52,475 bases of DNA. It comes from Nitrospirota bacterium (lineage in GTDB: Bacteria; Nitrospirota; Nitrospiria; JBHHUU01). Under the pieces are notes generated by a model that was given only the letters and a program-made list of their open reading frames with translations, had not been told where the DNA came from and made no database searches. Numbering within the stretch: position 1 is the first letter of the stretch; every line of letters starts with the position of its first letter. The stretch spans positions 1 to 52,475 of the forward strand of contig JBHHUU010000001.1 in assembly GCA_046753905.1 (NCBI GenBank), given 5' to 3'. The translations under genes and the position numbers were made by a program. This document shows, in pieces, positions 1 through 52,475 of this stretch.

Positions 1-54
1 ATACGCATTATAAAGTCTTTGAAACCCCTTGCTCTGTATTAGCTGAATAGTTAC
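1..54 (-). mobile_element. Partial MITE-like repeat copy (one end only, inverted orientation, cut by window edge)
   Basis: The reverse complement of 1-54 matches the first 54 bp of the copies at 11268, 16526 and 24377 (gtaactattcagctaatacagagcaagggg...ataatgcgtat) with 1-2 mismatches. Confidence 0.8.
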
Positions 55-89
55 AACAAAAACATGAAATAGTGCTGAATAGTTGCTCA

Positions 90-1010
90 TTATGTAAAGA
101 CAGGATTCAAGGACAGGTTATACTCTTTTTCTTTTGAGTAGAGCTTTTTAGATGAAGCCCCTTCTATAACCCAGCTATCAGGGCTTTCAAGAATCTTTGC
201 AGCCAATTTAATGTTTAGAGAATGTCCTGAGCAGTAACTTATTACTTTACCTAAAACAGGCATCCCTAATAAAGAAAGGTCACCAACCAGATCCAAGACC
301 TTATGTCTGACAAACTCATCCTTATAACGGAGTCCATCATTATTCAATATTTCATTGTTTCCTATAACAATAGCATTATCTAATGAACCTCCTCTCGCCA
401 TACCCCTTGACCTTATTTCATCTATATCTTTTAAAAAGGCAAATGTTCTTGCTTTTGCTATCTCTTTAATAAATCCCTTCTGGGAAGGATAATAGGAGAT
501 TGATTGTTTGGATACTATATGATGATCAAAATCTATAGTATATAAGATTTTATTAGTAGATGCTGGTTTGACAATAATCTTTTTATTCCCCTCTTCTATC
601 TTTATCTCTCTGGTTATCCTCATACATGATTGAATCTTTTTCTGTTCTTCAATTCCAGAGTTTAAGAGAAGAGAGGTGAATGGAAATGCACTTCCATCCA
701 TGATAGGAATTTCTGATGAATCAACTTCAATATACAGATTATCAATATTAAGTCCTGCTATAGATGCCATTAGATGCTCTATTGTATGAATTGCAGTTCC
801 ATTATATTTTAATGTAGTACAAAGATCAGTACTAATAACGTTATTTACCTTGGCTTTTATATAATTAGGCCGATTATTCACATCGTTTCTGATAAAAACC
901 ACACCCGTATCAATAGAAGCAGGAGATATCCTTATTCTCACCTTTTTCCCGGAATGAAGACCTATTCCACTTATTTCTATCTCTCTTTTTATTGTTCTCT
1001 GATAACGCAT
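90..1010 (-). CDS. lpxC: UDP-3-O-acyl-N-acetylglucosamine deacetylase
   Basis: 306-aa ORF. The N-terminus RTIKREIEISGIGLHSGKKVRIRISPA, plus TIEHLMAS and FVRHKVLDLVGDL blocks, are typical of LpxC. Confidence 0.9.
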   Translation of the reverse strand: MRYQRTIKREIEISGIGLHSGKKVRIRISPASIDTGVVFIRNDVNNRPNYIKAKVNNVISTDLCTTLKYNGTAIHTIEHLMASIAGLNIDNLYIEVDSSEIPIMDGSAFPFTSLLLNSGIEEQKKIQSCMRITREIKIEEGNKKIIVKPASTNKILYTIDFDHHIVSKQSISYYPSQKGFIKEIAKARTFAFLKDIDEIRSRGMARGGSLDNAIVIGNNEILNNDGLRYKDEFVRHKVLDLVGDLSLLGMPVLGKVISYCSGHSLNIKLAAKILESPDSWVIEGASSKKLYSKEKEYNLSLNPVFT

Positions 1011-1282
1011 AATTATTATAGTTTCTTATGCAAATGTCATGCCATAATTACCAATCTTTTCTTTAAGTATAACCTATTGTTTTTGAAAAGATTTTTTCAG
1101 GGCATTTAATATTGTAACCACAAATCATAGTCATGTTGTTGTAAAAACAACACAGCATGTGTCTTTTTGGGCACGATCAGATTACTTTTAATACTTGTTG
1201 ATTTGTTGTTGATAATATCATTGGAATATGAAACAATACTGAAACTGGGTAGAAGGGGTGAAATATTGAAAGGAGGGTGAAT

Positions 1283-2266
1283 ATGGATAATGAAGATGTA
1301 ATTGATATTAAAGATTTACAGATTAAGGCTCAGAATTTCTTTAAAAATCTTCAAAAGGGAGGTGGAGCAGTTGCAGGAATTATTATCATGATCTGGCTGG
1401 CAACTGGCATATATCTTGTTGGACCTGATGAGATTGGCATTGTTAAGAGGTTTGGTGCATTTGTAAGGACTACACCCCCGGGACCCCATTATCACTTTCC
1501 ATTTCCTGTTGAGACAGTTTTAAGGCCAAAGGTAACCAAGATTCATAGAGTTGAGGTTGGATTTAGAACTGTAAGTCAGGGACCGCCTCTCCGTTTTCAA
1601 GAAGTGCCCAAAGAGGCATTGATGTTAACTGGCGATGAAAATATCGTTGCTGTAGAATTTATCGTTCAGTATAAAATCAGCGATCCAATTAATTATCTCT
1701 TTAATGTGAGATACCCAAAGGATACAATTAAGGCAGCAGCAGAGGCATCTATAAGAGACGTTATAGGGAAAAATTTAATAGATGAGGTATTAACAGTAGG
1801 TAAGGCAAAGATGCAGGAAGATACGATGATACTCTTGCAGTCAATATTAGACGGTTATAAGACAGGTATACAGGTGGTTGCAGTTCAACTACAGGATGTA
1901 TCACCTCCTAAACCTGTAATTGCAGCATTTAAAGATGTGGCAAGTGCAAGAGAGGATAAGGAGAAGTTAATCAATCAGGCACAGGGATATAGAAACGATA
2001 TACTCCCAAAGGCAAAGGGTGAGGCAGCGGTAATGATTAATAAGGCTAAAGGATACACAGAGACAAGGATCAAGAGGGCAGAAGGAGAGGCTAACAGATT
2101 TTTAAGGACATTAGAAGAATATTCCAAAACCCCTGATATAATCCGAAAGAGGATATATATAGAGACCATGGAAGAGATTCTGCCAAAGACAGATCTCATT
2201 ATTATGGAAGGTAAGTCTTCTCAGAATATACTCCCTTATCTTCCGCTGAAGAGAGGAAGAGAATAG
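1283..2266 (+). CDS. hflK: HflK-like SPFH/band-7 membrane protease modulator
   Basis: One N-terminal TM helix followed by an SPFH domain (GPDEIGIVKRFG..., coiled C-terminus). It lies directly upstream of hflC. ATG 1283 sits 5 nt after a GGAGGG Shine-Dalgarno sequence. The ORF track starts at GTG 1277. Confidence 0.85.
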   Translation: MDNEDVIDIKDLQIKAQNFFKNLQKGGGAVAGIIIMIWLATGIYLVGPDEIGIVKRFGAFVRTTPPGPHYHFPFPVETVLRPKVTKIHRVEVGFRTVSQGPPLRFQEVPKEALMLTGDENIVAVEFIVQYKISDPINYLFNVRYPKDTIKAAAEASIRDVIGKNLIDEVLTVGKAKMQEDTMILLQSILDGYKTGIQVVAVQLQDVSPPKPVIAAFKDVASAREDKEKLINQAQGYRNDILPKAKGEAAVMINKAKGYTETRIKRAEGEANRFLRTLEEYSKTPDIIRKRIYIETMEEILPKTDLIIMEGKSSQNILPYLPLKRGRE

Positions 2267-2280
2267 ATTGGTTTAATTGG

Positions 2281-2350
2281 AGTTATGGAGTTATTGGTAA
2301 AACTAACTAATAAGACTAATAAGACTAATAAGACTAATAACTCCATAACT
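2281..2350. repeat. Intergenic hairpin with a 15-bp stem whose loop carries a 9-nt tandem array
   Basis: agttatggagttatt (2281-2295) pairs with aataactccataact (2336-2350). The loop contains (actaataag)x4 at 2306-2341. Confidence 0.85.
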
Positions 2351-2365
2351 TAAAGGAGGTAAGAG

Positions 2366-3217
2366 ATGAAGAGTAAAATAGTAATCCTTATTATTATAGT
2401 TTTTGTGCTATTTTTCCTTCCCCAGATACTTTTTATTGTGGACCAGACAGAATCAGCTATTGTAATACAGTTAGGAAAACCGATGAGAACTATTATGGAA
2501 CCAGGACTCCACTTTAAGACGCCATTTATTCAGGAGGTGATCTTTTTTGACAATAGATTGCTTGATTATGACGCCCTGCCAAAGGATATTATAACCAAGG
2601 ATAAGAAGACCCTTGTTGTTGATAATTATGCCAAGTGGCGGATAAAAGATCCCCTGAAGGTCTATCAGTCAGTAAGAGATGAAAGAGGGGCGCAGACAAG
2701 GTTAGATGATATTATCTATTCTGAGTTGAGGGTAGATCTCGGAGTTCATAATCTGATTGAGATAGTGTCAAAACAGAGATCAAGTATAATGAAAACTGTC
2801 ACACAGAGAAGCAGTGAAAAGGCTTCAGCCTTTGGTATAGAGATAACTGATGTAAGGATTAAGAGAGCAGACCTCCCCCTTGAAAATGAAAATGCAGTCT
2901 ATGCAAGAATGGAGACAGAGAGGCAAAGAGAGGCAAAGAGATACAGGTCTGAAGGAGGAGAGGAATCTCAAAAGATAAAGTCATTGGCAGATAAGGAGAA
3001 AGCGATCATATTAGCTGAAGCCTATAGGGAATCTCAGGAATTAATGGGGAGAGGTGATGCAGAGGCATTTAAAAAATATGCAGCCGCATATAAAAAAGAT
3101 CCCAGTTTTTTTGAATTTATGAGGACAATGGATGCCTATAAAGAGACTTTTACTCCTGGCACAACATTAGTCCTTACACCTGATTCAGAATACTTGAAAT
3201 ACCTGAAGAGAGATTAG
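2366..3217 (+). CDS. hflC: HflC-like SPFH/band-7 protein
   Basis: N-terminal TM helix and an SPFH domain (QTESAIVIQLGKP..., RIKRADLP). AGGAGG Shine-Dalgarno sequence 6 nt upstream. Paired with hflK. Confidence 0.85.
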   Translation: MKSKIVILIIIVFVLFFLPQILFIVDQTESAIVIQLGKPMRTIMEPGLHFKTPFIQEVIFFDNRLLDYDALPKDIITKDKKTLVVDNYAKWRIKDPLKVYQSVRDERGAQTRLDDIIYSELRVDLGVHNLIEIVSKQRSSIMKTVTQRSSEKASAFGIEITDVRIKRADLPLENENAVYARMETERQREAKRYRSEGGEESQKIKSLADKEKAIILAEAYRESQELMGRGDAEAFKKYAAAYKKDPSFFEFMRTMDAYKETFTPGTTLVLTPDSEYLKYLKRD

Positions 3218-3264
3218 GGTCTCACCGCAACCCTCTCCCAAATACGGATATTTGTTCTCTATCA

Positions 3265-3349
3265 GTCATCCTGAGAGGAGCGAAGGATTTGTTTTTTGGT
3301 GTCTTTCTTCAGTTTTTTAAAGCAGATCCTTTGTTTCACTCAGGATGAC
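3265..3349. repeat. REP-like palindromic element between two convergent genes; possible bidirectional terminator
   Basis: gtcatcctgagaggagcgaaggatttg faces cagatcctttgtttcactcaggatgac. The outer 11 bp are perfectly complementary and there is an inner aaggat/atcctt pair. Confidence 0.75.
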
Positions 3350-3451
3350 AACCTATTGGAATTACTACACTTTATTTAGTAATAAAAGTGTCTATAATTA
3401 TGCTGAATGGTTACGTCTGGCTTAGGATATTTTCTATCTCTGTTTTTGGGT

Positions 3452-3979
3452 TTAATGAATACCATTCTGTACTGCCTCCTCAAAATTGAATGGTCTGATA
3501 TTAAAGAATGGATTTTTTTTATTATGGCAGTTCAAACATTTCTTTTTGTCTGCCATCTGCAGACCAGCATCTATTGCATCCTGTTTATCAAACTGAGGAT
3601 TGTCTATCATTATCTTCATATATTCGTCTCCAGGCCCATGACACATCTCACAACCAACTCCTATCATGTCGGGACTTTCTCTCCTGTTTATAAATCCACC
3701 TGCCTTGCCAAATCCTGTGACATGACACTGAAGACACTTTGGAATTACTGTATAGTCTTTTAAGTGATCTATTCCTGCCTCTCTTTTCTCATCATGTTTC
3801 TCGAGCGGCTTCAGAGAATCAAAGGCATAGGCATGTCCTGTATTCTTCCATGCATTATATTCCTTTATATGACATACTTTGCATGCCCTTGAACCGACAT
3901 ATCCCTTTTTCTTTGCTGTGACAGTAATAGGAATAAATATAAAAGTTATTAGCAATAGATATGATAAAAACACCCTCAT
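3452..3979 (-). CDS. Tetraheme cytochrome c (secreted)
   Basis: Signal peptide plus four CXXCH motifs (CKVCH, CLQCH, CEMCH, CLNCH). Its start overlaps the upstream stop codon (ATGA). Confidence 0.85.
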   Translation of the reverse strand: MRVFLSYLLLITFIFIPITVTAKKKGYVGSRACKVCHIKEYNAWKNTGHAYAFDSLKPLEKHDEKREAGIDHLKDYTVIPKCLQCHVTGFGKAGGFINRRESPDMIGVGCEMCHGPGDEYMKIMIDNPQFDKQDAIDAGLQMADKKKCLNCHNKKNPFFNIRPFNFEEAVQNGIH

Positions 3980-5271
3980 CCCGAGAGATCCTTTTTTCTG
4001 ATAATATAAAGTTTCACAAATATAAAGAATATTATAACAAAAACCATCAAAATTACAATAAGATAATCTCTAAACCTATCTTTTAATTCATCTCTGAATT
4101 CTTGAACGGTCTTCAGTATATCTTCTGATATAGTGGCAGCCTCTTTGATATGTTGATTTATAGTCTCTACATTAAGGGAATGCGATGCTGATGGAATCAT
4201 AAGTATATGAGTTACTGCATCAGAATATTTATTATTAAGGTCTGTAATATTTCTACCTGCATCCTTTAATTCCTCTATTCCATTCTTTGCCTCTTCCAAT
4301 ATAGCCTTAGCCTCGTCTATATTCTTTTTTATCAGTGTAGCTACCTGATATTGGATAGAAGATGAATCATGGCATACTCCACAGTCACGTTCCTTATCAC
4401 CAATAAACTTATCCGGTGTAGGAGGGATATTTTTATGATTCCCGTGACATGTTATACATGTAGGGATACCTATTTGTTGAAGCATGCTGAAGTGCACACT
4501 TTTCTTGAAATTTTCCAGAACTACAGAATGACAATGACCACATACACCAGGTATATCAATCGGCGAAAGTGATCTCTCGCCATGCTTTCCATGACATGTG
4601 GTACAGTTAGGTGCTGCTAAAGGATTTTTATCTGAGAGCTTGCCATAGATGATCTTGCCATGTACGCCTTCTTTAAATAATTTAACCTGATCTGTAGGTA
4701 TATCATAGCCGTCCATTATCTCTTTTGAAGAATGACATTTCCCGCATGTATCAGGCAGATTTAATCTATAGACAGGGGAGTTTCTGTCAGTAACCTTTTT
4801 AATATCATGCCTTCCGTGGCAATCAATACATACGGCTGCTTTTTCATCTCTCTCTTCAGATAACAACCTTCCATGAACACTCTTTTTATAGTTTGCATAT
4901 TGATCAGTGGGGATATTATATTTGCCCATTTTATCAGCATTGGCATGACATTTAGCACATAGTTCAGGTATCATAAACCTTGTAGGCTTTCCTATAAAGC
5001 CTGCATCTTTACTCATTGCCTTTCTTGTAAGAAGAGTCGGATCTCCTCCATGACAATCAGAACAGATTATTCCTGCCTCTTTATGTATGCTCTTTTTCCA
5101 GTTTACCACAGGCATACGCAATCTCTTGGCTTTTAGCCCTTTATGACAGAGAACACAGCTATTCACCTCCACTTTTTTAAACTTGGCGATGCTATCATCT
5201 CCACAGGTAAAGAGTATAATCAGACTGATAAGAATTATTACAGAGTTTTTATGAGTTTTTAAAAGATTCAT
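3976..5271 (-). CDS. Nonaheme cytochrome c with a C-terminal membrane anchor
   Basis: Nine CXXCH motifs (CVLCH, CSDCH, CAKCH, CIDCH, CGKCH, CTTCH, CGHCH, CITCH, CGVCH). N-terminal signal with Cys (LFTCG). C-terminal helical region followed by a TM segment (YLIVILMVFVIIFFIFV). Confidence 0.85.
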   Translation of the reverse strand: MNLLKTHKNSVIILISLIILFTCGDDSIAKFKKVEVNSCVLCHKGLKAKRLRMPVVNWKKSIHKEAGIICSDCHGGDPTLLTRKAMSKDAGFIGKPTRFMIPELCAKCHANADKMGKYNIPTDQYANYKKSVHGRLLSEERDEKAAVCIDCHGRHDIKKVTDRNSPVYRLNLPDTCGKCHSSKEIMDGYDIPTDQVKLFKEGVHGKIIYGKLSDKNPLAAPNCTTCHGKHGERSLSPIDIPGVCGHCHSVVLENFKKSVHFSMLQQIGIPTCITCHGNHKNIPPTPDKFIGDKERDCGVCHDSSSIQYQVATLIKKNIDEAKAILEEAKNGIEELKDAGRNITDLNNKYSDAVTHILMIPSASHSLNVETINQHIKEAATISEDILKTVQEFRDELKDRFRDYLIVILMVFVIIFFIFVKLYIIRKKDLSG

Positions 5272-5314
5272 AAATAAGGATTTTCGTCTCCTAACTCCTG
5301 ACTGACTCCCAAAA

Positions 5315-6100
5315 TTATGAGATATAACCCAATATTGTAAAGAATATAAATCCTATTACCCCTAATATCCCGATAGTTGTTGCAATAGGCCTTTTTTTAG
5401 GATGTCTTTCTGGATTTTTATCAAAAAAAGGGAGTACAATAAGTAATAGTAAGAATATCATCTGCCCTACAACACCTATTACTTTAGGTGCCCATTGCCC
5501 CATAAATGTTAATACTTCAGATACCTTTAATATCTGATAAGAGGCAAGAAAAAACCACTCTGGTTTAATATGCTCAGGAGTAATTAAGGGATCTGCCTTG
5601 GGTTCCATAGGGGCAGGATTGAATATAACTAATGTGGAAATTATCCCTATCATAATAAAGACAACTATTATCTCTTTTAATGCGTGATCTGGCCAGAATG
5701 GAATTCCGCCCTCCTCTTCATATACAGGATTTAACAGATCTCTTGCAGATATAATCCCTACAGGTTTTCCATTGGCTGTAACCAGAAGATGTCTTATATG
5801 ATACCAGCTCATTGTCTCATTTGCCTTTACAGTGGATTCATTTTCATCAATCGCAGAGATAGGATAACTCATCACAGATTCAACAGATATTCGCGAGGGA
5901 GCAGCAGTCTTTTTTGTCATCACCTTTTTTACTATATCTACATCAGTGATAATGCCTACATATTCTTCCTCTTTCTTTACAAGTAGACTGTTTACCTTAT
6001 GCTGTTTCATGGTTGAGGCAGCACTCTTCACAGTCTCATTGTATGAGATAGAAAGGGGATTTGTAGTCATTACCTTTTTAACTGGAATTATAGGGATCAT
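5315..6100 (-). CDS. CBS-pair domain fused to cytochrome bc/b6f subunit IV (cytochrome b C-terminal part)
   Basis: Residues 1-125 form two CBS-like repeats (VMTTNPLSI...VGIITDVDIV and VMSYPISAI...VGIISARDLL). Residues 126-261 carry three TM helices and the subunit-IV/PetD signature PEHIKPEWFFLASYQILK. Confidence 0.8.
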   Translation of the reverse strand: MIPIIPVKKVMTTNPLSISYNETVKSAASTMKQHKVNSLLVKKEEEYVGIITDVDIVKKVMTKKTAAPSRISVESVMSYPISAIDENESTVKANETMSWYHIRHLLVTANGKPVGIISARDLLNPVYEEEGGIPFWPDHALKEIIVVFIMIGIISTLVIFNPAPMEPKADPLITPEHIKPEWFFLASYQILKVSEVLTFMGQWAPKVIGVVGQMIFLLLLIVLPFFDKNPERHPKKRPIATTIGILGVIGFIFFTILGYIS

Positions 6101-6107
6101 TTCTTTA

Positions 6108-6160
6108 GTTCCTTGTTAGTTCCTTGTTCTTGGTTATTAGTTCTTAGTTTTTTGTTCAAA
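6108..6160. repeat. Heptanucleotide tandem array in the cyt b / subunit IV spacer
   Basis: gttcctt gtta gttcctt gttcttg gttatta gttctta gtttttt gttcaaa (consensus GTTCTTN). Confidence 0.8.
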
Positions 6161-6198
6161 AATTTAAAACAAAGCGCTAAGGGTTTACCGCAAAATAA

Positions 6199-6936
6199 TT
6201 ACAGTGACTCAGAGATGCCCAGCCTCCTCAATATTAAAAAGTGCAATGCCAGAAGACCTACCATAATCCACGGAAGTATAATGACATGCAGGGCAAAGAA
6301 TCTTGTCAGGGTAATCTGACCTACATCAGGACCACCTCTAATCAGGTTTTTCAGCATTGGGCCTATCACAGGGACAGCACCTGGTATCTCTGTTCCAACA
6401 GTAGTAGCCCAATAAGATATCTGGTTCCACGGCAGAAGATATCCTGTAAAGCCAAATGTAAGTGTAAGACATAGCAAAATCACACCTACTACCCAATTCA
6501 GGTCCCTTGGAGGTTTATATGCACCATAGAAGTATATTCTTACCATGTGTATCAATATAGTAATCATCATTATATTTGCTGACCAGTGATGAAATCCTCT
6601 GATTAACCACCCGAACGGTGCATTATTGGTTATATGCACCACACTCTCATAGGCATGATCTATGGTTGGTCTGTAATACATTAAGAGCATTACTCCGCTT
6701 GTTGCATTTATTACAAATAGCAGGAATGTAATCCCTCCAAAGCAGAACCAGAAATTTACATGACCCGGCACAGGTTTTTTAAGAACCTTTTTAAGGGAAT
6801 CTCTTAACTCCAATCTCTCATCAAGCTCTCCATAGAATAATCCTGTTGCCAGAGTAAGCCAGTTAAGTATACCTTTGAGATTTACCTTTTTTTCAGTCTT
6901 CTTTGCTATATCATTTATCTCTTTTTGTCTAAACAT
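6199..6936 (-). CDS. Cytochrome b6-type subunit (N-terminal four-helix part of cytochrome b)
   Basis: FHHWSANIMMITILIHMVRIYFYGAYKPPRDLNW and TRFFALHVIILP blocks with the conserved heme-ligand histidines. Split-type b followed by a separate subunit IV gene. Confidence 0.9.
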   Translation of the reverse strand: MFRQKEINDIAKKTEKKVNLKGILNWLTLATGLFYGELDERLELRDSLKKVLKKPVPGHVNFWFCFGGITFLLFVINATSGVMLLMYYRPTIDHAYESVVHITNNAPFGWLIRGFHHWSANIMMITILIHMVRIYFYGAYKPPRDLNWVVGVILLCLTLTFGFTGYLLPWNQISYWATTVGTEIPGAVPVIGPMLKNLIRGGPDVGQITLTRFFALHVIILPWIMVGLLALHFLILRRLGISESL

Positions 6937-6987
6937 TCTCCCCTCACCCTTAACAATTATTTTCCTGTCTCTTGCGGCAGAAAATTT

Positions 6988-7101
6988 GAATAATGAATAT
7001 CGAATATGGTTACTGAGCCTGTCGAAGTAAGAAATGATATGTGTAGATGGAAAAGAGTGTAAATAAATTCATCATTCAATATTCCTTGTTCGATATTCAT
7101 T
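6988..7101. repeat. Inverted repeat built from heptamers in the Rieske / cyt b spacer
   Basis: The left arm is gaataat gaatatc gaatatg. aatgaatatcgaa (6992-7004) is the exact complement of ttcgatattcatt (7089-7101). The right arm overlaps the Rieske stop codon. Confidence 0.75.
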
Positions 7102-7573
7102 ACCCTATTATGATCTTATCATCTACAATTTTAGTTTCGTATGTAGGGAGGGGCTTAGGAGCTGGTCCTCCCAGTACATTCCCATTAAGGTCAAAAGAAG
7201 AGGCATGACATGGGCAAAACAGTATATTTTTATCAGGCTGCCACTCTACAATGCACCCTAGATGAGTACATATAAGTGAAATCGCATGGACATTATTATC
7301 AACCATAATTACACCTATTGGTCTCCCCTTTAATATTACCTTTTTTATCCTGCCTTCCGGAAGGATATCGGATAAAGGAAGACTTATCCTCTTATCATCA
7401 ACGCCTCCTCTTGTCTTTTCTGTAGGCCAAATATATTTCAGTCCTGTGTATCCTGCCCCTATTGATGCTATTATTCCCCATATAACTATGCCGATATTAA
7501 TTGTCTGCTCAAAAAAACTTCGTCTATCTATATTATTCGAACTGTTCTCTTCATGTTTCGTTATATCTTCCAT
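7100..7573 (-). CDS. Rieske [2Fe-2S] subunit
   Basis: N-terminal TM helix plus the cluster-binding boxes CTHLGC and CPCHAS. Confidence 0.9.
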   Translation of the reverse strand: MEDITKHEENSSNNIDRRSFFEQTINIGIVIWGIIASIGAGYTGLKYIWPTEKTRGGVDDKRISLPLSDILPEGRIKKVILKGRPIGVIMVDNNVHAISLICTHLGCIVEWQPDKNILFCPCHASSFDLNGNVLGGPAPKPLPTYETKIVDDKIIIG

Positions 7574-7736
7574 TAAAGTACCTCTTTAAAGTAAGACATT
7601 TTATTTATCTCCGATAAGTTTAGTTAAACTAACATCTTTGTTATAATATAAACATAGCACAAAGTCTGATAATTGTCTAATTCCCAAAAACTTGAGATAT
7701 AAATGGGAGAGGGTTGAGGTGAGGGTGAAATATTGA

Positions 7737-8672
7737 TCAGAAATGGAATCTGATGGTAATACTTGCCTCAACGCCATTTAATTCTAATGGAAGTTCTATT
7801 GGAACCCTGACTGTCCTTTCTACATTGCTGCTCGTATCTATACCAAAGGTAAGAGCATCACCTTCTTCAGGTGGTGGCGGTGGTGTAGGCTGACTATCAC
7901 CTGCCAGCGCAGGGACATCTACAACTGGCGGAAAGTTTGGCGGAAAGTACCTGTCTATCTTGACTTTTAGTGTCTTACCAATAACATAGTTGAGCTTAAT
8001 TCCAAAAGAAAGCCATTTTCTTAAAAAGTATTCTCCTCCCATTCCAATACGTGAAGTATAGGCTAAACCTCTTGCTTCTGTAGAGCTGACAGAAGCAAAA
8101 CTCAGACCAAATTCAGGTGCGACTACCTTTATTAGGGAATCCATTGTGAGATGAGACAGTGAAACACCTAAAAATTCAATATTGGTGAATAGTGTGCTAT
8201 GCTCTTTGTTATCAAACAGGTTATATCTCCAGCCTATCCAGAATTGATTTATTGTAATGTTATACGCTGCGCTTCTTGGCGCCAGGACAGTGTCATCAAG
8301 GGTAAGTATCGGCAGGTCATATAAGTCTTCTGATTTCCCCCTTCCTTCCCATATTGAAATTGTAAATGTCAGACTATGTCTCTCTTTTATCCTATATTGT
8401 GCCTCTATACCATAATTAAACTTCTCTTTTATGTTTGATACCGTGATGTTTCTATCGCTCCTATTCACATCTTTTATACTGCCGGGCAAAAGAAAATTAG
8501 GGTCCTGTTCTATTGCCAGACTACTATCATTAATCACCCTCCTTAATGTCTTCAGAGAGGGTTTATAATATCCCATTATATATCCTATGCTCCATCTTGA
8601 CTCCTCTCCATATACCTGTCCACAACAGAATATTAATACTATAAGAAATGACAAAAATAGCCTGATTTTCAC
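7737..8672 (-). CDS. Hypothetical outer-membrane beta-barrel protein
   Basis: Signal peptide, alternating beta-strand pattern, a PTPPPPPEEG insert, and a C-terminal ...RFHF typical of OMP sorting signals. No family recognised. Confidence 0.5.
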   Translation of the reverse strand: MKIRLFLSFLIVLIFCCGQVYGEESRWSIGYIMGYYKPSLKTLRRVINDSSLAIEQDPNFLLPGSIKDVNRSDRNITVSNIKEKFNYGIEAQYRIKERHSLTFTISIWEGRGKSEDLYDLPILTLDDTVLAPRSAAYNITINQFWIGWRYNLFDNKEHSTLFTNIEFLGVSLSHLTMDSLIKVVAPEFGLSFASVSSTEARGLAYTSRIGMGGEYFLRKWLSFGIKLNYVIGKTLKVKIDRYFPPNFPPVVDVPALAGDSQPTPPPPPEEGDALTFGIDTSSNVERTVRVPIELPLELNGVEASITIRFHF

Positions 8673-8693
8673 CCTCTGTTTTTTCTCCTTTGA

Positions 8694-8815
8694 AAATCCC
8701 CCCTTCCCACCTTACCAAGGGGAGATTTCCATATATCTCTTACTAAATGGTTTCCCCCTTTATTAAGGGCTATTTCTATAGATTCCCCCTTTGGAAAAGG
8801 GGGTTAGGGAGATTT
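8694..8815. repeat. Cluster of C-run/G-run hairpins
   Basis: aaatcccccctt (8694-8705) faces aaggggagattt (8717-8728). ccccctt (8785-8791) pairs with aaggggg (8797-8803). gggagattt recurs at 8807-8815. Confidence 0.7.
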
Positions 8816-8821
8816 AGCTTT

Positions 8822-10255
8822 TTATCTCAAAATTGTAATAGCTGCCTTTGCCTTATTTATGAAATCTGTGAAACTTTTTATCTTAATCAGACGCCTTATT
8901 ATATAAGATGGCCTGAAATAGAAAGTCATGTATGCCTTTTTAATAATACGCTCCAACTCCTCTTTTGGAAGATGAGGATATGAGATAAAAGACTCTTTTA
9001 TTGGATCTATTGCCCTGTATTCATCCTCTATCATCCAACCCTCTTTTTTTGCAATTCTATTAAACTCAGTATTCGGGAAAGGTGTACATATTGAGAATAA
9101 TACATAATCAACATTCAGGTTCTTTACCTTTTTTAATGTATACTCAATGGTCTCTTTTGTCTCAAGAGGAGAGCTTCCAAACAGTATATTCAGCTCAGGT
9201 TCAATATTATATTTATTAAGGAGATCTACTGCTATGTATAAATCTTCAATCTTCAGGTCTTTTTTTATATAATCTAATATCTCCTGTTTAAATGATTCAA
9301 TCCCAATATCTATATATCTGCATCCAGCCTCAGACATGGACTTTACCATCTCTTTGTCTGTCAGGTGATCTGCCCTTGCCAGACATGACCATTCTAATCT
9401 AAAATCCTTAATGCCATGACATATATCTATTACGCGATCTCTGCTGATTGTAAACTCATCATCAATAAATGAGAACGACCTGTACCCCTCTTCATATAAT
9501 ATCTTTATCTCATCAATAACATTGCCTGCTGATCTCAGTCTTATAGGAGGTTTGTTCTCCCTGTGCTTTCTATGCTCAATCTCACGGGCAAAACTCAAAG
9601 AATTAGGAACGCAATAATTACATCTATGAGGACATCCCCTTGAGGAGAGAACAGCAGTAAACGGTAATCTTGATAGTTTTGGGTTATTATATCTCTCTCT
9701 CCTTAAGATATCCCGTTTGGGAAATGGAAGTGTATCAAGATTATCAATAATATCCCTATAACTGTTAGAGACCTTCTCTTTCCCCTTAAGATATGTAATA
9801 CCTTTTATATCGGCTAAATCACCATTTTGCTTTAATCTCAGAACAAGCTCTTTTATTGTCTCCTCAGGTTCACCACGTATTACAAATGAATCCCTGTCTA
9901 CAAATATATTAGGATTGCTTGTTGGTTCAGTAGAGAGATAGATAAACTTTGCCGATGGCTTTATCTCTTTTATCAGTTCTCTTGCGATTAGATCGGTCTC
10001 TCTGGATAGAAACACCGTATAAAATATATAGATATCAGAATTATCTCTTTTAATAAAATCAATAAAACCCTTTCTATCAATACCATCTATTACGCAATCA
10101 ATAAAACATGTCTCACAGCCAGCCTCTTCTAAGACAGCCATTGAGTAAAGTATAAAGATATTAGGTTGGTAGTATATGCCATAGTTACACCCAAATATCC
10201 TCTCAGCAGAGAGTTTGCCATCAAGCGGCGGCGGGATTAAAAATGTTGTCTTCAT
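8822..10255 (-). CDS. B12-binding-domain radical SAM enzyme
   Basis: N-terminal cobalamin-binding-like domain, then CPHRCNYC (CX3CX2C) at about residue 208. Overlaps the upstream GT2 gene by 4 bp. Confidence 0.8.
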   Translation of the reverse strand: MKTTFLIPPPLDGKLSAERIFGCNYGIYYQPNIFILYSMAVLEEAGCETCFIDCVIDGIDRKGFIDFIKRDNSDIYIFYTVFLSRETDLIARELIKEIKPSAKFIYLSTEPTSNPNIFVDRDSFVIRGEPEETIKELVLRLKQNGDLADIKGITYLKGKEKVSNSYRDIIDNLDTLPFPKRDILRRERYNNPKLSRLPFTAVLSSRGCPHRCNYCVPNSLSFAREIEHRKHRENKPPIRLRSAGNVIDEIKILYEEGYRSFSFIDDEFTISRDRVIDICHGIKDFRLEWSCLARADHLTDKEMVKSMSEAGCRYIDIGIESFKQEILDYIKKDLKIEDLYIAVDLLNKYNIEPELNILFGSSPLETKETIEYTLKKVKNLNVDYVLFSICTPFPNTEFNRIAKKEGWMIEDEYRAIDPIKESFISYPHLPKEELERIIKKAYMTFYFRPSYIIRRLIKIKSFTDFINKAKAAITILR

Positions 10256-11247
10256 CTTCCTTCAACCCTTTTCATTGGGAATAAGAGTTCCCTTATAAAA
10301 CCGCATGACCATGAGGTCATTATTATTAATATTACAAATGGTATATTAAAGCCAACGGTAATGGATCTCCATTTAAGTATACCTAATACAGAGAAGAAAA
10401 GCATGAATATAAGTGCTGTTCCGCCAATTATCACCAGATAGAAAGGGTCACTCATATATATAACCGATAAGAGCATAAAAATAACTGGCAGACTTAAGCC
10501 GACACCTATATGGACAATATTTATCATTCTCCTGTCCCTTTTGCCTACCTGCAACCTTCCTATGGCATAACGATACATCTGCTTCCATAACTTTTTTGGT
10601 GTCGGTCTCCTGAAATGGTATACTATTACATCAGGAGTATATAATAACCTGTATCCCATGTCTATTATCTTCCTGTTCAACTGGGTATCATCACAGGTGA
10701 GCAGTGTCTCGTCTATGGGCATTACTTTTTCAAGAACTGTTCGTCTGTATATGGCATTACATCCTGGTATGCTGGAGACCTCTTTCTCATAAACCAGTTC
10801 TCTTGCATGAATAGAACCTGCAGCAAAGATACCCTGTCCAAAGACAAAACCTACTGCCTTTCCAAAGCTGCTTTCACTATCAGGAGTTATATTCGGTCCT
10901 CCTACACAGGCAACCTTATCATCCCTGTTAAAGTACTTCACACAATTTCTCAGCCAATCTCTGTCCATAACACAATCAGCATCAGTAAAGGCAATAATAT
11001 CTCCTCTTGCATACTCAAACCCTATATTCCTCCCTGGTGATACAGTCTGTTTGTGGTTTGTTATTACTATTGCTCCCATATTCTCTGCAATAGCAGGTGT
11101 GCTGTCATCTGACAGACCATCAGAGATAATAATCTCATACCTGTCTTCAGGATAATTCTGTGCTTTTATACTCTGAAGACAATATTCCATGAATCTCTCC
11201 TCATTCTTTACAGGGATTATTATTGAGATAAAGGGATAGTTTTCCAT
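10252..11247 (-). CDS. Family 2 glycosyltransferase with C-terminal TM segments
   Basis: ISIIIPVKNEE..., DGLSDD and FTDADC (DXD) motifs. Three to four C-terminal TM helices. Confidence 0.8.
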   Translation of the reverse strand: MENYPFISIIIPVKNEERFMEYCLQSIKAQNYPEDRYEIIISDGLSDDSTPAIAENMGAIVITNHKQTVSPGRNIGFEYARGDIIAFTDADCVMDRDWLRNCVKYFNRDDKVACVGGPNITPDSESSFGKAVGFVFGQGIFAAGSIHARELVYEKEVSSIPGCNAIYRRTVLEKVMPIDETLLTCDDTQLNRKIIDMGYRLLYTPDVIVYHFRRPTPKKLWKQMYRYAIGRLQVGKRDRRMINIVHIGVGLSLPVIFMLLSVIYMSDPFYLVIIGGTALIFMLFFSVLGILKWRSITVGFNIPFVILIIMTSWSCGFIRELLFPMKRVEGR

Positions 11248-11267
11248 AGTTATATTATATAGATTTC

Positions 11268-11451
11268 GTAACTATTCAGCTAATACAGAGCAAGGGTTCC
11301 AAAGACTTTATAATGCGTATGATTATAATAAGTTTATTAAGATACAACAGCATCATTTCAGATCAGGTCTCTATGAGTAGTGAGACCTAATCGCTAAGGT
11401 GACGCTATAAACTCTTTCCCACCCCTCACCCTGTAACAACTGAATAGTTAC
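11268..11451 (+). mobile_element. MITE-like repeat, full copy (184 bp)
   Basis: Terminal inverted repeats gtaactattcagctaatacagagcaaggg / ccctcaccctgtaacaactgaatagttac. About 90 percent identical to the copies at 16526 and 24377. Confidence 0.85.
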
Positions 11452-13718
11452 ATATTATTTAAGCGTTTTCTTGCCTTTTCTGCAAATTCTTTATACCTCT
11501 CATCCTTATCCGCTAACTTTAAGAATTTCTCATAATAGATTATCGCCTCATCTAATTTGTCAGCAGAATCCAATGTATATGCAAGATTATACAATGCCTC
11601 AGGATAATTAGGTTTTCTCTTTAATGCCTCCTTATACTCCTTTATTGCCAGTTCAGATCTGCCCTGTTTGTAGTATATCACACCCATATTATAATAGGCT
11701 ATAGTTCGAGCAGAATCATTCCTTATACTATCTTTGAACTCCTTTAATGCCATATCCAGATTACCCTGTTCAAAATAGATAAGCCCAAGATTATAGTGGG
11801 CATCGGCAATATCTGGGTCAAGCCTCAATGCCTTCTTATATGCATCTATGCTTAGATCGATCCTGCCTGTCCTTTTGTAAAGAATGCCCAGTGTATTATA
11901 AACAAGGGGAGCATTCGGAAATATCTCAATAACTCTCTTATATTCATCAATCGCCATATCCCATTTCTTCTGGTCCAGATAAATAGACGTCAGAGCATCA
12001 CGGGATAGAAAATGATATGGATTTATGGATAATGCCTTTTTATACTCATCAATAGCCTTATCCATATTACCCTGACGCTGATATATTAATCCTATTCTAT
12101 AGTGTGCCTCATAGAATCCCGGCGCAACACGTAAAGTATCACGATATTTATTTAAGGCAGAGTCTATATCTCCCTTGTTAAAATATGCCATACCAAGGTT
12201 GTAATGGGCAAAATAGAATTTTGGCAAAAGCTCTATTGCCTTTTTGTATTCCTCAATAGCCATATCGATATTCCCATTTCTGGCATAATTAAGTCCCAGG
12301 TCACTATGCACGGTACTGGAATCGGGTGTCTTTTTTAGATTGTCACTCCAGAAGAGAATAGGATCCTTCCACAGATTATTCCTCTGAACAGTCCATACAG
12401 ACTGTGTGAGAATCAAAATTATAGGGAAAGAGCAGTACGCAGTAAACAGCAAGTAATTATGTGGAGATGATCTGTATCTGAATTTAATCATATCTGCTAA
12501 CTTTACAATCCCTATAGCTGCTATTATAAAGAATCCTATGGAAGGCAGATATAACCTGTGCTCAAAGACCAGCCATAGCCGTATTACAGTAGACTCTATC
12601 ACAAGGTTTAAGAAAAACCATAGTATAAAAAAGGAGATAACAGTCCTTCGCTTATATATGTATATACCATACCCTATTATACCAAAGATTATAAGCATAC
12701 AGATAAATGTACTGACTGGATTGAACAGGGAATGGGATACAGAAAACTCGTATATAAGTCTTAATCTTGATGGCAATGGTAATAATAATAGAGTTATGTA
12801 ATATATTACTACTCTGAATTCAGTAATCAATCTCTGTAAGGCAGTAAATTCCTGTTCTATGCTCCGTGCTGCCATCAAGCCCTTTATCCCCTTTATTATA
12901 CCTTTTTGACTACCTGCACCTATATATATAAACCCTATTACAATAAAGGATATGACCATTATAATAAAATATGGACATGCCTTTTTTATCTTTTTGAGAT
13001 CAAACCGGGCAAAAAAGTATATCTCATAGAGGATTATTATTAACGGTAATGTGATTGTGATCTCCTTACTTCCAAAGGCAAGAAGGGCGAAAAACAGAGA
13101 AGTCAGAAGCCAGAAGTTAGAAGTTAGAAGTCCATCTGACTTCCCTTTGTTCCTGACTTTTGACTTCTGACTCCTGTTCCATGATACCCTTCCCTTCACA
13201 TAACATAATAGTGACAGTATATAAAACATCGTTGCCATAGATGTTGCACGCTGAACTATATATGTTACTGCCTGAGTCTGAACAGGTGATGTCGACCAGA
13301 GAAGGGCGGCAATTATGGCTATCCAGAAGGGTTTATCTCGAAACTCGAAACTCGAAACTCGAAACTCTTTTATTCTCTGCCCCCTTATCTCCAGTGTTAT
13401 CTTCAGAAAAAGATATAGACTAATAGTAGTAATTATATGAATAATAATGTTTACAATGTGATATCCTGATACATCAAGACCTCCAAAATAGTAATTTATG
13501 GCAAAGGTTATGTTAGTAACCAGACGACGGACGGAGTCATTATTAAAGATACCCTTCATAAACCCATCTGGAGAGAGTGTAGTTATCTTGATGAATATAT
13601 TATCTACTATAATCGCATAATCATCAAAATAAAATGGGACATCAATGGTATTAGAATAAAGGATTATCACAATAACAGGAATTATTAATAAAATTATCTT
13701 GGGGAAAGATTGTTTCAT
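11448..13718 (-). CDS. Membrane GT-C-like / TPR-repeat protein (TMTC/PMT-like putative glycosyltransferase), paralog 1
   Basis: About 450 aa with 10 or more TM helices, followed by about 9 TPR repeats. Paralogous to the adjacent gene. The stop codon lies inside the MITE terminus. Confidence 0.7.
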   Translation of the reverse strand: MKQSFPKIILLIIPVIVIILYSNTIDVPFYFDDYAIIVDNIFIKITTLSPDGFMKGIFNNDSVRRLVTNITFAINYYFGGLDVSGYHIVNIIIHIITTISLYLFLKITLEIRGQRIKEFRVSSFEFRDKPFWIAIIAALLWSTSPVQTQAVTYIVQRATSMATMFYILSLLCYVKGRVSWNRSQKSKVRNKGKSDGLLTSNFWLLTSLFFALLAFGSKEITITLPLIIILYEIYFFARFDLKKIKKACPYFIIMVISFIVIGFIYIGAGSQKGIIKGIKGLMAARSIEQEFTALQRLITEFRVVIYYITLLLLPLPSRLRLIYEFSVSHSLFNPVSTFICMLIIFGIIGYGIYIYKRRTVISFFILWFFLNLVIESTVIRLWLVFEHRLYLPSIGFFIIAAIGIVKLADMIKFRYRSSPHNYLLFTAYCSFPIILILTQSVWTVQRNNLWKDPILFWSDNLKKTPDSSTVHSDLGLNYARNGNIDMAIEEYKKAIELLPKFYFAHYNLGMAYFNKGDIDSALNKYRDTLRVAPGFYEAHYRIGLIYQRQGNMDKAIDEYKKALSINPYHFLSRDALTSIYLDQKKWDMAIDEYKRVIEIFPNAPLVYNTLGILYKRTGRIDLSIDAYKKALRLDPDIADAHYNLGLIYFEQGNLDMALKEFKDSIRNDSARTIAYYNMGVIYYKQGRSELAIKEYKEALKRKPNYPEALYNLAYTLDSADKLDEAIIYYEKFLKLADKDERYKEFAEKARKRLNNM
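11473..11975. repeat. 503-bp direct repeat, copy A (3' end of TPR paralog 1)
   Basis: By line-by-line comparison it reads identical to 13771-14273. Confidence 0.9.
13098..13172. repeat. In-frame palindromic heptamer array inside TPR paralog 1
   Basis: (agaagtc agaagcc agaagtt agaagtt agaagtc) catct (gacttcc ctttgtt cctgact tttgact tctgact). It is 75 bp, or 25 codons, and is absent from paralog 2. Confidence 0.85.
13337..13367. repeat. (CTCGAAA)x4.4 tandem repeat inside TPR paralog 1
   Basis: ctcgaaa x4 plus ctc. It encodes EFRVSSFEFRD on the minus strand. Confidence 0.9.
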
Positions 13719-15974
13719 CTATCGTTTTTTATACAGGCGAGTTTTTTTTCCTATTTTAAGCTGTTCTTTAGCCTTTTCTGCAAATTCTTTATACCTCTCA
13801 TCCTTATCCGCTAACTTTAAGAATTTCTCATAATAGATTATCGCCTCATCTAATTTGTCAGCAGAATCCAATGTATATGCAAGATTATACAATGCCTCAG
13901 GATAATTAGGTTTTCTCTTTAATGCCTCCTTATACTCCTTTATTGCCAGTTCAGATCTGCCCTGTTTGTAGTATATCACACCCATATTATAATAGGCTAT
14001 AGTTCGAGCAGAATCATTCCTTATACTATCTTTGAACTCCTTTAATGCCATATCCAGATTACCCTGTTCAAAATAGATAAGCCCAAGATTATAGTGGGCA
14101 TCGGCAATATCTGGGTCAAGCCTCAATGCCTTCTTATATGCATCTATGCTTAGATCGATCCTGCCTGTCCTTTTGTAAAGAATGCCCAGTGTATTATAAA
14201 CAAGGGGAGCATTCGGAAATATCTCAATAACTCTCTTATATTCATCAATCGCCATATCCCATTTCTTCTGGTCTGTATATATCCTTCCTAATTCTATATA
14301 CGAATAGATATTATCCTTGTATCTCTCTTTTAACAATTTATATACCTTGACAGCCATATTAATATCCTCTTTTTTTTCATATAGCATGGCAAGGTTAATG
14401 TATGCCTTAATTTTTGAGGGATCACTTCTTATTACCTCTATATATTGCTCAATGGCAGGTTCTGTCTCCTCTGTCTCTTCATATATCTGTGCTAAGTTAT
14501 TATGTGCTGTAGTATAGTCGGGATCTATCTCTATAGCCATCTTGTATTCTTTAACAGCGGAATCTATATCTCCATGACTATAATAATGTACTCCTAATTC
14601 ATTATGAGGATCACTCAAATAGGGTTCCTTTTTTATATTATCTCTCCAGAGGAGAGATACATCCTGCCAGACATAATTTCTTTGTATAGTCCATAGAGAC
14701 TGTATAAAAATGACAGCTATTATAATGATGCAGTTGGCAGCAGGCAGCAGGCAGTCAGGGAGAGATGAAACAGTTGAATTTTTTCTGTACTTTACCATCT
14801 CTGTAAACTTTACCATACCCACACCAACTATAACAAAGAATCCTATGGATGGCAGATATAATCTGTGCTCAAAGACTAAATGTAATCTTGTTATTAGAGA
14901 TTCTATCACAAGGTTTAAAAAAAACCAGAGCATAAAAAAGGAGATAACACCCCTTTTTCTAACTATAGACAAGGCATATACAATTAATCCGAGAATAATA
15001 ACAATGGCTGGGATAGTGGTAAGAGGATCAAATAATGAATGTGAAACAGGAAAATTATATAGTACCCTGAGTCTTGAAGGCAGAGGGAGTATAAGTAGCG
15101 TTATATAATAAATAATTACCCTGAATTGAGTTAAAATCCTCTCTCCTGCTGTAAATGCCTGCTGTTCAATGTTACTTACAGGTGGTTCTGTTAATCTCTT
15201 TAAGGCACTAATAATCCCTTCATCCATATACAGGTGACTGAATATAAGGACAGATACCATAATAATACCTGTAAAATAGATTGCCCTTTTCCTCATCCTT
15301 TTAGTGTTAGATTGTGTAAAAAAGTATATCTCATACAGGATAATTACAAAAGGGAGTGTGGCTGATATCTCCTTACTCCCAAAGGCAAGAAAGGCGAAGA
15401 CAGTAGACAGTAGATAGTAAAGAGCAGGGTGACCCCTGCCACCTGATATCCTTCCATTCACATAACATAGCAGCGACATCATATAAAACATAGTTGCCAT
15501 AGAGGTTGCACGTTGAACTATATATGTTACTGCCTGTGTTTGTACAGGAGATGTTGACCAGAGGAGGGCAGCAATCATACCTATCCAGAAAGACCTGTCC
15601 GAAATACAAGGGTCTTTTGTTTTCTGCACCCTCATTTCCAGAGTTATATACAGAAACAGGTATATTGTAATCGCAGTAATTATATGAATAATAATATTTA
15701 CAATGTGATACCCATACACCTCAAGTCCTCCAAAATAGTAATTTATGGCAAAGGTTATGTTAGTAATTGGACGATTACGGGAGATAGAACTATTATGGAC
15801 TATATTTTTTAATGTATAGACTGAAATATCTGTCAGATGGATTGCATTATTATCAACAATATTTCTTATATCATCATAGAGGAAAGGACTATAGAGTGAA
15901 TTTAGATGGATTATAGATATAAGGATTGTGATAAATGATACTGCAACGATATGTTTTTTCTTTATATTATCCAC
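13719..15974 (-). CDS. Membrane GT-C-like / TPR-repeat protein, paralog 2
   Basis: Same architecture as 11448-13718. Conserved N-terminal blocks (TNITFAINYYFGG, LLWSTSPVQTQAVTYIVQRATSMATMFY). Identical C-terminal stretch of about 167 aa. Confidence 0.7.
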   Translation of the reverse strand: MDNIKKKHIVAVSFITILISIIHLNSLYSPFLYDDIRNIVDNNAIHLTDISVYTLKNIVHNSSISRNRPITNITFAINYYFGGLEVYGYHIVNIIIHIITAITIYLFLYITLEMRVQKTKDPCISDRSFWIGMIAALLWSTSPVQTQAVTYIVQRATSMATMFYMMSLLCYVNGRISGGRGHPALYYLLSTVFAFLAFGSKEISATLPFVIILYEIYFFTQSNTKRMRKRAIYFTGIIMVSVLIFSHLYMDEGIISALKRLTEPPVSNIEQQAFTAGERILTQFRVIIYYITLLILPLPSRLRVLYNFPVSHSLFDPLTTIPAIVIILGLIVYALSIVRKRGVISFFMLWFFLNLVIESLITRLHLVFEHRLYLPSIGFFVIVGVGMVKFTEMVKYRKNSTVSSLPDCLLPAANCIIIIAVIFIQSLWTIQRNYVWQDVSLLWRDNIKKEPYLSDPHNELGVHYYSHGDIDSAVKEYKMAIEIDPDYTTAHNNLAQIYEETEETEPAIEQYIEVIRSDPSKIKAYINLAMLYEKKEDINMAVKVYKLLKERYKDNIYSYIELGRIYTDQKKWDMAIDEYKRVIEIFPNAPLVYNTLGILYKRTGRIDLSIDAYKKALRLDPDIADAHYNLGLIYFEQGNLDMALKEFKDSIRNDSARTIAYYNMGVIYYKQGRSELAIKEYKEALKRKPNYPEALYNLAYTLDSADKLDEAIIYYEKFLKLADKDERYKEFAEKAKEQLKIGKKTRLYKKR
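13771..14273. repeat. 503-bp direct repeat, copy B (3' end of TPR paralog 2)
   Basis: Reads identical to 11473-11975. Confidence 0.9.
14731..14758. repeat. Heptamer array (GCAGNNG)x4 inside TPR paralog 2
   Basis: gcagttg gcagcag gcagcag gcagtca. Confidence 0.75.
15398..15418. repeat. Heptamer array (AGACAGT)x3 inside TPR paralog 2
   Basis: agacagt agacagt agatagt. Its reverse complement is the same unit as the array at 47963. Confidence 0.8.
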
Positions 15975-16063
15975 AGCGATAACAAGTTGTATAACTTCAT
16001 GAAACTGTTTGTTTACCCTAATATAAGGGCATTGTTAAATCAGTATAGGTTGATAGAAATTAT

Positions 16064-16310
16064 GGCTCTTTGAAATTTCAAGTGGGTAAGTAGTGTTTAT
16101 TGAACTGGGAAAAATTAAGTTTACCCGTTACCAAAAAAGCAATTATTTTAAAATATTTTATGTTTCGGAAACACTTGGCTTTAGCTTTCAAGCAGGCCAT
16201 TATTACGTATTTTCTTCTGAAAATCCCCCTCACCCTAACCCTAACCCTCTCCCACAAGGGGAGAGGGAACTTTCCCCTCCCTAATTACCCACTTAAAATT
16301 CAAAAGAACC
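16064..16310. mobile_element. Second inverted-repeat-bounded element (about 247 bp), possible MITE remnant
   Basis: ggctctttgaaatttcaagtgggtaagtag (16064-16093) matches the reverse complement of 16281-16310 (ggttcttttgaattttaagtgggtaattag) at 25 of 30 ungapped positions. No target-site duplication seen. Confidence 0.5.
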
Positions 16311-16352
16311 TCCATGCATCTTTGCACGGAATCAGTGCAAAGATGCATGGAG
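16310..16352. other. Perfect 18-bp stem / 7-nt loop hairpin
   Basis: ctccatgcatctttgcac ggaatca gtgcaaagatgcatggag. Confidence 0.9.
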
Positions 16353-16525
16353 TCAATGCACAATACCCGTGCAAATTTATCCTTTCCCGTGCGGTTTCTG
16401 AATTATTATTCCTATTTGTATTGAAATTGTCCACAGTTTGACTACATTTTAATTAAGGATGTAGCAAAAAGATGGGGATGGCTTGTGCCTACTGTTGACA
16501 TGACCGAATATTTCTATCCTACTTC

Positions 16526-16710
16526 GTAACTATTCAGCTAATACAGAGCAAGGGGTTCCAAAAACTTTATAATGCGTATGATTATAATAAGTTTATTCAA
16601 ATAGAACAGCATCATTTCTGATCAGGTCTCTATGAGTAGTAAGAGCTAAATACTAATGTGACGCTATAAACTCTTTTCCACCCCTCACTCTGTATTAACT
16701 GAATAGTTAC
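16526..16710 (+). mobile_element. MITE-like repeat, full copy (185 bp) with 8-bp target-site duplication
   Basis: Flanked by cctacttc on both sides (16518-16525 and 16711-16718). Terminal inverted repeats as in the other copies. Confidence 0.9.
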
Positions 16711-16720
16711 CCTACTTCTA

Positions 16721-17671
16721 TTATTTTAAATGCTTATTATACTCCATGTCAAACCACATTGCAAAGAAGAGACATTGGAGACCTGATATGGTCAAAAATA
16801 CTGAAAATAGGGCGCTGGTTGCAACTACACTGTTTCCTGATAATCTTATGTATACAAGAAATGACCCGAATCCTACACCTACAGGAAATAATAAAATGCC
16901 GAGTGCATAGAAAAATACTAAGGGGTGAAAGTCTCTGATTACATACTTTTCAAACATCCTCCTGAAAAACCCCTTTATCAATAAGAATGAGATAGCAGGA
17001 ATTACTCTCCATAATCTTATGCCTGATTTTTCCCCAATATTGTATACTGGCCTGACAGATACATCCCTGACCCTGAAATTACTGATATTCAGTTTTATCA
17101 ATATGTCATTCGGCATACCGTATCTCTTATATATTGAGTCAATATCTATTGTCTTCAGTGCATCAAGGGATATCGCTGTATATCCTGTCTGAGAGTCGGC
17201 TATGTGCCAATAACCAGAGGCTATCTTTGTCAATAAGGATAGGACTGAGTTTCCAAGATATCTGTAGTGGGGGATCATCTTCCATGATTCTCCCCTGAAG
17301 AGTCTATTCCCTTTTGTGTAATCTGCATTTCCATTTGCCACTGGTTCTATTATCCTGTTAAGGTCATTCGGGTCCATCTGGGCATCACCTGCCATTACAG
17401 CCACTACATCTAATTTTTCATCTATCGCCCTTTTATAGCCTGTTGTAATAGCTCCACCCACCCCCATATTCTTTTCATGCCTTATAAGGATCAATCTTTT
17501 CTCTTTATCCTTTTGATACCCTTGTACAACTCTATATGTGTTATCAGAGCTGCAGTCATCCACTATAATAATGTTATCTACAAAAGACGGCATGGTCTCT
17601 ATGACCTTTTTTATTAATATCTCTTCATTATATACAGGTACTACAACTCCTATCTTTTTCTTTTTATACAT
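16721..17671 (-). CDS. Family 2 glycosyltransferase, polyprenyl-phosphate sugar synthase-like (DPM1/ArnC-like) with C-terminal TM helices
   Basis: IGVVVPVYNEE, VDDCSSDNT and AGDAQMDP motifs. Two to three C-terminal TM helices. Confidence 0.75.
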   Translation of the reverse strand: MYKKKKIGVVVPVYNEEILIKKVIETMPSFVDNIIIVDDCSSDNTYRVVQGYQKDKEKRLILIRHEKNMGVGGAITTGYKRAIDEKLDVVAVMAGDAQMDPNDLNRIIEPVANGNADYTKGNRLFRGESWKMIPHYRYLGNSVLSLLTKIASGYWHIADSQTGYTAISLDALKTIDIDSIYKRYGMPNDILIKLNISNFRVRDVSVRPVYNIGEKSGIRLWRVIPAISFLLIKGFFRRMFEKYVIRDFHPLVFFYALGILLFPVGVGFGSFLVYIRLSGNSVVATSALFSVFLTISGLQCLFFAMWFDMEYNKHLK

Positions 17672-17673
17672 TA

Positions 17674-18741
17674 CTACAGCCTCTCCTCTGTTTTTCTGTC
17701 AAAGATATGAATTTTATCAGATGGCAGTATAAAATAGACCTTCTCTCCTGTAGTGAATTCTTCTTCTATCTTTGCCATTCCTTTTAGTATTATACCATTA
17801 TTACAACCATTTACCCACAATTCTGCACCTGTAGGCTCAACAATAGAGACCTCCATTTCAATAGCTCCTTTTTTACTCACCCTTGATACCCTTATATCTT
17901 CTGGTCTGATGCCTATTATCACTTCCTTCCTCTCAGGTCTCTTTTCTGTTTTTGCTGCAATCGCAATCGTCATATCACCAAAAGTTATCTGAGTCTTATT
18001 AATTATCCTCCCATCTATAAAGTTCATGGAAGGACTTCCTATAAAGCCCGCCACAAATTTATTTGCCGGTCTCTTATAGATATCCAGAGGTCTTCCCAAG
18101 TGCCTTACAGCCCCATTGTAGAGTACAGCCACCCTGTCTGACAGGCTCATTGCCTCTTCCTGATCATGGGTGACATATATAGTGGTAATTTTTAATTCTC
18201 TATGTAGCCTTTTTATCTCTCCCCGCATCTCTATCCTCAGTCTTGCATCAAGGTTAGATAATGGTTCATCCATTAGAAACAGGCGTGGTCTTCTTATTAT
18301 TGCCCTCCCAAGGGCAACCCTCTGTCTCTGCCCACCTGACAGCTCTTTTGGGTGTCTCTTTAAAAGTCCCTCCAGACCTAAGAGTCCTGCTACCCTCCTG
18401 ACCTCCTCTGATATCTCACTTTGCGGTATCTTTTTAATCCTGAGAGGAAAGGCGATATTTTCATATACGCTTAGATGGGGATATAGTGCATAGCTCTGAA
18501 ATACCATTGCTATATCCCTCTCCTTTGGAGATAGATGTGCTACAGGCATATTGTCAAAATATATATTCCCTCTTGTTATATCTTCAAGTCCTGCCAGCAT
18601 GTTCAGTATAGTTGATTTCCCACAGCCACTTGGTCCGACAAAGGTAAAAAACTCACCCCCTTTTATAAGCAGGTCAAGGCTCTTTATGACATCTACATCT
18701 CCAAACCTCTTTTCTACCTTATCAAACCTTATCTCTGTCAT
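17674..18741 (-). CDS. ABC transporter ATP-binding protein, MalK/UgpC type
   Basis: Walker A GPSGCGKST, signature LSGGQRQRV, Walker B LFLMDEPLSNLD, and a C-terminal regulatory (TOBE-like) domain. Confidence 0.9.
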   Translation of the reverse strand: MTEIRFDKVEKRFGDVDVIKSLDLLIKGGEFFTFVGPSGCGKSTILNMLAGLEDITRGNIYFDNMPVAHLSPKERDIAMVFQSYALYPHLSVYENIAFPLRIKKIPQSEISEEVRRVAGLLGLEGLLKRHPKELSGGQRQRVALGRAIIRRPRLFLMDEPLSNLDARLRIEMRGEIKRLHRELKITTIYVTHDQEEAMSLSDRVAVLYNGAVRHLGRPLDIYKRPANKFVAGFIGSPSMNFIDGRIINKTQITFGDMTIAIAAKTEKRPERKEVIIGIRPEDIRVSRVSKKGAIEMEVSIVEPTGAELWVNGCNNGIILKGMAKIEEEFTTGEKVYFILPSDKIHIFDRKTEERL

Positions 18742-18749
18742 AGCTATTT

Positions 18750-19568
18750 TTACCCTTTTATCGCCCCTGCAGTTAATCCCTCTACTATTCTCTTTTGAAA
18801 TATGAATACAAGGATAATTAGAGGCATGGTAACAACTATTGATGCAGCAGATATATCCCCCCAGGGCATTTCATGCAGACCAGGGAATAGTGCTATCCCG
18901 ACAGGTATAGTCCTTGAGGCAATTGTAGAGGTAAATGTGAGGGCAAAGAGAAATTCATTCCATGAGAATATGAATACCAGAATAGCAGTGGCAAAGAGAC
19001 CAGGGAGAACAAGAGGCAATAGTATCTTGTAAAATATCTGAAAGTTGGTGCAGCCGTCAACCCTTGCTGCAAGATATATCTCATCAGGTATCTCTTTAAA
19101 GAAGTTTGTCAACACCCATATAGTCAATGGTAGAGAAAAGGTTGTATATGTGATGATCAATGCCCACCATGTATCCCTGAGACCAAGTCCCCTTATGATT
19201 ATAAAGAGAGGGCTTACTGTTGCAATAGGTGGAAACATAGAGACTGATAAGACCATGCCAAGGATGATTCCCTTTCCTTTTATATCTAACTTTGCAAGGG
19301 CAAACCCTCCAAGCGAGCCTATTAATATGGAAAAGAGTGTGGTAGCAGTTGCCACTATACAACTATTGGCTATAATCCTTAAAAAGGGATGACCTTTAAA
19401 TATGGATATATAGTGTCCAATGACAGGCTTTGCAGGAAGAAGAGGCGGTAATCTGCTGAGCTCTGAGTCAGGTTTTAGAGATGTTATAACCTGCCATACA
19501 AAGGGGGCGAGGTTATAACAGACCAGAAAGGCAATAAGTAACCAGAATATTAATCTCTTTATCTTCAT
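18750..19568 (-). CDS. ABC transporter permease, MalG/CUT1 type
   Basis: Six TM helices and an EAA loop (EIYLAARVDGCTNFQIFYKILLPLVLPG). Confidence 0.85.
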   Translation of the reverse strand: MKIKRLIFWLLIAFLVCYNLAPFVWQVITSLKPDSELSRLPPLLPAKPVIGHYISIFKGHPFLRIIANSCIVATATTLFSILIGSLGGFALAKLDIKGKGIILGMVLSVSMFPPIATVSPLFIIIRGLGLRDTWWALIITYTTFSLPLTIWVLTNFFKEIPDEIYLAARVDGCTNFQIFYKILLPLVLPGLFATAILVFIFSWNEFLFALTFTSTIASRTIPVGIALFPGLHEMPWGDISAASIVVTMPLIILVFIFQKRIVEGLTAGAIKG

Positions 19569-19618
19569 TTCTTACGCCTCTTTAGTTAGGCTGTTACAGA
19601 ACCGTCATTTATACAGGT

Positions 19619-19740
19619 TGTTACGGAACCGTCATTTTGAGCCGAAAGCGAGAAATCTTGATTATACAACATATTAATAATTAAAGATTTCTCTCTCCAC
19701 TCCGTTCTGTTCGAAATGACAAAAAGGGTGTTCCGTAACA
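19619..19740. repeat. Composite REP-like palindromic element
   Basis: tgttacggaac (19619-19629) pairs with gttccgtaaca (19730-19740). Inner pairs are gtcattttgagc / gttcgaaatgac and gagaaatctt / aagatttctc. An extra partial left arm lies at 19591-19617. Confidence 0.8.
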
Positions 19741-19767
19741 GACTGTATTTTCAATTCACTGTTATCC

Positions 19768-20697
19768 TTATCCATATACCTCCCGCAATATCCTGTCTCC
19801 ACCCTTAGACAGAATAGACTCTGCAAGGATAATCCCCATCTCTATGGCTTTATCAGGGTTACCCTTTATACCATCACGGATCAGCTCACTCCCATCTATG
19901 CCTGCCACCATACCTTCAAGATGTAATTTTCCATCTTTCATCTTTCCGTAACAAGCTATAGGCACCTGACATCCACCCTCCAGTCTCTGCAAGAATCCCC
20001 TCTCTCCTGTGACACATATCGCTGTCTCTCTATCCTCTAATATCTTTACTATTTGATTGACATCTTCATCACTTATACGGGTCTCAATCCCTAATGCACC
20101 CTGTCCTATTGCCGGCAGGCTTATCTCAAACGGGATATATTCTGTAATCTGATCCTTAAACCCTAACCTCTTTACGCCTGCGGACGCCAATACGATAGCA
20201 TCCAATCCCTCTGATATTAGTTTTTTGATCCTTGTATCCAGATTTCCTCTCAATGGATGGATATTAAGGTCATTACGATAGTATTTAAGTTGTGATGAGC
20301 GTCTGAGACTGCTTGTGCCTATCTTTGCCCCCTCAGACAGAGATGATAGTTTTAGACCACATCTAGATATAAGGATATCTCTCGGGTCTTCTCTAGGAGT
20401 AATAGCTGATATATGCAGCTCTTCAGGTATATCAACAGGGAGATCCTTCATGCTGTGGACTGCAATGTCTATCTCGCACCTTAACATAGACTCTTCTATC
20501 TCTTTGACAAAGAGTCCCTTTCCTCCTATCTTTGCAAGTGGAGCGTCTGTTATCCTGTCCCCTGTGGTCTTTATCTTTTTTAATGAGACCTGCATATCAG
20601 GGAAGTGTCTTTTTATCTCTGCCCTTACCCATTCAGCCTGCCAGATAGCAAGCCTGCTTCCCCTTGTTCCTATTATTAAATCCCGCTCTTTTTTCAT
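19768..20697 (-). CDS. hemC: Hydroxymethylbilane synthase (porphobilinogen deaminase)
   Basis: IIGTRGSRLAIWQAEWV N-terminus and overall HemC pattern. ATG 20697 is preceded by GAAAGG. The ORF track begins at TTG 20712. Confidence 0.9.
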   Translation of the reverse strand: MKKERDLIIGTRGSRLAIWQAEWVRAEIKRHFPDMQVSLKKIKTTGDRITDAPLAKIGGKGLFVKEIEESMLRCEIDIAVHSMKDLPVDIPEELHISAITPREDPRDILISRCGLKLSSLSEGAKIGTSSLRRSSQLKYYRNDLNIHPLRGNLDTRIKKLISEGLDAIVLASAGVKRLGFKDQITEYIPFEISLPAIGQGALGIETRISDEDVNQIVKILEDRETAICVTGERGFLQRLEGGCQVPIACYGKMKDGKLHLEGMVAGIDGSELIRDGIKGNPDKAIEMGIILAESILSKGGDRILREVYG

Positions 20698-20772
20698 AAA
20701 TATACCTTTCAAGTTTTACCTTAATAGTAAAGGAAGGGATGTCTGAGGAGATTATTGTCTTCTCCCCATTGT

Positions 20773-22113
20773 CTATTTCCCATTGTTCCGGGCTGTCGGC
20801 ACAATTATTTCACTATTATCTTTTTTATGGTTATGATGAGGAAGGTCTTTATCAAGATTAAATAGTATTCTTGCTGCCTCAATATACATATTCCCATTAG
20901 AAGAGTTTGCCTCCTGTTTCAATGCTACTAATGGGGCATGGAGTATCTTATTTATGATAGATGATGTTAATTCTTCTATAAGACTCTTTTCTCCCTGTTC
21001 CAATCTATCTAACTTTGCAAGAGTCTTTTCCAATTCTGCCCTTCTTATTCTCTCTGTCTTCTCTTTCAGTGCTATTATTGTAGGTACTACCTCAATGGTC
21101 TTAAACCACCTTGAGATAGTAACAATCTCATCTGCAATAATCTCTTCTGCCTTGACTACTTCACCCTCACGTTCTTTACGATTTGCATCTACAACCATTT
21201 TGAGATCATCTATATTATAAAGATATACATTATCTATGTTATTGACCTCTGGATCAATATTCCTTGGAACAGAGATGTCAATTAAGAATATCGGCTGATT
21301 CTTTCTATTCTGGATAGCCCTTTGAATATCAATATGTTTTATTAAATAATGAGGTGCGCCTGTTGAACAGATGATTATATCAGCCTTATAGATTTCATCT
21401 GAAAAAGTATCAAATTTTATTGCCTTTCCACTGAATCTATTTGCCAGTTTTAATGCCTTCTCATAATTTCTCGTTGTAATTAATATCTCCCTTACCCCGT
21501 CATCTATCAGGTGACGTGCAGTCAATTCCGCCATCTCTCCAGCTCCCAGTACAAGGACTGTCCTGTCATTCAACTCTCCAAATATTTTTCTGGCGAGTTC
21601 CACAGCAGCAGAACTTACTGAGACTGCATTTTCTCCTATCCTTGTTGTTGTGCGAACCCTCTTTGCAACAGATATAGCCTTTTTGAATACCTTGTTTAAG
21701 ATTACACCTGTAGCCTTGTGGGTCATTGCAGCCTCAAAGGCATCCTTTAACTGACCCAATATCTGCGGCTCTCCGACAACCATGGAATCGAGGCTTGACG
21801 CTACTCTGAATATATGTCTGATAGCATCATTTCCAGAATAATAATATAGATGTGACAGGAGTGTTTCCATAGTTACAGAAGAGTGATAGCTTACCAGAAA
21901 CTCTGTTATCCTCTCATATCCCTTGTCAGAGTCTGTTACAACAGAACATATATCAATTCTGTTGCATGTAGAGAGAATAAGTCCCTCCTGTATCTCCCTA
22001 TAAGACCTTAATCTGTATAAGACCTCTGATAATTCATCCTCAGGACAGGACAATTTTTCTCTTAATTCTACTGGTGCGGTCTTATGACTTAATCCTACAA
22101 CTATAATATTCAT
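20773..22113 (-). CDS. hemA: Glutamyl-tRNA reductase
   Basis: GLSHKTAPVELREK, STCNRIDI and a GAGEMAEL NADPH-binding motif. Confidence 0.9.
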   Translation of the reverse strand: MNIIVVGLSHKTAPVELREKLSCPEDELSEVLYRLRSYREIQEGLILSTCNRIDICSVVTDSDKGYERITEFLVSYHSSVTMETLLSHLYYYSGNDAIRHIFRVASSLDSMVVGEPQILGQLKDAFEAAMTHKATGVILNKVFKKAISVAKRVRTTTRIGENAVSVSSAAVELARKIFGELNDRTVLVLGAGEMAELTARHLIDDGVREILITTRNYEKALKLANRFSGKAIKFDTFSDEIYKADIIICSTGAPHYLIKHIDIQRAIQNRKNQPIFLIDISVPRNIDPEVNNIDNVYLYNIDDLKMVVDANRKEREGEVVKAEEIIADEIVTISRWFKTIEVVPTIIALKEKTERIRRAELEKTLAKLDRLEQGEKSLIEELTSSIINKILHAPLVALKQEANSSNGNMYIEAARILFNLDKDLPHHNHKKDNSEIIVPTARNNGK

Positions 22114-22121
22114 CTAATATC

Positions 22122-22937
22122 TCACACAAAGGAGTGCAATCCTTTAATAAGAAGATTGACTCCTATAAATGTAAATATCACACCTAAAAATCCTATAATA
22201 GCCAGATATGCTGCCTTCTTTGCCCTCCAGCCCACAGTTAAACGTCCATGTAATACTACTAAATAGAATAGCCATGTAACAAGTGAAAATGTCTGCTTTG
22301 GTTCCCAGCTCCAGTAAGAACCCCATGCATATTCTGCCCATACTGACCCGCTTATTATTCCAAGTGTCAGGAGTGGAAATCCGATAGAAATTGCCCTCTG
22401 ATTTAAATGATCTAACATATCAAGCGACGGCAGCTTATAATATAGTGCATTAAACCTCTTTGATTTAAGCAGACGCTCCTGAATAAGGTACATAATCCCG
22501 CATACAAATGCCATTGCAAATGCTACAATCCCTAGTAGAGATAGGGTGGTATGTATCCCAAACCAGCGGCTTTGCAGTAATGGATCCAATGCACTTACTT
22601 CGTTTGGCAGAATAGATGCTGCCATTATAAATATAAAAGCGAGCGGGAGGATAAAAGAACCTAAGATATGGATTTTGTATAGATATTCTATAATAAGAAA
22701 GACAAGTACCAATCCCCATGTAAAAAAAGAGAGAGCCTCATATAGGTTACTTAAGGGAATATGTCCAGCCTCCAGCATCCTTGTTGATAAGGCAATAGAA
22801 TGCGATATAAAACCAACACCTGTTACCCATAATGATGACCTTGAGATAAATTCTCTTTTGCTGACTACATATAAGAGAAAAAGGATTGCACCTGCAAAAT
22901 AGAGGATAACTGTTATATTAAAAAAAAAGAGATTCAT
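22122..22937 (-). CDS. CcsA/HemX-like cytochrome c assembly membrane protein
   Basis: Eight TM helices. A W-rich motif (WAEYAWGSYWSWEPKQ) resembles the heme-handling WWD motif. In the usual position upstream of hemA. Confidence 0.75.
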   Translation of the reverse strand: MNLFFFNITVILYFAGAILFLLYVVSKREFISRSSLWVTGVGFISHSIALSTRMLEAGHIPLSNLYEALSFFTWGLVLVFLIIEYLYKIHILGSFILPLAFIFIMAASILPNEVSALDPLLQSRWFGIHTTLSLLGIVAFAMAFVCGIMYLIQERLLKSKRFNALYYKLPSLDMLDHLNQRAISIGFPLLTLGIISGSVWAEYAWGSYWSWEPKQTFSLVTWLFYLVVLHGRLTVGWRAKKAAYLAIIGFLGVIFTFIGVNLLIKGLHSFV

Positions 22938-23087
22938 AATAATATGTATATGCTATATTTTACAATAATGGAAAATTATATCTTTCAATAACATTCAATG
23001 TCAACTCTCTATGTAGCGATTTATGGCAAGGCAGATCAAAAATAACAGAACTGTGCAGTAAGGTCTTAGAATGGTTGATATTCCTTG

Positions 23088-24155
23088 TCACTCAGTTCCA
23101 AAGATAAAATCTGTTAATCTTTTCCCTATTTCATCCGCCACCTTATCCTGCAATGCCTTAAAGACCTTATTTTTTGCCCTCTCTTTTGAAAGCGCTCCCT
23201 CTCTTCCACTCTTTGTAATGCTGCCGAATATCTTTCCTCTTTTTATGTCTGTAATAGAGAAGCTCGCCTCCCACCTGAGATATTTCCATGGAGGATCATC
23301 TATGCCTGCGTCTTTAATATATATTCTCCCTTTTATCTTAATATCTATCTCTTCTGTGTTCTTGCCATCTTTTACAGATAAGCCCCTCTTTCCAATAGCC
23401 TCCATAATATATCTGTTGAGACGATTGTCATTATCTCCTTCAATCTCTAATACAATATTAAGCTCTCTGGAGAGAATCTCTTCAAGTCTATTTGAGATAT
23501 CTATTATGCTGATCTTTTCTTTAACACCTTTACCCTCAGGATTAATAATAATAAGATCAGAATTATAAATATCCCTTAATAAAAGTGCATTAACTGCCCT
23601 TTTAAGCGATCTTATTCTATGCAGTTTCTCTGTTGAGTTATCAGCTATGCCAATAAGCTCAGCAGTTTTTTTATCTAATAAAGATATTTTCTCTTTCAGG
23701 AATAATGATGCATGACTTCGATTTAGAGTTGCCAGCACATAATGAATATTTGATGCCTTATCAAACCATCTCTCAGATATAGTCACATCTTCCAATATCT
23801 TATCTGTAGAGATATTTGTAATCTGGTCAATATCTACCTGTCTTACTATCTCTATTTTGCCTCCCTTTTCATCCTGAATATGCCTCTCCCTCTCCATGGT
23901 ATGCTGTGTTACCCTGACAAGAAATATCTTCGATATAGATGCGTATGCCTCTTTTTCTGCCTTATCTATAGTATCTCCATATCCTACACCTATCAAATAT
24001 TCTATTTGGGGATAAAAGAGGCTTGCTCCATCAATCCATTCAGGTCTCTTTTCTGCAAATGAAAGAGTATAAGGAAAAAGAGATATAGAGATATAGACAA
24101 AAAAGCTTAACAGTAAAGTATAGCATGTTTTTGCTATAATAGAGTTAGTTCTCAT
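23088..24155 (-). CDS. Hypothetical secreted or periplasmic protein (possibly LPP20-like)
   Basis: N-terminal hydrophobic signal. No catalytic motif recognised. The family assignment is uncertain. Confidence 0.45.
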   Translation of the reverse strand: MRTNSIIAKTCYTLLLSFFVYISISLFPYTLSFAEKRPEWIDGASLFYPQIEYLIGVGYGDTIDKAEKEAYASISKIFLVRVTQHTMERERHIQDEKGGKIEIVRQVDIDQITNISTDKILEDVTISERWFDKASNIHYVLATLNRSHASLFLKEKISLLDKKTAELIGIADNSTEKLHRIRSLKRAVNALLLRDIYNSDLIIINPEGKGVKEKISIIDISNRLEEILSRELNIVLEIEGDNDNRLNRYIMEAIGKRGLSVKDGKNTEEIDIKIKGRIYIKDAGIDDPPWKYLRWEASFSITDIKRGKIFGSITKSGREGALSKERAKNKVFKALQDKVADEIGKRLTDFIFGTE

Positions 24156-24376
24156 GTAAGTATTATTTTTATATATGATTTTTCCCTCCTTTATTCATTT
24201 TATTTCCAACTACCCCTGTTTGTCAACCTGAAAAATATACCTCAAAAGTGATATTTATTCCATCCTAACCCTTTTATCCATGAGGCATTTTCTGTTCTTG
24301 AGGCTTTTTGTCCTCTGTTTTTGGGTACTTGCTTGTGGTTTATTATATATGTTAATATTCCGTATCTTAAAATAGA

Positions 24377-24561
24377 GTAACTATTCAGCTAATACAGGGT
24401 GAGGGGTTCCAAAGACTTTATAATGCGTATGATTATAATAAGTTTATTCAGATAGAAGAGCATCATTTCATATCAGGTCTCTATGAGTAGTGAGACCTAA
24501 TCGCTAATGTGACGCTATAAACTCTTTTCTACCCCTTACCCTGTAATAGCTGAATAGTTAC
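24377..24561 (+). mobile_element. MITE-like repeat, full copy (185 bp) with 8-bp target-site duplication
   Basis: Flanked by aaaataga on both sides (24369-24376 and 24562-24569). It ends 22 bp upstream of the HDOD gene start. Confidence 0.9.
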
Positions 24562-24583
24562 AAAATAGATAAAGAGGGAAGAT

Positions 24584-25432
24584 ATGGATATCTCTATTGA
24601 AAATATGATAATGGAAAAGTGTAATCTGCCTCCAATTCCTCCAGTTGCCAGAAAAGTGATGGAAGTTGTAGATGACCCAAACATTACTTCAGATGCTTTA
24701 AGTGATGTAATCAGTCGTGATCCTGCTTTAACGGCAAGGATTATAAATATAGCTAACTCCCCATTTTACTGGTGTTCTAGAACCATAGATACTTTGAAGT
24801 CAGCAATAATAGTCATAGGTTTTAATACTATAAGAAATCTTGTAATAGCTATATCAAGTAAAGAGATATACAAGACCCATGGTCTAACTGAGCAGTTGTT
24901 ATGGGAGCATTCAATGGGTGTAGCTGCATCTGCAGGATTAATAGCCATAGAGTTGAAGATGAAAGATAGGGAAGAGGCATTTATTGCAGGTCTATTACAT
25001 GATATCGGTAAGATCGTATTATTAAACTCTGACAGAAAGGGATATGAGGATATTATTAGAACTGCCTATAACGAAGACATCCCATGCTGGGGCATTGAGA
25101 TGGAGAGATATAGGTTTTCCCATGCTGAAGTAGGGGCAATAGTTATAAATAAATGGCATTTTTCTCATCAACTGGAAAGTATCATTAGATATCATAATGA
25201 TATCATGTCATATAAGGAAAAGAATGAACATATAGAGATAATGATTTCTATTATTCAGCTTGCAAACCTTATATGCAACTCCCTTGGGATCGGGAGAAGA
25301 AAGCCTGATAGTAATATTGATATTATTAATACCCCGCCAGTTAAGAGATTAATGCTTAATGAGGAGGCAATAAACTTACTTATTGAGAAGACTACAGACT
25401 CATTTGAGAAGGAAAAGAAATTATTTGAATGA
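24584..25432 (+). CDS. HDOD-domain signalling protein
   Basis: LPPIPPVARKVMEVVDDPN...ISRDPALTARIINIANSPFY, and later GLLHDIGK, are characteristic of HDOD. Confidence 0.8.
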   Translation: MDISIENMIMEKCNLPPIPPVARKVMEVVDDPNITSDALSDVISRDPALTARIINIANSPFYWCSRTIDTLKSAIIVIGFNTIRNLVIAISSKEIYKTHGLTEQLLWEHSMGVAASAGLIAIELKMKDREEAFIAGLLHDIGKIVLLNSDRKGYEDIIRTAYNEDIPCWGIEMERYRFSHAEVGAIVINKWHFSHQLESIIRYHNDIMSYKEKNEHIEIMISIIQLANLICNSLGIGRRKPDSNIDIINTPPVKRLMLNEEAINLLIEKTTDSFEKEKKLFE

Positions 25433-25437
25433 AAAAG

Positions 25438-25476
25438 GTTGAGTAGTTGAGTAGTTGAGTGGTTGAGTGGTTAAAT
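25438..25476. repeat. 8-nt tandem array (GTTGAGTR)x4
   Basis: gttgagta gttgagta gttgagtg gttgagtg gttaaat, immediately after the HDOD stop codon. Confidence 0.85.
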
Positions 25477-25533
25477 TTGTTTATTACTGCAATTTCACTT
25501 AACAATTCAACATAAGGGTAAGAGATATTACAA

Positions 25534-28092
25534 ATGCTGAAATATACAGTCTCAAGACCATCACGTTATATTGGCGGAGAGATAAATTCTGTCAGGAAAG
25601 ATTTAACAGAGGGCAGGATAAAGATAGTCCTAATCTTTCCTGACCTTTATGAGATTGGTGTATCCCATTCAGGTCTTAAAATACTCTATCAGATATTAAA
25701 TGACAGAGATGATGCGGCAGTTGAGAGGGCGTATGCTCCATGGACAGATTATGAAGAGATGATGATCCGGAAGAATATGCCCCTTGTCAGTTTGGAATCT
25801 GCTCTTCCTATCAGGGAGTTTGATATTATTGGATTTACACTCCCTTATGAATTGACATTTACAAATATTCTCAACATATTAAAACTTTCAGATATCCCTT
25901 TATACGCCTATGACAGAGACAGAGAATATCCTCTGATTATTGGCGGCGGTTCATCTGTGTTTAATCCTGAACCATTGGCAGATTTCTTTGATGCCTTTAT
26001 CTTAGGGGATGGAGAAGATGTAGTTAATGAGGTTGTAGACATATATCAGGAGTGGAAGAGAGATGTGGGATCAAAGGAGGAAATCCTGAAAGTATTAGCA
26101 CGAATAGAAGGTGTATATGTACCGTCTCTTTATAAGATATGTTATAGAGGTAATATTATTGATTCTGTCTCTCCGCTTTATCCAGCACCTTCAAAAGTAA
26201 GAAGGAGGATAGTTAATGACCTGAATAATGCACAATATGCAGATAGACCTGTGCTGCCTTATACAAAGGCTGTCCATGACAGGTTTTGTGTGGAGATATC
26301 AAGAGGTTGTACTCATGGATGCCGATTTTGTCAGGCAGGCATAATATATAGGCCTGTCAGGGACAGAAGCATGGACAATATAGAAGGGATCATAGATAAA
26401 GGTCTTAAGTATACCGGATATGGTGATGTCTCATTGTTATCTCTCAGTTCAGGAGATTATCCCTGTATAGCTCTTCTTTTGACAAGACTTATGGATAAAT
26501 ATGAAAAAGACAGAGTCTCCTTTTCTCTGCCGTCTTTAAGAGTTGGTACATTAACACCAGATGTTTTAGAACAGATAAAGAGGGTAAAAAGGTCAGGATT
26601 TACTCTTGCACCTGAGGCAGGAACCAATAAGCTAAGGCAGGTAATCAATAAAGATATTTCAGATGATGAGCTTGATGAGATAACAGGCAGATTATTTAAA
26701 GAGGGATGGAAAAAGATTAAGTTTTATTTTATGATAGGCTTGCCGACTGAAGAGGATAAAGACCTTCAGGGCATTATTGACCTCTGTAGAAGGGTGAATA
26801 GAAGGCGTGGCAAGATAAAGGCAAGTATATCTACATTTGTGCCAAAGGCACATACGCCGTTTCAATGGCTGGGACAGATATCTATTGAAGAGATCAAAAG
26901 GAGACAGAGGTTTATAAGAGATGAACTTAAGGGCATAAAGATAGAGGTTGATACACATAAGCCTGATGTTAGCCATATTGAGGCGGTATTATCGCGTGGA
27001 GATAGAAGATTGGGAGAGGTGTTGAGATTAACGATGGAAGATGGGTCAAGGTTTGATGGGTGGACAGATATATTTTCCTTTGATAGATGGAGACGGATAT
27101 TTGAGAAGACAGGGATAGACAGCTCATTCTATGCGTGCAGAGATATTGATATAAAAGAGATATTGCCATGGGAACATTTAGATACAGGAGTGACAAGGGA
27201 TTTTTTGATTGCCGAGCTTCATAATGCATATTCTGGAACGACTACCTCTGATTGTCGTTGGGGGAAATGTCATGATTGCGGGGTATGTATTAAGAAAGGG
27301 GACATGTTAATAAGTCCTGTGTCGGCAGGGGGCAGGGAGCAGGGGGCAGAAAACGGGAATCAAGGATTAAGGATCAGGGATCAGATAAAGGGTCTCCCCG
27401 GAATTGGTTATAGATATCGTATAAGATTTTCCAAAGAGGGTAAACTCCGTTTTCTTTCCCATCTTGAGCTTATAGATACTATCTCAAGGTCACTCAGAAG
27501 AACAGGACTGCCTCTTTCTTTCTCATCTGGATTTACACCACATATAGAGATATCATTTGGTCCTGCCCTTTCTGTGGGGGTTGAGTCTATCTCTGAATAT
27601 ATGGATATAACAATATCACAACCAATAGACCCAGAATATATAAAAGAGGTCATCAATAGAAATATGCCTGATGGTATTTGTATTCTGGAAACGAGGAGAA
27701 TACTACCTGACTCTAATAGTCTCAGTAAAATTATCTCTGGTTATTCGTATGAGATAGAGGTAAATAGTGGTCTATTTAAACTTGATAAGCAGATACTGAA
27801 CAGATTTCTCATTATGGATGAGATACTGGTAAATAAGACTACAAATAGAGGCAAAAAAGTAGTTGATGTAAGACCTTTTATTGAAAGGTGTGAATTGATG
27901 ACGAATGCTGAAAAGAGGATATTTCTCTTTTTAAAGAATCAGAATAATAATATATGCAGACCGCAGGATGTCTTACAGGGAATAATAAACTTTATTAATG
28001 GGAATGAAAAGAGTATATTAAAGAATGGGGATGCAAAAGTAACAAGAACAGGGATGTATGTGAACAGGGATGGGCAATGGTGTAAACCATAA
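25534..28092 (+). CDS. Radical SAM protein fused to a DUF2344-like C-terminal domain (the family usually found upstream of rng/rne)
   Basis: CTHGCRFC (CX3CX2C) at about residue 259. The C-terminal part starts at YRYRIRFSKEGKLRFLSHLE. The family names are from memory (TIGR03960 plus TIGR03936). Confidence 0.75.
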   Translation: MLKYTVSRPSRYIGGEINSVRKDLTEGRIKIVLIFPDLYEIGVSHSGLKILYQILNDRDDAAVERAYAPWTDYEEMMIRKNMPLVSLESALPIREFDIIGFTLPYELTFTNILNILKLSDIPLYAYDRDREYPLIIGGGSSVFNPEPLADFFDAFILGDGEDVVNEVVDIYQEWKRDVGSKEEILKVLARIEGVYVPSLYKICYRGNIIDSVSPLYPAPSKVRRRIVNDLNNAQYADRPVLPYTKAVHDRFCVEISRGCTHGCRFCQAGIIYRPVRDRSMDNIEGIIDKGLKYTGYGDVSLLSLSSGDYPCIALLLTRLMDKYEKDRVSFSLPSLRVGTLTPDVLEQIKRVKRSGFTLAPEAGTNKLRQVINKDISDDELDEITGRLFKEGWKKIKFYFMIGLPTEEDKDLQGIIDLCRRVNRRRGKIKASISTFVPKAHTPFQWLGQISIEEIKRRQRFIRDELKGIKIEVDTHKPDVSHIEAVLSRGDRRLGEVLRLTMEDGSRFDGWTDIFSFDRWRRIFEKTGIDSSFYACRDIDIKEILPWEHLDTGVTRDFLIAELHNAYSGTTTSDCRWGKCHDCGVCIKKGDMLISPVSAGGREQGAENGNQGLRIRDQIKGLPGIGYRYRIRFSKEGKLRFLSHLELIDTISRSLRRTGLPLSFSSGFTPHIEISFGPALSVGVESISEYMDITISQPIDPEYIKEVINRNMPDGICILETRRILPDSNSLSKIISGYSYEIEVNSGLFKLDKQILNRFLIMDEILVNKTTNRGKKVVDVRPFIERCELMTNAEKRIFLFLKNQNNNICRPQDVLQGIINFINGNEKSILKNGDAKVTRTGMYVNRDGQWCKP
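27324..27386. repeat. Nine tandem heptamers forming the interdomain linker of the rSAM/DUF2344 gene
   Basis: ggcaggg ggcaggg agcaggg ggcagaa aacggga atcaagg attaagg atcaggg atcagat. It is 63 bp, or 21 codons. Confidence 0.85.
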
Positions 28093-28108
28093 GGGAGAAG
28101 AGAAAATT

Positions 28109-29629
28109 ATGGCGTGTGAAATAATAATAAATGTCGCAAAAGAAGAATCCAGGGTTGCGCTTTTAGAGAATAAGGTGGTTACAGAATTATATGTTGACCG
28201 CAACAAGAATAGTAATATAGTCGGAGCAATATATAAAGGAAAGGTAATAAAAATTCTTCCTGGTATGCAGGCATCTTTTGTTGAGATAGGACTTCAAAGA
28301 GCTGCCTTTTTATATGTATCAGATATAATTGCAAATTATGATGATTACTCCAAAGTTATGGAAAATGGCTCAGAATATCAGATAGAGTCAAACGATGAAA
28401 TGGGAAAGGGAAGGAGAAATGATCGCCAGATACCAATAGAGGATATACTTCAGGATGGACAGGATATATTGGTTCAGGTATCAAAAGATTTTATCGGGAC
28501 TAAAGGACCACGGGTAACTACATATATATCTTTACCTGGTCGTTACCTTGTCTATATGCCAACTGTAAATCATGTAGGTATATCACGAAGGATTGTCAAT
28601 GAAGAGGAAAGGACAAGGTTAAAGAATATAATAATGAGAATGAAGAAACCTGCAGATGGTTATATTGTTAGAACTGTCAGTGAAGGAATAGGGGAGGAAG
28701 AATTTAGGGCAGATATGGAATTTTTAGAGCTGCTGTGGCAGAATGTCCTGAAAAAAAATGAGCATCTATCTGCTCCTGCCCGACTACATACTGATCTTGA
28801 TCTTATTCCAAGGGTTATAAGAGACCTTTTCAGCGACAGAATAGACAGGTTAGTTATTGATTCAAAAGAGGAATATGAAAAGATATCTGATTTTGTAGAA
28901 ACCTATATTCCTGATATGAGTTCAAGGATAGAGCTTTATGACAAAGATGAACCTATCTTTGAAGCATACGAGATTGAAATGGAGATATCCAAAGCCCTGA
29001 ATAGAAGAGTATGGTTGAAATCTGGTGGATATATAGTTATAGATCAGACAGAGGCATTGACAGTTATTGATGTAAATACAGGGAAATATGTGGGTAAAAG
29101 GAGCTTAGAAGATACTATCTTAAAGACAAATCTTGAAGCCGCTAAGGAAATAGCCTATCAGGTGCGCCTCAGAAACATTGGCGGAATTATTATAACAGAT
29201 TTCATTGATATGGAAAAAAAGAAAAATAGAGAAAAGGTCTTTTCAAGTTTACGTGATGCAATGATATCTGATAGAGCAAAAACAAATATTTTGAGGATAT
29301 CAGAATTAGGGCTTGTGGAGATGTCAAGAGAAAGGATAAGAGGGGATATCCAGAAGATACTATGTGAGCCATGTTCCTATTGCGAGGGTAAGGGTCATAT
29401 AAAATCTGCTGCAACAGTTTGCTACGAGATATTCAGAGAGATTACTCATATAGGACCTTCTTCGTCAGGCAAAGAGATTGCAATTAAGGCAAATCCTGAC
29501 ATAGCAAACCTCCTGTTTGATGAAGAAAGAGATAGTATTGAGGATCTTGAAGAAAAATATAATATAAAGATCATTGTTAAATCCGATCCAAACATTCATA
29601 TAGAGCAATTTGATATAGCAGTAACCTGA
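28109..29629 (+). CDS. rng: Ribonuclease G/E family endoribonuclease
   Basis: S1 domain (IYKGKVIKILPGMQASFVEIG), a catalytic core (IVIDQTEALTVIDVNTGK) and a CPXC zinc link (CSYCEGKG). ATG 28109 follows a GGGAG Shine-Dalgarno sequence. The ORF track starts at 28070, inside the upstream gene. Confidence 0.9.
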   Translation: MACEIIINVAKEESRVALLENKVVTELYVDRNKNSNIVGAIYKGKVIKILPGMQASFVEIGLQRAAFLYVSDIIANYDDYSKVMENGSEYQIESNDEMGKGRRNDRQIPIEDILQDGQDILVQVSKDFIGTKGPRVTTYISLPGRYLVYMPTVNHVGISRRIVNEEERTRLKNIIMRMKKPADGYIVRTVSEGIGEEEFRADMEFLELLWQNVLKKNEHLSAPARLHTDLDLIPRVIRDLFSDRIDRLVIDSKEEYEKISDFVETYIPDMSSRIELYDKDEPIFEAYEIEMEISKALNRRVWLKSGGYIVIDQTEALTVIDVNTGKYVGKRSLEDTILKTNLEAAKEIAYQVRLRNIGGIIITDFIDMEKKKNREKVFSSLRDAMISDRAKTNILRISELGLVEMSRERIRGDIQKILCEPCSYCEGKGHIKSAATVCYEIFREITHIGPSSSGKEIAIKANPDIANLLFDEERDSIEDLEEKYNIKIIVKSDPNIHIEQFDIAVT

Positions 29630-29783
29630 TATGCCAGCCTTAAATCAATTCAATTTCTACTTACATATATTAACTTATTGTGGCATTAGTTTAAAAAATA
29701 AAATATAATATAATAAGGTAGCTATTTAGTTAAAGATAATAGTAGGAGTCAGATTTTAGCTTTAAGCAGGGAGGTGATAAAAG

Positions 29784-30008
29784 ATGATAAAAGAAAAGGT
29801 TAAGAAGGCATTAGATAGCATCAGACCATCTTTACAGGCAGATGGAGGGGATATTGACCTTATTGATGTCTCTGATGATGGCATTGTAAAGGTGAGGCTT
29901 AAAGGGGCCTGTGCAGGTTGTCCTATGTCGCAGATGACTCTGGCACAGGGAGTTGAACAGAAATTGAAATCAAGTATTCCAGAGGTGAAAAAGGTTGTTG
30001 CTGCATAA
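29784..30008 (+). CDS. NifU-like (Nfu C-terminal type) Fe-S cluster carrier
   Basis: 74 aa, with LQADGGDIDLIDV...VRLKGACAGCPMS. Confidence 0.85.
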   Translation: MIKEKVKKALDSIRPSLQADGGDIDLIDVSDDGIVKVRLKGACAGCPMSQMTLAQGVEQKLKSSIPEVKKVVAA

Positions 30009-30025
30009 ATTGCAGGTAAACGTAT

Positions 30026-30063
30026 CCCCTCATCCTCTTCTCACATGAGATGAGTGTGAGGGG
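30026..30063 (+). terminator. Hairpin downstream of the nifU-like gene
   Basis: cccctcatc...gatgag..tgagggg imperfect stem. The T tract after it is weak. Confidence 0.35.
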
Positions 30064-30083
30064 TTGCCATAATTTGAGCATAT

Positions 30084-31508
30084 ATGGAGAGAGAAATAGA
30101 AAGTAAGAGAGAAGATATATCTATAATATCTATAAGGGACAGACTTGTCAAAGATGGTCTCTATTCAACAGTAAGCTCTGACAATAACAGATGGAGAATT
30201 TCTACTGAACCATTTTTTTTATCAAGAGATGAGGTAGAGTTGTTAGAAAGACTTGGAGACTATTGTCTATTGTTTTATAAGGCATCAAACAGGCTCTATT
30301 ATGAGAGCATTAGTGGAAAACAGCCTGAGTGGGCGGCTGAATATCTTGATATCGGCAAGCCAGATACTATTGTAGAATATGGACGGATGAAGAGATTCAG
30401 AAGAGATATCCCGCATATTATAAGACCAGATATTATCTTAACAGATGATGGGATAATTGTTACGGAGCTTGATTCTGTTCCGGGGGGAATCGGGATAACC
30501 TCTGCCCTTTCAAGAGAATATGATAACCTGAGATACAATATAGTAGGAGATAGCATGGGGATGGTAAAGGGCTTTGCTGATATGATTCGGGATACTGCTG
30601 ATAATAATAGACCTGTGCTTGCTATTGTTGTGTCGGATGAATCCAGGGATTACATGCCTGAAATGAAATCATTAGGCAGGGATCTTAACGAAGAAGGCCT
30701 TATCACATATACTATAGAGCCTAAGGACCTGCACTTTTCAGAGGAATGTCTCTATCTCCATGATATGAACAAAAAGGTACCTGTTCACCTGCTTTATAGG
30801 TTTTTTGAACTATTTGATCTCAAGAATATACCAAAGTCAGAGCTTATAATGTATAGTGCAAAAAAAAGAAGGATTAAAGTAACACCGCCTTTTAAGGCAT
30901 TTTTAGAAGAGAAGATGTTATTCTTTCTCTTTCATCACCCTATGTTAAGGGAGTTCTGGATGAAGGAATTAGGAGATGAGGCATTCTCCTGTCTTCAGGG
31001 GATAATACCCGGGACATGGCTGTTAGACCCAGTAGATATTCCGCCTTATGCAGTGATTCCAGACCTGATGATTGGAGATAGACCTGTTAATGACTGGAGA
31101 CAACTATTTTCATGCACCCAGAAAGAGCGTCTATTTGTAATCAAACCATCTGGTTTTTCAGAACTGGCATGGGGGAGCAGAGGAGTATTCATAGGACATG
31201 ATATTTCTCAGAATGAGTGGTCAGATACAATAGATACAGCCCTGAGAGACTTTTCAGTCAGACCATATATACTTCAGGAGTTTCATAAAGGGAAAAGGGT
31301 CAGGATGAGATATTATGACTTTGACACACATATATTCAGGAATATGCAGGGAAGGGTCAGGTTATCGCCATATTATTTTGTAATAGATGGCAAGGCAAGG
31401 CTTTCAGGGATACTTGCCACAATATGCCCTGATGATAAAAAGATAATACATGGAATGGCAGATGCCATTATGTCACCATGTGCGATAAAAGGAGGTAACG
31501 ATATATGA
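30084..31508 (+). CDS. Hypothetical ATP-grasp-superfamily amide ligase (glutathionylspermidine-synthase-like or circularly permuted type)
   Basis: IIRPDIILTDDGIIVTELDSVPGGIG, and later LFVIKPSGFSELAWGSRGVFIG...PYILQEF, resemble ATP-grasp nucleotide-binding strands. This is pattern recognition only. Confidence 0.45.
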   Translation: MEREIESKREDISIISIRDRLVKDGLYSTVSSDNNRWRISTEPFFLSRDEVELLERLGDYCLLFYKASNRLYYESISGKQPEWAAEYLDIGKPDTIVEYGRMKRFRRDIPHIIRPDIILTDDGIIVTELDSVPGGIGITSALSREYDNLRYNIVGDSMGMVKGFADMIRDTADNNRPVLAIVVSDESRDYMPEMKSLGRDLNEEGLITYTIEPKDLHFSEECLYLHDMNKKVPVHLLYRFFELFDLKNIPKSELIMYSAKKRRIKVTPPFKAFLEEKMLFFLFHHPMLREFWMKELGDEAFSCLQGIIPGTWLLDPVDIPPYAVIPDLMIGDRPVNDWRQLFSCTQKERLFVIKPSGFSELAWGSRGVFIGHDISQNEWSDTIDTALRDFSVRPYILQEFHKGKRVRMRYYDFDTHIFRNMQGRVRLSPYYFVIDGKARLSGILATICPDDKKIIHGMADAIMSPCAIKGGNDI

Positions 31509-31750
31509 TACTTTATCAATTAGAGACATGTCCATATTGTAAGATGGTAAGAGATAAATTAGATGAACTAAAACTGAATTATGAAAAGATTAATGTTCCT
31601 GCACCAAGGGACGAAAGAAAAGAGGTTTTTGAGATATCAGGACAATATTTTGTGCCTGTCCTTAAAGATGATAATACCATATTAGATGATGAGGAGAAGA
31701 TAATAAAATATTTAGATGAGAAATATGCAAAAAAGGGGAGCCCTGAGTAA
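31505..31750 (+). CDS. Glutaredoxin-like small thioredoxin-fold protein
   Basis: 81 aa, with a CPYC active site at residues 9-12. Its ATG overlaps the upstream stop codon (ATGA). Confidence 0.8.
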   Translation: MILYQLETCPYCKMVRDKLDELKLNYEKINVPAPRDERKEVFEISGQYFVPVLKDDNTILDDEEKIIKYLDEKYAKKGSPE

Positions 31751-32820
31751 TGGAGAAATGGAAGGATATATTAAGAAAGAGTATTTCCAGCCCGGAGGAG
31801 TTAACAGAGTATCTTGATGTAGATATAGAAGAGATAAGAGAAGTGATAGATGTCTACCCAATGAGGATAACACCATATATGCTTGATTTGATTAAAGAAA
31901 AGGATGACCCCATAGCAAGACAGGTAATACCTTCACGAGATGAGATATTTAATCAATTCGGGAGCGATGATCCATTAAATGAGAATACCGATAGTCCAGT
32001 AGTCAATCTTGTCCATAGATATCCTGACAGGGCATTGTTGATAGTCACAAATCAGTGCCCTGCTTATTGCAGGTTCTGCACCAGAAAGAGATTGGTGGGA
32101 AGACCTGACTTTGTTACTAATGGCACAATCTACAGAGGGATTGAATATATCAGAGAACATAAAGAGATCAGGGATGTAATATTATCAGGAGGAGATCCTC
32201 TGCTTTTAACAGACGAACTCCTTGAAAGGATATTAAGGTCATTAAGGGATATTCCTCATGTAGAGATTATCAGGATAGGAACAAGAATCCCCTGCACTCT
32301 GCCTCAGCGGATTACATCAGGGCTTTGTAAGGTATTAAAGAGATACCATCCAGTCTATATTAATCTGCACTTTAACCACCCTGATGAGATCACACCTGAA
32401 AGCAGACAGGCGACTGAAATGCTTGCTGATACAGGGATACCTCTTGGGTGTCAGACTGTATTGTTAAAAGGCATAAATGACGACCCTGATACAATGAAGA
32501 GACTAATGCACAGACTTCTTGAGATACGGGTCAGACCTTATTATCTATATCAGGCTGATATAGTAAATGGCACGGATCATTTCAGAACAACCGTAGAATG
32601 CGGTCTGGATGTTATCCGTTCCCTGCATGGATTTACTTCAGGGTTGGCAATTCCAAACTATGTGATAGATACGCCCGGTGGAGGCGGAAAGATAACTATC
32701 CTCCCGAATGACTTTGTATTGCATTTTGACAATAAAGAGATAATCCTTAAAAATTACGAGAATAATACATATAAGTATCCTCAGATAACAGAGCCAATGG
32801 TGAAAATTTCCTCTTCTTAG
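31750..32820 (+). CDS. kamA: KamA-family radical SAM 2,3-aminomutase (lysine 2,3-aminomutase-like, short form)
   Basis: CPAYCRFCTRK, SGGDPLLL, IPHVEIIRIGTRIPCTLPQRIT, YHPVYINLHFNHPDEIT, RVRPYYLYQADIV and VIDTPGGGGK blocks closely track clostridial LAM. It lacks the C-terminal region of about 60 aa. Confidence 0.85.
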   Translation: MEKWKDILRKSISSPEELTEYLDVDIEEIREVIDVYPMRITPYMLDLIKEKDDPIARQVIPSRDEIFNQFGSDDPLNENTDSPVVNLVHRYPDRALLIVTNQCPAYCRFCTRKRLVGRPDFVTNGTIYRGIEYIREHKEIRDVILSGGDPLLLTDELLERILRSLRDIPHVEIIRIGTRIPCTLPQRITSGLCKVLKRYHPVYINLHFNHPDEITPESRQATEMLADTGIPLGCQTVLLKGINDDPDTMKRLMHRLLEIRVRPYYLYQADIVNGTDHFRTTVECGLDVIRSLHGFTSGLAIPNYVIDTPGGGGKITILPNDFVLHFDNKEIILKNYENNTYKYPQITEPMVKISSS

Positions 32821-32853
32821 AGACCGATACCCTGAGCAGCTCTCTATTCTATT

Positions 32854-33510
32854 ATGAATAATCGAAATATAGACAGGGTTATAGAGATACTCAAAAGAGA
32901 GATTAAGAGGTGGCAAGTCCCTATTGTTGGTGAAGTTGCAAATAAGACACGCGATCCGTATAAGGTCATTATCTCCTGTCTCCTCAGTTTGAGGACTAAG
33001 GATGAGACAACTTCTCAGGCAGTGGAAAGACTCTTCAGATTGGCTGATAATCCAGAGGATATAGTAAAGATACCTGTAAAGAAGATTGAAGAGGCAATAT
33101 ATCCTGTTGGATTTTATAAGGTAAAGGCAAGGAATATAATTAATATCTCAAATGACCTTATTAAAAGATATAATTCAATAGTGCCTGATGATATTGATGA
33201 ATTATTAACGTTCAAGGGTGTAGGGAGAAAGACTGCAAACCTTGTTGTCACTCTTGCATATAACAGGGAAGGGATATGTGTTGATACACATGTGCACAGG
33301 ATATCAAACAGGCTTGGTTATCTGAAGACAGAGAACCCTGATGAAACGGAGAGAGTGTTGAGGAAGAAACTCCCGAAAAAATACTGGATAATATATAATG
33401 ATCTCCTTGTTACATTTGGTCAGAATCTGTGTCGCCCCATCTCTCCTTTTTGCAGTACTTGCAAGATATTTAGATATTGTGACAGGGCAGGAGTAACAAA
33501 GAGCAGATAG
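32854..33510 (+). CDS. nth: Endonuclease III
   Basis: HhH-GPD (LTFKGVGRKTANLV, VDTHVHRI) and a 4Fe-4S cluster loop (CRPISPFCSTCKIFRYC). Confidence 0.9.
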   Translation: MNNRNIDRVIEILKREIKRWQVPIVGEVANKTRDPYKVIISCLLSLRTKDETTSQAVERLFRLADNPEDIVKIPVKKIEEAIYPVGFYKVKARNIINISNDLIKRYNSIVPDDIDELLTFKGVGRKTANLVVTLAYNREGICVDTHVHRISNRLGYLKTENPDETERVLRKKLPKKYWIIYNDLLVTFGQNLCRPISPFCSTCKIFRYCDRAGVTKSR

Positions 33511-33514
33511 AGAT

Positions 33515-34228
33515 CTATATTACAATATCACCAAGTATGTAATTTGTGAAGATACCTATTATGGGCCAGAGGATATTTCTCATTATCCCCAGAGGATCCA
33601 TAAAGATCAAGATCATTAATATAATCATGCCAAATGGCTCTATACTGCTAAATGTCTGTGATTGTTTATTGGGTAACAGCCCTGTCAATATCCTGCCGCC
33701 ATCAAGTGGCGGTATGGGGATAAGATTAAAAACCATCAACAGGACATTTATCTTTACACTAAAGGATAACATTAGGATAATCGGTACTAAAACAGACACA
33801 GCCATATTTCCCCCTGGAATAAAACCAGAGTGTCGGGTTATATATAATAACAGGGAAGGCTCTGAATTTATAACAGTCCTGTAGATAATACCACTGACTA
33901 CAGCAAGAATAAGGTTTATGCCCGGACCTGCTGCTGCAACATATATCATACCCTTCTTGCGATCCCTGAGATTGTTAAAATTTACTGGAACTGGTTTTGC
34001 ATAACCGAATAGCATATTGCTCCTGAGGACAATAAGCATTATAGGTAATATTATTGTACCGAAGAGGTCAATATGGGCAATAGGGTTTAGTGTCAGCCTC
34101 CCCATCAGTTTTGCAGTAGGGTCACCCTCTCTATTTGCCATCCACCCATGTGCTGCCTCATGTAGAGTAATAGCAAATATCAATGGAAGCACTACTATTG
34201 ACAGATATTGAATATATTGATACATCAT
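33515..34228 (-). CDS. Site-2 protease family (M50) membrane metalloprotease
   Basis: HEAAHG zinc motif in TM1, a polytopic membrane protein, and a second motif NLIPIPPLDGG. Confidence 0.85.
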   Translation of the reverse strand: MMYQYIQYLSIVVLPLIFAITLHEAAHGWMANREGDPTAKLMGRLTLNPIAHIDLFGTIILPIMLIVLRSNMLFGYAKPVPVNFNNLRDRKKGMIYVAAAGPGINLILAVVSGIIYRTVINSEPSLLLYITRHSGFIPGGNMAVSVLVPIILMLSFSVKINVLLMVFNLIPIPPLDGGRILTGLLPNKQSQTFSSIEPFGMIILMILIFMDPLGIMRNILWPIIGIFTNYILGDIVI

Positions 34229-34229
34229 G

Positions 34230-36068
34230 TCATCTAACCCTTACCAATACTTCATCAGGGTTTACCTTATCTCCCTCTTTTACATATATATCTTTTATTT
34301 CACCGCTAACAGGTGTGTGTATCTCATTCTCCATTTTCATTGCCTCTATAATAAGAACCGTCTCTCCTGCCTTTACCCTGTCTCCTATACTGACTTTAAT
34401 GCTCACCACGCTCCCCGGCATGGCAGTTACCACATCACCTTCATGGGATACCTTTGGTCTTATAGAACGTCCTCCTATCTTTGTGTCTATCTTACCCACT
34501 TCACTTGGCACAACCTCTACTAATGATTCTACCATAACCTCTTCTAACTGGTCATCCACATAGAGGAAAAATGGCCTTCCACCCTCGCCAGGATGCCCCA
34601 TTCCACCTATCTTTACCTTATAGGTCTCACCATGCACCTTTATGTTAAATTCGCTAGGGGCAAGGAATGGAGCTGCATCTGTCTCTTTTTGAGAGTTATT
34701 GATATCAGAAAAACCTTCTTTTCTGATATCTCCCTTCTCTCTAAGATCAAAGAATTCAAGTGCTACTTTTGGAAATAGTGCATAGGTAAGGATATCCTCC
34801 TCTTTCTTTGCCTTATCTCCAAGTTCTCTGGTCAGTTTTTCCCACTCTGGTGCAATCTTATCTGCTGGTCTGCACTCAATAATCTCTTCATCCCCTATTG
34901 CATTTATCTTTACCTCTTCATTGATTGGAGAAGGTGGTTTTCCATAAAGTCCCTTCAGATAGTTCTTTGTCTCACTTGTAATCACCTTATATCTCTCTCC
35001 AGTCAATATATTGAGGGTGGCTTGTGTCCCGACTATCTGACTTGATGGGGTTACTAACGGAGGATATCCCAGATCTTTTCTTACAAGAGGAACCTCTTGT
35101 AGAACTTCGTCTATCCTATAAAGTGCATCCTGTTCTTTTAATTGTGATGCAAGATTAGAGGTCATCCCCCCCGGTATTTGATATATTAAGACATCAGGGT
35201 CTACCCCTGTATAATTACTCTCAAACTTCTTATATTTCTTTCTTGTCTCCTTAAAATATTTGGCTATCTCTGCAATCAGGATGATGTCAAATTCCGGGTC
35301 ATTTTTAGAACCCTTTAGGATATTCAGTATTACCTCAACAGGAGGCTGAGATGTCCCGCCTGCCATAGAAGAGACAGCAGTATCTATTATATCTATACCT
35401 GCCTCTATTGCCTTGAGATAGACTGATACTGACATTCCGCTCGTATCATGGCAGTGCAAGTGTATGGGTATACTGACAGACCTCTTTATCTTTGTTATGA
35501 GATCATAAGCCGCATAAGGAGATAGAAGTCCTGCCATATCCTTGATACATATAGTATCTGAACCCATATCCTCCAATCTCTTTGCCATATCAGTGAATAT
35601 ATCAGCATTGTGGACAGGACTTATCGTATAGCATATAGTCCCCTCTACCCTCCCATTATTTTTTACGGCTGTCTTTATAGCAGTTCTCAGGTTTCTGACA
35701 TCATTCAGGGCATCAAATATCCTTATTATATCAATCCCATTGGTTATTGCCTTTTCCACAAACTTTTCAACTAAATCATCTGCATAATGCCTGTAACCGA
35801 CCAGATTCTGTCCCCTGAGAAGCATTTGAAAAGGTGTCTTCGGCATTATCTCCTTGAGTAGCCTTATCCTTTCCCATGGGTCTTCCCTGAGATACCTGAT
35901 AGATGTATCAAATGTAGCTCCTCCCCACATCTCTACTGAAAAATAGCCCACCTTGTCAATCTTCTCTGCAATGCCAAGCATGTCATCTGTCCTGAGTCTG
36001 GTTGCTATCAGAGATTGATGGGCATCACGCAATGTGGTATCTGTTATCTTAATTTTTTTCTTTTTCAT
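34230..36068 (-). CDS. pycB: Pyruvate carboxylase subunit B / oxaloacetate decarboxylase alpha-type carboxyltransferase with biotinyl domain
   Basis: ITDTTLRDAHQSL, a HCHDTSG-like block and a C-terminal biotin attachment site (EAMKMENEI). Confidence 0.85.
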   Translation of the reverse strand: MKKKKIKITDTTLRDAHQSLIATRLRTDDMLGIAEKIDKVGYFSVEMWGGATFDTSIRYLREDPWERIRLLKEIMPKTPFQMLLRGQNLVGYRHYADDLVEKFVEKAITNGIDIIRIFDALNDVRNLRTAIKTAVKNNGRVEGTICYTISPVHNADIFTDMAKRLEDMGSDTICIKDMAGLLSPYAAYDLITKIKRSVSIPIHLHCHDTSGMSVSVYLKAIEAGIDIIDTAVSSMAGGTSQPPVEVILNILKGSKNDPEFDIILIAEIAKYFKETRKKYKKFESNYTGVDPDVLIYQIPGGMTSNLASQLKEQDALYRIDEVLQEVPLVRKDLGYPPLVTPSSQIVGTQATLNILTGERYKVITSETKNYLKGLYGKPPSPINEEVKINAIGDEEIIECRPADKIAPEWEKLTRELGDKAKKEEDILTYALFPKVALEFFDLREKGDIRKEGFSDINNSQKETDAAPFLAPSEFNIKVHGETYKVKIGGMGHPGEGGRPFFLYVDDQLEEVMVESLVEVVPSEVGKIDTKIGGRSIRPKVSHEGDVVTAMPGSVVSIKVSIGDRVKAGETVLIIEAMKMENEIHTPVSGEIKDIYVKEGDKVNPDEVLVRVR

Positions 36069-36094
36069 CTCTTGATATCTTCCCTCCAGCCTTA

Positions 36095-37552
36095 CTATTC
36101 AATATCCTGAACACGATATATCGCCGATGATAATGTTGATTGTGTGGCTATTGCCGCTGCTATGGCAATTACTATATCCACAGGGTCTTTCTCATCCTGA
36201 TAGATCAGTTTATCTATTCTATTATCAATATACCCTACATTAAAATTACCACTTCTAAACAGATTATCTTCCATTATCCTCTTGTAAAAGGGTATTGTTG
36301 TCTTGATCCCTCTTATTACATATTCATTGAGAGACCTGTACATCCTCTCTACTGTCTCCTCCCATGTCCTTCCCTTTACAGTGAGTTTAGCCAATAGTGA
36401 GTCATAATAAGGCGGAATCTCATATCCGGGATATATATTGCCATCTATCCTTACACCAAGACCACCAGGAGAATAATAGGCAGTAACCCTGCCTGGTGCA
36501 GGGGCAAATCCCTTTATCGGGTCTTCTGCATTTATTCTACATTCCATGGCATAGCCATTAATCCTGACATCATTCTGGGTAATATCAAGGGTCATGCCTG
36601 ATGCTATCTTTATCATCTCTCTCACTATGTCAATGCCTGTTACTTCTTCTGTAACAGTATGTTCAACCTGTATCCTTGTGTTCATTTCAAGAAAATAGTA
36701 GTTTCTGTCCTTATCTACAAGAAACTCTACTGTCCCTGCGCTATTATACCCGGATATTTTCGCAGCCTTTACAGCAGCCTTACCCATCTCTCTTCTTAAT
36801 TCATCTGTAAGCAGAAGAGAGGGAGATATCTCAATCAGTTTCTGATGCCTCCTCTGGATAGAACAATCTCTCTCACCCAAATGGATAACATTACCATAAT
36901 TATCACCCAGTATCTGAAATTCTATATGATGAGGAGAATCTATATATTTCTCCAGATATATATCATCGTTTCCAAATGCTGTTTTTGCCTCATGTTTTGC
37001 AATTGATAAATTATTTTTAAGCTCATCTTCATTATTACATATTCTTAAACCCCTGCCTCCACCTCCAGCAGATGCCTTCAGGATTACAGGGTATCCTATC
37101 TCTCTGGCGGCACTAATGGCCTCTGAGACAGAACCGAGTTTTTTCATGACGCCTTTGATCACAGGGATACCTGCCTTCTCCATCATCTGCCGTGCTAATA
37201 TCTTATTGCCCATATCTCTGATTACCTCAGAAGACGGTCCTATAAAGGTAATCCCATTTTCCAGACATGCCTTTGCAAATTCAGGGTTTTCAGATAGAAA
37301 TCCATATCCTGGATGTATTGCATCCACACCTTTTTGTCTGGCAAGGTCAATAATCCTGTAGATATTCAGATAACCTGCAATCGGACCAGGTCCAACCAGA
37401 CATGCCTCATCTGCCTTTTTTACATAAAGTGTTGTGGCATCTGCCTCAGAATGAATGGCTACTGTCTTGATCTTCAATTCATTGCATGCCCTGATAATTC
37501 TTAATGCAATCTCTCCTCTGTTTGCTATTAAAACTTTATTAAAGATCGGCAT
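36095..37552 (-). CDS. pycA: Biotin carboxylase (pyruvate carboxylase subunit A / AccC type)
   Basis: KVLIANRGEIALRIIRA, GGGGRG and EMNTRIQVEHTVTE. Confidence 0.9.
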   Translation of the reverse strand: MPIFNKVLIANRGEIALRIIRACNELKIKTVAIHSEADATTLYVKKADEACLVGPGPIAGYLNIYRIIDLARQKGVDAIHPGYGFLSENPEFAKACLENGITFIGPSSEVIRDMGNKILARQMMEKAGIPVIKGVMKKLGSVSEAISAAREIGYPVILKASAGGGGRGLRICNNEDELKNNLSIAKHEAKTAFGNDDIYLEKYIDSPHHIEFQILGDNYGNVIHLGERDCSIQRRHQKLIEISPSLLLTDELRREMGKAAVKAAKISGYNSAGTVEFLVDKDRNYYFLEMNTRIQVEHTVTEEVTGIDIVREMIKIASGMTLDITQNDVRINGYAMECRINAEDPIKGFAPAPGRVTAYYSPGGLGVRIDGNIYPGYEIPPYYDSLLAKLTVKGRTWEETVERMYRSLNEYVIRGIKTTIPFYKRIMEDNLFRSGNFNVGYIDNRIDKLIYQDEKDPVDIVIAIAAAIATQSTLSSAIYRVQDIE

Positions 37553-37576
37553 ATATTAAAGTCTCTTTTAAATTAA

Positions 37577-37606
37577 GGGTGCAGGATGAGATTTGATTCT
37601 GCACCC
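37577..37606 (-). terminator. Hairpin downstream of lpxA
   Basis: gggtgcag / ctgcaccc 8-bp stem with a 14-nt loop, followed on the minus strand by ttaatttaaaag. Confidence 0.35.
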
Positions 37607-37625
37607 TGCACTGACAACTGCACCC

Positions 37626-38429
37626 TTATCTACATATTCCCCGTTTTGAGTTCTCAACAAAGGTCAGCAGATTTTCTACTTCCTGACAATCTTTAAACTC
37701 ATCTCTTACTTTTTTTATGGCATTTTTCAGAGTATAGTTTGATCTGAACAGTATTTTATAAGACCTTTTCAGTCTGTCTATCTTCTCTCTGCCAAAACCA
37801 TGTCTCTTTAATCCGATCATATTAATGCCATAAAGCCTTGCCCTGTTTCCTACAGCACTCATATATGGAGGAACATCCTGAGCAACAGCAGAACAGCCTC
37901 CAATCATAGAATATATCCCTATATTAACAAATTGATGAATGCCTACTAATCCCCCTACAATAGCGTAATCTCCTATCTTTATATGACCGGCTAATGTAGC
38001 TGCATTTGCCATTATTATATTATTCCCTATCTCGCAATCGTGGGCTATATGGACATAAGCCATAAAGAGATTGTCATCTCCTATTCGGGTTACTTTCATT
38101 TCCTCTGCTGTGCCGCGATTTACAGTCACAAACTCTCTGAATGTATTTCTATCTCCTATTATTATCTTTGACTCTTCTCCTTTAAACTTTAAATCCTGAG
38201 GTATAGTCCCTATTATAGAAGAGTGAAAGATATTAGAGTTCTCTCCTATCTCTGTCCATCCTTCTATAACTACATGAGAACCTATCCGTACCCCCCTTTT
38301 TATCCTTACATGTTCCCCTATAGTTGAATAAGGTCCTATACTGACATCTGCGTCAATTTCAGCCTTTGTGTGAACTATTGCTGTATGATGAATATTATTC
38401 ATTTCTGCTATCTGAAATACATCCCTCAA
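37626..38429 (-). CDS. lpxA: Acyl-ACP--UDP-N-acetylglucosamine O-acyltransferase
   Basis: Left-handed beta-helix hexapeptide repeats plus a helical C-terminus. In the conserved position after fabZ. The true start may be ATG 38402 (MNNIHHTAIVH). Confidence 0.9.
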   Translation of the reverse strand: MRDVFQIAEMNNIHHTAIVHTKAEIDADVSIGPYSTIGEHVRIKRGVRIGSHVVIEGWTEIGENSNIFHSSIIGTIPQDLKFKGEESKIIIGDRNTFREFVTVNRGTAEEMKVTRIGDDNLFMAYVHIAHDCEIGNNIIMANAATLAGHIKIGDYAIVGGLVGIHQFVNIGIYSMIGGCSAVAQDVPPYMSAVGNRARLYGINMIGLKRHGFGREKIDRLKRSYKILFRSNYTLKNAIKKVRDEFKDCQEVENLLTFVENSKRGICR

Positions 38430-38439
38430 TAGACAATAT

Positions 38440-38892
38440 CTACTGTTTGCTTAACTTATCCCCAACCATTGCCTTTAACTCTGCCTCACATACCAATACC
38501 TCTTCTACTCTGGCATTGCCCTTCAATCTCCAGTATGGCGGTCTGCTCTGCATTACTTCTAATTCAAACCTTATCTGGTCTCCCGGGTATACTGGTTTTC
38601 TAAATTTAGCCTTATCTATCCCGCTGAAATACATATATTTGTTCTTGAAATCTGAATCAGAGGCAGTAGATTTCAAGGCAAGGATAGCCCCCACCTGTGC
38701 CATAGCCTCTATGATTAATACACCAGGCATTATTGGAAAATCAGGGAAATGTCCCTGAAAGAAGGGTTCATTAATCGTTACATTCTTAATCGCGGCAATA
38801 TGCCTGCCTGCCTCAAACTCTAATATTCTATCTATTAATAAAAAAGGATATTTATGTGGTAATATTCTATAAATTTCATTAATGCTAATCAT
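38440..38892 (-). CDS. fabZ: 3-hydroxyacyl-ACP dehydratase
   Basis: LPHKYPFLLIDRI...FFQGHFP...PGVLIIEAMAQ. Confidence 0.95.
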   Translation of the reverse strand: MISINEIYRILPHKYPFLLIDRILEFEAGRHIAAIKNVTINEPFFQGHFPDFPIMPGVLIIEAMAQVGAILALKSTASDSDFKNKYMYFSGIDKAKFRKPVYPGDQIRFELEVMQSRPPYWRLKGNARVEEVLVCEAELKAMVGDKLSKQ

Positions 38893-38913
38893 AAATCCTC
38901 CATTAGATTTATT

Positions 38914-39969
38914 TTACTCACTACAGGTTGTTTCTGATAATAACTCTTCTATCTTTTTTATCCTTTCTTCCAAAAAACAGATACTCTTTTTTATCTCTGG
39001 GAGATGAGAAAAGAGTATCTGTGCCTTTAACCACTTATTATGGGGGATCGTTGGAAATCCCGATACAATGCTCTTATTCTTGATATCTCTGGTTACCCCT
39101 GACTTTCCACCTACTATCACATCATCCCCTATATTTATATGCCCAGCCACACCAACCTGACCTGCTAATGTAGCGCGGTCACCTATCTCTACGCTCCCTG
39201 ATATCCCTACCTGAGAGACAATTACAGAATCCTCTCCTATTGAGACATTATGACCTATCTGGACAAGATTATCAATCTTTGTCCCTCTCTTTATAATGGT
39301 CTTACCCATTACAGCCCTGTCTATGGCTACATTTGCGCCTATTTCAACATCATCTTCTACTATCACACCACCTACCTGAAGGATCTTATGGTATCTCCCA
39401 TCATGCTTTGCGTATCCAAAGCCGTCACTCCCTATTACTGTGCCGCTATGAATTATCACTCTCTTCCCAATAACTACATCCTCTCTTATAGTAACATTAG
39501 GATAGATAATAGTATCACTTCCTATCTCTGTCCCCTCTCCTACATAACTCCCTTGATATATCACAACACGGTCTCCTATTATAGAAGAATCACTGACAGT
39601 TACAAATGGATAGATGGATAGATCATTCCCAAGAGCAACATCTTTCCCGATGTATGCCGTATCAGATACCCCAATGGGTCTATATTTCTTTTTATAAAAG
39701 AGGCTTATTATTCTACAGAATGCGTAATATGGGTCATTAGTTATCAATAACGAGACAGACGGAGTTGATATCTCTGACATATCCTCAGATATTATTATAG
39801 CCGATGCCTTTGTGTTTGCTAATTCTTTTGCATACTTACGATTAGATACAAAGGTAATATCTCCTTCCTTTGCCTCTCTTATTCCTGAGACACCTCTTAT
39901 CCTGACATCATCTCTGCCTGATACTCTCCCTCCTATTAATTTTGCAATCTCTCCTAACCTTATCTCCAT
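38914..39969 (-). CDS. lpxD: UDP-3-O-acylglucosamine N-acyltransferase
   Basis: N-terminal uridine-binding domain plus hexapeptide repeats. Part of the lpxD-fabZ-lpxA cluster. Confidence 0.9.
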   Translation of the reverse strand: MEIRLGEIAKLIGGRVSGRDDVRIRGVSGIREAKEGDITFVSNRKYAKELANTKASAIIISEDMSEISTPSVSLLITNDPYYAFCRIISLFYKKKYRPIGVSDTAYIGKDVALGNDLSIYPFVTVSDSSIIGDRVVIYQGSYVGEGTEIGSDTIIYPNVTIREDVVIGKRVIIHSGTVIGSDGFGYAKHDGRYHKILQVGGVIVEDDVEIGANVAIDRAVMGKTIIKRGTKIDNLVQIGHNVSIGEDSVIVSQVGISGSVEIGDRATLAGQVGVAGHINIGDDVIVGGKSGVTRDIKNKSIVSGFPTIPHNKWLKAQILFSHLPEIKKSICFLEERIKKIEELLSETTCSE

Positions 39970-39981
39970 GCCTTTTATCTT

Positions 39982-40512
39982 TTACTCTTCTATTTTATCA
40001 AATTCCTCTATTACCCTGTCTGTCAGGTCAAATGTCTTATCAGCATATACTACTACTCCGCCTTCGAGACTCTTATCTAATACAAAAGAATATCCCTCTT
40101 TTTCTGCTATCTTTTTTACAATATCCTCAAGTTTATTATTAAACTCTCTTATGACCTCCATTTTTTTCTCCTGCACCTCTTTATTTAATTCAGAGACCTT
40201 CTTTTGATATTTTAATAATTTCCTTTTCAGATCATCTTCTTTATCCTTTTTTACCTCTGGACTTAAAACCGATGCCTGCTTTGCTAACTTCTCTTCTGCT
40301 TCCTTTATCTCCTTCTCTTCTAAATCAATTATCTTCTGCCTGCTTTTAACATATTCTTCTAGTGAATCCGTTGTCTTTTTCCCTGTTTTGGAATGATCCA
40401 ATATCTTTTGGGCATCTATATATCCTATCTTGTATCTGTCTGCCCCTTTTGCTATTGATGCGAAAGATAATAACAAGATAAGTGATATTGTTATATTTAC
40501 CATTTTTTTCAT
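39982..40512 (-). CDS. skp: OmpH/Skp periplasmic chaperone
   Basis: Signal peptide, KIGYIDAQKIL start, and a long coiled Lys/Glu-rich arm. In the conserved position upstream of lpxD. Confidence 0.85.
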   Translation of the reverse strand: MKKMVNITISLILLLSFASIAKGADRYKIGYIDAQKILDHSKTGKKTTDSLEEYVKSRQKIIDLEEKEIKEAEEKLAKQASVLSPEVKKDKEDDLKRKLLKYQKKVSELNKEVQEKKMEVIREFNNKLEDIVKKIAEKEGYSFVLDKSLEGGVVVYADKTFDLTDRVIEEFDKIEE

Positions 40513-40668
40513 CTTTTTTTTCCTCTCCTTTTTATTTAAGTTATAACATCATGTAAATTATTTTTATCTTGAGTCCGGGAGATATTATACTCACTTTAAC
40601 CCATTAAGCCAAGACTTTTTTAAGCTATTGGATTTTTGTCCTTTTGATGGTATTATAACTTCCAAATA

Positions 40669-41400
40669 TTGTTATTAATGAAAACAGTAATATTATTAGC
40701 AAACATGCCTGTAAAGAAGATACTTATAGTAGAAGATGATAAACATATATCCAAACTCGTTAAATACAATCTGGAGAAGTCAGGATTTAACTGCATTGTG
40801 ACGATTAGTGGTGAAGAGGCATTTGATGTATTAAATAACCAGCCTGTTGATTTAATAATATTAGATATAATGCTTCCTGAAATTGATGGCTTTGAGGTAT
40901 GTAGAGAGATAAAGCAGGACAAAAGGCTATCTGCTATCCCAATAATAATGTTAACTGCTAAAGGTGAAGAGATAGACAGGATTGTCGGTCTTGAATTAGG
41001 AGCAGATGATTATGTAGTGAAACCTTTTAGCCCGCGGGAATTAGTTTTGAGGGTAAAGGCGATCCTGAAACGCGGAAAGTTCAAGGAGATTAATAAGGAT
41101 ATACTGACCATAGAGAGGTTGACAGTAGATATTTCAAGGCACAAAGTAAATGTTGATAAGAAAGAAATAGAGTTGACCCCAATGGAATTTAAGCTGTTAA
41201 TTACACTTATGCAGAGAAATGGGAGGGTTCAGTCAAGAGATAAATTATTGGCAGATGTCTGGGATGTGGCAAATGATGTTACTACTCGGACAATAGATAC
41301 TCATATCAAGCGTCTGAGACAAAAATTGGGAGTAGCAGGAAAATTGATTGAGACCGTAAGAGGACTTGGATATAGATTCAGTGAAAGAGAAAGAGAATGA
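40669..41400 (+). CDS. phoB: OmpR/PhoB-family response regulator
   Basis: Receiver domain (KILIVEDD...DLIILDIMLPEIDG) plus a winged-helix domain (TRTIDTHIKRLRQKL...VRGLGYRF). The start is uncertain (TTG 40669, ATG 40678 or ATG 40705). The phoB name comes from context only. Confidence 0.8.
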   Translation: MLLMKTVILLANMPVKKILIVEDDKHISKLVKYNLEKSGFNCIVTISGEEAFDVLNNQPVDLIILDIMLPEIDGFEVCREIKQDKRLSAIPIIMLTAKGEEIDRIVGLELGADDYVVKPFSPRELVLRVKAILKRGKFKEINKDILTIERLTVDISRHKVNVDKKEIELTPMEFKLLITLMQRNGRVQSRDKLLADVWDVANDVTTRTIDTHIKRLRQKLGVAGKLIETVRGLGYRFSERERE

Positions 41401-42485
41401 GACTAAATGGTATGTCTGAAAAGGTCAGAAGAGGAATAGAAGAGACTGCATCTAAGAGTACATCTATGTTTGAGGCAGTTCTGTTAAGTATGTCTGAGGG
41501 TGTAATGGTTATTGATATAGATGGCAGGATATTATTAATGAATCAGACACTTAAAGACATCTTGTATATCAAAGATGATCCTGTAGGTAAAAGGACATTT
41601 GAGGTAATACATAATATTGATATTCAAAAGATTGCTAATAATGTATTAAGGTCAAAGCAGAGAGTTGAATCTATAGAGATATCATTCTTCATCAGGGAAG
41701 AGAAGATTTTATTTGTGCACGCCACATCAATAATTATCCAGGATGATAAGACTGAGGGTGCAGTTTTGGTCTTTCATGACATAACTGAATTAAGACGACT
41801 TGAGAAGATTCGTCAGGATTTTGTGGCAAATGTCTCTCATGAACTGAGAACGCCTGTATCAAGCATTAAAGGTTATGCTGAGACTCTCTTAGATGGGGCA
41901 TTAGAAGATAAAGAAAATGCAGAAGATTTTTTAAAGATAATCCATTCCAGTTCTGACCGATTAGCAAAATTGGTGGATGACCTTCTGGATTTATCCAAGA
42001 TAGAATCAGGTGCGCTTAAGATGATTTTAAGACCATCTGTTATTGAACCTATAATTCAAAGAGTCGTGTATGGAATGAAAAATCAGGCGAAAGATAAGTC
42101 AAATATAATAAGGACAGATATTCCTGAAGATATATCTGCCATTATTGCTGATGATGACAGAATTGCTCAGGTCTTATTAAATCTCATAGATAATGCCATA
42201 AAATATACCCCTACGAATGGTTTAATCACCATATCAGTTAAAGAAGAGAAGAGATTTGTGCGGGTGGATGTCGCTGATAATGGCGTGGGTATTCCAGAAA
42301 AAGACCTCTCAAGACTTTTTGAGCGGTTCTATCGTGTGGATAAAGCCCGCTCCCGTGAATTGGGCGGAACAGGTCTTGGTCTCTCTATTGTTAAACATAT
42401 TGTCTCTGCCCATCATGGAGAGATATCTGTCCAGAGCGTATTAGGAGAGGGTTCAATATTTAGTTTTATTATACCCATGGCATAG
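41397..42485 (+). CDS. phoR: PAS-domain sensor histidine kinase, PhoR-like, apparently cytoplasmic
   Basis: PAS domain (SMSEGVMVIDIDGRILLMN), H-box (FVANVSHELRTP), N box and G boxes (DNGVGIP, GGTGLGLSIV). No N-terminal TM helices. Confidence 0.8.
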   Translation: MRLNGMSEKVRRGIEETASKSTSMFEAVLLSMSEGVMVIDIDGRILLMNQTLKDILYIKDDPVGKRTFEVIHNIDIQKIANNVLRSKQRVESIEISFFIREEKILFVHATSIIIQDDKTEGAVLVFHDITELRRLEKIRQDFVANVSHELRTPVSSIKGYAETLLDGALEDKENAEDFLKIIHSSSDRLAKLVDDLLDLSKIESGALKMILRPSVIEPIIQRVVYGMKNQAKDKSNIIRTDIPEDISAIIADDDRIAQVLLNLIDNAIKYTPTNGLITISVKEEKRFVRVDVADNGVGIPEKDLSRLFERFYRVDKARSRELGGTGLGLSIVKHIVSAHHGEISVQSVLGEGSIFSFIIPMA

Positions 42486-42517
42486 GATATCCTGTCTCCT
42501 TAATCGTTTTGCTGCAT

Positions 42518-42564
42518 TTCACAAAAAATTCACTTTTTCGTAATCTTTTCTCCATATTTATAAT
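42518..42564 (+). promoter_or_regulatory. Candidate Pho-box-like direct repeats plus a -10 hexamer upstream of the porin/pstS genes
   Basis: TTCACA (42518) and TTCACT (42529) are in 11-bp phase, followed by gtaatc (42540) and tccata (42551). TATAAT lies at 42559-42564. Confidence 0.35.
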
Positions 42565-42721
42565 ATATACTTCGGGTTGAAAAGACAAAACAGAAAAGGA
42601 GGTGAAGAGATTGAGAACAAAAGATGAATTTCGCTGAATGGCGATCTGCTGGAGAGCAGCAAGCTGAGGTTTAAGTAATCTGATTTAAATAACTATAAAT
42701 AACAAAAGGAGGTTTATAAAG

Positions 42722-43873
42722 ATGTCTACGTCTACTCAACAAAGGATAGCAAGCAAATTATTAATAGTGTTTTTAGCAGTGGTGAGTGTTATAACCATTG
42801 CCATCCAGCAAGCCGATTCAGCAGGCATAACAGTTTATAAGGAGGGTGATAAATATGTAAAATTAGGCGGTCGTATTCAGTTTCAGTATCACTACAAAGA
42901 TCCTGACTCTGGTGGTGCCAGTGACAGCGTTTTCTTTCGCCGCTTACGTCCTTACATAAAGGGCAGCCTTCACAAGGACTGGACAGGCAAATTCCAATGG
43001 GATATGGGTAAAAACGAAGTTGCAGTAAAGGACGCCTACATCCAATACACAGGATTCAAAGATATGAAGGTTAGTGTGGGGAATGCCAACTTCCCTTTTT
43101 CTCGTGAATATCTGACCTCGTCCAAAAAACAGCAGTTGGTGGAGCGGACATTTGTAGGCGACCACAACTACGGAACACTGGCCAGAAATGCGGGAGTTCA
43201 TATAACAGGACATTTTGCAGACAAAAAAGTTACCTATGGTATATCAGGGGCATCTGCGTCCATAGACCCGGACGCTGAAAAGCTCGACTTTGACACTCCA
43301 GTTAATAGAAACAGCGACTTTAATGAGGGTTGGATAATAGGCGGCAGAGCAGATTTCCATCCCTTTGGAGAGATCAAGATGTCTCAGGGAGACTTTAATG
43401 GCAAAACCAGGGCTGCCATTGGGGTTGCAGCCTTCAGATGGAATAACGATGGTGACAATAACACCAGTGGAACAAAACCTGATGTTGACTCAGTTACAGG
43501 TCTTGAAGTCAGCAGTGCCATCCGTTCCAATGGGTTGTCAGTAGATGGCGAGTATAATATGTTTGATGCAGATACCGTGGACAGCGCTGTTACAAAAGGT
43601 ATCTACAGGAATGGAAATACCAAACTCAAGAACTTTGCCCTTGAAGGAGGATACATGCTGATTGGAGACAAACTGGAGATAGTTGCCGGCTATCAGGTAC
43701 AGGATGCAGACAACTACGACACAAAATGGAACCGTACATCTTTTGGCGCCAACTGGTTCTTTAAGAAGCATGATATCAAAACACAGCTTACCTACCAATT
43801 AGGGAAAAACCTGAAAGGTGTACGGGACAGTGATGAAAATGAACTTTTTGTCCAGATGCAGTATGTATTTTAA
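42722..43873 (+). CDS. Phosphate-selective porin O/P family outer-membrane protein
   Basis: Signal peptide, YVKLGGRIQFQYHY start, beta-barrel pattern, and a C-terminal ...QMQYVF. Sits in Pho-regulon context. Confidence 0.75.
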   Translation: MSTSTQQRIASKLLIVFLAVVSVITIAIQQADSAGITVYKEGDKYVKLGGRIQFQYHYKDPDSGGASDSVFFRRLRPYIKGSLHKDWTGKFQWDMGKNEVAVKDAYIQYTGFKDMKVSVGNANFPFSREYLTSSKKQQLVERTFVGDHNYGTLARNAGVHITGHFADKKVTYGISGASASIDPDAEKLDFDTPVNRNSDFNEGWIIGGRADFHPFGEIKMSQGDFNGKTRAAIGVAAFRWNNDGDNNTSGTKPDVDSVTGLEVSSAIRSNGLSVDGEYNMFDADTVDSAVTKGIYRNGNTKLKNFALEGGYMLIGDKLEIVAGYQVQDADNYDTKWNRTSFGANWFFKKHDIKTQLTYQLGKNLKGVRDSDENELFVQMQYVF

Positions 43874-43889
43874 AAAGAGGGAGATAACT

Positions 43890-44729
43890 ATGAAATGGTA
43901 TATGAAAATCTTGATAATTATCAATATATGGCTGTTTTTTGCTGGTAATGTCTGGTCCCAAGAGGTGATACAAGTAAAGGGGTCAGATACTATGGTGATA
44001 CTTGCTCAGAAATGGGCAGAACTCTATATGAGGACCCACCCTGATGTTACCATTCAGGTAACTGGAGGCGGTTCAGGTACAGGTATAGCTGCATTATTAA
44101 ACGGGACCACAGATATCGCAGATGCCTCACGTCCAATGAAAAAAAAGGAAGAGTTAGACTTTATTAAGAGATTTAAGAAAAGACCTGTACGATATAAGGT
44201 GGCATTGGATGGAGTTGCTATCTATCTTAATGAAAAAAACCCTGTGTCATCACTTACAATAGATGATCTGAATAAGATATATAGAGGCAAGACTACTAAC
44301 TGGAAAGATGTCGGTGGAGTTGATGCCAGAATCATACTTTATGGCAGGGAAAATAGTTCAGGGACATATAGCTATATTAAGGAGCATGTACTGGACAAGA
44401 AAGACTTTGCTTCAACTACTCAGACACTACCAGGAACAGCAGCTATTATTAATGCTGTAGCCAGAGATAAATTTGGAATAGGCTACGGAGGGATTGGATA
44501 TGCAAAGGGGATTAAGGTTATAAGTGTGGCAAAATATAGTTTATCAAAACCTATTGCCCCTGATATGGATAAAGTAATATCCGGACAATATCCAATAAGC
44601 AGGTATCTCAATCTCTATATCCGTCCTGACTTGGATAAGGGGGCAGTACATAAATATATTGAGTGGATATTAAGCGATGAGGGACAGAGAATTGTAAAGG
44701 ATACAGGATATTATCCGCTTCCTGAGTAG
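43890..44729 (+). CDS. pstS: Phosphate ABC transporter substrate-binding protein
   Basis: Signal peptide. GSDTM...VTGGGSGTG...ADASRPMK, plus NSSGTY and GYGGIGY blocks. GAGGGAG Shine-Dalgarno sequence upstream of ATG 43890. Confidence 0.85.
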   Translation: MKWYMKILIIINIWLFFAGNVWSQEVIQVKGSDTMVILAQKWAELYMRTHPDVTIQVTGGGSGTGIAALLNGTTDIADASRPMKKKEELDFIKRFKKRPVRYKVALDGVAIYLNEKNPVSSLTIDDLNKIYRGKTTNWKDVGGVDARIILYGRENSSGTYSYIKEHVLDKKDFASTTQTLPGTAAIINAVARDKFGIGYGGIGYAKGIKVISVAKYSLSKPIAPDMDKVISGQYPISRYLNLYIRPDLDKGAVHKYIEWILSDEGQRIVKDTGYYPLPE

Positions 44730-44736
44730 AAAATGG

Positions 44737-44770
44737 TATCTCTGGGCAACATAGAGGTTGTCCAGAGATA
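44737..44770 (+). terminator. Rho-independent-type terminator after pstS
   Basis: tatctctgggcaac atagag gttgtccagagata (14-bp stem, one mismatch), followed by cttctttgtg. Confidence 0.55.
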
Positions 44771-44875
44771 CTTCTTTGTGTCGGAAAATACTTATTAATT
44801 ATTAAGGGTTCAAGGGTTCGAGTGAAAAAACTGTATGTTCATTCTTGTTTGTGCCGATTAGTTACCATTATTGTT

Positions 44876-45523
44876 TCATTTCCATAACCCTATATTATTC
44901 TCTCTTGCATCTTTTTCATATTTTCTGAACTCATCCATATATTTAAAAGGAAACCTGGTATATACATATCCATAACCTTGCTTTATTATTTCAGCATTCA
45001 GGAATGTTCCATCTTCAAGATATACATAGGCAAGAGTCCTTCCATATTTGTCTTTTCTTTGCCAATCATATTCAAGTTTTACCTTCTTTCCTTCAACCAT
45101 CTTTTTGGTAAACTGAGATGCTTCTTTACCAAAATACTCTACAGGCTTTTTGGGATGAACAGTCTCAGGCGTATCAACTCCGATTAGCCTAATCCTCTCT
45201 CCACCAGCTACTTCAAGTGTATCTCCATCAATTACTCTTATTACAATATGGATTTTTATCTCTGAACCATTAACTATATTATCAGTATAATAATCCCCCC
45301 TTTTTCGCCTTATTAATTCAGAATCACTCAATGAGTTTCCGTAGTTATCATCCCCTATAACAAGAGATAATCTACTCCATTCTAAAGCAAGTAATAATCC
45401 AATCAATATAACTGTTAGTTTTTTATTAACTGTCATCGATGTGTTGGGATATATAATATCTCTTTCTGCCCGTTGATTTAAGGATAACGCTCTTATTTTA
45501 TCAAATAAATCAATATCCCGCAA
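44876..45523 (-). CDS. Thermonuclease (staphylococcal nuclease, SNase) family protein with an N-terminal TM or signal segment
   Basis: VIDGDTLEV...RIRLIGVDTPE...GKEAS...YGRTLAYVY blocks. The start is TTG 45523 or ATG 45436. Confidence 0.85.
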   Translation of the reverse strand: MRDIDLFDKIRALSLNQRAERDIIYPNTSMTVNKKLTVILIGLLLALEWSRLSLVIGDDNYGNSLSDSELIRRKRGDYYTDNIVNGSEIKIHIVIRVIDGDTLEVAGGERIRLIGVDTPETVHPKKPVEYFGKEASQFTKKMVEGKKVKLEYDWQRKDKYGRTLAYVYLEDGTFLNAEIIKQGYGYVYTRFPFKYMDEFRKYEKDARENNIGLWK

Positions 45524-45812
45524 ATCCTGCCTTTTCCTTTCACTAAAACCATTGTTAATCGCCTGAATTACACGGCTCTGTTATTATTGATTTGCCCTGC
45601 CCAGAATTGCTGATCGAACAAGATATAAATTTGCTATTTTTATCAGTAATGATATATAATTATAAGACATCTGGTTTAATCTGGTCTTTTCTTAAAAATA
45701 TAATCAGAATACTTCAAGTTATTATAAGATTACAATTATCCTTCTAAATATTATAAATAATTGGAGTGGTTAGCAGTTTAAGTCAAAAAGGGCATTATAA
45801 AGGAGAATTTAT

Positions 45813-47174
45813 ATGCCAGTGGCAAAATTTGATCTGGTTCTGGACACAATAAAGCGATTTCTTCGTAAGGGTATCATAAATAAGATATCTAATATGATTA
45901 ATAAGATGCACCCTGCCGACATTGCCAAGGTAATAAGACACCTCTCATTGCCTCAGGAACGAAGAACAGTATTTGAGCTTATAAAAGATCTCCCTGTGAA
46001 GGCAAATGTTATAAGTGAAATTGATCCTTCAAGTATTGAAGACATATTAAATGAGATGTCTTCTCATGAAATTGTTATGATCTTCAAGGAGATACCCTCA
46101 GATGATGTGGCTGATATACTGGGCTATCTCCCTGAAGATAAATCTACAGAGATACTCCAGTTGATGAAGGTAGAAGATTCACAGGATGTTGAGGTATTGT
46201 TAAAGTATCATGAAGAGACTGCCGGCGGTATTATGACGACAGAATTCTTTGCCCTTCATGAAGAAACTACTGCCGGGGAGGCAACAAAAAGGCTTCAGAC
46301 TGATATTGATGCAGAGATGGTTTTTTATATATATGTAACAGATAATGAAGGCAAGCTGGTGGGTGTTGTCTCATTAAGGCAGCTACTATTGATCTCTCCT
46401 GATACAGCTTTAAGGAAATTTATGACAACAAATGTTATCAGTGTTGTAGTGGATACTGATCAGGAAGAGGTCGCAAGGCAGGTGGCAAGGTATAATATAC
46501 TTGCTATCCCTGTGGTAGATAAGGATAATATATTAAAGGGCATCATAACAGTAGATGATGTCATAGATGTTATCAGAGAAGAGGCAACTGAGGATATGTT
46601 AAAAATGGCAGGGACAGGGGAAGAGACACTAATGCTTGAGGCTTCAACTTTTATTGCTGCCAGATATAGACTGCCATGGCTGCTTACAAACCTGATTGGC
46701 GGTATATTCACAGCAGGATTATTATGGCTGTTCAGGTTAACTATTCGTGAGGTAATAGCGATTGTAAGTTTTATCCCTGTGATTAATTCAATGGCTGGTA
46801 ATATAGGACTTCAGTCATCTACAATTATAGTGCGCGGGCTTGCAACAGGAGGAATAGAATCAATCGATATCTATAAGGTCTTTTTAAAAGAACTGAAGGT
46901 AGGTGCATTAATGGGAATGATCTGCGGAACTATAGTAGGAATTGTAGCCTATATATGGCATGGTAATATAATGTTAGGTGTTGTTGTGGGAAGTTCAATG
47001 TTTATAGCAGTCGGTGTTGCTGCTACCATGGGAACTCTCGTTCCTTTATTCTTTAAGAGGTTTGATATAGACCCTGCCATCTCTTCAGGCCCATTTGTTA
47101 CTACTGTCAATGATATAACAGGGATTATTCTTTATTTAAGTTTAGCCACTTATTTATTAAATTATCTAATGTGA
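45813..47174 (+). CDS. mgtE: Magnesium transporter MgtE
   Basis: N-domain, CBS pair and a five-helix TM domain with GNIGLQSS and PFVTTVNDITG motifs. Confidence 0.9.
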   Translation: MPVAKFDLVLDTIKRFLRKGIINKISNMINKMHPADIAKVIRHLSLPQERRTVFELIKDLPVKANVISEIDPSSIEDILNEMSSHEIVMIFKEIPSDDVADILGYLPEDKSTEILQLMKVEDSQDVEVLLKYHEETAGGIMTTEFFALHEETTAGEATKRLQTDIDAEMVFYIYVTDNEGKLVGVVSLRQLLLISPDTALRKFMTTNVISVVVDTDQEEVARQVARYNILAIPVVDKDNILKGIITVDDVIDVIREEATEDMLKMAGTGEETLMLEASTFIAARYRLPWLLTNLIGGIFTAGLLWLFRLTIREVIAIVSFIPVINSMAGNIGLQSSTIIVRGLATGGIESIDIYKVFLKELKVGALMGMICGTIVGIVAYIWHGNIMLGVVVGSSMFIAVGVAATMGTLVPLFFKRFDIDPAISSGPFVTTVNDITGIILYLSLATYLLNYLM

Positions 47175-47195
47175 AAGAGTATAGGGGATGATATT

Positions 47196-47933
47196 ATGTC
47201 TCTATTAAATACATCTGCCTTTATACTGGGTAGCCATAATATAGGCGAGGCAGATAAAATAATAACCTTTTTTACTCTGAAGAATGGAAAGGTAAAAGGT
47301 GCAGCAAATGGTGTAAGAAAACCTAAAAACAGATTTGGTTCATCCCTTGAACCATTTACCTATTCCAATGTTATCTTATTTGAAAAAAGGAAGAACCACT
47401 TATATAGGATTAAGCAGTCCAGCATTATCCACTCTTTTCAAAAGATAAGGGATGATATCAAAAAGATTGTCGCTGCCTCAAGGATTGTTAACCTTGTTAA
47501 ACTCCTTACCATAGAAGGAGAAGTGGATGATAAGATATTTCAGCTTCTTCTTTTTTCTTTATCATATATAGAAAAAGAAGTGGAATATGAATTAATAACC
47601 AGAATATTTGAGATAAAGATGCTTAATTATTCTGGTTACAGACCAAGTCTTGACAGGTGTCTGAAATGTAACAATGATTTAGGAGACAGAGATATCTATC
47701 TATCCAATATTCTGGGTGGAACGATTTGCAGCAGATGTGCTGACAATAGAGATTATAATCTGCGTGCTATATCAAGAGGTGCTGTTGCCTTTTTAAATCA
47801 GGCAGATAAGATGAAATTATCTATAATAAATAGATTAAAGGCATCACCCAGAATAATAACTGAATTAAAAGAGATATCAGATTTTTACATCCCTCATTTT
47901 ATAGGAAGGGTGATACCTGATTGTGAGTTATAA
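47196..47933 (+). CDS. recO: DNA repair protein RecO
   Basis: OB-fold N-terminus (AFILGSHNIGEADKIITFFT) and a zinc motif (CLKCN...CSRC). Confidence 0.85.
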   Translation: MSLLNTSAFILGSHNIGEADKIITFFTLKNGKVKGAANGVRKPKNRFGSSLEPFTYSNVILFEKRKNHLYRIKQSSIIHSFQKIRDDIKKIVAASRIVNLVKLLTIEGEVDDKIFQLLLFSLSYIEKEVEYELITRIFEIKMLNYSGYRPSLDRCLKCNNDLGDRDIYLSNILGGTICSRCADNRDYNLRAISRGAVAFLNQADKMKLSIINRLKASPRIITELKEISDFYIPHFIGRVIPDCEL

Positions 47934-47943
47934 TCGGTGTGTT

Positions 47944-50109
47944 ATGAAACATATAAAATTAACTGTCTACTGTCTACTCTCTGCTGTCTACTGTCTATTA
48001 CTGCTCTCTGGATGCGGAGAAGAGCATGAAAAAAGACTCAGGAAGTTTTCCATTATTGCAAAGATCGAAATATCCCCCTCATCTTCTACGCTTATTATTA
48101 CAAATAACCAGCAATTTGTTGCTGTTGCAAAAGATAGGTCTGGCAGAGAGGTAAATGATATCAAATTTATATGGGAATCAGATAATGAAAGTGTTGTTAC
48201 TATTGATCCCGATACAGGTCTTGCTAATGCTGTAAGTAAAGGCAAGGCAAGAGTTAAAGCAATAAGCAGCGGGATTTTCAGTAATTCTGCGGTTATCACT
48301 GTTATTAATCCCATATCTGCCATAGAGATATTTCCACCATCTCCAGTTATTAATATAGGTACGAGTCAGCCGATTACCTCTATTGTAAAGGATATATCAG
48401 CCAATCAGATTAGTGGCATTGATGTAACCCTGACTTCAGACAACCCTTCTGTTGCTGTTATTGACAACAATGGTATTGCTTCCGGAATCAGTCAGGGAGA
48501 GGCAGCTATTACCGCATCTGTAGGCGGAGTCATAAGCAATCAGCCTGTAATACTAAATGTTAGTGATACTGTTGGAGTGTCTATAGCCCCTGTAATCAGT
48601 TCTATAGAGGTGTTTCCATCATCTGGTTCTATTGATGTATGCACAGATATGACATTTGTCCCGATTATATGGGATAACTCAAACCCATCCAAACAGGTTA
48701 GTGGTATTAATGTAACATGGAGTTCAGATAACCCTTCTGTTGCTGTTATTGACAACAATGGTATTGCTTCCGGAATCAGTCAGGGAAAGGCAGCTATTAC
48801 CGCATCTGTAGGTGGAGTTATAAGCAATACGGTTATCTTTACGGTAAACAATCCCATTTCTTCCATTGAGCTAATGCCTGTGACAGTATCTGCTCCAGCC
48901 TTAAAGATAGGTATGCAGTATCAGTTTACTGCAATAGCCAGAAATTCAATTGGAAACAATTTAAGCAGTATTAAGTTATCATGGGGATCAAGTGCTCCCC
49001 AGATAGCCTCTGTAGACCAGAACGGGCTGGTAACAGGAATATCAGGAGGGATTGCCCATATTACAGCCTCATGCGGAGGGATAGATAGTAACATTGGACA
49101 GATTAATGTGCTGAGAATAGTACCTAATCTGCTCTGGAAGCAGACCACCCAGCTCCCTCGCGGAAGATATGACCATACTGCCTCAGTAAATGGAGGGTTT
49201 CTTTATATCATAGGAGGTGTTTCATTTGGCGGTTTTCAGAATTCTGTCCACTTTGCACAGATAAATAATAATGGTACATTAGGTGCGTGGAACTTGGCGG
49301 CAGAACTTCCTCTGGAAAAGGCAATAAGGGGACATACTACAGTTGTAGGCAATAATTCTCTCTATGTGATGGGCGGGATTGAGAGTGGAATACCAGAACA
49401 ATCTCTTACTACCATATTCTCTGAGGTTGTTGTAGCCACATCAGATATAGGCATACCAATAGATATATGGAAGACAAATCTCAATCCTCTGCCTATCGGA
49501 CTGTTTGCACATGGAGCAGTATTTGCCAAAAATTATATCTATGTAATCGGCGGGTGGGAAGGCACACTAAACTCTGATGCTGTATTCTTTGCACCTATCC
49601 TTAATAACAGCCTGATTGGTAAATGGAACGAAACCACCCCTCTTCCAAAGGGTCTGAGCAAACATATTGCCCTTACTAATGGAGAATATATATATGTAAT
49701 AGGAGGTTCAACAGGTGGAATAGAAGATGTTGAGATAGCTCAGACGAATTCATACTTTACCAAAATAAATAATGACGGCACGTTAAATGGATGGCAGACC
49801 ACTACTCCATTGCCCATTGGAATAGAAGACCACTCTGCTGTTATGGTGGGAGGGTATATCTTTGTAATAGGCGGTTGGAATGGATGGGACCCCATGACAA
49901 TAGAAAACAGAGTATTCTTTTCTCCTATAAACTATATTGACGGGTCCCTTGGTATATGGCAGGAGGCAAGCCCTATACCAGAGGCTTTATACAGCCATGC
50001 AGCGGTTGTAAACGGAGATATCATATATGTAACAGGCGGTATTAGAGGTACTGAAGGAAAAGCAGACGAGAGGAAGCGCACAGTCTATTACACAAGATTG
50101 CAGAACTAA
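47944..50109 (+). CDS. Lipoprotein with four or five Big_2 (bacterial Ig-like) domains and a C-terminal Kelch-type beta-propeller
   Basis: Lipobox LLLLSGC. Repeated ...SDNxSVVTID/VAVIDNNGIA.GIS.G.A.ITAS modules. The C-terminal half has repeats with GG..G motifs (YIIGG, YVMGG, YVIGGW x3, YVTGG). The ORF track starts at GTG 47923. Confidence 0.75.
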   Translation: MKHIKLTVYCLLSAVYCLLLLSGCGEEHEKRLRKFSIIAKIEISPSSSTLIITNNQQFVAVAKDRSGREVNDIKFIWESDNESVVTIDPDTGLANAVSKGKARVKAISSGIFSNSAVITVINPISAIEIFPPSPVINIGTSQPITSIVKDISANQISGIDVTLTSDNPSVAVIDNNGIASGISQGEAAITASVGGVISNQPVILNVSDTVGVSIAPVISSIEVFPSSGSIDVCTDMTFVPIIWDNSNPSKQVSGINVTWSSDNPSVAVIDNNGIASGISQGKAAITASVGGVISNTVIFTVNNPISSIELMPVTVSAPALKIGMQYQFTAIARNSIGNNLSSIKLSWGSSAPQIASVDQNGLVTGISGGIAHITASCGGIDSNIGQINVLRIVPNLLWKQTTQLPRGRYDHTASVNGGFLYIIGGVSFGGFQNSVHFAQINNNGTLGAWNLAAELPLEKAIRGHTTVVGNNSLYVMGGIESGIPEQSLTTIFSEVVVATSDIGIPIDIWKTNLNPLPIGLFAHGAVFAKNYIYVIGGWEGTLNSDAVFFAPILNNSLIGKWNETTPLPKGLSKHIALTNGEYIYVIGGSTGGIEDVEIAQTNSYFTKINNDGTLNGWQTTTPLPIGIEDHSAVMVGGYIFVIGGWNGWDPMTIENRVFFSPINYIDGSLGIWQEASPIPEALYSHAAVVNGDIIYVTGGIRGTEGKADERKRTVYYTRLQN
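47963..48011. repeat. Heptamer array (CTGTCTA family) encoding the signal-peptide hydrophobic core
   Basis: ctgtcta ctgtcta ctctctg ctgtcta ctgtcta ttactgc tctctgg. Confidence 0.85.
48442..48540. repeat. 99-bp near-identical internal repeat, copy 1 (Big_2 module)
   Basis: Differs from 48730-48828 at 3 positions. The offset of 288 bp equals one Ig-like domain. Confidence 0.9.
48730..48828. repeat. 99-bp near-identical internal repeat, copy 2
   Basis: See 48442-48540. Confidence 0.9.
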
Positions 50110-50114
50110 GGGTT

Positions 50115-50141
50115 TGTTCAATATCAACTAGATATTGAACA
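50115..50141. other. Perfect 11-bp stem hairpin between the Big_2/Kelch gene and the NYN gene
   Basis: tgttcaatatc aacta gatattgaaca. No T tract follows. Confidence 0.7.
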
Positions 50142-50162
50142 GGCTCTAAGGGGGTTATCTTA

Positions 50163-50672
50163 ATGGCTCTGATTATTGTAGATGGCTACAATTTTATAGG
50201 CAGAAGAGGGGGGTTGAGGGGTGATATAGAGGGGAAAAGGAATAGCCTGATCAGGGAATTGGGGAAATATTCTAAAATAAAGGGACATCTCATAACAGTA
50301 GTCTTTGATGGATGGAGATCAGGTTATAGAATAGAAATGAAGGAGGAGATTGATGGCATTACAGTAATCTTCTCAAAGCGGGGAGAGACAGCAGACACAG
50401 TAATTAAAAACCTCTCATCAAAAAAAAAGAATCGATGTATAATAGTCTCATCAGATAGAGATGTCTTCAATCACGCAGTATTAAACCAGAGTATTGCCAT
50501 CTCTTCTGGAGGGTTTGAAAAAAAGCTCAAATTAGCACTATCAGGGGGAGAAGATATAGAAGAAGATGAAGAAATAGTCTATAACCCCATGTTTTCTTCA
50601 AAAAAGAGAGGAAATCCGCGCAAACTGTCAAAAAATGAGAGGCGAAACAGGGCAGGATTAAAAAAGTTATAG
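50163..50672 (+). CDS. YacP-like NYN-domain (predicted RNase) protein
   Basis: LIIVDGYNFIG...VVFDG...VIFS....ADTVI...VSSDR pattern of the YacP/Rae1-like family. Confidence 0.75.
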   Translation: MALIIVDGYNFIGRRGGLRGDIEGKRNSLIRELGKYSKIKGHLITVVFDGWRSGYRIEMKEEIDGITVIFSKRGETADTVIKNLSSKKKNRCIIVSSDRDVFNHAVLNQSIAISSGGFEKKLKLALSGGEDIEEDEEIVYNPMFSSKKRGNPRKLSKNERRNRAGLKKL

Positions 50673-50678
50673 TTTTAT

Positions 50679-52061
50679 TCAACCTACCACATTATATTCC
50701 CTTACCCTGAACTTTACCTTTAGCTCTGAGGATGCAATCTCCCTGCATCTTACTAAATCAATAGAAGGGATATTTATAACAGTCACACCTACATCAGGGA
50801 TATATCTCTTCGCCTCTTTTATAAACTCTTTTATCTTGCTATATGTCTCTCTCCCAAACATAGGTTGGCAGAGTTTATAATACTTTTCGCTATTCTCTGC
50901 ATTCAGACTTACAGATATCTCATCCACTAACCCATGAAGTTCAGGCAATATATTTCTCTTATGGATAAGGTTGCCATGCCCATTGGTATCTATGCGAACC
51001 CTCCCGCCATTCTTTTTTACCCATCCTGCTATCTTTTTGACAAGGTCAAGGCGGAGTAAAGGCTCTCCATAGCCACAGAATACTATCTCTTTATATCTCT
51101 CTGGATCACCTATTTCCTTTATAATCTCTTCTGTATCAGGTTCTCTATTTAACCTGAGATTATGTCCTTTGACAACATCGGTATAATATCTTACACAGAA
51201 TGTACATGCATCTGTACATCTGTTTGTAATATTCAGATATAAAGAGTCTCTTATCTTATAAACAAACCTTCCTTTATCTTCTGTCTCTCCAAATCCGAAT
51301 AGTGTCATCGTATTAAAAGAGGTTATTCGGGATACATCTTCAAATGATAGCCCATTCAATTCAGAGATCTTACGACAAATATGCTCTATATAGACAGGTT
51401 CATTTCTTTTTCCTCTAAAAGGCTGGGGAGCAAGATAAGGAGAGTCTGTCTCAATGATGATATATTCTACAGGAATCTTTTTAACTATACTTTGAATCTT
51501 ATCAGCCTTCTTAAAGGTTACAATCCCTGAAAATGAGATATAAAATCCCATCTCAATAACATTTTCAGCCATCTCAATATTCCCTGAGAAGCAGTGCAAT
51601 ACCCCGTTTAATCCCTTCTTACCCTTAAAGGCCTCCCTGAGGATATCAATAGTCTCTATCTCTGCCTCTCTACTATGAATAATCAGAGGAAGATTAAACT
51701 CTGATGCCAGGTCTATCTGTTCTCTAAACCTCTTTATCTGGACATCTTCAGGAGAGTAGAGATAATGAAAGTCCAGTCCGATCTCTCCATAAGCAACGAT
51801 CTTTTTACTATTTTTTATTAACTCTTTTATCTCATCATAGGTATTATCCTCTATATCCTTTACCTCATGCGGGTGTATCCCAATAGCTGCATAGATATCA
51901 GGATATTTATCCGCTATATCAATTGCCCTTTTATTTGACTCTAAATCTGTACCTATAGTGATAATATGCTCTACACCTTTTGATTTAGCCCTATTGATCA
52001 CATCATCTCTGTCATGATCAAATTGAGACATATCTAAATGTGCATGGCTGTCTATCAGCAT
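50679..52061 (-). CDS. tatD: TatD-family metal-dependent hydrolase fused to a C-terminal radical-SAM domain
   Basis: N-terminal IDSHAHLD..., GEIGLDFHY and HCFSG are TatD motifs. From about residue 270 comes LYLNITNRCTDACTFC (CX3CX2C), followed by GYGEPLL. Confidence 0.8.
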   Translation of the reverse strand: MLIDSHAHLDMSQFDHDRDDVINRAKSKGVEHIITIGTDLESNKRAIDIADKYPDIYAAIGIHPHEVKDIEDNTYDEIKELIKNSKKIVAYGEIGLDFHYLYSPEDVQIKRFREQIDLASEFNLPLIIHSREAEIETIDILREAFKGKKGLNGVLHCFSGNIEMAENVIEMGFYISFSGIVTFKKADKIQSIVKKIPVEYIIIETDSPYLAPQPFRGKRNEPVYIEHICRKISELNGLSFEDVSRITSFNTMTLFGFGETEDKGRFVYKIRDSLYLNITNRCTDACTFCVRYYTDVVKGHNLRLNREPDTEEIIKEIGDPERYKEIVFCGYGEPLLRLDLVKKIAGWVKKNGGRVRIDTNGHGNLIHKRNILPELHGLVDEISVSLNAENSEKYYKLCQPMFGRETYSKIKEFIKEAKRYIPDVGVTVINIPSIDLVRCREIASSELKVKFRVREYNVVG

Positions 52062-52205
52062 AATCTTCTCCTCTCGGCTAAGCCTCTCTGTAGAACAACC
52101 AGAATCCAGAATAAATGAAGTAGTGGTTATGGATACTGATTTCCATGATTTTTTTAATGACTTTATCTCCTTTTTTGGGCAACCTCTCTAAAAAAGGAGC
52201 TTTCC

Positions 52206-52475
52206 ATGCAAGAAAAGGATATCAAAAGGATAGTGAAAAAGCAATTAAAGAAAAACTTTTCTCATTGGAATCGGCTTGAAGACCCTTGCCTAACAGGTAT
52301 TAAGGAGCAAAGTTGGGTGGGGGAGAATAGATGGATACCCAATCTACCCCCTTATGTAATAGAATCCCAATATTCCCCCTCTTATGTAATAGAATCACCG
52401 ATATTTCCCCCTCTTATGTACTTAACATGTCCCACATTTTCTACTGGACAAATCAGGGTGATAATGAATGTGGGG
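52206..52475 (+). CDS. Partial ORF open to the window end; coding status doubtful beyond about 52290
   Basis: AAGGAG Shine-Dalgarno sequence 6 nt upstream of ATG 52206. There is no stop codon in 90 codons. The downstream part is made of DNA-level direct repeats that are not conserved in frame. Confidence 0.3.
   Translation, partial: MQEKDIKRIVKKQLKKNFSHWNRLEDPCLTGIKEQSWVGENRWIPNLPPYVIESQYSPSYVIESPIFPPLMYLTCPTFSTGQIRVIMNVG
52347..52426. repeat. Three direct repeats of about 20-22 bp at 30-32 bp spacing
   Basis: cccccttatgtaatagaatc (52347), ccccctcttatgtaatagaatc (52375) and ccccctcttatgtacttaac (52407). An 8-bp inverted repeat follows: cccacatt (52431) facing aatgtggg (52467). Confidence 0.8.

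Follow-up and report, generated by a model that had tools for sequence, protein, structure and literature searches.

A Rieske/cytochrome b6 operon of a Nitrospirota bacterium encodes a membrane-anchored nonaheme cytochrome c in the probable place of cytochrome c1 or f

The window analyzed here is the whole stretch of 52,475 nucleotides from contig JBHHUU010000001.1 (assembly GCA_046753905.1) of a Nitrospirota bacterium. An earlier sequence-only reading of this DNA had described a minus-strand series composed of a Rieske protein, a split cytochrome b6, a CBS–subunit IV fusion, a 431-aa cytochrome and a 175-aa cytochrome, and all five open reading frames were located in that order (Table 1). The nine CXXCH motifs and C-terminal transmembrane segment attributed to the 431-aa protein (hereafter c9) and the four CXXCH motifs of the 175-aa protein (hereafter c4) were likewise identified, as was the ATGA overlap of the last two genes.

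Table 1. Coordinates of the genes and flanking features of the locus within the window
Feature	Coordinates	Strand	Basis or remark
Rieske [2Fe-2S] subunit, 157 aa	7100..7573	-	PF00355, 53 bits (cut-off 20.3)
Split cytochrome b6, 245 aa	6199..6936	-	PF00033, 205.6 bits
CBS pair + subunit IV fusion, 261 aa	5315..6100	-	Pfam CBS and Cytochrom_B_C (PF00032)
Nonaheme cytochrome c (c9), 431 aa	3976..5271	-	Multiheme c3/c7-type by Pfam/NCBIfam
Tetraheme cytochrome c554-like (c4), 175 aa	3452..3979	-	PF13435, 94.3 bits (gathering cut-off 20.8)
ATGA overlap, c9 stop TGA and c4 start ATG	3976..3979	-	4-nt overlap repeated in relatives L083 and L084
Intergenic region 5' of the Rieske gene	7574..7736	-	Gene-end repeat motif CTCACCnCAACCCTCTCCCA at 7727-7704
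Convergent spacer, c4 stop to hflC stop	3218..3451	.	Palindrome and gene-end motif

The intergenic region upstream of the Rieske gene is likely the start of the transcription unit. The gene-end motif within it comes after the stop codon of the 311-aa gene that lies ahead, and promoter-like matches in this region showed no excess over chance. The spacer between c4 and hflC is likely the end of the unit and contains an 85-bp palindrome with 11-bp arms at 3265-3349 (MFE -50.3 kcal/mol, z = -2.56) and a second copy of the gene-end motif at 3216-3240. The gaps between Rieske and b6 (163 bp), b6 and CBS–subunit IV (98 bp), and CBS–subunit IV and c9 (43 bp) leave room for internal promoters, which we counted against a single complex.

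The first three genes encode every catalytic signature of a b6-type core. The Rieske protein carries the twin-arginine signature RRSFF (residue 17), a transmembrane anchor at residues 24-45 and two cluster boxes, CTHLGC (102) and CPCH (120), with A-S-S-F after the second box. On the basis of a published rule, the S-F signature predicts a potential of about +260 mV (PMC4122944), which would fit a His/Met heme as the first acceptor. Cytochrome b6 contains two heme-b ligand pairs (H116-x13-H130 and H217-x14-H232) and a CFGG motif (C65) that matches the attachment site for covalent heme ci/cn, defined as CxGG (PMC5600118); against the NCBIfam cytochrome b6 model it scored 274 bits, under the cut-off of 325. 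In the fusion protein, the CBS pair occupies N-terminal residues ~1-130 (DNA 5696-6100), and the subunit IV part after it has three transmembrane segments (139-165, 203-228 and 237-261) and the Qo motif PEWF at residue 180, a Tyr-to-Phe variant of PEWY. Such fusions are rare, amounting to ~32 protein clusters at 90% identity.

The c9 protein begins with a hydrophobic signal segment, carries its CXXCH motifs at C39, C70, C105, C148, C176, C223, C244, C272 and C297, and ends in a single transmembrane segment at 398-427. The heme region (36-301) is composed of four di-heme repeat units and a ninth heme, and the confident AlphaFold model (pLDDT 90.3) shows long helices at 306-337, 343-365 and 368-430; this C-terminal helical stalk with its membrane anchor is kept across the family alignment. 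An artefact of frameshifted assembly, named earlier as what could undo the heme count, was ruled out because the open reading frame aligns over its full length with 104 homologues and 105/105 aligned sequences contain all nine motifs. Across this alignment eight non-motif histidines (63, 133, 155, 204, 230, 260, 279 and 364) are fully or almost fully conserved; at position 86, Met occurs in 68 sequences, Lys in 28 and His in 5. With these positions the number of candidate distal ligands equals that of the hemes (nine), in keeping with an electron-transfer protein.

The nearest folds to the c9 model are hydroxylamine oxidoreductases (HAO; 6t5e, E = 5e-4, TM 0.41; 4n4j, TM 0.42), and among PDB sequences OcwA matches best (6i5b, E = 3e-9). 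An HAO- or NrfA-type enzyme was considered for c9 and judged unlikely on the basis of the nine candidate ligands, the absence of CXXCK among motifs that are all CXXCH, and the Pfam searches, in which no HAO or NrfA model reached above its cut-off (NrfA 18.6 bits, below 24.1). The likeness is in fold only, and a TM of ~0.4 reflects common heme packing rather than an active site.

The c4 protein has an N-terminal signal segment and CXXCH motifs at C33, C82, C110 and C148. Judged by sequence, it is a homologue of cytochrome c554, the family with which it had been proposed for comparison, matching the N. europaea protein (PDB 1bvb) with E = 3.5e-24 over c554 residues 5-98, three heme motifs included. 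A functional ortholog of Nitrosomonas CycA was rejected because the NCBIfam equivalog cut-off was missed (102.9 vs 400 bits). The c4 family alignment offers one invariant His (H175) and one His/Met position as non-motif ligand candidates for four hemes, and the model has low confidence (pLDDT 64). Relatives of c4 adjoin c9 in 6 other loci and are found with two other Rieske/b cluster types; a c554-like partner stands beside c9 in about 1 locus in 10 and in a minority of Rieske/cytochrome b clusters.

The c9 family is large, with 420 clusters at 50% identity, and is annotated as 'cytochrome c3 family protein'. Topology and gene adjacency across phyla support the earlier proposal that the cytochromes belong with the Rieske/b6 module and that c9 takes the place of c1 or f. 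The genes for Rieske, b6 and subunit IV adjoin c9 in 75/80 loci, which span more than a dozen phyla; c9 follows the three genes directly in 73 and directly precedes Rieske in 2 more. The lineages represented are Chloroflexota, Acidobacteriota, Gemmatimonadota, NC10, Nitrospinota, Thermodesulfobacteriota and Ignavibacteria, as well as KSB1, Aminicenantes, Omnitrophota, Planctomycetia, Binatia and Armatimonadota, and 66/80 encode a c9 with exactly nine heme motifs. Pairwise distances of b6 and c9 were correlated (r = 0.86), with 0/999 permutations above 0.18. Because the synteny recurs in 75 of 80 independent loci, the arrangement is beyond chance, and the same adjacency identifies c9 as probably the standard counterpart of c1/f in a widespread b6-type complex. 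As read from gene order and content, Rieske/b6/subunit IV/c9 is a very widespread conserved module, common in uncultured bacteria, and only the c554-like partner and the CBS fusion are lineage-specific. The window shares the full five-gene layout with two metagenome contigs of roughly 50% identity; in the orthologous operon at L084 the order is unchanged and the c9/c4 overlap is the identical 4 nt, which is also found at L083. The five-gene module is missing from 40 genomes of the same class, indicating that it is accessory and probably laterally acquired.

With a probability of roughly three in four, we read the five genes as encoding one b6f-type quinol oxidase that works by a Q cycle and passes electrons to a multiheme chain in the periplasm. 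In the assembled complex, cytochrome b6 and subunit IV (PEWF) would together form the Qo site for quinol oxidation. The first electron would pass through the Tat-exported Rieske cluster to c9, tethered by its single C-terminal helix at the c1/f position, and the second would cross the membrane via hemes bL, bH and ci to the Qi site, completing a proton-motive Q cycle. From c9 electrons would move to the translationally coupled c4 in the periplasm and then to the acceptors of the cell; in this genome, other multiheme cytochromes are more probable acceptors than classical reductases. Through the CBS pair at its cytoplasmic N-terminus, subunit IV would probably make the complex responsive to an adenosyl ligand. 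The picture rests on observed gene content, motifs, family conservation, synteny and fold, while the physical assembly, the direction of electron flow, the choice of entry heme and the acceptor are inferred.

The genome as a whole contains 27 ORFs with two or more CXXCH motifs, among them two 11-heme proteins of ~900-970 aa. The genome search recovered no heme-copper oxidase, DsrA, NrfA or periplasmic molybdoenzyme as a final acceptor, which counts against the quinol oxidase, and no MqnA/D. The CXXCH census included no HAO-sized octaheme ORF, and a search with PF13447 (HAO) gave zero matches in this genome but likewise zero in control genomes. A second Rieske/b cluster, on contig C9, is anammox-like, with an NAD(P) oxidoreductase/FeS subunit and a five-helix subunit IV; its free-standing CBS pair is 45% identical to the fused one.

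Three other readings were weighed against the forward quinol oxidase. The same complex may run backwards, so that a periplasmic or extracellular donor (e.g. Fe(II) via outer multiheme cytochromes) delivers electrons to c4 and c9 and then uphill through Rieske/b6 to the quinone pool. Reverse operation has been proposed for the bc1 complexes of iron oxidizers, and a genome without recognizable terminal reductases or heme-copper oxidases, yet with 27 multi-CXXCH ORFs, would suit it. A reversed Q cycle has also been proposed for other Rieske/b complexes, which provides a precedent (PMC4122944). However, the sequence carries no cue to direction, the Qo and Qi signatures match those of complexes that run in the ordinary forward sense, and the module is found in many aerobic heterotroph lineages (Acidobacteriota, Chloroflexota, Gemmatimonadota), so we consider reverse flow unlikely. 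It is very doubtful that c9 (at the position 86 heme) or c4 is itself an enzyme, with its site at a heme whose distal ligand is exchangeable or missing, making the complex a quinol:substrate oxidoreductase like the anammox complex Kuste4569-4574 with its HAO-like octaheme. The top structural matches of c9 are hydroxylamine oxidoreductases, c4 is short of ligands for its hemes, and N. europaea c554 contains a five-coordinate heme. Nevertheless, the candidate ligands of c9 are nine for nine hemes and the Met/Lys/His swap is typical of six-coordinate heme; c9 also lacks CXXCK and an above-cut-off match to HAO or NrfA, its TM is only ~0.4, and the c4 model is of low confidence.

The cytochrome genes being mere neighbors of Rieske/b6, with a role in an unrelated pathway, is hardly credible and is largely refuted by synteny. 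Its support comes from the intergenic gaps, from a TIR/PIN insert between subunit IV and c9 at L084, and from a few c9 homologues that have no adjacent Rieske/b cluster (L006, L037 and L041), against which stand the adjacency across phyla and the correlated divergence of b6 and c9.

A more far-reaching and tentative picture, which we regard as possible but not probable, is that the c9-bearing Rieske/b6 complexes form a distinct, widespread and unnamed class of complex III. An HAO-fold c9, raised on a helical stalk, would stand in for c1/f and accept electrons from Rieske at a His/Met (or His/Lys) entry heme. The lineage extras would be a CBS pair that senses adenylates on the cytoplasmic side, near Qi and heme ci, and a c554-like exit cytochrome, perhaps with an open-coordination heme at which small molecules could react, NO handling being one example.

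Three types of complex III are usually distinguished: bc1, b6f and alternative complex III. The locus would represent a fourth common design, in which a nine-heme anchored cytochrome takes the Rieske electron. Hundreds of genomes from phyla of soil, groundwater and sediment carry this nine-heme design, for which we found no redox data or name. The sequence-only reading had called the locus an uncharacterised variant; this agrees with the lack of a solved structure of the c9 family in the PDB and of a study of the subunit in the literature searched, whereas the implied singularity did not hold, as the core combination is not peculiar to this genome. If our reading is true, the module should be entered as a proton-motive quinol oxidase in reconstructions of Acidobacteriota, Chloroflexota, Gemmatimonadota, Nitrospinota and others, and the benefit of a nine-heme acceptor comes into question, e.g. 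as a capacitor, for reach across the periplasm or for several exit points. The operon in the window contributes two testable additions, the CBS sensor on subunit IV and the dedicated c554-like partner.

Several known systems resemble parts of the operon. The HAO/octaheme cytochrome c family and OcwA share with c9 a multiheme domain combined with C-terminal helices, but c9 is membrane-anchored, is tied to Rieske/b genes and has no sign of a catalytic heme. Compared to N. europaea c554, c4 is 60 residues shorter and lacks the hao/cycB context, its partner being a Rieske/b complex rather than HAO. The earlier remark that Rieske/b complexes can be associated with multihemes holds for anammox bacteria and Geobacter (PMC12954380, PMC5877670). 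The ExtMNOPQS (Cbc6) cluster of Geobacter sulfurreducens contains a Rieske protein (ExtO), a b6-like ExtP and a subunit IV-like ExtQ together with 4-, 10- and 12-heme cytochromes (PMC5877670, PMC2825233). The b6 of the window is close to ExtP (252.8 bits) yet under the cut-off of 290, and the ExtQ score was 18.6 bits vs a cut-off of 150. No Ext cytochrome model matches c9 or c4, the gene order differs, with Ext cytochromes mostly upstream, and the window has no rhodanese, ExtI porin or selenoprotein.

The anammox complexes Kustd1480-1485 and Kuste4569-4574 have a b6-like core with a hexa- or octaheme instead of cytochrome f; Kustd1485 is described with long helices that enclose the complex, and an HAO-like octaheme is encoded in one anammox operon (PMC12954380). 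By published description, a multiheme in the place of cytochrome f is a shared feature, whereas the window operon lacks the NAD(P) oxidoreductase/FeS subunit and encodes a subunit IV of three helices instead of five. A similar architecture is that of b6f from cyanobacteria and chloroplasts and b6c from Firmicutes and heliobacteria, which share the split b6 and three-helix subunit IV, the CxGG heme ci site, a PEWY-type Qo motif, a Tat-type Rieske protein and a third redox subunit on one C-terminal helix. They differ in that the window b6 falls under the NCBIfam cytochrome b6 cut-off, subunit IV bears a CBS pair, no small Pet subunits were identified, and cytochrome f or a mono- or di-heme c is swapped for the unrelated c9; neither PetA (cytochrome f) nor a class I cytochrome c is in the third-subunit position, where a c3/c7-type nonaheme is found. 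The c9 protein has the same layout as cytochromes c1 and f, with a signal segment, a periplasmic domain and one C-terminal transmembrane helix.

The locus encodes a b6-type Rieske/cytochrome b complex. Its subtype, in which a nonaheme cytochrome substitutes for cytochrome c1/f, is widespread; the c554-like partner and the CBS fusion seen here are rare additions to it. The five consecutive minus-strand ORFs between 7573 and 3452 were found exactly as the sequence-only reading described them, now with Pfam and NCBIfam assignments, as was the ATGA overlap of the stop codon of the nonaheme cytochrome (c9) with the start codon of the tetraheme cytochrome (c4). Their GC content of 36-40% matches that of the window (37.5%). 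The Rieske protein harbors an RRSFF twin-arginine motif, a transmembrane anchor and the CTHLGC/CPCH boxes, with serine and phenylalanine at the two potential-tuning residues. A published rule places this S/F class at ~+260 mV ("Mid+") (PMC4122944), and on the basis of these residues the potential of the window protein would be about +260 mV. Cytochrome b6 contains the histidine pairs Hx13H and Hx14H plus a CFGG motif, CxGG being where heme ci/cn is attached (PMC5600118). Subunit IV showed the presence of the PEWF Qo motif and three transmembrane segments. As the topology of subunit IV is known from the b6f structure, the position of the CBS pair at its N-terminus places the pair on the cytoplasmic side. 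The idea that the 163-bp spacer between the Rieske and b6 genes encodes a small Pet-like subunit was also considered and rejected; the 47-aa ORF at this position is non-hydrophobic and the equivalent spacer in L084, a metagenome contig with a related operon, is just 16 nt, so this ORF is probably no gene.

Features of the Rieske/cytochrome b locus, its borders and related loci on other contigs (C numbers) of the same genome
Feature	Location	Strand	Description
Rieske	7573-7100	minus	157 aa; Pfam and NCBIfam
Cytochrome b6	6936-6199	minus	245 aa; Pfam and NCBIfam
CBS-pair/subunit IV fusion	6100-5315	minus	261 aa; Pfam and NCBIfam
c9	5271-3976	minus	431 aa; Pfam and NCBIfam
c4	3979-3452	minus	175 aa; Pfam and NCBIfam
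47-aa ORF, probably no gene	6957-7100	minus	own ATG overlaps Rieske stop
311-aa protein	7737-8672	minus	signal peptide, Pro-rich stretch, C-terminal Phe
Repeat motif ending in AACCCTCTCCCA	3216-3240, 7704-7727, 16230-16280, 42442-42453	+, -, +, -	just after gene stops
85-bp palindrome	3265-3349		c4/hflC convergent spacer; 11-bp perfect arms GTCATCCTGAG / CTCAGGATGAC
Second Rieske/cytochrome b cluster	C9 ~3800-19300		partly covered by retrieved locus L002
11-CXXCH protein	C8 20626-23547		~900-970 aa; shares N-terminal motif NTKHNLS ... CVFCHTPHGA with C31 protein
11-CXXCH protein	C31 11262-13979		~900-970 aa; shares N-terminal motif NTKHNLS ... CVFCHTPHGA with C8 protein
Nine-CXXCH protein	C4 6921-8279		452 aa; weak c554-like match, borderline NrfA-family Pfam match

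The sequence-only reading had advised a look at synteny across relatives. Scanning one genome per species for c9 gave at least 356 loci, and the best 80 of these were examined. In 73 of these 80 loci a cytochrome b6 gene was found no more than 3 kb upstream of c9, the usual arrangement being Rieske, b6, subunit IV, c9, and in two further loci (L020 and L073) c9 sits directly 5' of the Rieske gene. A word-indexed search identified 4128 c9 relatives, and an exhaustive HMMER search run on 50%-identity representatives yielded 420 clusters at E <= 1e-30, most of them 410-440 aa long and aligning end to end. By record title, carriers of the module belong to Chloroflexota, Acidobacteriota, Gemmatimonadota, NC10, Nitrospinota, Thermodesulfobacteriota, Ignavibacteria, KSB1, Aminicenantes, Omnitrophota, Planctomycetia, Binatia and Armatimonadota. 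Across 74 loci the pairwise distances of b6 correlate with those of c9 (r = 0.86; 0 of 999 permutations exceeded 0.18). Shared species history contributes to this correlation, which is consistent with inheritance as one module. c9 is thus the third subunit as a rule, in a complex that is widespread. The earlier description of the locus as an uncharacterised variant therefore stands only in part: literature searches found no paper naming or studying the nonaheme subunit family of Rieske/b complexes, but the arrangement of Rieske, b6, subunit IV and c9 is widespread across phyla, and only the c554-like partner and the CBS fusion are rare.

The nine CXXCH motifs and the C-terminal membrane anchor first read from the sequence were both seen in c9, with one transmembrane segment at 398-427 and a signal-like segment at the N-terminus. 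A frameshifted assembly inflating the heme count, which had been raised as a possible flaw, was ruled out, as the ORF aligns over its full length with the family. In an alignment of 105 sequences the nine motifs are invariant, histidines 63, 133, 155, 204, 230, 260, 279 and 364 are invariant or nearly so, and position 86 is occupied by methionine (68), lysine (28) or histidine (5). Candidate distal ligands, one of which is variable, thus number nine, as many as the hemes, which is expected of a purely electron-transferring protein. The sequence comprises four di-heme units that resemble one another (CXXCH ... S-x-H-G ... CXXCH-G-x-H) and a ninth heme. Exactly nine motifs are present in 66 of the best 80 homologues; the Chloroflexota versions are extended to 10-17 motifs. 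AlphaFold modelled c9 confidently (pLDDT 90.3, pTM 0.77), with long helices (306-337, 343-365 and 368-430) after the heme domain that lead into the membrane anchor. Hydroxylamine oxidoreductases were the top structural matches to the model (E = 5e-4, TM ~0.41) and nonaheme OcwA the top PDB sequence match (E = 3e-9) (PMC6703420); the PDB search returned no member of the c9 family itself.

In the smaller cytochrome, c4, a signal segment is present along with four CXXCH motifs. Comparison with cytochrome c554, also proposed in the sequence-only reading, revealed homology to the Nitrosomonas protein (1bvb, E = 3.5e-24) in an alignment spanning three heme motifs, which by sequence makes c4 a clear homologue of c554; at 102.9 bits it scores far below the c554 equivalog cut-off of 400. 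The four heme motifs are invariant in the family alignment, and outside them only His175 is invariant, with position 49 being histidine or methionine. As so few histidines and methionines are conserved outside the motifs, one or more hemes may be without a distal ligand from the protein. The AlphaFold model is of low confidence (pLDDT 64). The window protein ends (3452-3457) on H175, the only invariant non-motif histidine, without the E-x3-LKY-x-H tail of most homologues, including those of L084 and a second related metagenome contig, L083. Among the best 80 of the at least 356 c9 loci, a c4 homologue of ~174 aa lies 3' of c9 in six and 5' of the Rieske gene in L036, with others within a few kb; two more c4 relatives adjoin other types of Rieske/b cluster (L097 and L098). 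Elsewhere in these 80 loci the gene 3' of c9 often encodes another multiheme protein (8, 11 or 18-21 hemes), or there is none. These variable downstream genes indicate that the subunit kept constant is c9, its downstream cytochrome being a lineage-specific, variable partner.

The two nearest c9 proteins (~50% identity) come from L083 and L084. The orthologous operon of L084 showed identities of 54% for Rieske, 70% for b6, 54% for CBS-subunit IV, 48% for c9 and 43% for c4, and both contigs share the 4-nt c9/c4 overlap. Both also encode a third, multiheme cytochrome after c4 (L083 1913-2800, L084 5500-6387), a 295-aa protein that is anchored at its N-terminus, contains 12 CXXCH matches and matches NapC/NirT weakly; a homologue of it was not found in the window's genome. 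Between subunit IV and c9, L084 (2328-3474) carries three genes, for a TIR-domain protein, a 93-aa protein and a PIN-domain protein, resembling a defence or toxin-antitoxin cassette. At 90% identity, the CBS-subunit IV fusion was found in just ~32 clusters, which come from Nitrospirae-labelled MAGs. In three of these clusters the fusion gene is not adjacent to Rieske/b6. In loci L085, L086, L088 and L089 of such MAGs it stands away from any Rieske/b6 gene, in the conserved context tig-clpP-clpX, fusion, a gene for a FixO-like monoheme cytochrome, a pair of U32 peptidase-family genes and an SCP2 gene. The U32 pair and SCP2 may resemble ubiU/V/T, the genes of O2-independent quinone hydroxylation. 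Neither a c9 homologue nor the fusion was found in 40 genomes of the same class, the window's genome being the sole member of its family in the collection. This absence indicates that the module is accessory in this genome and was probably acquired laterally, which fits the known mobility of such Rieske/b operons (PMC5600118).

At the borders of the cluster, the stop codons of both hflC, which converges on c4, and the gene for the 311-aa protein are followed by a repeat motif (CTCACCnCAACCCTCTCCCA). With one mismatch allowed, four copies were found in the window versus 0.33 expected, and the copy at 16230-16280 contains a short palindrome (ccctctccc/gggagaggg). The position of the motif after the 311-aa gene suggests that this upstream gene closes a separate transcription unit. 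Membership of the 311-aa gene in the operon was rejected on the basis of this repeat and of its lack of conservation in the best 80 loci. The protein looks like an outer-membrane barrel, gave no Pfam or NCBIfam match and has a 40% identical paralogue on contig C53. The c4/hflC spacer, which folds with z = -2.56, holds a stable palindrome; promoter and terminator scans gave only chance-level hits.

Across the genome (2.45 Mb, 98.8% complete), a search for terminal acceptors did not find heme-copper oxidase, DsrA or NrfA, and MqnA/D were likewise not found. Three molybdoenzymes are present, all cytoplasmic and of the NuoG/formate-dehydrogenase type. A CXXCH census identified 27 ORFs with two or more motifs, and the other multiheme cytochromes among them would be the obvious candidate acceptors of the complex. 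Possible downstream partners are the multiheme proteins of contigs C8, C31 and C4, the last of which is 24% identical to the tetraheme c4 over ~200 residues.

Replacement of c1/f by multiheme cytochromes was already known from two systems, and multiheme-associated Rieske/b complexes had been mentioned at the outset. Anammox complexes contain hexa- or octaheme subunits at this position, one of them with long wrapping helices (PMC12954380), and multiheme cytochromes occupy the same place in the Geobacter Ext/Cbc6 cluster (PMC5877670, PMC2825233). Dibrova 2013, cited in PMC5317091, had proposed multiheme acceptors for early anaerobic bc complexes as well. Compared to Geobacter Ext, the window proteins score below the ExtP/ExtQ cut-offs and the window cytochromes are not orthologous to those of Ext; c9 in particular was rejected as an ExtN or ExtM orthologue, as it matches neither model. 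Unlike the anammox complexes, the window operon is without an NAD(P) oxidoreductase, and its subunit IV has three helices. The second Rieske/cytochrome b cluster of the same genome, on contig C9, resembles the anammox-type complexes (PMC12954380): it encodes three GltD-like NAD(P) oxidoreductase/FeS proteins (614, 464 and 273 aa), a 185-aa Rieske protein with an S-Y signature, a 256-aa b6 with CLGG and a subunit IV that is long (279 aa), and upstream of these a 581-aa bd-like membrane protein, several c-type cytochromes and a free-standing 137-aa CBS pair that is 45% identical to the fused one. This cluster is of the anammox/Nitrospira type.

Follow-up and report, generated by a model that had tools for sequence, protein, structure and literature searches.

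Heptanucleotide tandem repeats within and between the genes of an uncultured Nitrospirota genome

Short tandem arrays of 7-nt units, with units that differ from site to site, lie both between and within the genes of a 52,475-nt stretch of Nitrospirota DNA (hereafter the window), and they raise the question of how so many different heptamers come to be repeated in one genome. That genome comprises 2.45 Mb at 37.7% GC in 273 contigs; its best cytochrome b matches are MAGs of Nitrospirota/Nitrospiraceae, and the host is not a cyanobacterium.

Period-7 excess in the window and the genome

With tandem arrays called by TRF at a score threshold of 30, the window holds nine period-7 arrays of at least three copies, against a mean of 0.32 (maximum 3) in 100 order-3 Markov simulations. 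Genome-wide, arrays of at least three copies number 158 at period 7 against 63, 49 and 41 at periods 6, 8 and 9, and arrays of at least four copies number 93 against 31, 21 and 5, which makes period 7 the commonest class of long simple-sequence repeat (LSSR) in this genome. Exact arrays of at least three copies number 33 at period 7, seven at period 6 and two at period 8, and composition-matched order-3 Markov simulations yielded 0.0 exact heptamer arrays of that size; tandem arrays of 7-nt units are longer here than composition predicts. Because these counts exceed both those of neighbouring periods and those of the simulations, period 7 is enriched against both, and the pervasive coding and intergenic heptamer arrays described in a sequence-only reading of the window are borne out.

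The arrays are not assembly artefacts, because a stretch of 6.7 kb that includes three of the sites matches an independent Logan contig at 100% identity and because reading frames stay open through the arrays. The genome is AT-rich and broken into many contigs, but chance, composition or misassembly is an extremely improbable source of the pattern given the simulated counts, the identical assembly, the preserved frames and the lack of a period-7 excess in a related genome of 43.6% GC (G054).

Among the period-7 sites listed by the sequence-only reading, TRF arrays are found at 6116-6157, 13098-13176, 13337-13367, 14736-14759, 15398-15419, 27324-27383 and 47962-47997, whereas two others, both on the minus strand, are weak and fall below the TRF threshold. 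At 5288-5308, two to three degenerate units can be read from the letters (sense GAGTCAG, TCAGGAG, TTAGGAG); they lie between the stop of cytochrome b subunit IV and the ATG of a multihaem cytochrome (5271) and include Shine-Dalgarno-like AGGAG copies. At 6988-7008, three units (GAATAAT, GAATATC, GAATATG) separate the Rieske and cytochrome b genes. The array at 6116-6157 (minus strand, sense GAACTAA/GAACAAG) is degenerate, with 6.0 copies at 71% matches, occupies the spacer from cytochrome b6 to subunit IV in the Rieske/cytochrome b operon, and is identical in an independent Logan contig (L009); the surrounding region, 6100-6165, forms no hairpin (fold z = -0.45). The longer units reported from the letters were likewise confirmed: an intergenic plus-strand octamer array, (GTTGAGTA)4.4, at 25438-25472, which lies 6 nt after a stop and 62 nt before a radical-SAM ATG; two copies of an 8-mer at 44804-44819; and a perfect plus-strand nonamer array, (ACTAATAAG)3.9, at 2306-2340, also intergenic, with the ATG at 2366 lying 26 nt downstream.

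Growth of the arrays and the dispersed palindrome

The puzzle had been placed in how different heptamers are seeded, and here the counts point elsewhere. Exact two-copy duplications occur at 1.7, 1.9 and 2.0 times expectation for units of 6, 7 and 8 nt, so that 7-nt seeds are no commoner than their neighbours. The yield of arrays of at least three copies per two-copy duplication is 33 per 418 at period 7, 2 per 129 at period 8 and 7 per 1349 at period 6. The specificity for period 7 lies in growth beyond two copies, not in seeding, and this is what the genome adds to knowledge of LSSRs. Nor is there a universal unit motif: the 158 arrays fall into 78 unit classes, and the strongest trinucleotide enrichment is 2.1-fold. 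That units are specific to their sites holds for about 60% of arrays, the 98 with unique flanks; it fails for the 60 of 158 that share flanks with other copies, and 25-31 arrays (~20%) are arms of one dispersed palindrome.

Polymerase slippage has been proposed as the origin of LSSRs (PMC4679880, PMC4692102), and with moderate confidence we favour an account in which these heptanucleotide repeats are made in place by slippage with a 7-nt optimum and are then filtered by selection. Chance two-copy duplications of any short length would arise at ordinary rates, and in this lineage slipped-strand mispairing during replication or repair would extend units of 7 nt with much greater ease than those of 6 or 8 nt, giving arrays of three to eight copies that repeated gain and loss of units would homogenise. 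Selection would then set which sites keep their arrays, with those inside genes surviving in tolerant segments alone and shifting in three-unit steps (21 nt). Copy number would, on this account, still be changing. Slippage alone gives no reason for a preference for 7 nt, and pure slippage does not predict the 4-8-fold enrichment of units with purines after CAG that we noticed post hoc in two unrelated repeat-rich genomes.

A further mechanism is called for by inverted partners, which lie within 120 nt of 42 of 157 arrays (27%), compared with 2 and 8 in two controls. The hairpins noticed in the sequence are thus a genome-wide feature, although among the listed sites in the window only 13098-13176 folds. 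At unique sites, template switching at quasi-palindromes is the probable source of inverted pairs. The largest group of hairpin-forming arrays is of another kind, a dispersed 75-nt palindromic element, REP/MITE-like, whose arms consist of GCAGGGT units. This family, often found at contig ends, comprises 61 arm copies and has a consensus stem of 30 nt. Its copies differ by whole units, the arms containing one, two or three units in 22, 37 and 2 cases. A shortened copy, absent from the earlier list of sites, lies on the plus strand at 37576-37626 between two minus-strand genes (fold -12.6 kcal/mol, z = -3.4). Full elements on the contigs examined sit between ordinary large genes of 300-900 residues. 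We considered integron attC sites (5'-RYYYAAC ... GTTRRRY-3') and rejected them: the base of the GCAGGGT stem, 5'-GTTCAGA...TCTGAAC-3', has the boxes the other way round, and where integrons have arrays of small promoterless cassettes beside intI, these elements are found among ordinary large genes, with no element close to intI on contig C2.

If small mobile hairpins of REP/REPIN or MITE type, with heptamer-periodic arms, had delivered ready-made arrays throughout the genome, single arrays would be half-decayed elements. The GCAGGGT subset, and that subset only, does consist of many near-identical long hairpins dispersed between genes, and its copy number, stem and frequent position at contig ends agree with mobility, as do the shared flanks, the excess of inverted partners, the presence of Y1 (IS200/RAYT-type) transposase genes in the genome, and another REP-like element within a loop of one glycosyltransferase-like paralog (below). 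As an account of the arrays at large we nevertheless consider it unlikely. The unique-flanked arrays and unit classes are too numerous for element families, 73% of arrays have no inverted partner, the two Y1 transposase genes examined do not adjoin GCAGGGT elements, paralogous loops turn over in place at constant length, and the preference for about four copies within genes fits growth by units.

Arrays within genes and between them

With genes called as a crude longest-ORF set, 77 of 145 arrays are intergenic, in 13% of the genome, a density ~7-fold that inside genes; 43% lie within genes, where they occupy loops, interdomain linkers, the cores of signal peptides and membrane helices. Clean arrays of 3.x, 4.x and 5.x copies occur 12, 19 and 7 times in genes and 13, 2 and 0 times between them (Fisher p = 0.004). 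The preference for about four copies in genes fits the addition of three units (21 nt) to a single ancestral one, by which the frame is kept. Of 67 coding arrays, 54 have a sense-strand unit free of stops, compared with 61% of random heptamers; coding arrays avoid stop-containing units, or patch the in-frame stop.

In the window, two neighbouring GT-C/TPR paralogs carry arrays on the minus strand. In paralog A (11448-13718), the in-frame hairpin pair (AGAAGTC)5.0 and (CTGACTT)3.4 at 13098-13132 and 13153-13176 encodes the basic loop RSQKSKVRNKGK with one arm and, with the other, the residues that open a membrane helix, GLLTSNFWLLTS; the in-frame TGA is exchanged for TGG in every third unit, and the DNA folds at -17.5 kcal/mol (z = -3.9). 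A perfect array of 4.4 copies at 13337-13367 (sense GAGTTTC) encodes the loop KEFRVSSFEFR, and in the paralog alignment the same loop is encoded by (AGTTCAG)4.6 in paralog C28 and by a decayed array of equal length in C157; in C128 another REP-like element occupies it, and more distant paralogs lack it. Paralog B (13719-15974) contains (GGCAGCA)3.3 at 14736-14759, near residue 405, and 3.1 copies of AGACAGT (sense CTGTCTA) at 15398-15419, which encode YYLLSTV where the membrane helix begins and are homologous in position to 13098-13132 of paralog A, with a different unit. Because paralogous loops of equal length hold clean arrays of differing unit in two cases and a decayed array in another, the arrays have turned over in place.

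Elsewhere in the window, adjacent plus-strand arrays (GGCAGGG)3.7 and (ATCAAGG)3.6 at 27324-27349 and 27359-27383 code for SAGGREQGAENGNQGLRIRDQ, the linker that joins the domains of a radical-SAM/DUF2344 fusion protein (25534-28092, domains from Pfam). In the orthologues from three other genomes (G004, G012 and G020) the linker is similar in length but unrelated, and the fold test found no hairpin in the region 27318-27392. At 47962-47997, (CTGTCTA)5.1 on the plus strand, in a Big_2/Kelch surface protein (Pfam) with its ATG at 47944, encodes the hydrophobic core of a predicted lipoprotein signal peptide, MKHIKLTVYCLLSAVYCLLLLSG followed by C, which we take to be a lipobox; arrays occur in other predicted signal peptides as well. 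Essential housekeeping genes are included, namely those for MurE, PGK and a PheS-like synthetase. In MurE, (CAGGGAT)4.4 encodes an insert of 16-18 residues that is absent from the best two solved homologues aligned.

Since 7 nt do not make whole codons, gain or loss of a single unit would shift the frame, and the coding arrays might be contingency loci that switch envelope proteins on and off as the CTCTT repeats of Neisseria opa do. Their presence in the signal-peptide cores of the Big_2/Kelch lipoprotein and of several other predicted secreted proteins would suit such a role, as would the eight array-bearing GT-C/TPR glycosyltransferase-like paralogs and the ~16 of the 68 coding arrays that fall within 30 codons of the start, a hand count subject to uncertain N-terminal ORF starts. 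Yet switching off MurE, PGK or the PheS-like synthetase would be lethal, the surplus at 4.x copies points to selection for frame preservation, and no frameshifted OFF allele was found, the sole truncated paralog, C128, being cut by a contig end. The only other assembly, a Logan contig, is identical to this genome across its 6.7-kb match. We regard contingency switching as a poor candidate for the arrays as a whole.

For the intergenic arrays, placement has to be weighed against the diversity of units. Of the 61 with a gene on either side, 55 have both neighbours oriented alike (background 68%, p = 4e-5), and they lie at a median of 25 nt past the upstream stop and 49 nt ahead of the next ORF, as might be expected of selected sites for a nucleic-acid binder with a 7-nt register (an OB-fold, cold-shock-type or post-transcriptional regulator) that tunes translation within operons. 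MacGregor (2015, PMC4679880) proposes such a role for TAACTGA repeats in Beggiatoaceae. Some arrays hold AGGAG, as at 5288-5308, and two other loci carry heptamer arrays ~1 kb beyond the end of cytochrome b (ATAGCTA x4.6 at L141, GCTAATG x4.1 at L087) that, judged by distance alone, may mark the same operon junction. The units are, however, too diverse for one sequence-specific binder, their strand orientation relative to transcription is just 23:15, the in-gene share extends to MurE and PGK, and Rfam gave no matches. Selected binding sites seem to us no better a candidate than contingency switching.

Known repeat systems and other genomes

The heptamer arrays belong to the known LSSR class, now seen in a new lineage. 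As summarised in PMC4679880 and PMC4692102, the survey of Mrazek, Guo and Shah (2007) found that heptamers outnumber every other class of long SSR in most repeat-rich bacteria and that units in multiples of three dominate in coding regions. To the extent of those summaries, the arrays described here resemble other LSSRs in exceeding chance, in the prevalence of heptamers, in sporadic occurrence across phyla and in over-representation between genes, and differ in the unusually large share read in frame inside genes, where they reach into essential enzymes, signal peptides and membrane helices.

Two other systems also place repeat DNA in reading frames. Rickettsia palindromic elements are mobile elements of ~100-150 nt, in few families, found in frame within protein genes. 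Like them, the present repeats include hairpin-capable DNA read in frame in housekeeping proteins, tolerated in surface loops, but the majority are heptamers repeated locally in tandem, each array with a unit of its own. CTCTT pentamers are repeated within the opa leader peptides of Neisseria, for which phase switching has been demonstrated. In both, a pyrimidine-rich tandem repeat with a unit length not divisible by three codes for a signal peptide's hydrophobic core; the differences are the 7-nt unit and the presence of such arrays in essential genes too, and switching, demonstrated for opa, would be hypothetical here.

The STRR repeats of Calothrix and Nostoc have the units CCCCAGT (STRR1), TTGGTCA (STRR2) and CAACAGT (STRR3). 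The sequence-only reading likened the arrays to these cyanobacterial repeats with other units, and rightly so: the general phenomenon is the same, short tandem heptamers at many, mostly intergenic loci of an AT-rich genome, and the units mostly differ from published ones. Here the unit classes are many rather than few and the phylum is different. None of the 158 arrays of at least three copies is built of CCCCAGT or CAACAGT, and TTGGTCA forms only two short arrays, of 2.6 and of 3.3 copies, a number that chance could account for given 1172 unit classes.

TAACTGA direct repeats occur in marine Beggiatoaceae, some cyanobacteria and Bacteroidetes, and the distribution of XisH tracked them (MacGregor 2015, PMC4679880). 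They share with the present arrays an intergenic position near start codons in operons, two to six copies and a patchy spread across phyla, and differ in that a single unit dominates there and related heptamers are seldom repeated, as against 78 unit classes here; this genome (G000) contains neither a TAACTGA array nor XisH. The G-rich heptamers GGGAATC of Xanthomonas and GGGGA(C/T)T of Nostoc (Rehm 2015, PMC4692102) are matched by numerous G-rich arrays, commonly of ~4 units, with some inverted pairs able to form stem-loops. The GCAGGGT arrays differ in being arms of a defined palindrome; each arm has three GGG tracts, usually short of the four-tract quadruplex motif.

A close relative was sought in sequence collections and none was found, the best cytochrome b identity being 71%. 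Related genomes share the period-7 excess, whereas the closest one sampled, G054, lacks it and a distant "Nitrospinae" MAG (G042) has 177 arrays per Mb. Slippage alone leaves both the absence and the abundance unaccounted for, and this contrast points to a lineage-specific factor.

Period-7 arrays in the window and the genome

The sequence-only reading had described site-specific tandem heptamers at many points of the window, and nearly all of its coordinates were returned as period-7 arrays by Tandem Repeats Finder: 6116-6157 (6.0 copies) in the Rieske/cytochrome b operon, 13098-13132 (5.0 copies), 13153-13176 (3.4 copies), 13337-13367 (4.4 copies, perfect), 14736-14759 (3.3 copies), 15398-15419 (3.1 copies), 27324-27349 (3.7 copies), 27359-27383 (3.6 copies) and 47962-47997 (5.1 copies). 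Its octamer array was recovered at 25438-25472 and its nonamer array, perfect, at 2306-2340; two further sites, 5288-5308 and 6988-7008, hold just 2-3 degenerate units and fell under the score threshold. The window holds 9 period-7 arrays with three or more copies, compared with a mean of 0.32 and a maximum of 3 in 100 order-3 Markov simulations.

The excess stands when the whole genome (2.45 Mb in 273 contigs, 37.7% GC, 98.8% complete) is scanned and period 7 is set against other periods and simulations. For periods 6, 7, 8 and 9 there are 63, 158, 49 and 41 arrays, respectively, with three or more copies, and 31, 93, 21 and 5 with four or more. Exact arrays with three or more copies occur 33 times at period 7, 7 times at period 6, twice at period 8 and never in the simulations. 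Nor are the arrays assembler artefacts, because an independent Logan assembly (contig SRR29324593, the sole other contig that encodes this cytochrome b protein) shows 100% identity across 6.7 kb that include three array sites. The heptamer observation is real and highly non-random. The genome-wide scan also returned 26 period-21 arrays of at least 2 copies, against 6 at period 20 and 7 at period 22, a surplus expected if frame-constrained heptamer arrays in genes gain a three-unit superstructure.

Dispersed palindromes and unique-site arrays

The arrays are heterogeneous in origin. Merging rotations and strands leaves 78 unit classes among the 158 arrays. The largest class, GCAGGGT (31 arrays), makes up the arms of a palindromic element of ~75 nt, AGGGTGCAGTTGTCAGGGTGCAGGGTGCAG - loop - CTGCACCCTGCACCCTGACAACTGCACCCT, that is dispersed in the genome, with 61 arm copies found. 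Examples lie at C139:4134-4210, C109:6460-6536 and C96:4919-5047 (C-numbers denote contigs of this genome), some elements carry an 85-nt loop insert containing a GTTGGGC box, and a shortened element that the sequence-only reading did not list is present in the window at 37576-37626. The elements are frequent at contig ends, and because many contigs start or stop inside one, they are one of the main reasons why the assembly is fragmented; arrays and GCAGGGT palindromes together break assemblies and explain many ends of the 273 contigs. We rejected their identification as integron attC sites because the box order at the stem base is wrong and the neighbours are ordinary large genes, and on the same grounds file them as REP/MITE-like. 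Two integron integrase genes do score above the NCBIfam cut-off (C192:1-789 and C2:3631-4581), the former at a contig start, so any cassette array would be unlinked to its integrase in the present assembly.

Mobile hairpin elements of this kind account for about a fifth of the arrays but leave the unique-site majority unexplained. Flanks in common with other copies were found for 60 arrays, among them those of the GCAGGGT family, of a 10-member AAATTCG family and of a glycosyltransferase-like paralog family; the other 98 of the 158 stand at unique sites. No Y1/RAYT transposase was seen beside arrays (two Y1 genes examined), the hairpin region of the window had no plasmid matches, and an Rfam search of the window returned no known RNA family. 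The AAATTCG/TTCGAAT family, whose unit contains the palindrome TTCGAA, is made up of long arrays of 6-8 copies (C14:16719-16769, C40:15866-15908, C51:11797-11840, C201:2597-2638, C54:2-119 and C267:12-53, among others).

Of 157 arrays, 42 have a second array with their unit in inverted orientation within 120 nt, compared with 2 and 8 in two controls (Fisher p = 1e-7). Template switching at quasi-palindromes is a known class of replication error, and we infer that it would generate such inverted pairs at unique sites. Of the window sites listed in the sequence-only reading, which had several of them forming hairpins, 13098-13176 is the only one that does so (-17.5 kcal/mol, z = -3.9), and the arrays at 6100-6165 and 27318-27392 do not fold.

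Arrays between and within genes

Relative to a crude longest-ORF gene set, in which gene limits are approximate, 77 arrays are intergenic, 68 lie within ORFs and 13 run across an ORF edge; at a coding fraction of 0.87, this amounts to an array density ~7-fold higher between than within genes (binomial p = 9e-30). Intergenic arrays typically stand 25 nt past one stop codon and ~50 nt ahead of the next ORF, with no strong preference of strand (23:15). Where two neighbouring genes are available (61 arrays), 55 pairs are co-directional, 5 divergent and 1 convergent, against background shares by base of 68%, 21% and 11% (p = 4e-5). With a convergent pair in only 1 of 61 cases, a terminator role was discarded. 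A role as regulatory binding sites is compatible with the operon-internal positions, but neither the diversity of units nor the presence of arrays in coding sequence fits it. At one such position, the junction of the genes for subunit IV and a multihaem cytochrome, the window has the weak array at 5288-5308. Two loci from relatives at 70-71% cytochrome b identity, in which this junction was placed by distance and not by ORFs, have arrays ~1 kb beyond where cytochrome b ends, with units unlike those of the window (L141:11698-11729 and L087:11689-11717), which may be a recurring position at a single operon junction or a coincidence.

The 68 coding arrays were translated in frame, with N-terminal positions hinging on the choice of start codon. 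Pyrimidine-rich units (CTGTCTA, CTTCTGG) give hydrophobic runs such as LSTVYCL and LLASGFW that form signal-peptide cores or the starts of membrane helices, and the complementary units (TCAGGAG, AGAAGTC, GCAGGGT) give hydrophilic linkers such as QESGVRS and GAGCRVQ. Thus 47962-47997 encodes the lipoprotein signal-peptide core MKHIKLTVYCLLSAVYCLLLLSG, directly before C, of a Big_2/Kelch protein; 27324-27383 supplies the linker between the domains of a radical-SAM/DUF2344 fusion, whose orthologues (~51% identity) have a linker of similar length and unrelated sequence; and in a GT-C/TPR protein 13098-13176 encodes a basic loop together with half of a membrane helix, the first. In MurE (C2:35329-36915), (CAGGGAT)4.4 supplies an insert of 16-18 residues directly before the conserved ITVFGCGGDRD strand, and this insert is missing from the two best-matching solved homologues, the only alignments displayed. 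MurE itself ends in LSFSFSP, a tail that appears to be a second repeat-derived segment in this essential enzyme. Arrays are also carried by the housekeeping genes for PGK, a PheS-like synthetase and a GspE-type ATPase. The protein segments that tolerate coding arrays, even in MurE, are loops, linkers, signal peptides and membrane helices, and annotators should not read the low-complexity inserts that they encode as frameshifts or new domains.

The sense-strand consensus unit lacks a stop in 54 of 67 coding arrays, compared with 61% of random genomic heptamers, and where the unit does contain one (GACTTCT at 13098), the in-frame TGA is replaced by TGG in every third unit. Such in-frame use in proteins resembles that of Rickettsia palindromic elements, and the signal-peptide arrays resemble the CTCTT repeats of Neisseria opa genes. 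Phase variation is plausible at the lipoprotein and glycosyltransferase arrays, but it cannot be general because essential genes carry arrays too. The first loop of one further GT-C/TPR paralog (C128:7190-7286) holds GGGGAGAGGGTTAGGATGAGGGG, a REP-like element rich in G, at which the contig stops; we rejected a frameshifted OFF allele, since the truncation is the contig end within that element. This loop tolerates several kinds of repeat insert.

Heptamer expansion and its patchy distribution

Exact two-copy duplications exceed expectation to much the same extent at 6, 7 and 8 nt (1.7x, 1.9x and 2.0x), whereas those reaching at least 3 copies are 7 of 1349, 33 of 418 and 2 of 129, respectively. 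The specificity for period 7 lies in the expansion step and not in seeding. The best trinucleotide enrichment among units is 2.1x, so we rejected a universal unit motif, and without one a sequence-specific enzyme is unlikely as the general cause. CAG-purine (CAGRRR) units are enriched 4x here and 8x in an unrelated repeat-rich MAG, a partial class chosen after inspection of the data.

Arrays also appear to change in place and by whole units. In the palindromic family, copies that are conserved in other respects differ in unit number, with 1, 2 or 3 units in 22, 37 and 2 arms, respectively. The same pair of loops bears arrays in eight close GT-C/TPR paralogs, with differing units, and the first of these loops is lacking in the more distant paralogs. 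The DNA of that loop, at nearly equal length, is (AGTTCAG)4.6 in the paralog on C28 and (GAGTTTC)4.4 in paralog A of the window (11448-13718, minus strand), and on C157 it consists of one intact GTTCAGA followed by decayed heptamer periodicity, as a tandem array under concerted evolution would be expected to show. Among arrays with at least 85% matches (clean arrays), those of 3.x, 4.x and 5.x copies number 12, 19 and 7 in coding sequence, peaking at 4.x, and 13, 2 and 0 between genes, falling off monotonically (Fisher p = 0.004); the 4.x peak, a statistic likewise picked after inspection, is what the addition of three units (21 nt) to a resident one would produce. Coding arrays thus probably move in 21-nt steps. 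Three constraints bear on any mechanism, namely 7-nt specificity at expansion, in-place turnover by which homologous paralog sites homogenise to different units, and probable 21-nt steps in genes.

Taken together, the expansion specificity, the lack of a motif, the whole-unit indels, the in-place turnover and the frame constraint favour slippage in place, in which slipped-strand mispairing would build the arrays and a selection filter would follow. Loss of mismatch repair was rejected as the cause, MutS being present. The idea that slippage is promoted by a 7-nt polymerase contact has been put forward (Mrazek 2007, as cited in PMC4679880 and PMC4692102). A rather doubtful idea is that the 7-nt register of slippage is imposed, and the growth of heptamer arrays driven, by a discrete lineage-specific molecular factor that is sporadically gained or lost across phyla. 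Such a factor might be an altered component of the replisome or of repair, or the absence of such a component. The idea is suggested by an expansion that is period-specific where seeding is not, by the spread of array density described below, and by the recurrence of CAG-purine units in unrelated repeat-rich genomes. Were such a factor to exist, a phylogeny-aware association scan of ~200,000 species genomes could name it, which would settle a question open since STRRs were described. XisH, considered as a co-travelling marker on a lead from MacGregor (2015), gave no match in 19 of 19 genomes searched, a weak negative because the controls were silent too.

Heptamer arrays have been noted for decades in cyanobacteria, Beggiatoaceae, Xanthomonas and Burkholderia, with no accepted mechanism or function. 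The arrays described here belong to this known class, its mechanism open, and extend it to Nitrospirota and, by sampling, to a very repeat-dense "Nitrospinae" MAG; our literature search turned up no report of such repeats from Nitrospirota or Nitrospinota. The likeness to cyanobacterial STRRs drawn by the sequence-only reading is borne out at the level of class, as is its statement that the units differ: none matches beyond chance, two short TTGGTCA arrays included. There is likewise no array of the TAACTGA repeat of Beggiatoaceae, cyanobacteria and Bacteroidetes in this genome, and no unit match beyond chance to the GGGAATC and GGGGAYT repeats of Xanthomonas and Nostoc, which include inverted pairs.

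Scans of metagenome and genome contigs returned nothing above 71% cytochrome b identity, and the nearest GTDB relatives share only the class. Across 83 loci of 10-20 kb from the cytochrome b scan, heptamer arrays are absent from most and number 11-13 in a few, which indicates a trait that is patchy across and within phyla, in agreement with the literature description of long SSRs. This genome has 64 period-7 arrays per Mb; samples of 170-400 kb each gave 40 per Mb in G012, 30 in G004, 24 in G002 and 18 in G006, all with period 7 above period 8, and 10.7 in G054, the closest by cytochrome b, with no excess over other periods. The highest density, in a spread of more than 15-fold among the sampled genomes, is 177 per Mb in "Nitrospinae bacterium RIFCSPLOWO2_12_39_16" (G042), with 35 arrays at period 7, 6 at period 6 and 5 at period 8, which would make it a better model than the present genome for the study of heptamer arrays. 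One 20-kb locus of this MAG (sampled as L212-L231 and also L135, L136, L166 and L167) contains 13 arrays, and the units of the MAG overlap those found here (AGAAGCC, CAGAAGC, TCTGACT), alongside one array of TAACTGA type. The same-class relative G012 has a hairpin with arms of ~60 nt (L024:1738-1872), in which (CAGAAGA)8.7 faces (TATTCTG)9.0.

Follow-up and report, generated by a model that had tools for sequence, protein, structure and literature searches.

A CBS domain pair fused to subunit IV of a Rieske/cytochrome b complex in uncultured Nitrospirota, a candidate ligand-responsive module beside the quinone-reduction site

The window analysed here, that is, the whole stretch of 52,475 nucleotides, contains on its minus strand a cluster with the gene order Rieske protein, cytochrome b6, a fusion of a CBS domain pair to subunit IV (CBS-SUIV), nonahaem cytochrome c and tetrahaem cytochrome c. 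The fusion gene is thus the third of a Rieske/cytochrome b operon, as had been claimed from inspection of the letters. The features of the locus, with the basis of each assignment, are as follows:

7100..7573, minus strand: Rieske [2Fe-2S] subunit, 157 aa, with CTH...CPCH (Pfam, NCBIfam, motif)
6199..6936, minus strand: cytochrome b6, 245 aa, four-helix type (Pfam, NCBIfam, PDB relatives, motifs)
5315..6100, minus strand: CBS-SUIV fusion gene, 261 aa (ATG-initiated ORF; two Pfam CBS matches and Cytochrom_B_C)
5726..6088, minus strand: CBS pair (Bateman module), residues ~5-125 (Pfam, AF2, Foldseek, conservation, dN/dS)
5702..5725, minus strand: acidic flexible linker, residues 126-133, VYEEEGGI (AF2 pLDDT, conserved junction)
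5672..5701, minus strand: n-side segment P134-F-W-P-D-H139-A-L-K142-E143, running into helix E (invariant or near-invariant columns)
5315..5698, minus strand: membrane part of subunit IV (Pfam PF00032, AF2, hydropathy, PDB sequence matches)
3976..5271, minus strand: nonahaem c-type cytochrome, 431 aa, with a C-terminal membrane anchor (nine CxxCH, Pfam multihaem families)
3452..3979, minus strand: tetrahaem cytochrome c554-like protein, 175 aa (PF13435, E=9e-27; four CxxCH)

The original prediction described a single 261-aa ORF at 5315-6100. These coordinates stand, the strand, which had been left unstated, is minus, and the frame is continuous from its ATG start, with a junction between the two halves that is collinear in homologues. 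The peptides by which the halves had been recognised (VMTTNPLSI...GIITDVDIV and VMSYPISAI...GIISARDLL for the CBS pair, PEWFFLASYQILK for subunit IV) were all found in the protein, and profile searches recovered both domains: PF00571 matched in two stretches (E=8.2e-22; 77.7 bits, gathering score 24) and PF00032 over residues 168-259 (E=3.7e-17; 62.9 bits, gathering score 20.7). An identical database protein (P0001) bears the name 'CBS domain-containing protein [Nitrospirota bacterium]'.

The subunit IV part comprises residues 133-261 and has three helices and a PEWF motif. The AF2 secondary structure places helix E at 135-160, ef at 182-200, F at 204-225 and G at 237-260, and the sequence, with hydrophobic segments assigned by hydropathy, puts the Qo-type motif P180-E-W-F183 in the p-side ef loop. 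In a PDB sequence search, residues 28-143 of b6f subunit IV matched this membrane part. The description of the subunit as canonical was accurate for its three helices and b6f-like character and failed for PetD identity: the score against TIGR01156 (cytb6_f_IV, the cyanobacterial/plastid PetD equivalog) was 49.8 bits, under the cut-off of 127.05, and we therefore regard the protein as b6f-like and not as a PetD orthologue. The models of the Geobacter ExtP/ExtQ pair (NF040969/NF040970) also stayed below their cut-offs, with 252.8 vs 290 bits for cytochrome b6 and 18.6 vs 150 bits for subunit IV. The adjacent cytochrome b6, whose closest PDB relatives are cyanobacterial b6 proteins (E=3e-68), carries His116/130 and His217/232 and the sequence C65-F-G-G, an instance of the CxGG motif whose significance for haem cn has been described (PMC5600118).

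CBS-SUIV shares helices E-G and the PEW(Y/F) Qo motif with PetD and with the b6f-like subunits IV of Firmicutes, Heliobacteria, Thermodesulfobacteriota and Planctomycetes, and likewise the position of its gene after those of a four-helix CxGG cytochrome b6 and a Rieske protein. Unfused subunits IV of 143-147 aa are 57-65% identical to it over the membrane half. PetD and the b6f-like proteins, however, start with an N-terminal tail of ~10-20 residues, whereas CBS-SUIV has the 125-residue CBS pair in its place. The operon also differs in its acceptors: instead of the cytochrome f of b6f it encodes the nonahaem and tetrahaem cytochromes, whose genes overlap by 4 nt. The nonahaem protein is likely the electron acceptor subunit; its gene also follows that of subunit IV in one other fused operon (L034) and in the unfused operons L009-L011. 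A scan for promoters and terminators between 3200 and 9000 gave counts not above shuffled expectation. Altogether, the gene product would be subunit IV of a b6f-like, haem-cn-containing (mena)quinol:cytochrome c oxidoreductase in which the short cytoplasmic N-terminal tail has probably been swapped for a complete CBS pair.

Nothing at 5720-5730, the stretch that had been flagged for such an event, points to a frameshift or an assembly join. In at least 40 divergent homologues, which come from many independent assemblies, the two halves meet at the same collinear, conserved junction, PVYEEEGG-IPFWP(D/N)H. These homologues are distinct sequences, 41-58% identical, and correspond to 35 fused clusters plus five more distinct sequences (L045, L047, L057, L059 and L073). 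The probability that the fusion is an artefact, a CBS gene and petD having been merged by a frameshift, by chimeric assembly or by an erroneous ORF call, is vanishingly small. The source is a single MAG contig and one related entry looks chimeric, but the uninterrupted junction recurs across many studies and assemblers, both halves are under purifying selection, and there is no separate start codon for subunit IV, V126 being encoded by GTA and the first methionine after the linker lying within helix E; the conserved junction and the selection on both halves effectively refute a frameshift or chimeric origin. For the entry in question (P0192), insertion of a CBS pair into an unsplit cytochrome b was considered and rejected, as its 700-bp contig joins a CBS pair to the last b6 helix at a PGA(I/V)P micro-homology; it is a probable chimera. 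A Logan assembly (SRR29324593) that contains the exact ORF was likewise discarded as independent confirmation: its contig lies wholly (100%) within the window and so probably derives from the same reads.

The architecture is not a one-off, since it defines a conserved family of uncultured Nitrospirota annotated as 'CBS domain-containing protein'. All fused proteins come from MAGs or metagenomes, and the named sources are Nitrospirota MAGs in every case. An exhaustive HMMER search of 1.84 billion representatives yielded one full-length cluster, and its 150 best matches included no independent CBS-SUIV fusion from another lineage. The fused gene occurs in three gene contexts, in one of which the gene pair has been relocated and the Rieske-b6 locus lacks subunit IV. 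The proposed operon setting thus applies to the window and not to most members, which are encoded outside the Rieske/b6 operon; the order Rieske-b6-SUIV is found as in the window in L034, L042, L045, L047 and L059. In a tree of the subunit IV halves, the fused proteins formed one clade (99% support for 29 of 31), with the operon-embedded members basal. Because these basal members, the window included, are still in the operon, the fusion is older than the relocation of the gene, and the tree indicates that it arose once. Its birthplace would be a Rieske-b6-SUIV-cytochrome c operon in the ancestor of an uncultured Nitrospirota clade, in which purifying selection has kept it since.

This history bears on a purely structural role, in which the CBS pair would dimerise below the membrane and stabilise or assemble the SUIV/b6 dimer while sensing nothing. 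Rieske/b complexes form obligate dimers, CBS pairs usually self-associate as disc-like dimers (PMC6429129), and an assembly aid could help in the majority of members, where the subunit IV gene lies away from that of b6. Nevertheless, the fusion predates the relocation, unfused relatives assemble without a CBS pair, and conservation centres on canonical ligand-site residues instead of on surface or interface positions alone. A structural role is quite unlikely on this evidence, and the same low probability applies to its specific form as compensation for b6 and subunit IV genes at separate chromosomal sites.

The CBS half itself was predicted by AF2 at a pLDDT of ~90 as two consecutive β-α-β-β-α units. 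Solved stand-alone CBS pairs matched it in Foldseek with target-normalised TM scores of 0.7-0.82 and rmsd values of 1.8-3 Å, superposing with an rmsd of ~2 Å over ~120 aa at 20-33% identity. Most of the nearest structural neighbours come from structural genomics and are uncharacterised. The fold is that of ST2348 (2ef7), PH0107 (2yzi), ATU1752 (3fhm), MJ0922 (2p9m), Rv2626c HRP1, PAE2072 with AMP (2rif) and MJ0100 with SAM/MTA (3kpb). Unlike the membrane-tethered CBS-SUIV, stand-alone CBS-pair proteins are soluble and mostly have no known target. The entries 3fhm, 2rc3 and 4fry, which we take to carry NAD(H), were kept out of the evidence, and a literature search for NAD(H) in the three returned nothing usable. 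The best PDB sequence matches of the CBS half (9zni, 9znf and 9zng) were also tried as a link to cytochrome b and rejected: neither b6 nor subunit IV has a relative in these entries, so that the resemblance reflects generic CBS similarity.

In CBS proteins, ribose is bound by a Thr/Ser at the end of β3 and an Asp in the first turn of α2 (PMC6429129). The corresponding motifs are present in both repeats of the CBS half (G49-I-I-T52-D-V-D55 and G115-I-I-S118-A-R120-D121), and T52, D55, S118, R120 and D121, together with R103 and H104, are invariant across the fused family. The invariance of the ribose-site residues suggests that the ligand pocket has been kept. The median dN/dS was 0.088 for the CBS half and 0.059 for the membrane half; in type-3 pairs the CBS-half values were higher (0.4-0.8), at a low dS that may bias them. 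These data indicate that the CBS half is held by purifying selection. By analogy with other CBS proteins and from its ribose-site motifs, the pair may bind an adenosyl ligand (AMP, ATP or SAM) or sense energy charge.

A variant concerning the ligand is that the CBS pair is a c-di-AMP receptor, as in DarB/CbpB and OpuCA, and serves osmotic/potassium and cell-envelope signalling instead of energy charge. DarB is a c-di-AMP-binding CBS protein (PMC9293649), the CBS domain of OpuCA (5ks7) is a weak sequence match to the CBS half (E=7e-5), and at L132 and L134 a cdaA(DAC)-ybbR-glmM operon lies directly upstream of a cytochrome c-Rieske-b6 locus without subunit IV. On the other hand, this adjacency is confined to one lineage and may be due to chance, DarB is not among the PDB sequence matches at E<=1e-3, and a scan of the 35 largest other ORFs of the window revealed no cdaA gene. 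We consider c-di-AMP sensing to be highly improbable.

With respect to the membrane, the N-terminus of subunit IV had been assigned to the cytoplasmic (n) side, and this is borne out by a basic F-G loop with five K/R residues and by standard b6f topology. The cytoplasmic CBS pair is covalently joined through residues 126-133 to helix E, which begins at 135. The EEEG part of this linker aligns with the N-terminal tail of unfused subunits IV, and its residues 129-132 have pLDDT values below 50 in the AF2 single-chain model, from which, at a pTM of 0.47 and with the linker at this level, the docking position of the CBS pair cannot be taken reliably. Some 15 residues beyond the CBS pair, K142/E143 align ungapped with K228/D229 of chicken cytochrome b, and by alignment they correspond to the Lys/Asp pair of the bc1 Qi site, with offsets that match residues 251/252 of Rhodobacter (PMC5001787). 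E143 lies one residue ahead of the position of PetD Phe40. Haem cn sits between b6 and the N-terminal helix of subunit IV (PMC5600118), and a Glu ligates haem cN (PMC12954380). The acidic flexible linker of 8-10 residues ties the n-side CBS pair to the invariant PFWPxHxLKE segment, which probably contributes to the quinone-reduction (Qn)/haem cn pocket.

CBS genes are also found near Rieske/b complexes without fusion. A stand-alone CBS gene heads the Rieske/b operons L050 and L058, where it is followed by a Fer4_20/Pyr_redox_2/2x[4Fe-4S] flavoprotein, Rieske, b6, subunit IV and cytochrome c, and the clusters L078 and L091 have a CBS protein at the end of the Rieske/b genes. These loci tie the CBS lineage to Rieske/b complexes by a genomic association independent of the fusion, although only three of ~72 stand-alone CBS relatives in the metagenome scan lay near a Rieske/b cluster. 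Stand-alone database relatives measure 123-145 aa, are 38-52% identical, belong in many cases to Nitrospirota and have even their C-terminal tail, PIYxDxEG, in common. The operon-linked genes were considered as sisters to the fused CBS halves, but support in the NJ tree was 20, and they are therefore not established as the direct source of the module.

The flavoprotein genes of L050 and L058 raise the alternative that the CBS pair serves chiefly as a platform for docking or adapting a soluble redox partner on the n-side, for instance a ferredoxin or an NAD(P)-linked Fe-S flavoprotein, which it would recruit or position at haem cn. An NfnAB-like gene pair follows the type-1 fused operon of L034, and CBS modules can take protein partners, as CNNM does with PRL (PMC6429129). 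The anammox Rieske/b complexes (Kuste4569-4574 and Kustd1480-1485) resemble the present one in their b6-like cytochrome b, SUIV-like protein and multihaem cytochromes; they have an accessory cytoplasmic n-side module, an NAD(P) oxidoreductase near a haem cN ligated by Glu and a nearby His, for which docking has been proposed (PMC12954380). In the split-form loci L050 and L058, a CBS gene is added to this anammox-type composition. The anammox complexes differ, however, in their five-helix subunit IV and in lacking any reported CBS component, and no NAD(P)/FAD Fe-S flavoprotein gene was found in the window operon or among the 35 largest other ORFs of the window, a set that excludes nine ORFs below 250 aa. 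Types 2 and 3 have no adjacent flavoprotein gene either, and the invariant ribose-site residues favour a retained ligand pocket over a mere platform. Docking as the main function is accordingly unlikely.

We consider it somewhat better than an even chance that the CBS pair acts allosterically on the Qn/haem cn side in response to an adenosyl ligand. The clefts between the CBS domains would bind an adenosine-containing ligand (AMP, ADP or ATP, or possibly NAD(H), SAM or c-di-AMP), and the module would probably pair with that of the second subunit IV in the obligate dimer. A ligand-driven conformational change, comparable to those in MgtE, CNNM/CorC, ClC and OpuA, may then alter the access to Qn/haem cn or its geometry, tuning turnover or directionality of the complex to the metabolic state of the cell. 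Since close unfused subunits IV function without it, the CBS domain is an accessory.

Close parallels are MgtE, CNNM/CorC, ClC channels and OpuA/OpuC, dimeric membrane proteins in which a cytoplasmic Bateman module is likewise carried on a transmembrane domain. In systems of this type, Mg2+/ATP, ATP, c-di-AMP or ionic strength shifts the CBS module and gates the membrane part, which provides a precedent for signalling from CBS to transmembrane regions through a connecting element (PMC6429129). These proteins are transporters with no homology to CBS-SUIV beyond the CBS fold, whereas the membrane part of CBS-SUIV is a redox enzyme subunit whose regulation is hypothetical. As a separate observation, a MgtE, itself a CBS-regulated membrane protein, is also encoded in the window. 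The cyanobacterial CBS-CP12 proteins similarly fuse a CBS pair to a regulator of energy metabolism. In chloroplasts, the stromal N-terminal region of subunit IV acts in the activation of the Stt7/STN7 kinase during state transitions. There too the n-side face of subunit IV is a signalling interface of b6f, but the complex signals outward to the kinase, whereas in CBS-SUIV the sensor would signal into the complex.

The original prediction knew of no described fusion of this kind, and none was found in the literature searched, where no relevant paper linked CBS to subunit IV, Rieske, cytochrome bc or petD. CBS goes unmentioned in the main phylogenomic survey (PMC5600118) and in the paper on the anammox complexes (PMC12954380). 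The position of the CBS domain beside the quinone-reduction site suggests a small-molecule switch so far undescribed for such complexes. To our knowledge, the control of Rieske/b complexes is attributed to substrate availability, membrane potential and redox poise and not to dedicated ligand-binding domains. More tentatively, CBS-SUIV could belong to the first Rieske/cytochrome b (complex III/b6f-type) enzyme with a built-in ligand-binding allosteric domain, in which a cytoplasmic adenosyl ligand gates the Qn/haem cn side.

A conserved Bateman module ~15 residues from the Lys/Glu pair of the Qn site offers a concrete and testable case for direct metabolite control of a Q-cycle enzyme. The function of haem cn is still debated, and CBS-SUIV gives a handle on events at this cofactor. 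The split forms, in which a CBS gene heads Rieske/b operons with an NAD(P)-flavoprotein, raise the same question for the NAD(P)H-generating complexes proposed in anaerobes, and several dozen database proteins labelled just 'CBS domain-containing protein' are in fact subunits of respiratory complexes. If the proposed gating is true, a ligand reporting energy charge, NAD(H) or a second messenger could toggle it between Q-cycle operation and a mode in which n-side electrons are directed elsewhere, or could halt the complex in an energised cell.

The original prediction placed a CBS pair at the N-terminus of a cytochrome b6f-like subunit IV (SUIV), encoded by the third gene of a Rieske/cytochrome b operon. 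Pfam analysis of this protein (CBS-SUIV) revealed both domains above their gathering scores: two CBS motifs (PF00571, E=8.2e-22, 77.7 bits against 24) and the cytochrome b C-terminal/subunit IV domain (PF00032, E=3.7e-17, 62.9 bits against 20.7). The position of the gene in the window, third in its operon, also agrees with the prediction:

7100-7573, minus strand: Rieske protein with a CTH...CPCH motif
6199-6936, minus strand: four-helix cytochrome b6; haem ligands His116/130 and His217/232, C65-F-G-G motif
5315-6100, minus strand: CBS-SUIV, ATG start, 261 aa
3976-5271, minus strand: downstream cytochrome of 431 aa with nine CxxCH motifs
3452-3979, minus strand: c554-like protein of 175 aa with four CxxCH motifs, overlapping the 431-aa cytochrome gene by 4 nt

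An AAGGA Shine-Dalgarno-like element lies about 9 nt 5' of the CBS-SUIV ATG, within a short tandem direct repeat (ACAAGGAACTA ACAAGGAACTA, 6105-6130, minus strand) that just precedes the start codon. The nearest solved structure to the window b6 was a cyanobacterial cytochrome b6 (E=3e-68, PDB sequence search), and the CxGG motif accompanies haem cn (Dibrova et al. 2017, PMC5600118). On the basis of the gene set, the cyanobacterial-type b6 and this motif, the operon encodes a quinol:cytochrome c oxidoreductase of b6f-like type whose acceptors are multihaem cytochromes. Directly upstream of the Rieske gene, on the same strand, a 311-aa ORF (7737-8672) gave no Pfam match. The N-terminus of its product is signal-peptide-like, a Pro-rich patch (PTPPPPPEEG) is present, and the protein could work with the multihaem cytochromes as a partner in the outer membrane or periplasm. 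Some 14 kb away from the operon, a cluster encoding HemC (porphobilinogen deaminase), HemA (glutamyl-tRNA reductase) and a CcsA-type cytochrome c assembly protein (19768-22937, minus strand) fits a cytochrome-rich lifestyle.

The fusion is real, and the single ORF originally described is borne out by a junction shared among homologues and by selection on both halves. A search of 5.8 billion protein clusters yielded 33 that share both Pfam domains, a length of about 260 aa and 44-58% identity; a second search added two fused clusters, and five more distinct fused sequences came from loci retrieved for other purposes (L045, L047, L057, L059 and L073). All fused homologues have a collinear junction, PVYEEEGG-IPFWP(N/D)H, and its EEEG-IPFxP portion continues the tail at the N-terminus of unfused subunit IV proteins. 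Over 20 unsaturated pairs, the median dN/dS was 0.088 in the CBS half and 0.059 in the membrane half, indicating purifying selection on both. The window sequence contains no start codon for a separate subunit IV, V126 being encoded by GTA and the next Met lying inside helix E. The exact ORF was also found in a Logan assembly, which adds little as confirmation because the whole of that contig lies within the window.

Sequence, fold and motif all place the N-terminal half in the CBS-pair family. The membrane half is assigned from its sequence to the subunit IV family (PF00032); it scores below the TIGR01156 (PetD) and ExtQ cut-offs, and is neither a PetD nor an ExtQ orthologue. Our search of 8 million papers and preprints turned up no account of a Rieske/cytochrome b complex that carries a CBS domain or is encoded together with one, and neither PMC5600118 nor PMC12954380 mentions such a case, in line with the initial statement that no such fusion was known. 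Databases name the fused proteins only as 'CBS domain-containing protein' or 'hypothetical protein'.

All named sources of fused proteins are Nitrospirae/Nitrospirota MAGs, mostly from groundwater, aquifer or sediment, and all the organisms are uncultured. The fusion was detected in eight GTDB species representatives by a scan with peptide patterns from the window protein, which missed more divergent type-3 members (defined below). An exhaustive HMMER search with the fused-family profile against 1.84 billion 50%-identity representatives gave one full-length fused protein (P0027), indicating that the family is narrow; among the best 150 matches, neither another protein with both halves nor an independent origin of the fusion was seen. 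The fused gene was found in three contexts:

Type 1 (window, loci L034 and L042): Rieske, b6, CBS-SUIV, nonahaem cytochrome c, c554-like protein
Type 2 (crown group, the most abundant form): tig, clpP, clpX, followed by CBS-SUIV, FixO-like cytochrome c, two U32 genes, SCP2
Type 3 (loci L045-L049 and L059, sediment Nitrospirota): cytochrome c, Rieske, b6, CBS-SUIV, class-I multidomain cytochrome c

Within type 1, the fused protein of L034 is 58% identical to that of the window and comes from an independent run, and L042 ends after the fused gene. In L034 (5569-8376), the operon of the fused protein P0002 is followed by an NfnAB/sulfide-dehydrogenase-like pair (DHODB_Fe-S_bind and Fer4_20/Pyr_redox_2) and a hemerythrin gene, neither of which adjoins the window operon. 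Type-3 loci adjoin a sigma-54 two-component system, and b6 lies upstream in the type-3 loci L044 and L057. A protein of 188 aa from a 700-bp ENA contig (P0192), in which a type-3-kind CBS pair is joined to the last cytochrome b6 helix at a PGA(I/V)P micro-homology, is probably an assembly chimera, and is nonetheless a cluster representative in the 50% library.

Neither Rieske nor b6 was found within 6-10 kb of type-2 CBS-SUIV genes. In L033 (7787-10853), L038 (7403-10346) and L043 (1558-5683), CBS-SUIV precedes genes for a FixO-like monohaem cytochrome c, two Peptidase_U32 proteins and SCP2, a trio (U32-U32-SCP2) that we take to resemble UbiU/UbiV/UbiT of O2-independent quinone hydroxylation; if the likeness holds, this locus would be a quinone-biosynthesis neighbourhood. 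The sample series of the type-2 loci also yielded a cytochrome c-Rieske-b6-hemerythrin locus without a subunit IV gene, whose b6 is 70% identical to that of the window. Read most simply, these co-occurring metagenome contigs suggest that in type 2 a type-3-like operon has been divided between two complementary loci. In L132 (4175-9381), as in L133 and L134, cdaA (diadenylate cyclase)-ybbR-glmM lies directly upstream of such SUIV-less genes, with the hemerythrin gene downstream; the adjacency of the cdaA operon to b6 in L132 prompts a rival reading of the fusion, in which the CBS pair is a c-di-AMP receptor.

Neighbour-joining trees, of modest support, placed the membrane halves of the fused proteins in one clade (support 45 for all 31, and 99 for 29 of them), with the window protein, P0021, P0002 and P0032 on the basal branches. 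Since these basal members are embedded in the operon, the fusion most likely arose inside it.

Among stand-alone relatives of the CBS half, the highest scores went to CBS-pair proteins of 123-145 aa with 38-52% identity. Many come from Nitrospirota, and some share even the tail (ARDLLQPIYLDREGW vs ARDLLNPVYEEEGG). One of them, P0195 (45% identical), is encoded at the head of an L050 operon. CBS genes accompany Rieske/b clusters in the following loci:

L050, 6550-11711: CBS, 592-aa Fer4_20/Pyr_redox_2/[4Fe-4S] flavoprotein, Rieske, cytochrome b, SUIV-like protein, multihaem cytochrome c
L058, 238-5282: the same arrangement, with a clear SUIV and a c-type cytochrome
L078, 964-6405, and L091, 1211-6363, all on one strand: Rieske, 345-aa cytochrome b, 469-aa multihaem cytochrome c, 469-aa protein without Pfam match, 269-aa protein with a C-terminal CBS pair

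In L050 and L058 (CBS gene of 130-135 aa, flavoprotein of about 600 aa), the operons are similar to those of anammox Rieske/b complexes with an n-side (cytoplasmic) NAD(P) oxidoreductase (PMC12954380), but differ in the presence of the CBS gene. L050 also carries a divergent NfnAB-like pair. L078 and L091 represent a third way for a CBS protein to accompany a Rieske/b cluster. As only 3 of about 72 stand-alone relatives lay near such a cluster in the metagenome scan, and the neighbour-joining tree of the CBS half leaves stand-alone and fused relationships without resolution, the split operons are taken as supporting evidence for a functional link, not as proof of descent.

An AlphaFold2 model from a 49-sequence alignment gave a confident CBS pair (residues 5-123, pLDDT about 90), and a linker of low confidence (pLDDT <50 for residues 129-132). 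Helices E, ef, F and G span residues 135-160, 182-200, 204-225 and 237-260, respectively. With Foldseek, the CBS part superposed on stand-alone CBS pairs at about 2 Å rmsd over some 120 residues, the neighbours including ST2348, PH0107, CBS-CP12, ATU1752, MJ0922, Rv2626c, PAE2072 with AMP and MJ0100 with SAM/MTA. The top PDB sequence matches to this half were 'CBS domain-containing protein' chains 4, 6 and 7 (270-281 aa) of 9zni, 9znf and 9zng; the numeric chain ids suggest large assemblies, and these entries contain no cytochrome b relative. The F-G loop (FDKNPERHPKKRP) holds five Lys/Arg, which by the positive-inside rule places the N-terminus in the cytoplasm, as predicted and as in the known topology of subunit IV.

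The linker leads into P134-F-W-P-x-H139-x-L-K142-E143, which is invariant or almost invariant among relatives with and without the fusion. HMMER aligned this segment without gaps to IPFHPYYSFKD of chicken cytochrome b, so that K142/E143 correspond to chicken K228/D229; alignment offsets equate them with positions 251/252 of Rhodobacter cytochrome b. In b6f numbering, the offsets put E143 one residue ahead of PetD Phe40, the residue of the Phe-to-Tyr mutant. Rhodobacter 251/252 are the Lys/Asp pair of the quinone-reduction site (Qn) given in the title of PMC5001787. A Glu at the Phe-to-Tyr mutant position is an axial ligand of the low-potential haem cN, with a His nearby (PMC12954380), and haem cn is flanked by b6 and by subunit IV's N-terminal helix (PMC5600118). 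These alignments and placements indicate that the CBS pair is tethered about 10-15 residues from the Qn/haem cn pocket.

The combination was likened in its working to CBS-gated transporters, whose membrane domains share no homology with that of CBS-SUIV. The window itself encodes an MgtE Mg2+ channel that has a CBS pair too (45813-47174, plus strand; PF01769, PF03448 and PF00571). As a CBS-gated membrane protein of the classical kind, it could be an internal comparator. Both CBS motifs of CBS-SUIV keep the ribose-contact residues (T52/D55 and S118/D121), a Thr/Asp pair role described in PMC6429129, and R120 and R103-H104 are also invariant in the fused family. As alternatives to the ligand-binding mechanism described next, the CBS pair might be an adaptor for an n-side redox partner, or play a purely structural role in dimerisation. 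In MgtE, CNNM/CorC and related proteins, the Bateman modules of the two protomers assemble into a disc that twists in a ligand-dependent way and transmits the twist to the membrane domain (PMC6429129). By analogy with these proteins, an adenosyl ligand (candidates are an adenine nucleotide, NAD(H), SAM and c-di-AMP) would bind the CBS module of CBS-SUIV, and the resulting conformational change would modulate the Qn/haem cn side of the dimeric complex.

Follow-up and report, generated by a model that had tools for sequence, protein, structure and literature searches.

Elements of the IS66 family are defined by ends that start with GTAA and by 8-bp direct repeats (PMC11946415). One of them, ISDge4 of Deinococcus geothermalis, belongs to the ISBst12 group, possesses a single ORF, is bounded by GTGACTACTCAGCA and GTAACTGCTCAGCA, is flanked by an 8-bp direct repeat and has been demonstrated to transpose in a copy-and-paste manner (PMC12898284). 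Among miniature elements, MITECca01 of Cardinium is present in 169 copies and has an IS982 parent (PMC9769881), while no published MITE derived from IS66/ISBst12 was found in our literature search.

The repeat analysed here, 185 bp in length, lies in a stretch of 52,475 nucleotides (the window, contig JBHHUU010000001.1, contig 1 of assembly GCA_046753905.1) from the MAG of an uncultured Nitrospirota bacterium whose genome comprises 2.45 Mb in 273 contigs with 37.7% G+C. It resembles ISDge4 and the ISBst12 group in its type of end (GTAACTATTCAGC here, compared with GTAACTGCTCAGCA and GTGACTACTCAGCA) and in the 8-bp direct repeat, but it is without transposase, measures 185 bp instead of about 1.5-1.9 kb, has 46-nt inverted repeats and an inner part matching no full-length element found, and reaches a copy number far above that usual for the IS itself. 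With type II MITEs such as MITECca01 it shares a short, non-coding and TIR-bounded structure with a target duplication of fixed length, the restriction of its resemblance to the parent IS to the ends, an expansion in one lineage, a mostly intergenic location and the disruption of other mobile elements. It differs from MITECca01 in that the parent family here is IS66 (ISBst12-type) and in that only fragments of the parent are found, whereas intact parents persist in Cardinium. Mobile insertion cassettes with IS ends are also comparable: a 526-bp element without transposase in another genome of the phylum (L199, G168:C113:2640-3265) has the same 13-nt ends (GTAACTATTCAGC) and an 8-bp perfect duplication, GATTAATC. 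The only gene in it encodes a 127-aa PD-(D/E)XK_3 protein (PF13366, 140 bits), which makes this element a mobile insertion cassette belonging to the same IS66-type superfamily; the element of the window, unlike such cassettes with their passenger gene, holds no gene.

Four places in the window carry the repeat, and their coordinates as given in the preliminary description were all found correct on re-alignment. The copy at 1-54, on the minus strand, is cut by the contig edge and retains the 5' end of the element, the remainder lying outside the window; it is 96% complementary to 16526-16579 and is therefore in opposite orientation to the others. The three full copies, all on the plus strand, are located at 11268-11451 (184 bp, without target-site duplication, 2/8 flank positions matching), at 16526-16710 (185 bp, the copy named in the original finding) and at 24377-24561 (185 bp, with an exact flanking duplication). 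Over 16518-16718 the layout is cctacttc, then GTAACTATTCAGC, then an end of the GCTGAATAGTTAC type, then cctacttc again, the left duplication CCTACTTC occupying 16518-16525 and the right one 16711-16718. For the third copy, the duplication AAAATAGA (aaaataga) is present at 24369-24376 on the left and at 24562-24569 on the right, and both pairs are exactly as first reported. The identity of about 90% between copies was also upheld in the alignment of the four places when one indel is allowed, and a repeat finder assigned the three full copies to one 185-nt family. On the other hand, the inverted repeats, put at about 30 bp in the preliminary description, actually extend over about 46 nt; they are imperfect, the arms being 83-87% complementary within each window copy. 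In the copy at 16526 the left arm (16526-16571, plus strand) is paired with the right arm (16665-16710, minus strand) at 83% complementarity; the outer 13 nt of the left arm are GTAACTATTCAGC, an end of the IS66/ISBst12 type, and the inner repeat sequence of the MITE is TAATACAGRGYRAGGGG. With up to 3 mismatches allowed, the window contains the 21-nt terminus seven times, compared with no occurrence in 100 shuffles. No ORF of at least 80 aa was found within the window copies, in line with the earlier statement that none encodes a protein. The statement that all are intergenic does not strictly hold for 11268-11451, of which the last 4 nt overlap the ORF 11448-13718 on the minus strand.

A blastn census of the assembly returned 287 loci of the 185-bp family, confirming the high amplification suspected from the window. 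Complete internal copies account for 95 of them and copies truncated by a contig end for 96; the remaining 96 are internal but partial, many of these being split by other small repeats or shortened by internal deletions. Altogether the family occupies no less than 33 kb (1.3% of the assembly). The consensus of the 95 full copies is 185 bp long; copies diverge from it by 6.9% on average (range 1.6-16.8%), and the identity to the nearest neighbour averages 95%. Two pairs of copies are 100% identical and lie at different loci with different duplications, which suggests some recent activity, bearing in mind that metagenome assemblers can homogenise repeats. As many as 96 of the 546 contig ends stop inside a copy, usually about 55 nt in, and these breaks look like an effect of the assembler's k-mer. 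Logan contigs (SRR29324594 and SRR29324593) that encode the same flanking proteins stop after about 30 nt of the element and confirm the junctions; no empty site was seen in them, and the junction of 16526-16710 is also present in an independent Logan assembly contig. No copy of the element was detected in 40 class-level relatives, which consequently offer no orthologous empty site, nor was any match obtained in an exact 21-mer search of public genomes, from which the window's own record was possibly excluded.

The duplications seen in the window recur throughout the genome. Among 85 clean-ended copies, 41 are flanked by a perfect 8-bp duplication and 21 match at 7/8 positions, while perfect duplications of other lengths (2-14) are found in 0-7 copies, and those of length 3 or more in 0-2. 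The duplicated 8-mers are variable in sequence with 76% A+T, and about one quarter of all copies, including the one at 11268, are without recognisable duplication. Two copies sit inside members of other repeat families whose uninterrupted paralogues hold the 8-mer only once and thus represent empty sites. At C13:9743, ATTTTATC flanks the element on both sides and is single in the uninterrupted paralogues of C74, C152 and C7: the filled site reads cttaATTTTATC, the element (GTAAC...GTTAC) and ATTTTATCattccg, while the empty paralogue in C74 reads CTTAATTTTATCATTCCG. The copy at C121:6270 compares likewise with its empty paralogue at C121:5730-5820. Consequently, the signature of transposition recognised in two copies of the window holds genome-wide, and the 185-bp repeat is a real non-coding MITE that transposes with an 8-bp target duplication.

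In the ISfinder table, GTAA-starting ends combined with 8-bp duplications indicate IS66, and the MITE carries GTAACTATTCAGC at both ends, that is, inverted repeats starting 5'-GTAA as in that family. The 93-aa transposase fragment of C201 was used to fetch relatives, and 160 loci were obtained from public genomes and metagenomes, the source genomes named in the records including Desulfobacterales, anammox Planctomycetota, Halomonas, Psychromonadaceae and Nitrospirae. At 100 of these loci GTAACTATTCAGC, with at most 2 mismatches, delimits a full-length element at its two ends; the length is mostly about 1.72 kb, with a second mode at about 1.55 kb. The outer 13 nt of the MITE are those of both ends of the 100 full-length elements (13/13 nt), so that the search for a full-length IS with shared termini, proposed in the preliminary description, was successful. 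Perfect 8-bp duplications flank 35 of 94 full-length relatives, with no other length enriched. Their single ORF encodes 470-483 aa and scores 284-311 bits with NCBIfam NF033517, the model for IS66-family transposases (cut-off 180); in the 1.71-1.72-kb elements the same ORF also matches Pfam PF03050 (155-174 bits) and DUF6444. The termini, which had not been recognised before, are therefore assigned on their sequence to the single-ORF (ISBst12-type) group of the IS66 family. Across the full-length group, conservation is limited to the outer 13 nt with no consensus further in, and inward of its 13 terminal nt the MITE bears no resemblance to the ends of any full-length element found. The match being confined to these 13 nt, any particular IS can be put forward only as a candidate ancestor of the MITE.

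Other arrangements of such ends were also considered. Longer elements with family ends 1.0-3.4 kb apart (C2, C43, C49 and C10) contain ordinary genes or unrelated ORFs and no transposase, and the terminus class GTAACTATTCAGCACAATAATACGC, considered as the end of a full IS, consists merely of right-end remnants of about 130-400 bp. Elsewhere, two ISBst12-type termini stand nearly back to back in a Psychromonadaceae MAG (L159:1485-1512, GTAACTATTCCGCCAGCTGAATAGTTAT), and two are in tandem, 1 nt apart, at L200 (G109:C49:64304-64330, GCTGAATAGTTACAGCTGAATAGTTAC); these paired termini may be minimal elements or remnants of end-to-end junctions.

A search of the genome for the IS66 DDE domain (PF03050) identified four places, on C234, C223, C232 and C201, those on C232 and C201 being fragments. 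The intact IS66-family transposases of C234 and C223 share only about 22-27% identity with the lineage that matches the MITE ends, and tblastn with the full-length relatives detected no intact transposase of that lineage in the 273 contigs of the assembly. What is present of the matching lineage is decayed. C201:3131-3499 corresponds to transposase residues 366-482 with 59% identity (PF03050 profile positions 221-283) and reaches to about 30 nt from a GTAACTATTTAGC terminus; C173:2493-2594 holds the last 34 transposase codons and then the end; C179, C22 and C103 hold right-end pieces. At C100:6104-6325, residues 118-192 (56-63% identity) are followed immediately by a 30-nt MITE-type right end, GTAACTATTCAGTTATTACAGGGTGAATGG, a fusion that is either an internal-deletion intermediate or the outcome of MITE insertion followed by deletion. 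No record of the transposase-fragment ORF was found in other assemblies. Since only decayed pieces of this lineage are present, the parent IS looks extinct or unassembled.

The C234 locus (L031, 2579 bp) is apparently a full IS66-family element with a transposase frame of 551 aa and with ends GTAATAGTTCAGCC that differ from the MITE end at 3/13 positions. Its left end is duplicated in tandem. The gene for a DruA-like protein (Pfam PF14236, Druantia DruA/DUF4338, 122 bits) precedes the transposase frame and overlaps with it; another copy of this gene, 75% identical, is present at C17:21261-22313.

From the identity of the ends with those of transposase-encoding IS66-family elements, together with the duplications and empty sites, we infer mobilisation in trans and the type of transposase responsible: the 185-bp repeat is very probably a non-autonomous MITE with no coding capacity and with ISBst12-type IS66 ends that is moved in trans by such a transposase. 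A DDE transposase of the ISBst12-type group, supplied in trans, would bind both ends, and the element would be inserted by staggered cuts 8 bp apart, the repair of which would generate the 8-bp duplication. Several master copies would then have amplified to at least 287 loci, with insertions persisting only outside coding sequence and often right against gene ends. The driver may have died out, may have escaped assembly or may be a distant relative that works across subgroups. As the matching lineage is present only as decayed fragments, the family would represent mostly a fossil burst or would be driven by an unassembled or unbinned copy. Another reading is that the MITE superfamily persists after the loss of its own transposase and continues to move through cross-mobilisation by a very distantly related IS66-family enzyme such as the C234 transposase, which is about 25% identical to the matching lineage. 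This reading is judged unlikely; if true, the two 100%-identical pairs would be recent events and the symmetric changes in the arms, described below, would reflect adaptation of the ends to the new transposase.

A structured non-coding RNA gene family or a cis-acting RNA hairpin (terminator or stabiliser), kept for its function and not as a selfish transposon, would account for some properties of the repeat. Over its whole length the element is predicted to form one long hairpin of -29.5 kcal/mol (z = -6.1 versus shuffles), many copies lie within 20 nt of stop codons and a few mirror columns change together: among the 95 copies, positions 16/170 pass from A-T to T-A in 22 copies and positions 22/164 are A-T in 41 copies versus G-C in 39, with few intermediates. 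However, the predicted hairpin is just the two inverted ends, and in the columns paired in the consensus 117 single changes break the pair against 45 double changes that keep it. Unpaired sites (24-25, 62-65, 75-79 and 79-164) are linked equally strongly by mutual information, so that the covariation is explained by inheritance from several master copies or subfamilies. The symmetric arm changes at 16/170 and 22/164 are compatible with such subfamily inheritance; they would also fit a co-adaptation of the ends to one transposase, given that the arms are inverted repeats and that one protein binding both would favour symmetric change, or a homogenisation of the arms. Over the whole window, Rfam returned nothing at gathering score, the best match at E up to 10 being a chance CRISPR-repeat hit of 18.9 bits against a threshold of 35 (E = 1.3), in accordance with the preliminary view that this is not a conserved RNA gene. 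Orientation relative to genes is unbiased, no terminator-like or promoter-like site was seen in the copy examined, and proximity to gene ends is expected with a mean intergenic region of about 110 bp. With insertion demonstrated by target duplications and empty sites, an RNA function as the reason for the family is very unlikely. That description had named a genome-wide lack of flanking duplications, or a match to a known RNA family with covariation, as what would speak against transposition; duplications were abundant and no known RNA family matched.

The transposase itself could be of another kind. Duplications of 8 bp are made by several IS families, e.g. ISL3, IS256, IS6 and IS1595, and with no intact cognate IS66-type transposase in the MAG, the MITE could be moved by one of these, its GTAA end being coincidental. 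Yet the ends of the other 8-bp families start with GG and are not known to start with GTAA, both ends of the MITE agree at 13/13 nt with those of 100 transposase-encoding IS66-family elements, fragments of exactly the matching transposase lineage adjoin such ends in this very genome, and no longer element with family ends encodes another transposase. Mobilisation by a different IS family is thus regarded as highly improbable. Being intergenic, palindromic and highly repeated, in a genome where other palindromic repeat families coexist, the element also recalls REP/BIME-like or Correia-like repeats spread by a RAYT (Y1) or an IS630-type transposase. REP elements, though, are palindromes of 20-40 nt that are not known to make target duplications and IS630-type MITEs duplicate TA, while the duplication here is 8 bp long, variable and AT-rich and the ends match IS66-type elements; this origin is given almost no credence. 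Trans-mobilisation by an ISBst12-type transposase accordingly remains the preferred reading.

The ends of the 185-bp MITE are shared by further elements of the genome. The 12-mer GTAACTATTCAG occurs 497 times (up to 1 mismatch) and the exact 13-mer 307 times versus 0 for a reversed control, while among 200 other genomes of the phylum the top counts of the 13-mer are 35, 12 and 9, and 181 genomes have none. Sister elements with unrelated interiors have the same 13-nt ends and 8-bp duplications, as at C10:12612 (118 bp), C166:1985 (122 bp), C53:13262 (78 bp) and C42:7597 (312 bp). Deletion derivatives of 59-172 bp also retain the 13-nt end, and forms down to 59-91 bp keep perfect duplications; these short forms may be mobile, or the deletions may have occurred in place. 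In the window, a sister-family terminus on the minus strand (55-86, GCAACTATTCAGCACTATTTCATG) directly adjoins the edge copy at 1-54, so that this copy apparently landed within or next to a sister element, and a further one is present at 3403-3414 on the minus strand (GTAACCATTCAGCATAATTATAG, starting at 3414). At least two other small repeat families are nested in copies of the 185-bp MITE, often near position 71 (e.g. C74:1201-1295, C6:10395-10498, C152 and C115): an element of about 95 bp running from GTAATTACCCAATATGTTGGGG to GGGAGAGGGTTAGGG and one of about 105 bp running from CCATGAAAATCCCCC to TTAATTTTCATGCTCGGGGGTGAACAA. Several independent small mobile or palindromic repeats are found throughout the genome.

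A crude gene call put the coding share of the genome at about 86%, yet not one of the 80 full copies that could be evaluated falls within an ORF, and orientation relative to the neighbouring genes shows no bias (31:23 in tandem contexts, 46:38 upstream of genes). In the window, convergent genes flank the copy at 16526-16710. The stop codon of one of them, the minus-strand gene 16721-17671, is at 16721-16723, 10 nt from the element and 2 nt from its right duplication (16711-16718). Between the copy at 24377-24561 and the ATG of the downstream HDOD/HD-domain gene at 24584 there are 22 nt, and no sigma-70-like promoter is predicted inside this copy. In the MITE, AAAGACTT has nearly the offset that the AAAGACTTGACA -35 region has in many full-length left ends. 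Donation of a promoter by the MITE was considered and found no support, there being no sigma-70-like site in the copy that precedes the gene at 24584 and no orientation bias.

Five upstream genes, one of them in the window, are terminated by the TAA contained in a GTAAC end. In the window this gene is the 756-aa ORF 11448-13718, which takes its TAA stop (11448-11450, minus strand) from the GTAAC at the end of the copy at 11268-11451. This gene ends in EFAEKARKRLNNM followed by the stop inside the element, while its tandem paralogue ends in EFAEKAKEQLKIGKKTRLYKKR, and its C-terminus diverges from that of the paralogue exactly from the point of the element, which suggests that an insertion or rearrangement truncated the 756-aa gene by 9 residues. 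The absence of a duplication at this copy fits a later rearrangement at the element. The two tandem paralogues (756 and 751 aa) extend over 11448-15974, with the MITE abutting the 3' end of the first; the last 7 codons of the first differ from those of the second, and a 99%-identical block of the two (11465-11764 and 13763-14062) starts 14 nt from the element.

Taken together, the 185-bp family is ordinary in kind, though unusually dense, and leaves the understanding of MITEs unchanged. It accounts for much of the fragmentation of this MAG, and its insertions alter the ends of genes, five of which owe their stop codon to the element; for annotation, several hundred short repeats of an uncultured Nitrospirota lineage can now be attributed to a named source. 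For the IS66 family, the conservation of GTAACTATTCAGC in single-ORF elements from many phyla and its presence around very dissimilar interiors, namely those of several MITE families, of 59-bp minimal derivatives and of the nuclease-gene cassette in another genome, point to a putative transposase recognition site that would be very short in this poorly studied IS group.

Follow-up and report, generated by a model that had tools for sequence, protein, structure and literature searches.

The locus examined here raises the question of what three overlapping genes, which encode a ligase-like protein, a glutaredoxin-like protein and a short KamA-family aminomutase, do together. They lie in a 52,475-nt stretch of Nitrospirota DNA, which we call the window. 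An earlier note, made from the sequence alone, had proposed that the aminomutase forms beta-lysine and that its partner joins the beta-lysine to an amine, thiol or protein at the expense of ATP. The features on which the argument depends are as follows:

30026..30063, + strand: RNA hairpin between nifU and the ligase gene (MFE -34 kcal/mol, z-score -4.2)
30084..31508, + strand: ligase gene (474-aa ORF)
31491..31496, + strand: AGGAGG, the Shine-Dalgarno sequence of the glutaredoxin gene, within the 3' end of the ligase gene (read from the sequence)
31505..31750, + strand: CPYC glutaredoxin / GST-N-like gene (81-aa ORF, translationally coupled to both neighbours)
31750..32820, + strand: short KamA-family aminomutase gene (356-aa ORF)

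The ligase and glutaredoxin genes meet in an ATGA at 31505-31508, as the earlier note had it, and the glutaredoxin and KamA genes meet in a TAATG at 31748-31752, which starts one base later than the 31747 given there; a GGGGAG Shine-Dalgarno sequence lies upstream of this second junction. The motifs that had been picked out (YQADI, VIDTPGGGG and CPYC) are all found in the translations. When the sequence of the hairpin at 30026..30063 was shuffled, 0/200 shuffles folded equally well, and the hairpin is likely a terminator or boundary. Because this strong structure stands between nifU and the ligase gene, the three genes are probably a transcription unit of their own, and nifU is upstream of the ligase in only 2 related loci. 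The window was also said to lack the known genetic contexts of beta-lysine, and indeed none of kamDE, kdd, kce, kal, ablB, epmA or efp is present within it. The operon and the window hold no GNAT or AblB-type acetyltransferase, and neither the window nor 7 related loci contain a riboswitch or anything else that would name a ligand. Consensus scans for promoters and terminators gave no useful signal.

The 356-aa protein is, judged by its sequence, a KamA-family radical-SAM/PLP enzyme (302 bits against TIGR00238, cut-off 199) and a predicted lysine 2,3-aminomutase. Its best-scoring equivalog is AblA (TIGR03820) at 444 bits, which is under the cut-off of 525, as are the scores of a Nitrospira orthologue (428) and of the sister clade (481). 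It aligns to clostridial lysine 2,3-aminomutase (LAM, 2a5h) with E 1e-108 and 49% identity, and the cysteines of the CxxxCxxC cluster motif (C103/C107/C110) fall on LAM C125/C129/C132. In the same alignment, R112/D270/D307/K314 correspond to LAM R134/D293/D330/K337, so both of the lysine-binding Asp residues that the note had pointed out are in place, and neither these two residues nor the PLP Lys vary in any of 90 homologues. According to the SFLD, these two Asp residues set specificity for lysine or glutamate (PMC3965090).

Two other assignments of the aminomutase can be set aside. Glutamate 2,3-aminomutase (Eam, TIGR04368) is ruled out by a score of 416 bits against a cut-off of 650 and by Asp at both positions, and EpmB (TIGR03821) by a score of 240 bits against 369, by 33% identity to E. 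coli EpmB and by the position of EpmB as the outgroup of the KamA tree, at its longest distance (0.72). The enzyme thus falls outside the EpmB clade, a placement on which the beta-lysine proposal had been made to depend. The inter-subunit Zn ligands of clostridial LAM, which we take to be Cys268 and C-terminal Cys residues, have no counterpart here: C268 is replaced by D245, and the protein stops short of the region bearing the C-terminal cysteines. Two long KamA matches among the homologues (P0271 and P0337) are internal partial duplications, not fusions.

The 474-aa protein has no match in Pfam at E=10, none in NCBIfam and none in PADLOC or PDB searches (phmmer and profile), and the profiles GSP_synth, GSH_synth_ATP and CP_ATPgrasp do not match it. 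Its AF2 model has a pLDDT of 90.9 and a pTM of 0.91, and a Foldseek search of the PDB with this model (probability 1.00) placed eukaryotic glutathione synthetase (GS) and homoglutathione synthetase (hGS) first (E 1e-15 to 1e-13, TM 0.62-0.65), followed by 3n6x, YjfC/YgiC, Cp1B and GspS. Individual E-values were 1.9e-15 (8fbz), 1.7e-12 (3n6x), 4.6e-12 (YjfC) and 1.3e-10 (GspS). The ATP-grasp fold that had been suspected from the strand pattern is therefore borne out by the model, with E 1e-15 to GS and 1e-12 to GspS-like proteins. As modelled, the protein has the circularly permuted ATP-grasp fold of GS/GspS-type ligases; it belongs to an unannotated family, and its predicted activity is that of an amide ligase.

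At the level of sequence, the ligase's ties to known families are weak. With hhalign, a broadened ligase profile matched YgiC/YjfC/Gss with a probability of 63% (P 7e-5), collinear across 360 columns; against GS the probability was 1.8%, which is not significant, and a comparison with four authentic GS sequences did not reach significance. A distant relative (P0258) scores 19 bits against GSP_synth (cut-off 29). The family has 73 near-invariant positions, including R114, E128, D130, E186, R239, K277, K354 and Q398. Its invariant acidic residues include E186, E193, E242, D245, E275, E276, D315 and D373. In low-confidence alignments, R114, E128/D130, R239, K277 and K354 stand opposite hGS R125, E144/N146, R267, K305 and K364 and opposite the R-x-D, E-x-N and K motifs of YgiC, and the invariant R114, E128, D130, K277, K354 and Q398 stand opposite catalytic ATP/Mg/acyl-phosphate positions. 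No fused domain was found among 150 family representatives viewed, 10 of which (long or divergent ones) were scanned.

Does the arrangement of these genes carry information about function? The ligase gene precedes KamA on one strand in 49/51 independent loci with both genes, so the arrangement is not due to chance. In Nitrospirota genomes, KamA follows the ligase in every one of the 26 loci that extend far enough downstream, and the same order occurs in an 'Anaerolineae' MAG with a gap of 4 nt. The co-conservation on which the earlier proposal rested thus holds across genomes. The flanking genes vary: nifU and nth here, an LPG_synthase_C-like gene and DCD in Nitrospirales, and GDPD and dCTP deaminase in other loci. 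Occasional fourth ORFs in the operon (CrcB, GDPD, Mrp/ApbC or dCTP deaminase) are uninformative.

The glutaredoxin-like protein is the less constant member. It scores 54 bits against Pfam GST_N_3 (cut-off 22) and 46 bits against Glutaredoxin (cut-off 23), and its CxxC is kept in 37/38 operon-linked homologues. In 36 of the 49 collinear loci the ligase and KamA genes are separated by a CxxC glutaredoxin gene. It is missing from the other 13, where ligase and KamA are still directly adjacent (36-294 nt) and translational coupling persists.

The phylogeny of KamA follows the gene order. Ligase-linked KamAs, that of this operon included, are monophyletic (37 linked sequences and 7 from truncated contigs), with no member from the other operon type, and among ~40 loci with room upstream a single KamA of this clade (L119) has no ligase. 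The KamA genes of the sister clade stand beside a GNAT gene (RimI-like, under all cut-offs) and a pair of Ddl-like ATP-grasp genes. Since the sister clade also sits with ATP-grasp ligases, coupling of this aminomutase lineage to ATP-dependent ligation is a recurring theme.

The reading that we favour, and that we hold to be about evenly balanced between right and wrong, is that the operon turns lysine into beta-lysine and then ligates it, with ATP, into an amide conjugate, with the glutaredoxin as an optional redox partner. With SAM, its [4Fe-4S] cluster and PLP, the short KamA would turn free L-lysine into beta-lysine, an activity we infer because the residues that bind the cluster, PLP, the carboxylate and the epsilon-amino group are conserved. 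The ligase would phosphorylate a carboxylate with ATP, and an amine would attack to give an amide, ADP and Pi; the beta-lysine made by the enzyme of the adjoining gene would be one of the ligase's two substrates. Homoglutathione synthetase (which uses beta-alanine), GspS/YgiC (a polyamine) and Cp1B (an amino acid) suggest by analogy that beta-lysine enters as the attacking amine and is less likely to be the acid that is activated. The CxxC glutaredoxin may keep the oxygen-sensitive aminomutase or ligase thiols reduced or, alternatively, may work on a thiol-bearing product. The earlier proposal of beta-lysine ligation therefore stands in part: the ATP-grasp fold and the co-conservation favour it, whereas the 13/49 loci without glutaredoxin and the ligases distant from KamA weaken it. 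The layout of the genes, the folds, the conserved residues, the co-conservation and the co-phylogeny are shown here; both enzyme activities, their metabolic coupling, the second substrate and the product are putative.

There is a second reading, which we regard as unlikely: the ligase would be a housekeeping enzyme (e.g., a glutathione-synthetase analogue or a peptide/amine ligase) unrelated to beta-lysine, and the aminomutase and glutaredoxin would merely share its operon in Nitrospirota through co-regulation or an indirect link such as a common redox or Fe-S need. This is a large family, with at least 8,000 clusters when cut at 90% identity and ~1,660 when cut at 50%, and it is strongly conserved in Nitrospirota, Verrucomicrobiota, Poribacteria and others, and its 41-58% identity across phyla suggests a core function. 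In ~44/46 Verrucomicrobiota loci and 5/5 Poribacteria loci the ligase has no adjacent KamA, loci of these two phyla lack KamA within 6-10 kb, and the Verrucomicrobiota gene sits after proA, amid amino-acid biosynthesis genes. Because these ligases are usually far from any KamA (in ~47 loci of the two phyla), beta-lysine is a substrate that we infer; because KamA-linked and unlinked ligases have the same 73 near-invariant positions, with one consistent group-specific difference, the reaction may not need beta-lysine.

Four observations speak against a housekeeping ligase. The linked KamAs form a dedicated clade, with one exception lacking a ligase in ~40 loci; coupling and close adjacency (36-294 nt) remain when the glutaredoxin is absent; the pair persists while its flanks change; and Verrucomicrobiota carry an abundant KamA elsewhere, so ligase and KamA may co-occur there unlinked. 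In that abundant Verrucomicrobial KamA lineage, the ligase is not adjacent in three further contexts. Two 455-aa unannotated genes beside Verrucomicrobial KamA were considered and rejected: they are mutually unrelated, one a DEAD-box helicase and the other a secreted protein.

It is improbable, in our view, that the product is a compatible solute, i.e., a zwitterionic or neutral beta-lysine amide in which ATP-dependent amide formation replaces the acetylation of N-epsilon-acetyl-beta-lysine. In its favour, osmolytes are known to be built from the beta-lysine of AblA-type enzymes, the AblA model gives the aminomutase its best score, and the sister operon, with its GNAT and its pair of ATP-grasp genes, follows a logic similar to that of osmolyte dipeptide pathways. 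However, nearly all Nitrospirota carry the module, those of freshwater, soil, groundwater and wastewater as well as those of saline settings, the glutaredoxin has no obvious osmolyte role, and no transporter or osmoregulatory gene is linked to the operon in the related loci compared.

Less probable still is that Nitrospirota, including nitrite oxidisers and comammox Nitrospira, make a new low-molecular-weight thiol or glutathione analogue by joining beta-lysine to a Cys-containing peptide, with the CxxC protein as its dedicated redoxin. Such a product would parallel homoglutathione, which contains beta-alanine, or glutathionylspermidine, which contains a polyamine.

Least probable is an EpmA-like modification in which beta-lysine is put on a protein or peptide by an ATP-grasp enzyme and not by a paralogue of a tRNA synthetase. 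Bacteria have no other known widespread housekeeping use for beta-lysine than EF-P beta-lysylation, the annotation of YgiC and YjfC is that of peptide-spermidine ligases, and ATP-grasp enzymes such as RimK can modify proteins, but the aminomutase is far from EpmB, the nearest structural matches are small-molecule ligases, the operon holds no conserved small precursor-peptide gene in the related loci compared, and linkage to EF-P is rejected by the lack of any efp match in the window or in 160 related loci.

Conjugation of beta-lysine remains the reading we prefer, and the system matters for several reasons. In Nitrospirota the ligase is fixed in an operon with a dedicated lysine-aminomutase clade, which gives a testable handle on the ligase's substrate in a group that is a key player in global nitrification, including nitrite oxidisers and comammox Nitrospira. 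Our literature search returned no description of the ligase–glutaredoxin–KamA system or of the ligase family, for which there is neither a Pfam or NCBIfam model nor a name. Once found, the product would add a new fate of beta-lysine to fermentation, N-acetyl-beta-lysine, EF-P modification and antibiotics, and thousands of 'hypothetical proteins' would gain a function. The sister operon, in which KamA stands with two Ddl-like ligases and a GNAT, suggests that peptides containing beta-lysine form a wider family, so far unexplored.

Among known systems, AblA/AblB of methanogens and some bacteria likewise places a KamA-type enzyme beside the gene of a beta-lysine-derivatising enzyme, whereas here the score is under the AblA cut-off and there is no AblB-type acetyltransferase. 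Since the partners are instead an ATP-grasp ligase and a glutaredoxin, the product would be an ATP-dependent amide and not an acetamide. The EpmB/EpmA/EF-P system also has a short KamA without the clostridial C-terminal Zn region and passes beta-lysine to an ATP-dependent ligase, as predicted here, but EpmA is a class II tRNA-synthetase paralogue and the operon's ligase has the ATP-grasp fold. Glutamate 2,3-aminomutase has Lys/Asn at the two positions where the operon aminomutase keeps Asp.

The ligase has three points of comparison. Cp1B of the fungal E-64 pathway (PDB 9cjn) is of the same fold class (Foldseek E 1e-11) and is a stand-alone small-molecule amide ligase that joins a carboxylic acid to an amino acid (PMC12568646); it belongs to fungal secondary metabolism, with unrelated substrates and no aminomutase partner. 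Gss, YgiC and YjfC (GSP_synth) have the same fold (E 1e-12 to 1e-9), and the GspS family is the ligase's best profile-profile match, with R-x-D, E-x-N/D and K-P motifs that align. The operon's ligase differs in being ~90 aa longer than YgiC and in having no amidase fusion, another gene context and no Pfam match. Enzymes of the GspS family link the carboxylate of a peptide to an amine that is cationic, as beta-lysine is. Eukaryotic GS and soybean hGS are the best structural matches, collinear over the full length (E 1e-15, TM up to 0.65), despite 11-14% identity, a profile probability of 1.8%, no GS Pfam match and different Gly-rich and A-loops. The substrate that hGS couples to gamma-Glu-Cys is beta-alanine, itself a beta-amino acid, and the glutaredoxin adjoining the ligase here fits thiol chemistry.

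The ligase, glutaredoxin and KamA aminomutase reading frames lie in the window exactly where an earlier note, made from the sequence alone, had placed them, and the features of the locus are as follows.

30026-30063: inverted repeat that forms a strong hairpin (-34 kcal/mol, z -4.2), between the upstream nifU-like gene and the ligase gene
30084-31508, + strand: ligase ORF, 474 aa
31491-31496, + strand: AGGAGG, 5' of the ATGA junction
31505-31750, + strand: glutaredoxin ORF, 81 aa
31750-32820, + strand: KamA aminomutase ORF, 356 aa
32854-33510: endonuclease III/HhH-GPD gene, starting 33 nt past KamA

The ligase and glutaredoxin genes meet in ATGA at 31505-31508, as the note had it. The glutaredoxin/KamA junction is indeed TAATG, with GGGGAG 5' of it, but it occupies 31748-31752, one nucleotide on from the start first given (31747). 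The hairpin has only a weak U-tract on its 3' side and was not called by a consensus terminator scan. A PADLOC search ruled out a defence system, and the libraries searched ruled out a riboswitch-controlled unit. The remaining genes of the window are housekeeping (lpxC, hflKC, hemAC, RNase G, pyruvate carboxylase, lpxAD/fabZ and phoBR); no efp, epmA, gshA/B, ablB or lysine-fermentation genes were found there, so within the window the known beta-lysine contexts are missing, as claimed. In the 25534-29629 region, the gene for an 852-aa radical-SAM protein (Radical_SAM_N2 + Radical_SAM + DUF2344) overlaps the RNase G start by 23 nt (28070-28092), which suggests translational coupling of both. An HhH-GPD/endonuclease III gene also stands 3' of KamA in an unrelated Verrucomicrobia MAG (L169:11547-12200), where the KamA is of another clade, and this shared placement is probably coincidence.

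The only model that the 356-aa protein passes is the general KamA-family one (302 bits, cut-off 199); it falls under the cut-offs of the AblA equivalog (444 vs 525 bits), glutamate 2,3-aminomutase (416 vs 650), arginine 2,3-aminomutase (354 vs 600) and EpmB (240 vs 369). Aligned to the solved C. subterminale lysine 2,3-aminomutase (LAM; 2a5h; E 1e-108, 49% identity), it keeps the cluster cysteines (C103/C107/C110), the carboxylate-binding arginine (R112, LAM R134), the PLP lysine (K314, LAM K337) and, as the note had stated, both substrate-binding aspartates (D270 and D307, LAM D293 and D330). The Asp pair, which with the PLP lysine is invariant across 90 homologues, is said to bind lysine in all LAM-family members, with Lys and Asn instead in glutamate 2,3-aminomutases (SFLD, PMC3965090). 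Judged by these conserved residues, the enzyme most likely acts on free L-lysine and yields beta-lysine. An Asp takes the place of the LAM Zn ligand Cys268, and the protein lacks the C-terminal region, making this a 'short' form. Two homologues, P0271 (563 aa) and P0337 (568 aa), carry a partial internal duplication, the second copy being a degenerate C-terminal half without the PGGGGK PLP motif.

The 81-aa protein scores above the cut-offs of GST_N_3 and Glutaredoxin. Its operon-linked homologues keep CxxC in 37 of 38 cases (CPEC, CPYC, CPDC, CPFC or CGYC) and share the GST-N/Grx2-like motif SGQ..VPVL and L.(D/E).E.I..YL.

These genes are co-conserved elsewhere. Among 80 genome loci retrieved via the ligase, KamA lies 3' of it in all 26 Nitrospirota loci with room downstream, usually with the glutaredoxin between, and the ligase is directly upstream of KamA in ~25 of 80 metagenome loci retrieved via KamA. 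Both genes occur in 51 loci overall, in ligase-to-KamA order on one strand in 49; the glutaredoxin intervenes in 36 of these collinear loci, and the spacing is 36-294 nt in the other 13. The two genes are 4 nt apart in an 'Anaerolineae' MAG. Flanking genes vary by lineage while the pair persists, a pattern that marks a functional module and not synteny frozen in place. At 23 Nitrospirales loci (L001-L025, L032; e.g., L032:3999-5582, minus strand), a divergent gene beside the ligase encodes a soluble ~520-aa protein with CxxCxxCC and LPG_synthase_C domains; the latter is MprF's aminoacyl-tRNA-dependent lysyl-transferase domain, and the protein is a further lysine-related enzyme at these loci. 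The gene is absent from the window and most other loci.

With E. coli EpmB as root, a neighbour-joining tree gathers the ligase-linked KamAs into a single clade (37 linked and 7 from contigs ending upstream), with none of the other operon type. The only exception found among loci of this clade with room upstream is a glutaredoxin-KamA pair at L119:2636-3921, with no ligase gene in 2.6 kb upstream. The sister clade (55-58% identity, same lysine-type residues) lies in an operon of two Ddl-like ATP-grasp genes, a ~160-aa RimI-like GNAT gene and KamA (e.g., L154:2392-6104 and L117:2450-6110, among L101-L160), often 3' of V-type ATPase B/D genes. Its proteins reached no NCBIfam equivalog cut-offs, and this operon may encode a pathway, so far undescribed, to N-acylated beta-lysine peptides. 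Two branches of the aminomutase lineage thus have ATP-dependent ligases as coupled partners, of a different architecture in each, which supports the general idea of a beta-amino acid ligated onward.

The ligase is also common without KamA within 6-10 kb, in Verrucomicrobiota (~46 loci) and Poribacteria (5 loci), which keeps alive the alternative that its substrates are independent of beta-lysine. In Verrucomicrobiota it lies directly 3' of proA (gamma-glutamyl phosphate reductase) at 19 loci in L036-L079 (e.g., L041:4298-5578), where an ArgA-like kinase/GNAT gene often lies farther 5', and in Poribacteria 3' of serA. Such placement may point to a role connected with glutamate-family metabolism, or it may be synteny and nothing more. 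Linked and unlinked ligases have 73 common positions at ≥97% identity and differ consistently at one (S428 to C), making the same chemistry very likely. Verrucomicrobiota own an abundant LAM-like 412-aa KamA, with no adjoining ligase in three further contexts; two convergent ligase/KamA pairs (L044, L057) seem to be incidental. The product may be a compatible solute, though neither the non-saline habitats nor the glutaredoxin would favour this. EF-P-type protein modification is unlikely, with efp in none of the 160 loci and the aminomutase distant from EpmB.

The most likely mechanism, to which we give roughly even chances, is that KamA converts lysine to beta-lysine and a new GS/GspS-like ligase then forms an amide at the expense of ATP, with the glutaredoxin as accessory dithiol redoxin. 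The earlier note had staked its reading on a ligase fold, co-conservation and a place outside EpmB, and on none of the three was it refuted. A glutathione analogue containing beta-lysine, made by Nitrospirota, seems an improbable product. We found no description in the literature of a beta-lysine-using ATP-grasp ligase, a ligase-KamA operon or this aminomutase in Nitrospira. The pathway would be of a known kind, here around an unannotated, very widespread ligase family.

By sequence, the ligase has no match in Pfam (even at E=10), NCBIfam, PADLOC or the PDB, and NCBI lists the identical protein, from a Nitrospirota MAG, as hypothetical. Its homologues number at least 7,950 at 90% clustering, all unnamed, and 1,661 representatives at 50%, nearly all single-domain and 420-500 aa. 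A confident AlphaFold model (pLDDT 90.9, pTM 0.91), made from an alignment with 50 homologues and searched against the PDB with Foldseek, supports the ATP-grasp-like fold first proposed: the best matches are full-length, to eukaryotic glutathione synthetases (GS) and soybean homoglutathione synthetase (E 1e-15 to 1e-13, TM 0.62-0.65), followed in order by the putative GspS 3n6x, E. coli YjfC and YgiC, the fungal E-64 ligase Cp1B and E. coli GspS. In low-confidence alignments, invariant R114-P-D116, E128-L-D130, R239, K277, K354 and Q398 stand opposite the catalytic R-x-D, E-x-N, K and Q of GS and GspS, consistent with an active acyl-phosphate-forming ligase. The sequence-level link is faint, and Pfam GSP_synth was touched, sub-threshold, by one distant family member.

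Among known systems, GS and homoglutathione synthetase are thus closest in predicted structure, but a profile comparison with four authentic GS sequences was not significant. E. coli YgiC/YjfC/Gss have a common fold with the ligase in the model, and a broadened 156-sequence profile aligned to them at 63% probability (P 7e-5, collinear over 360 columns); RefSeq names YgiC and YjfC peptide-spermidine ligases. Cp1B, the fungal fold match, joins a carboxylic acid to an amino acid (PMC12568646).
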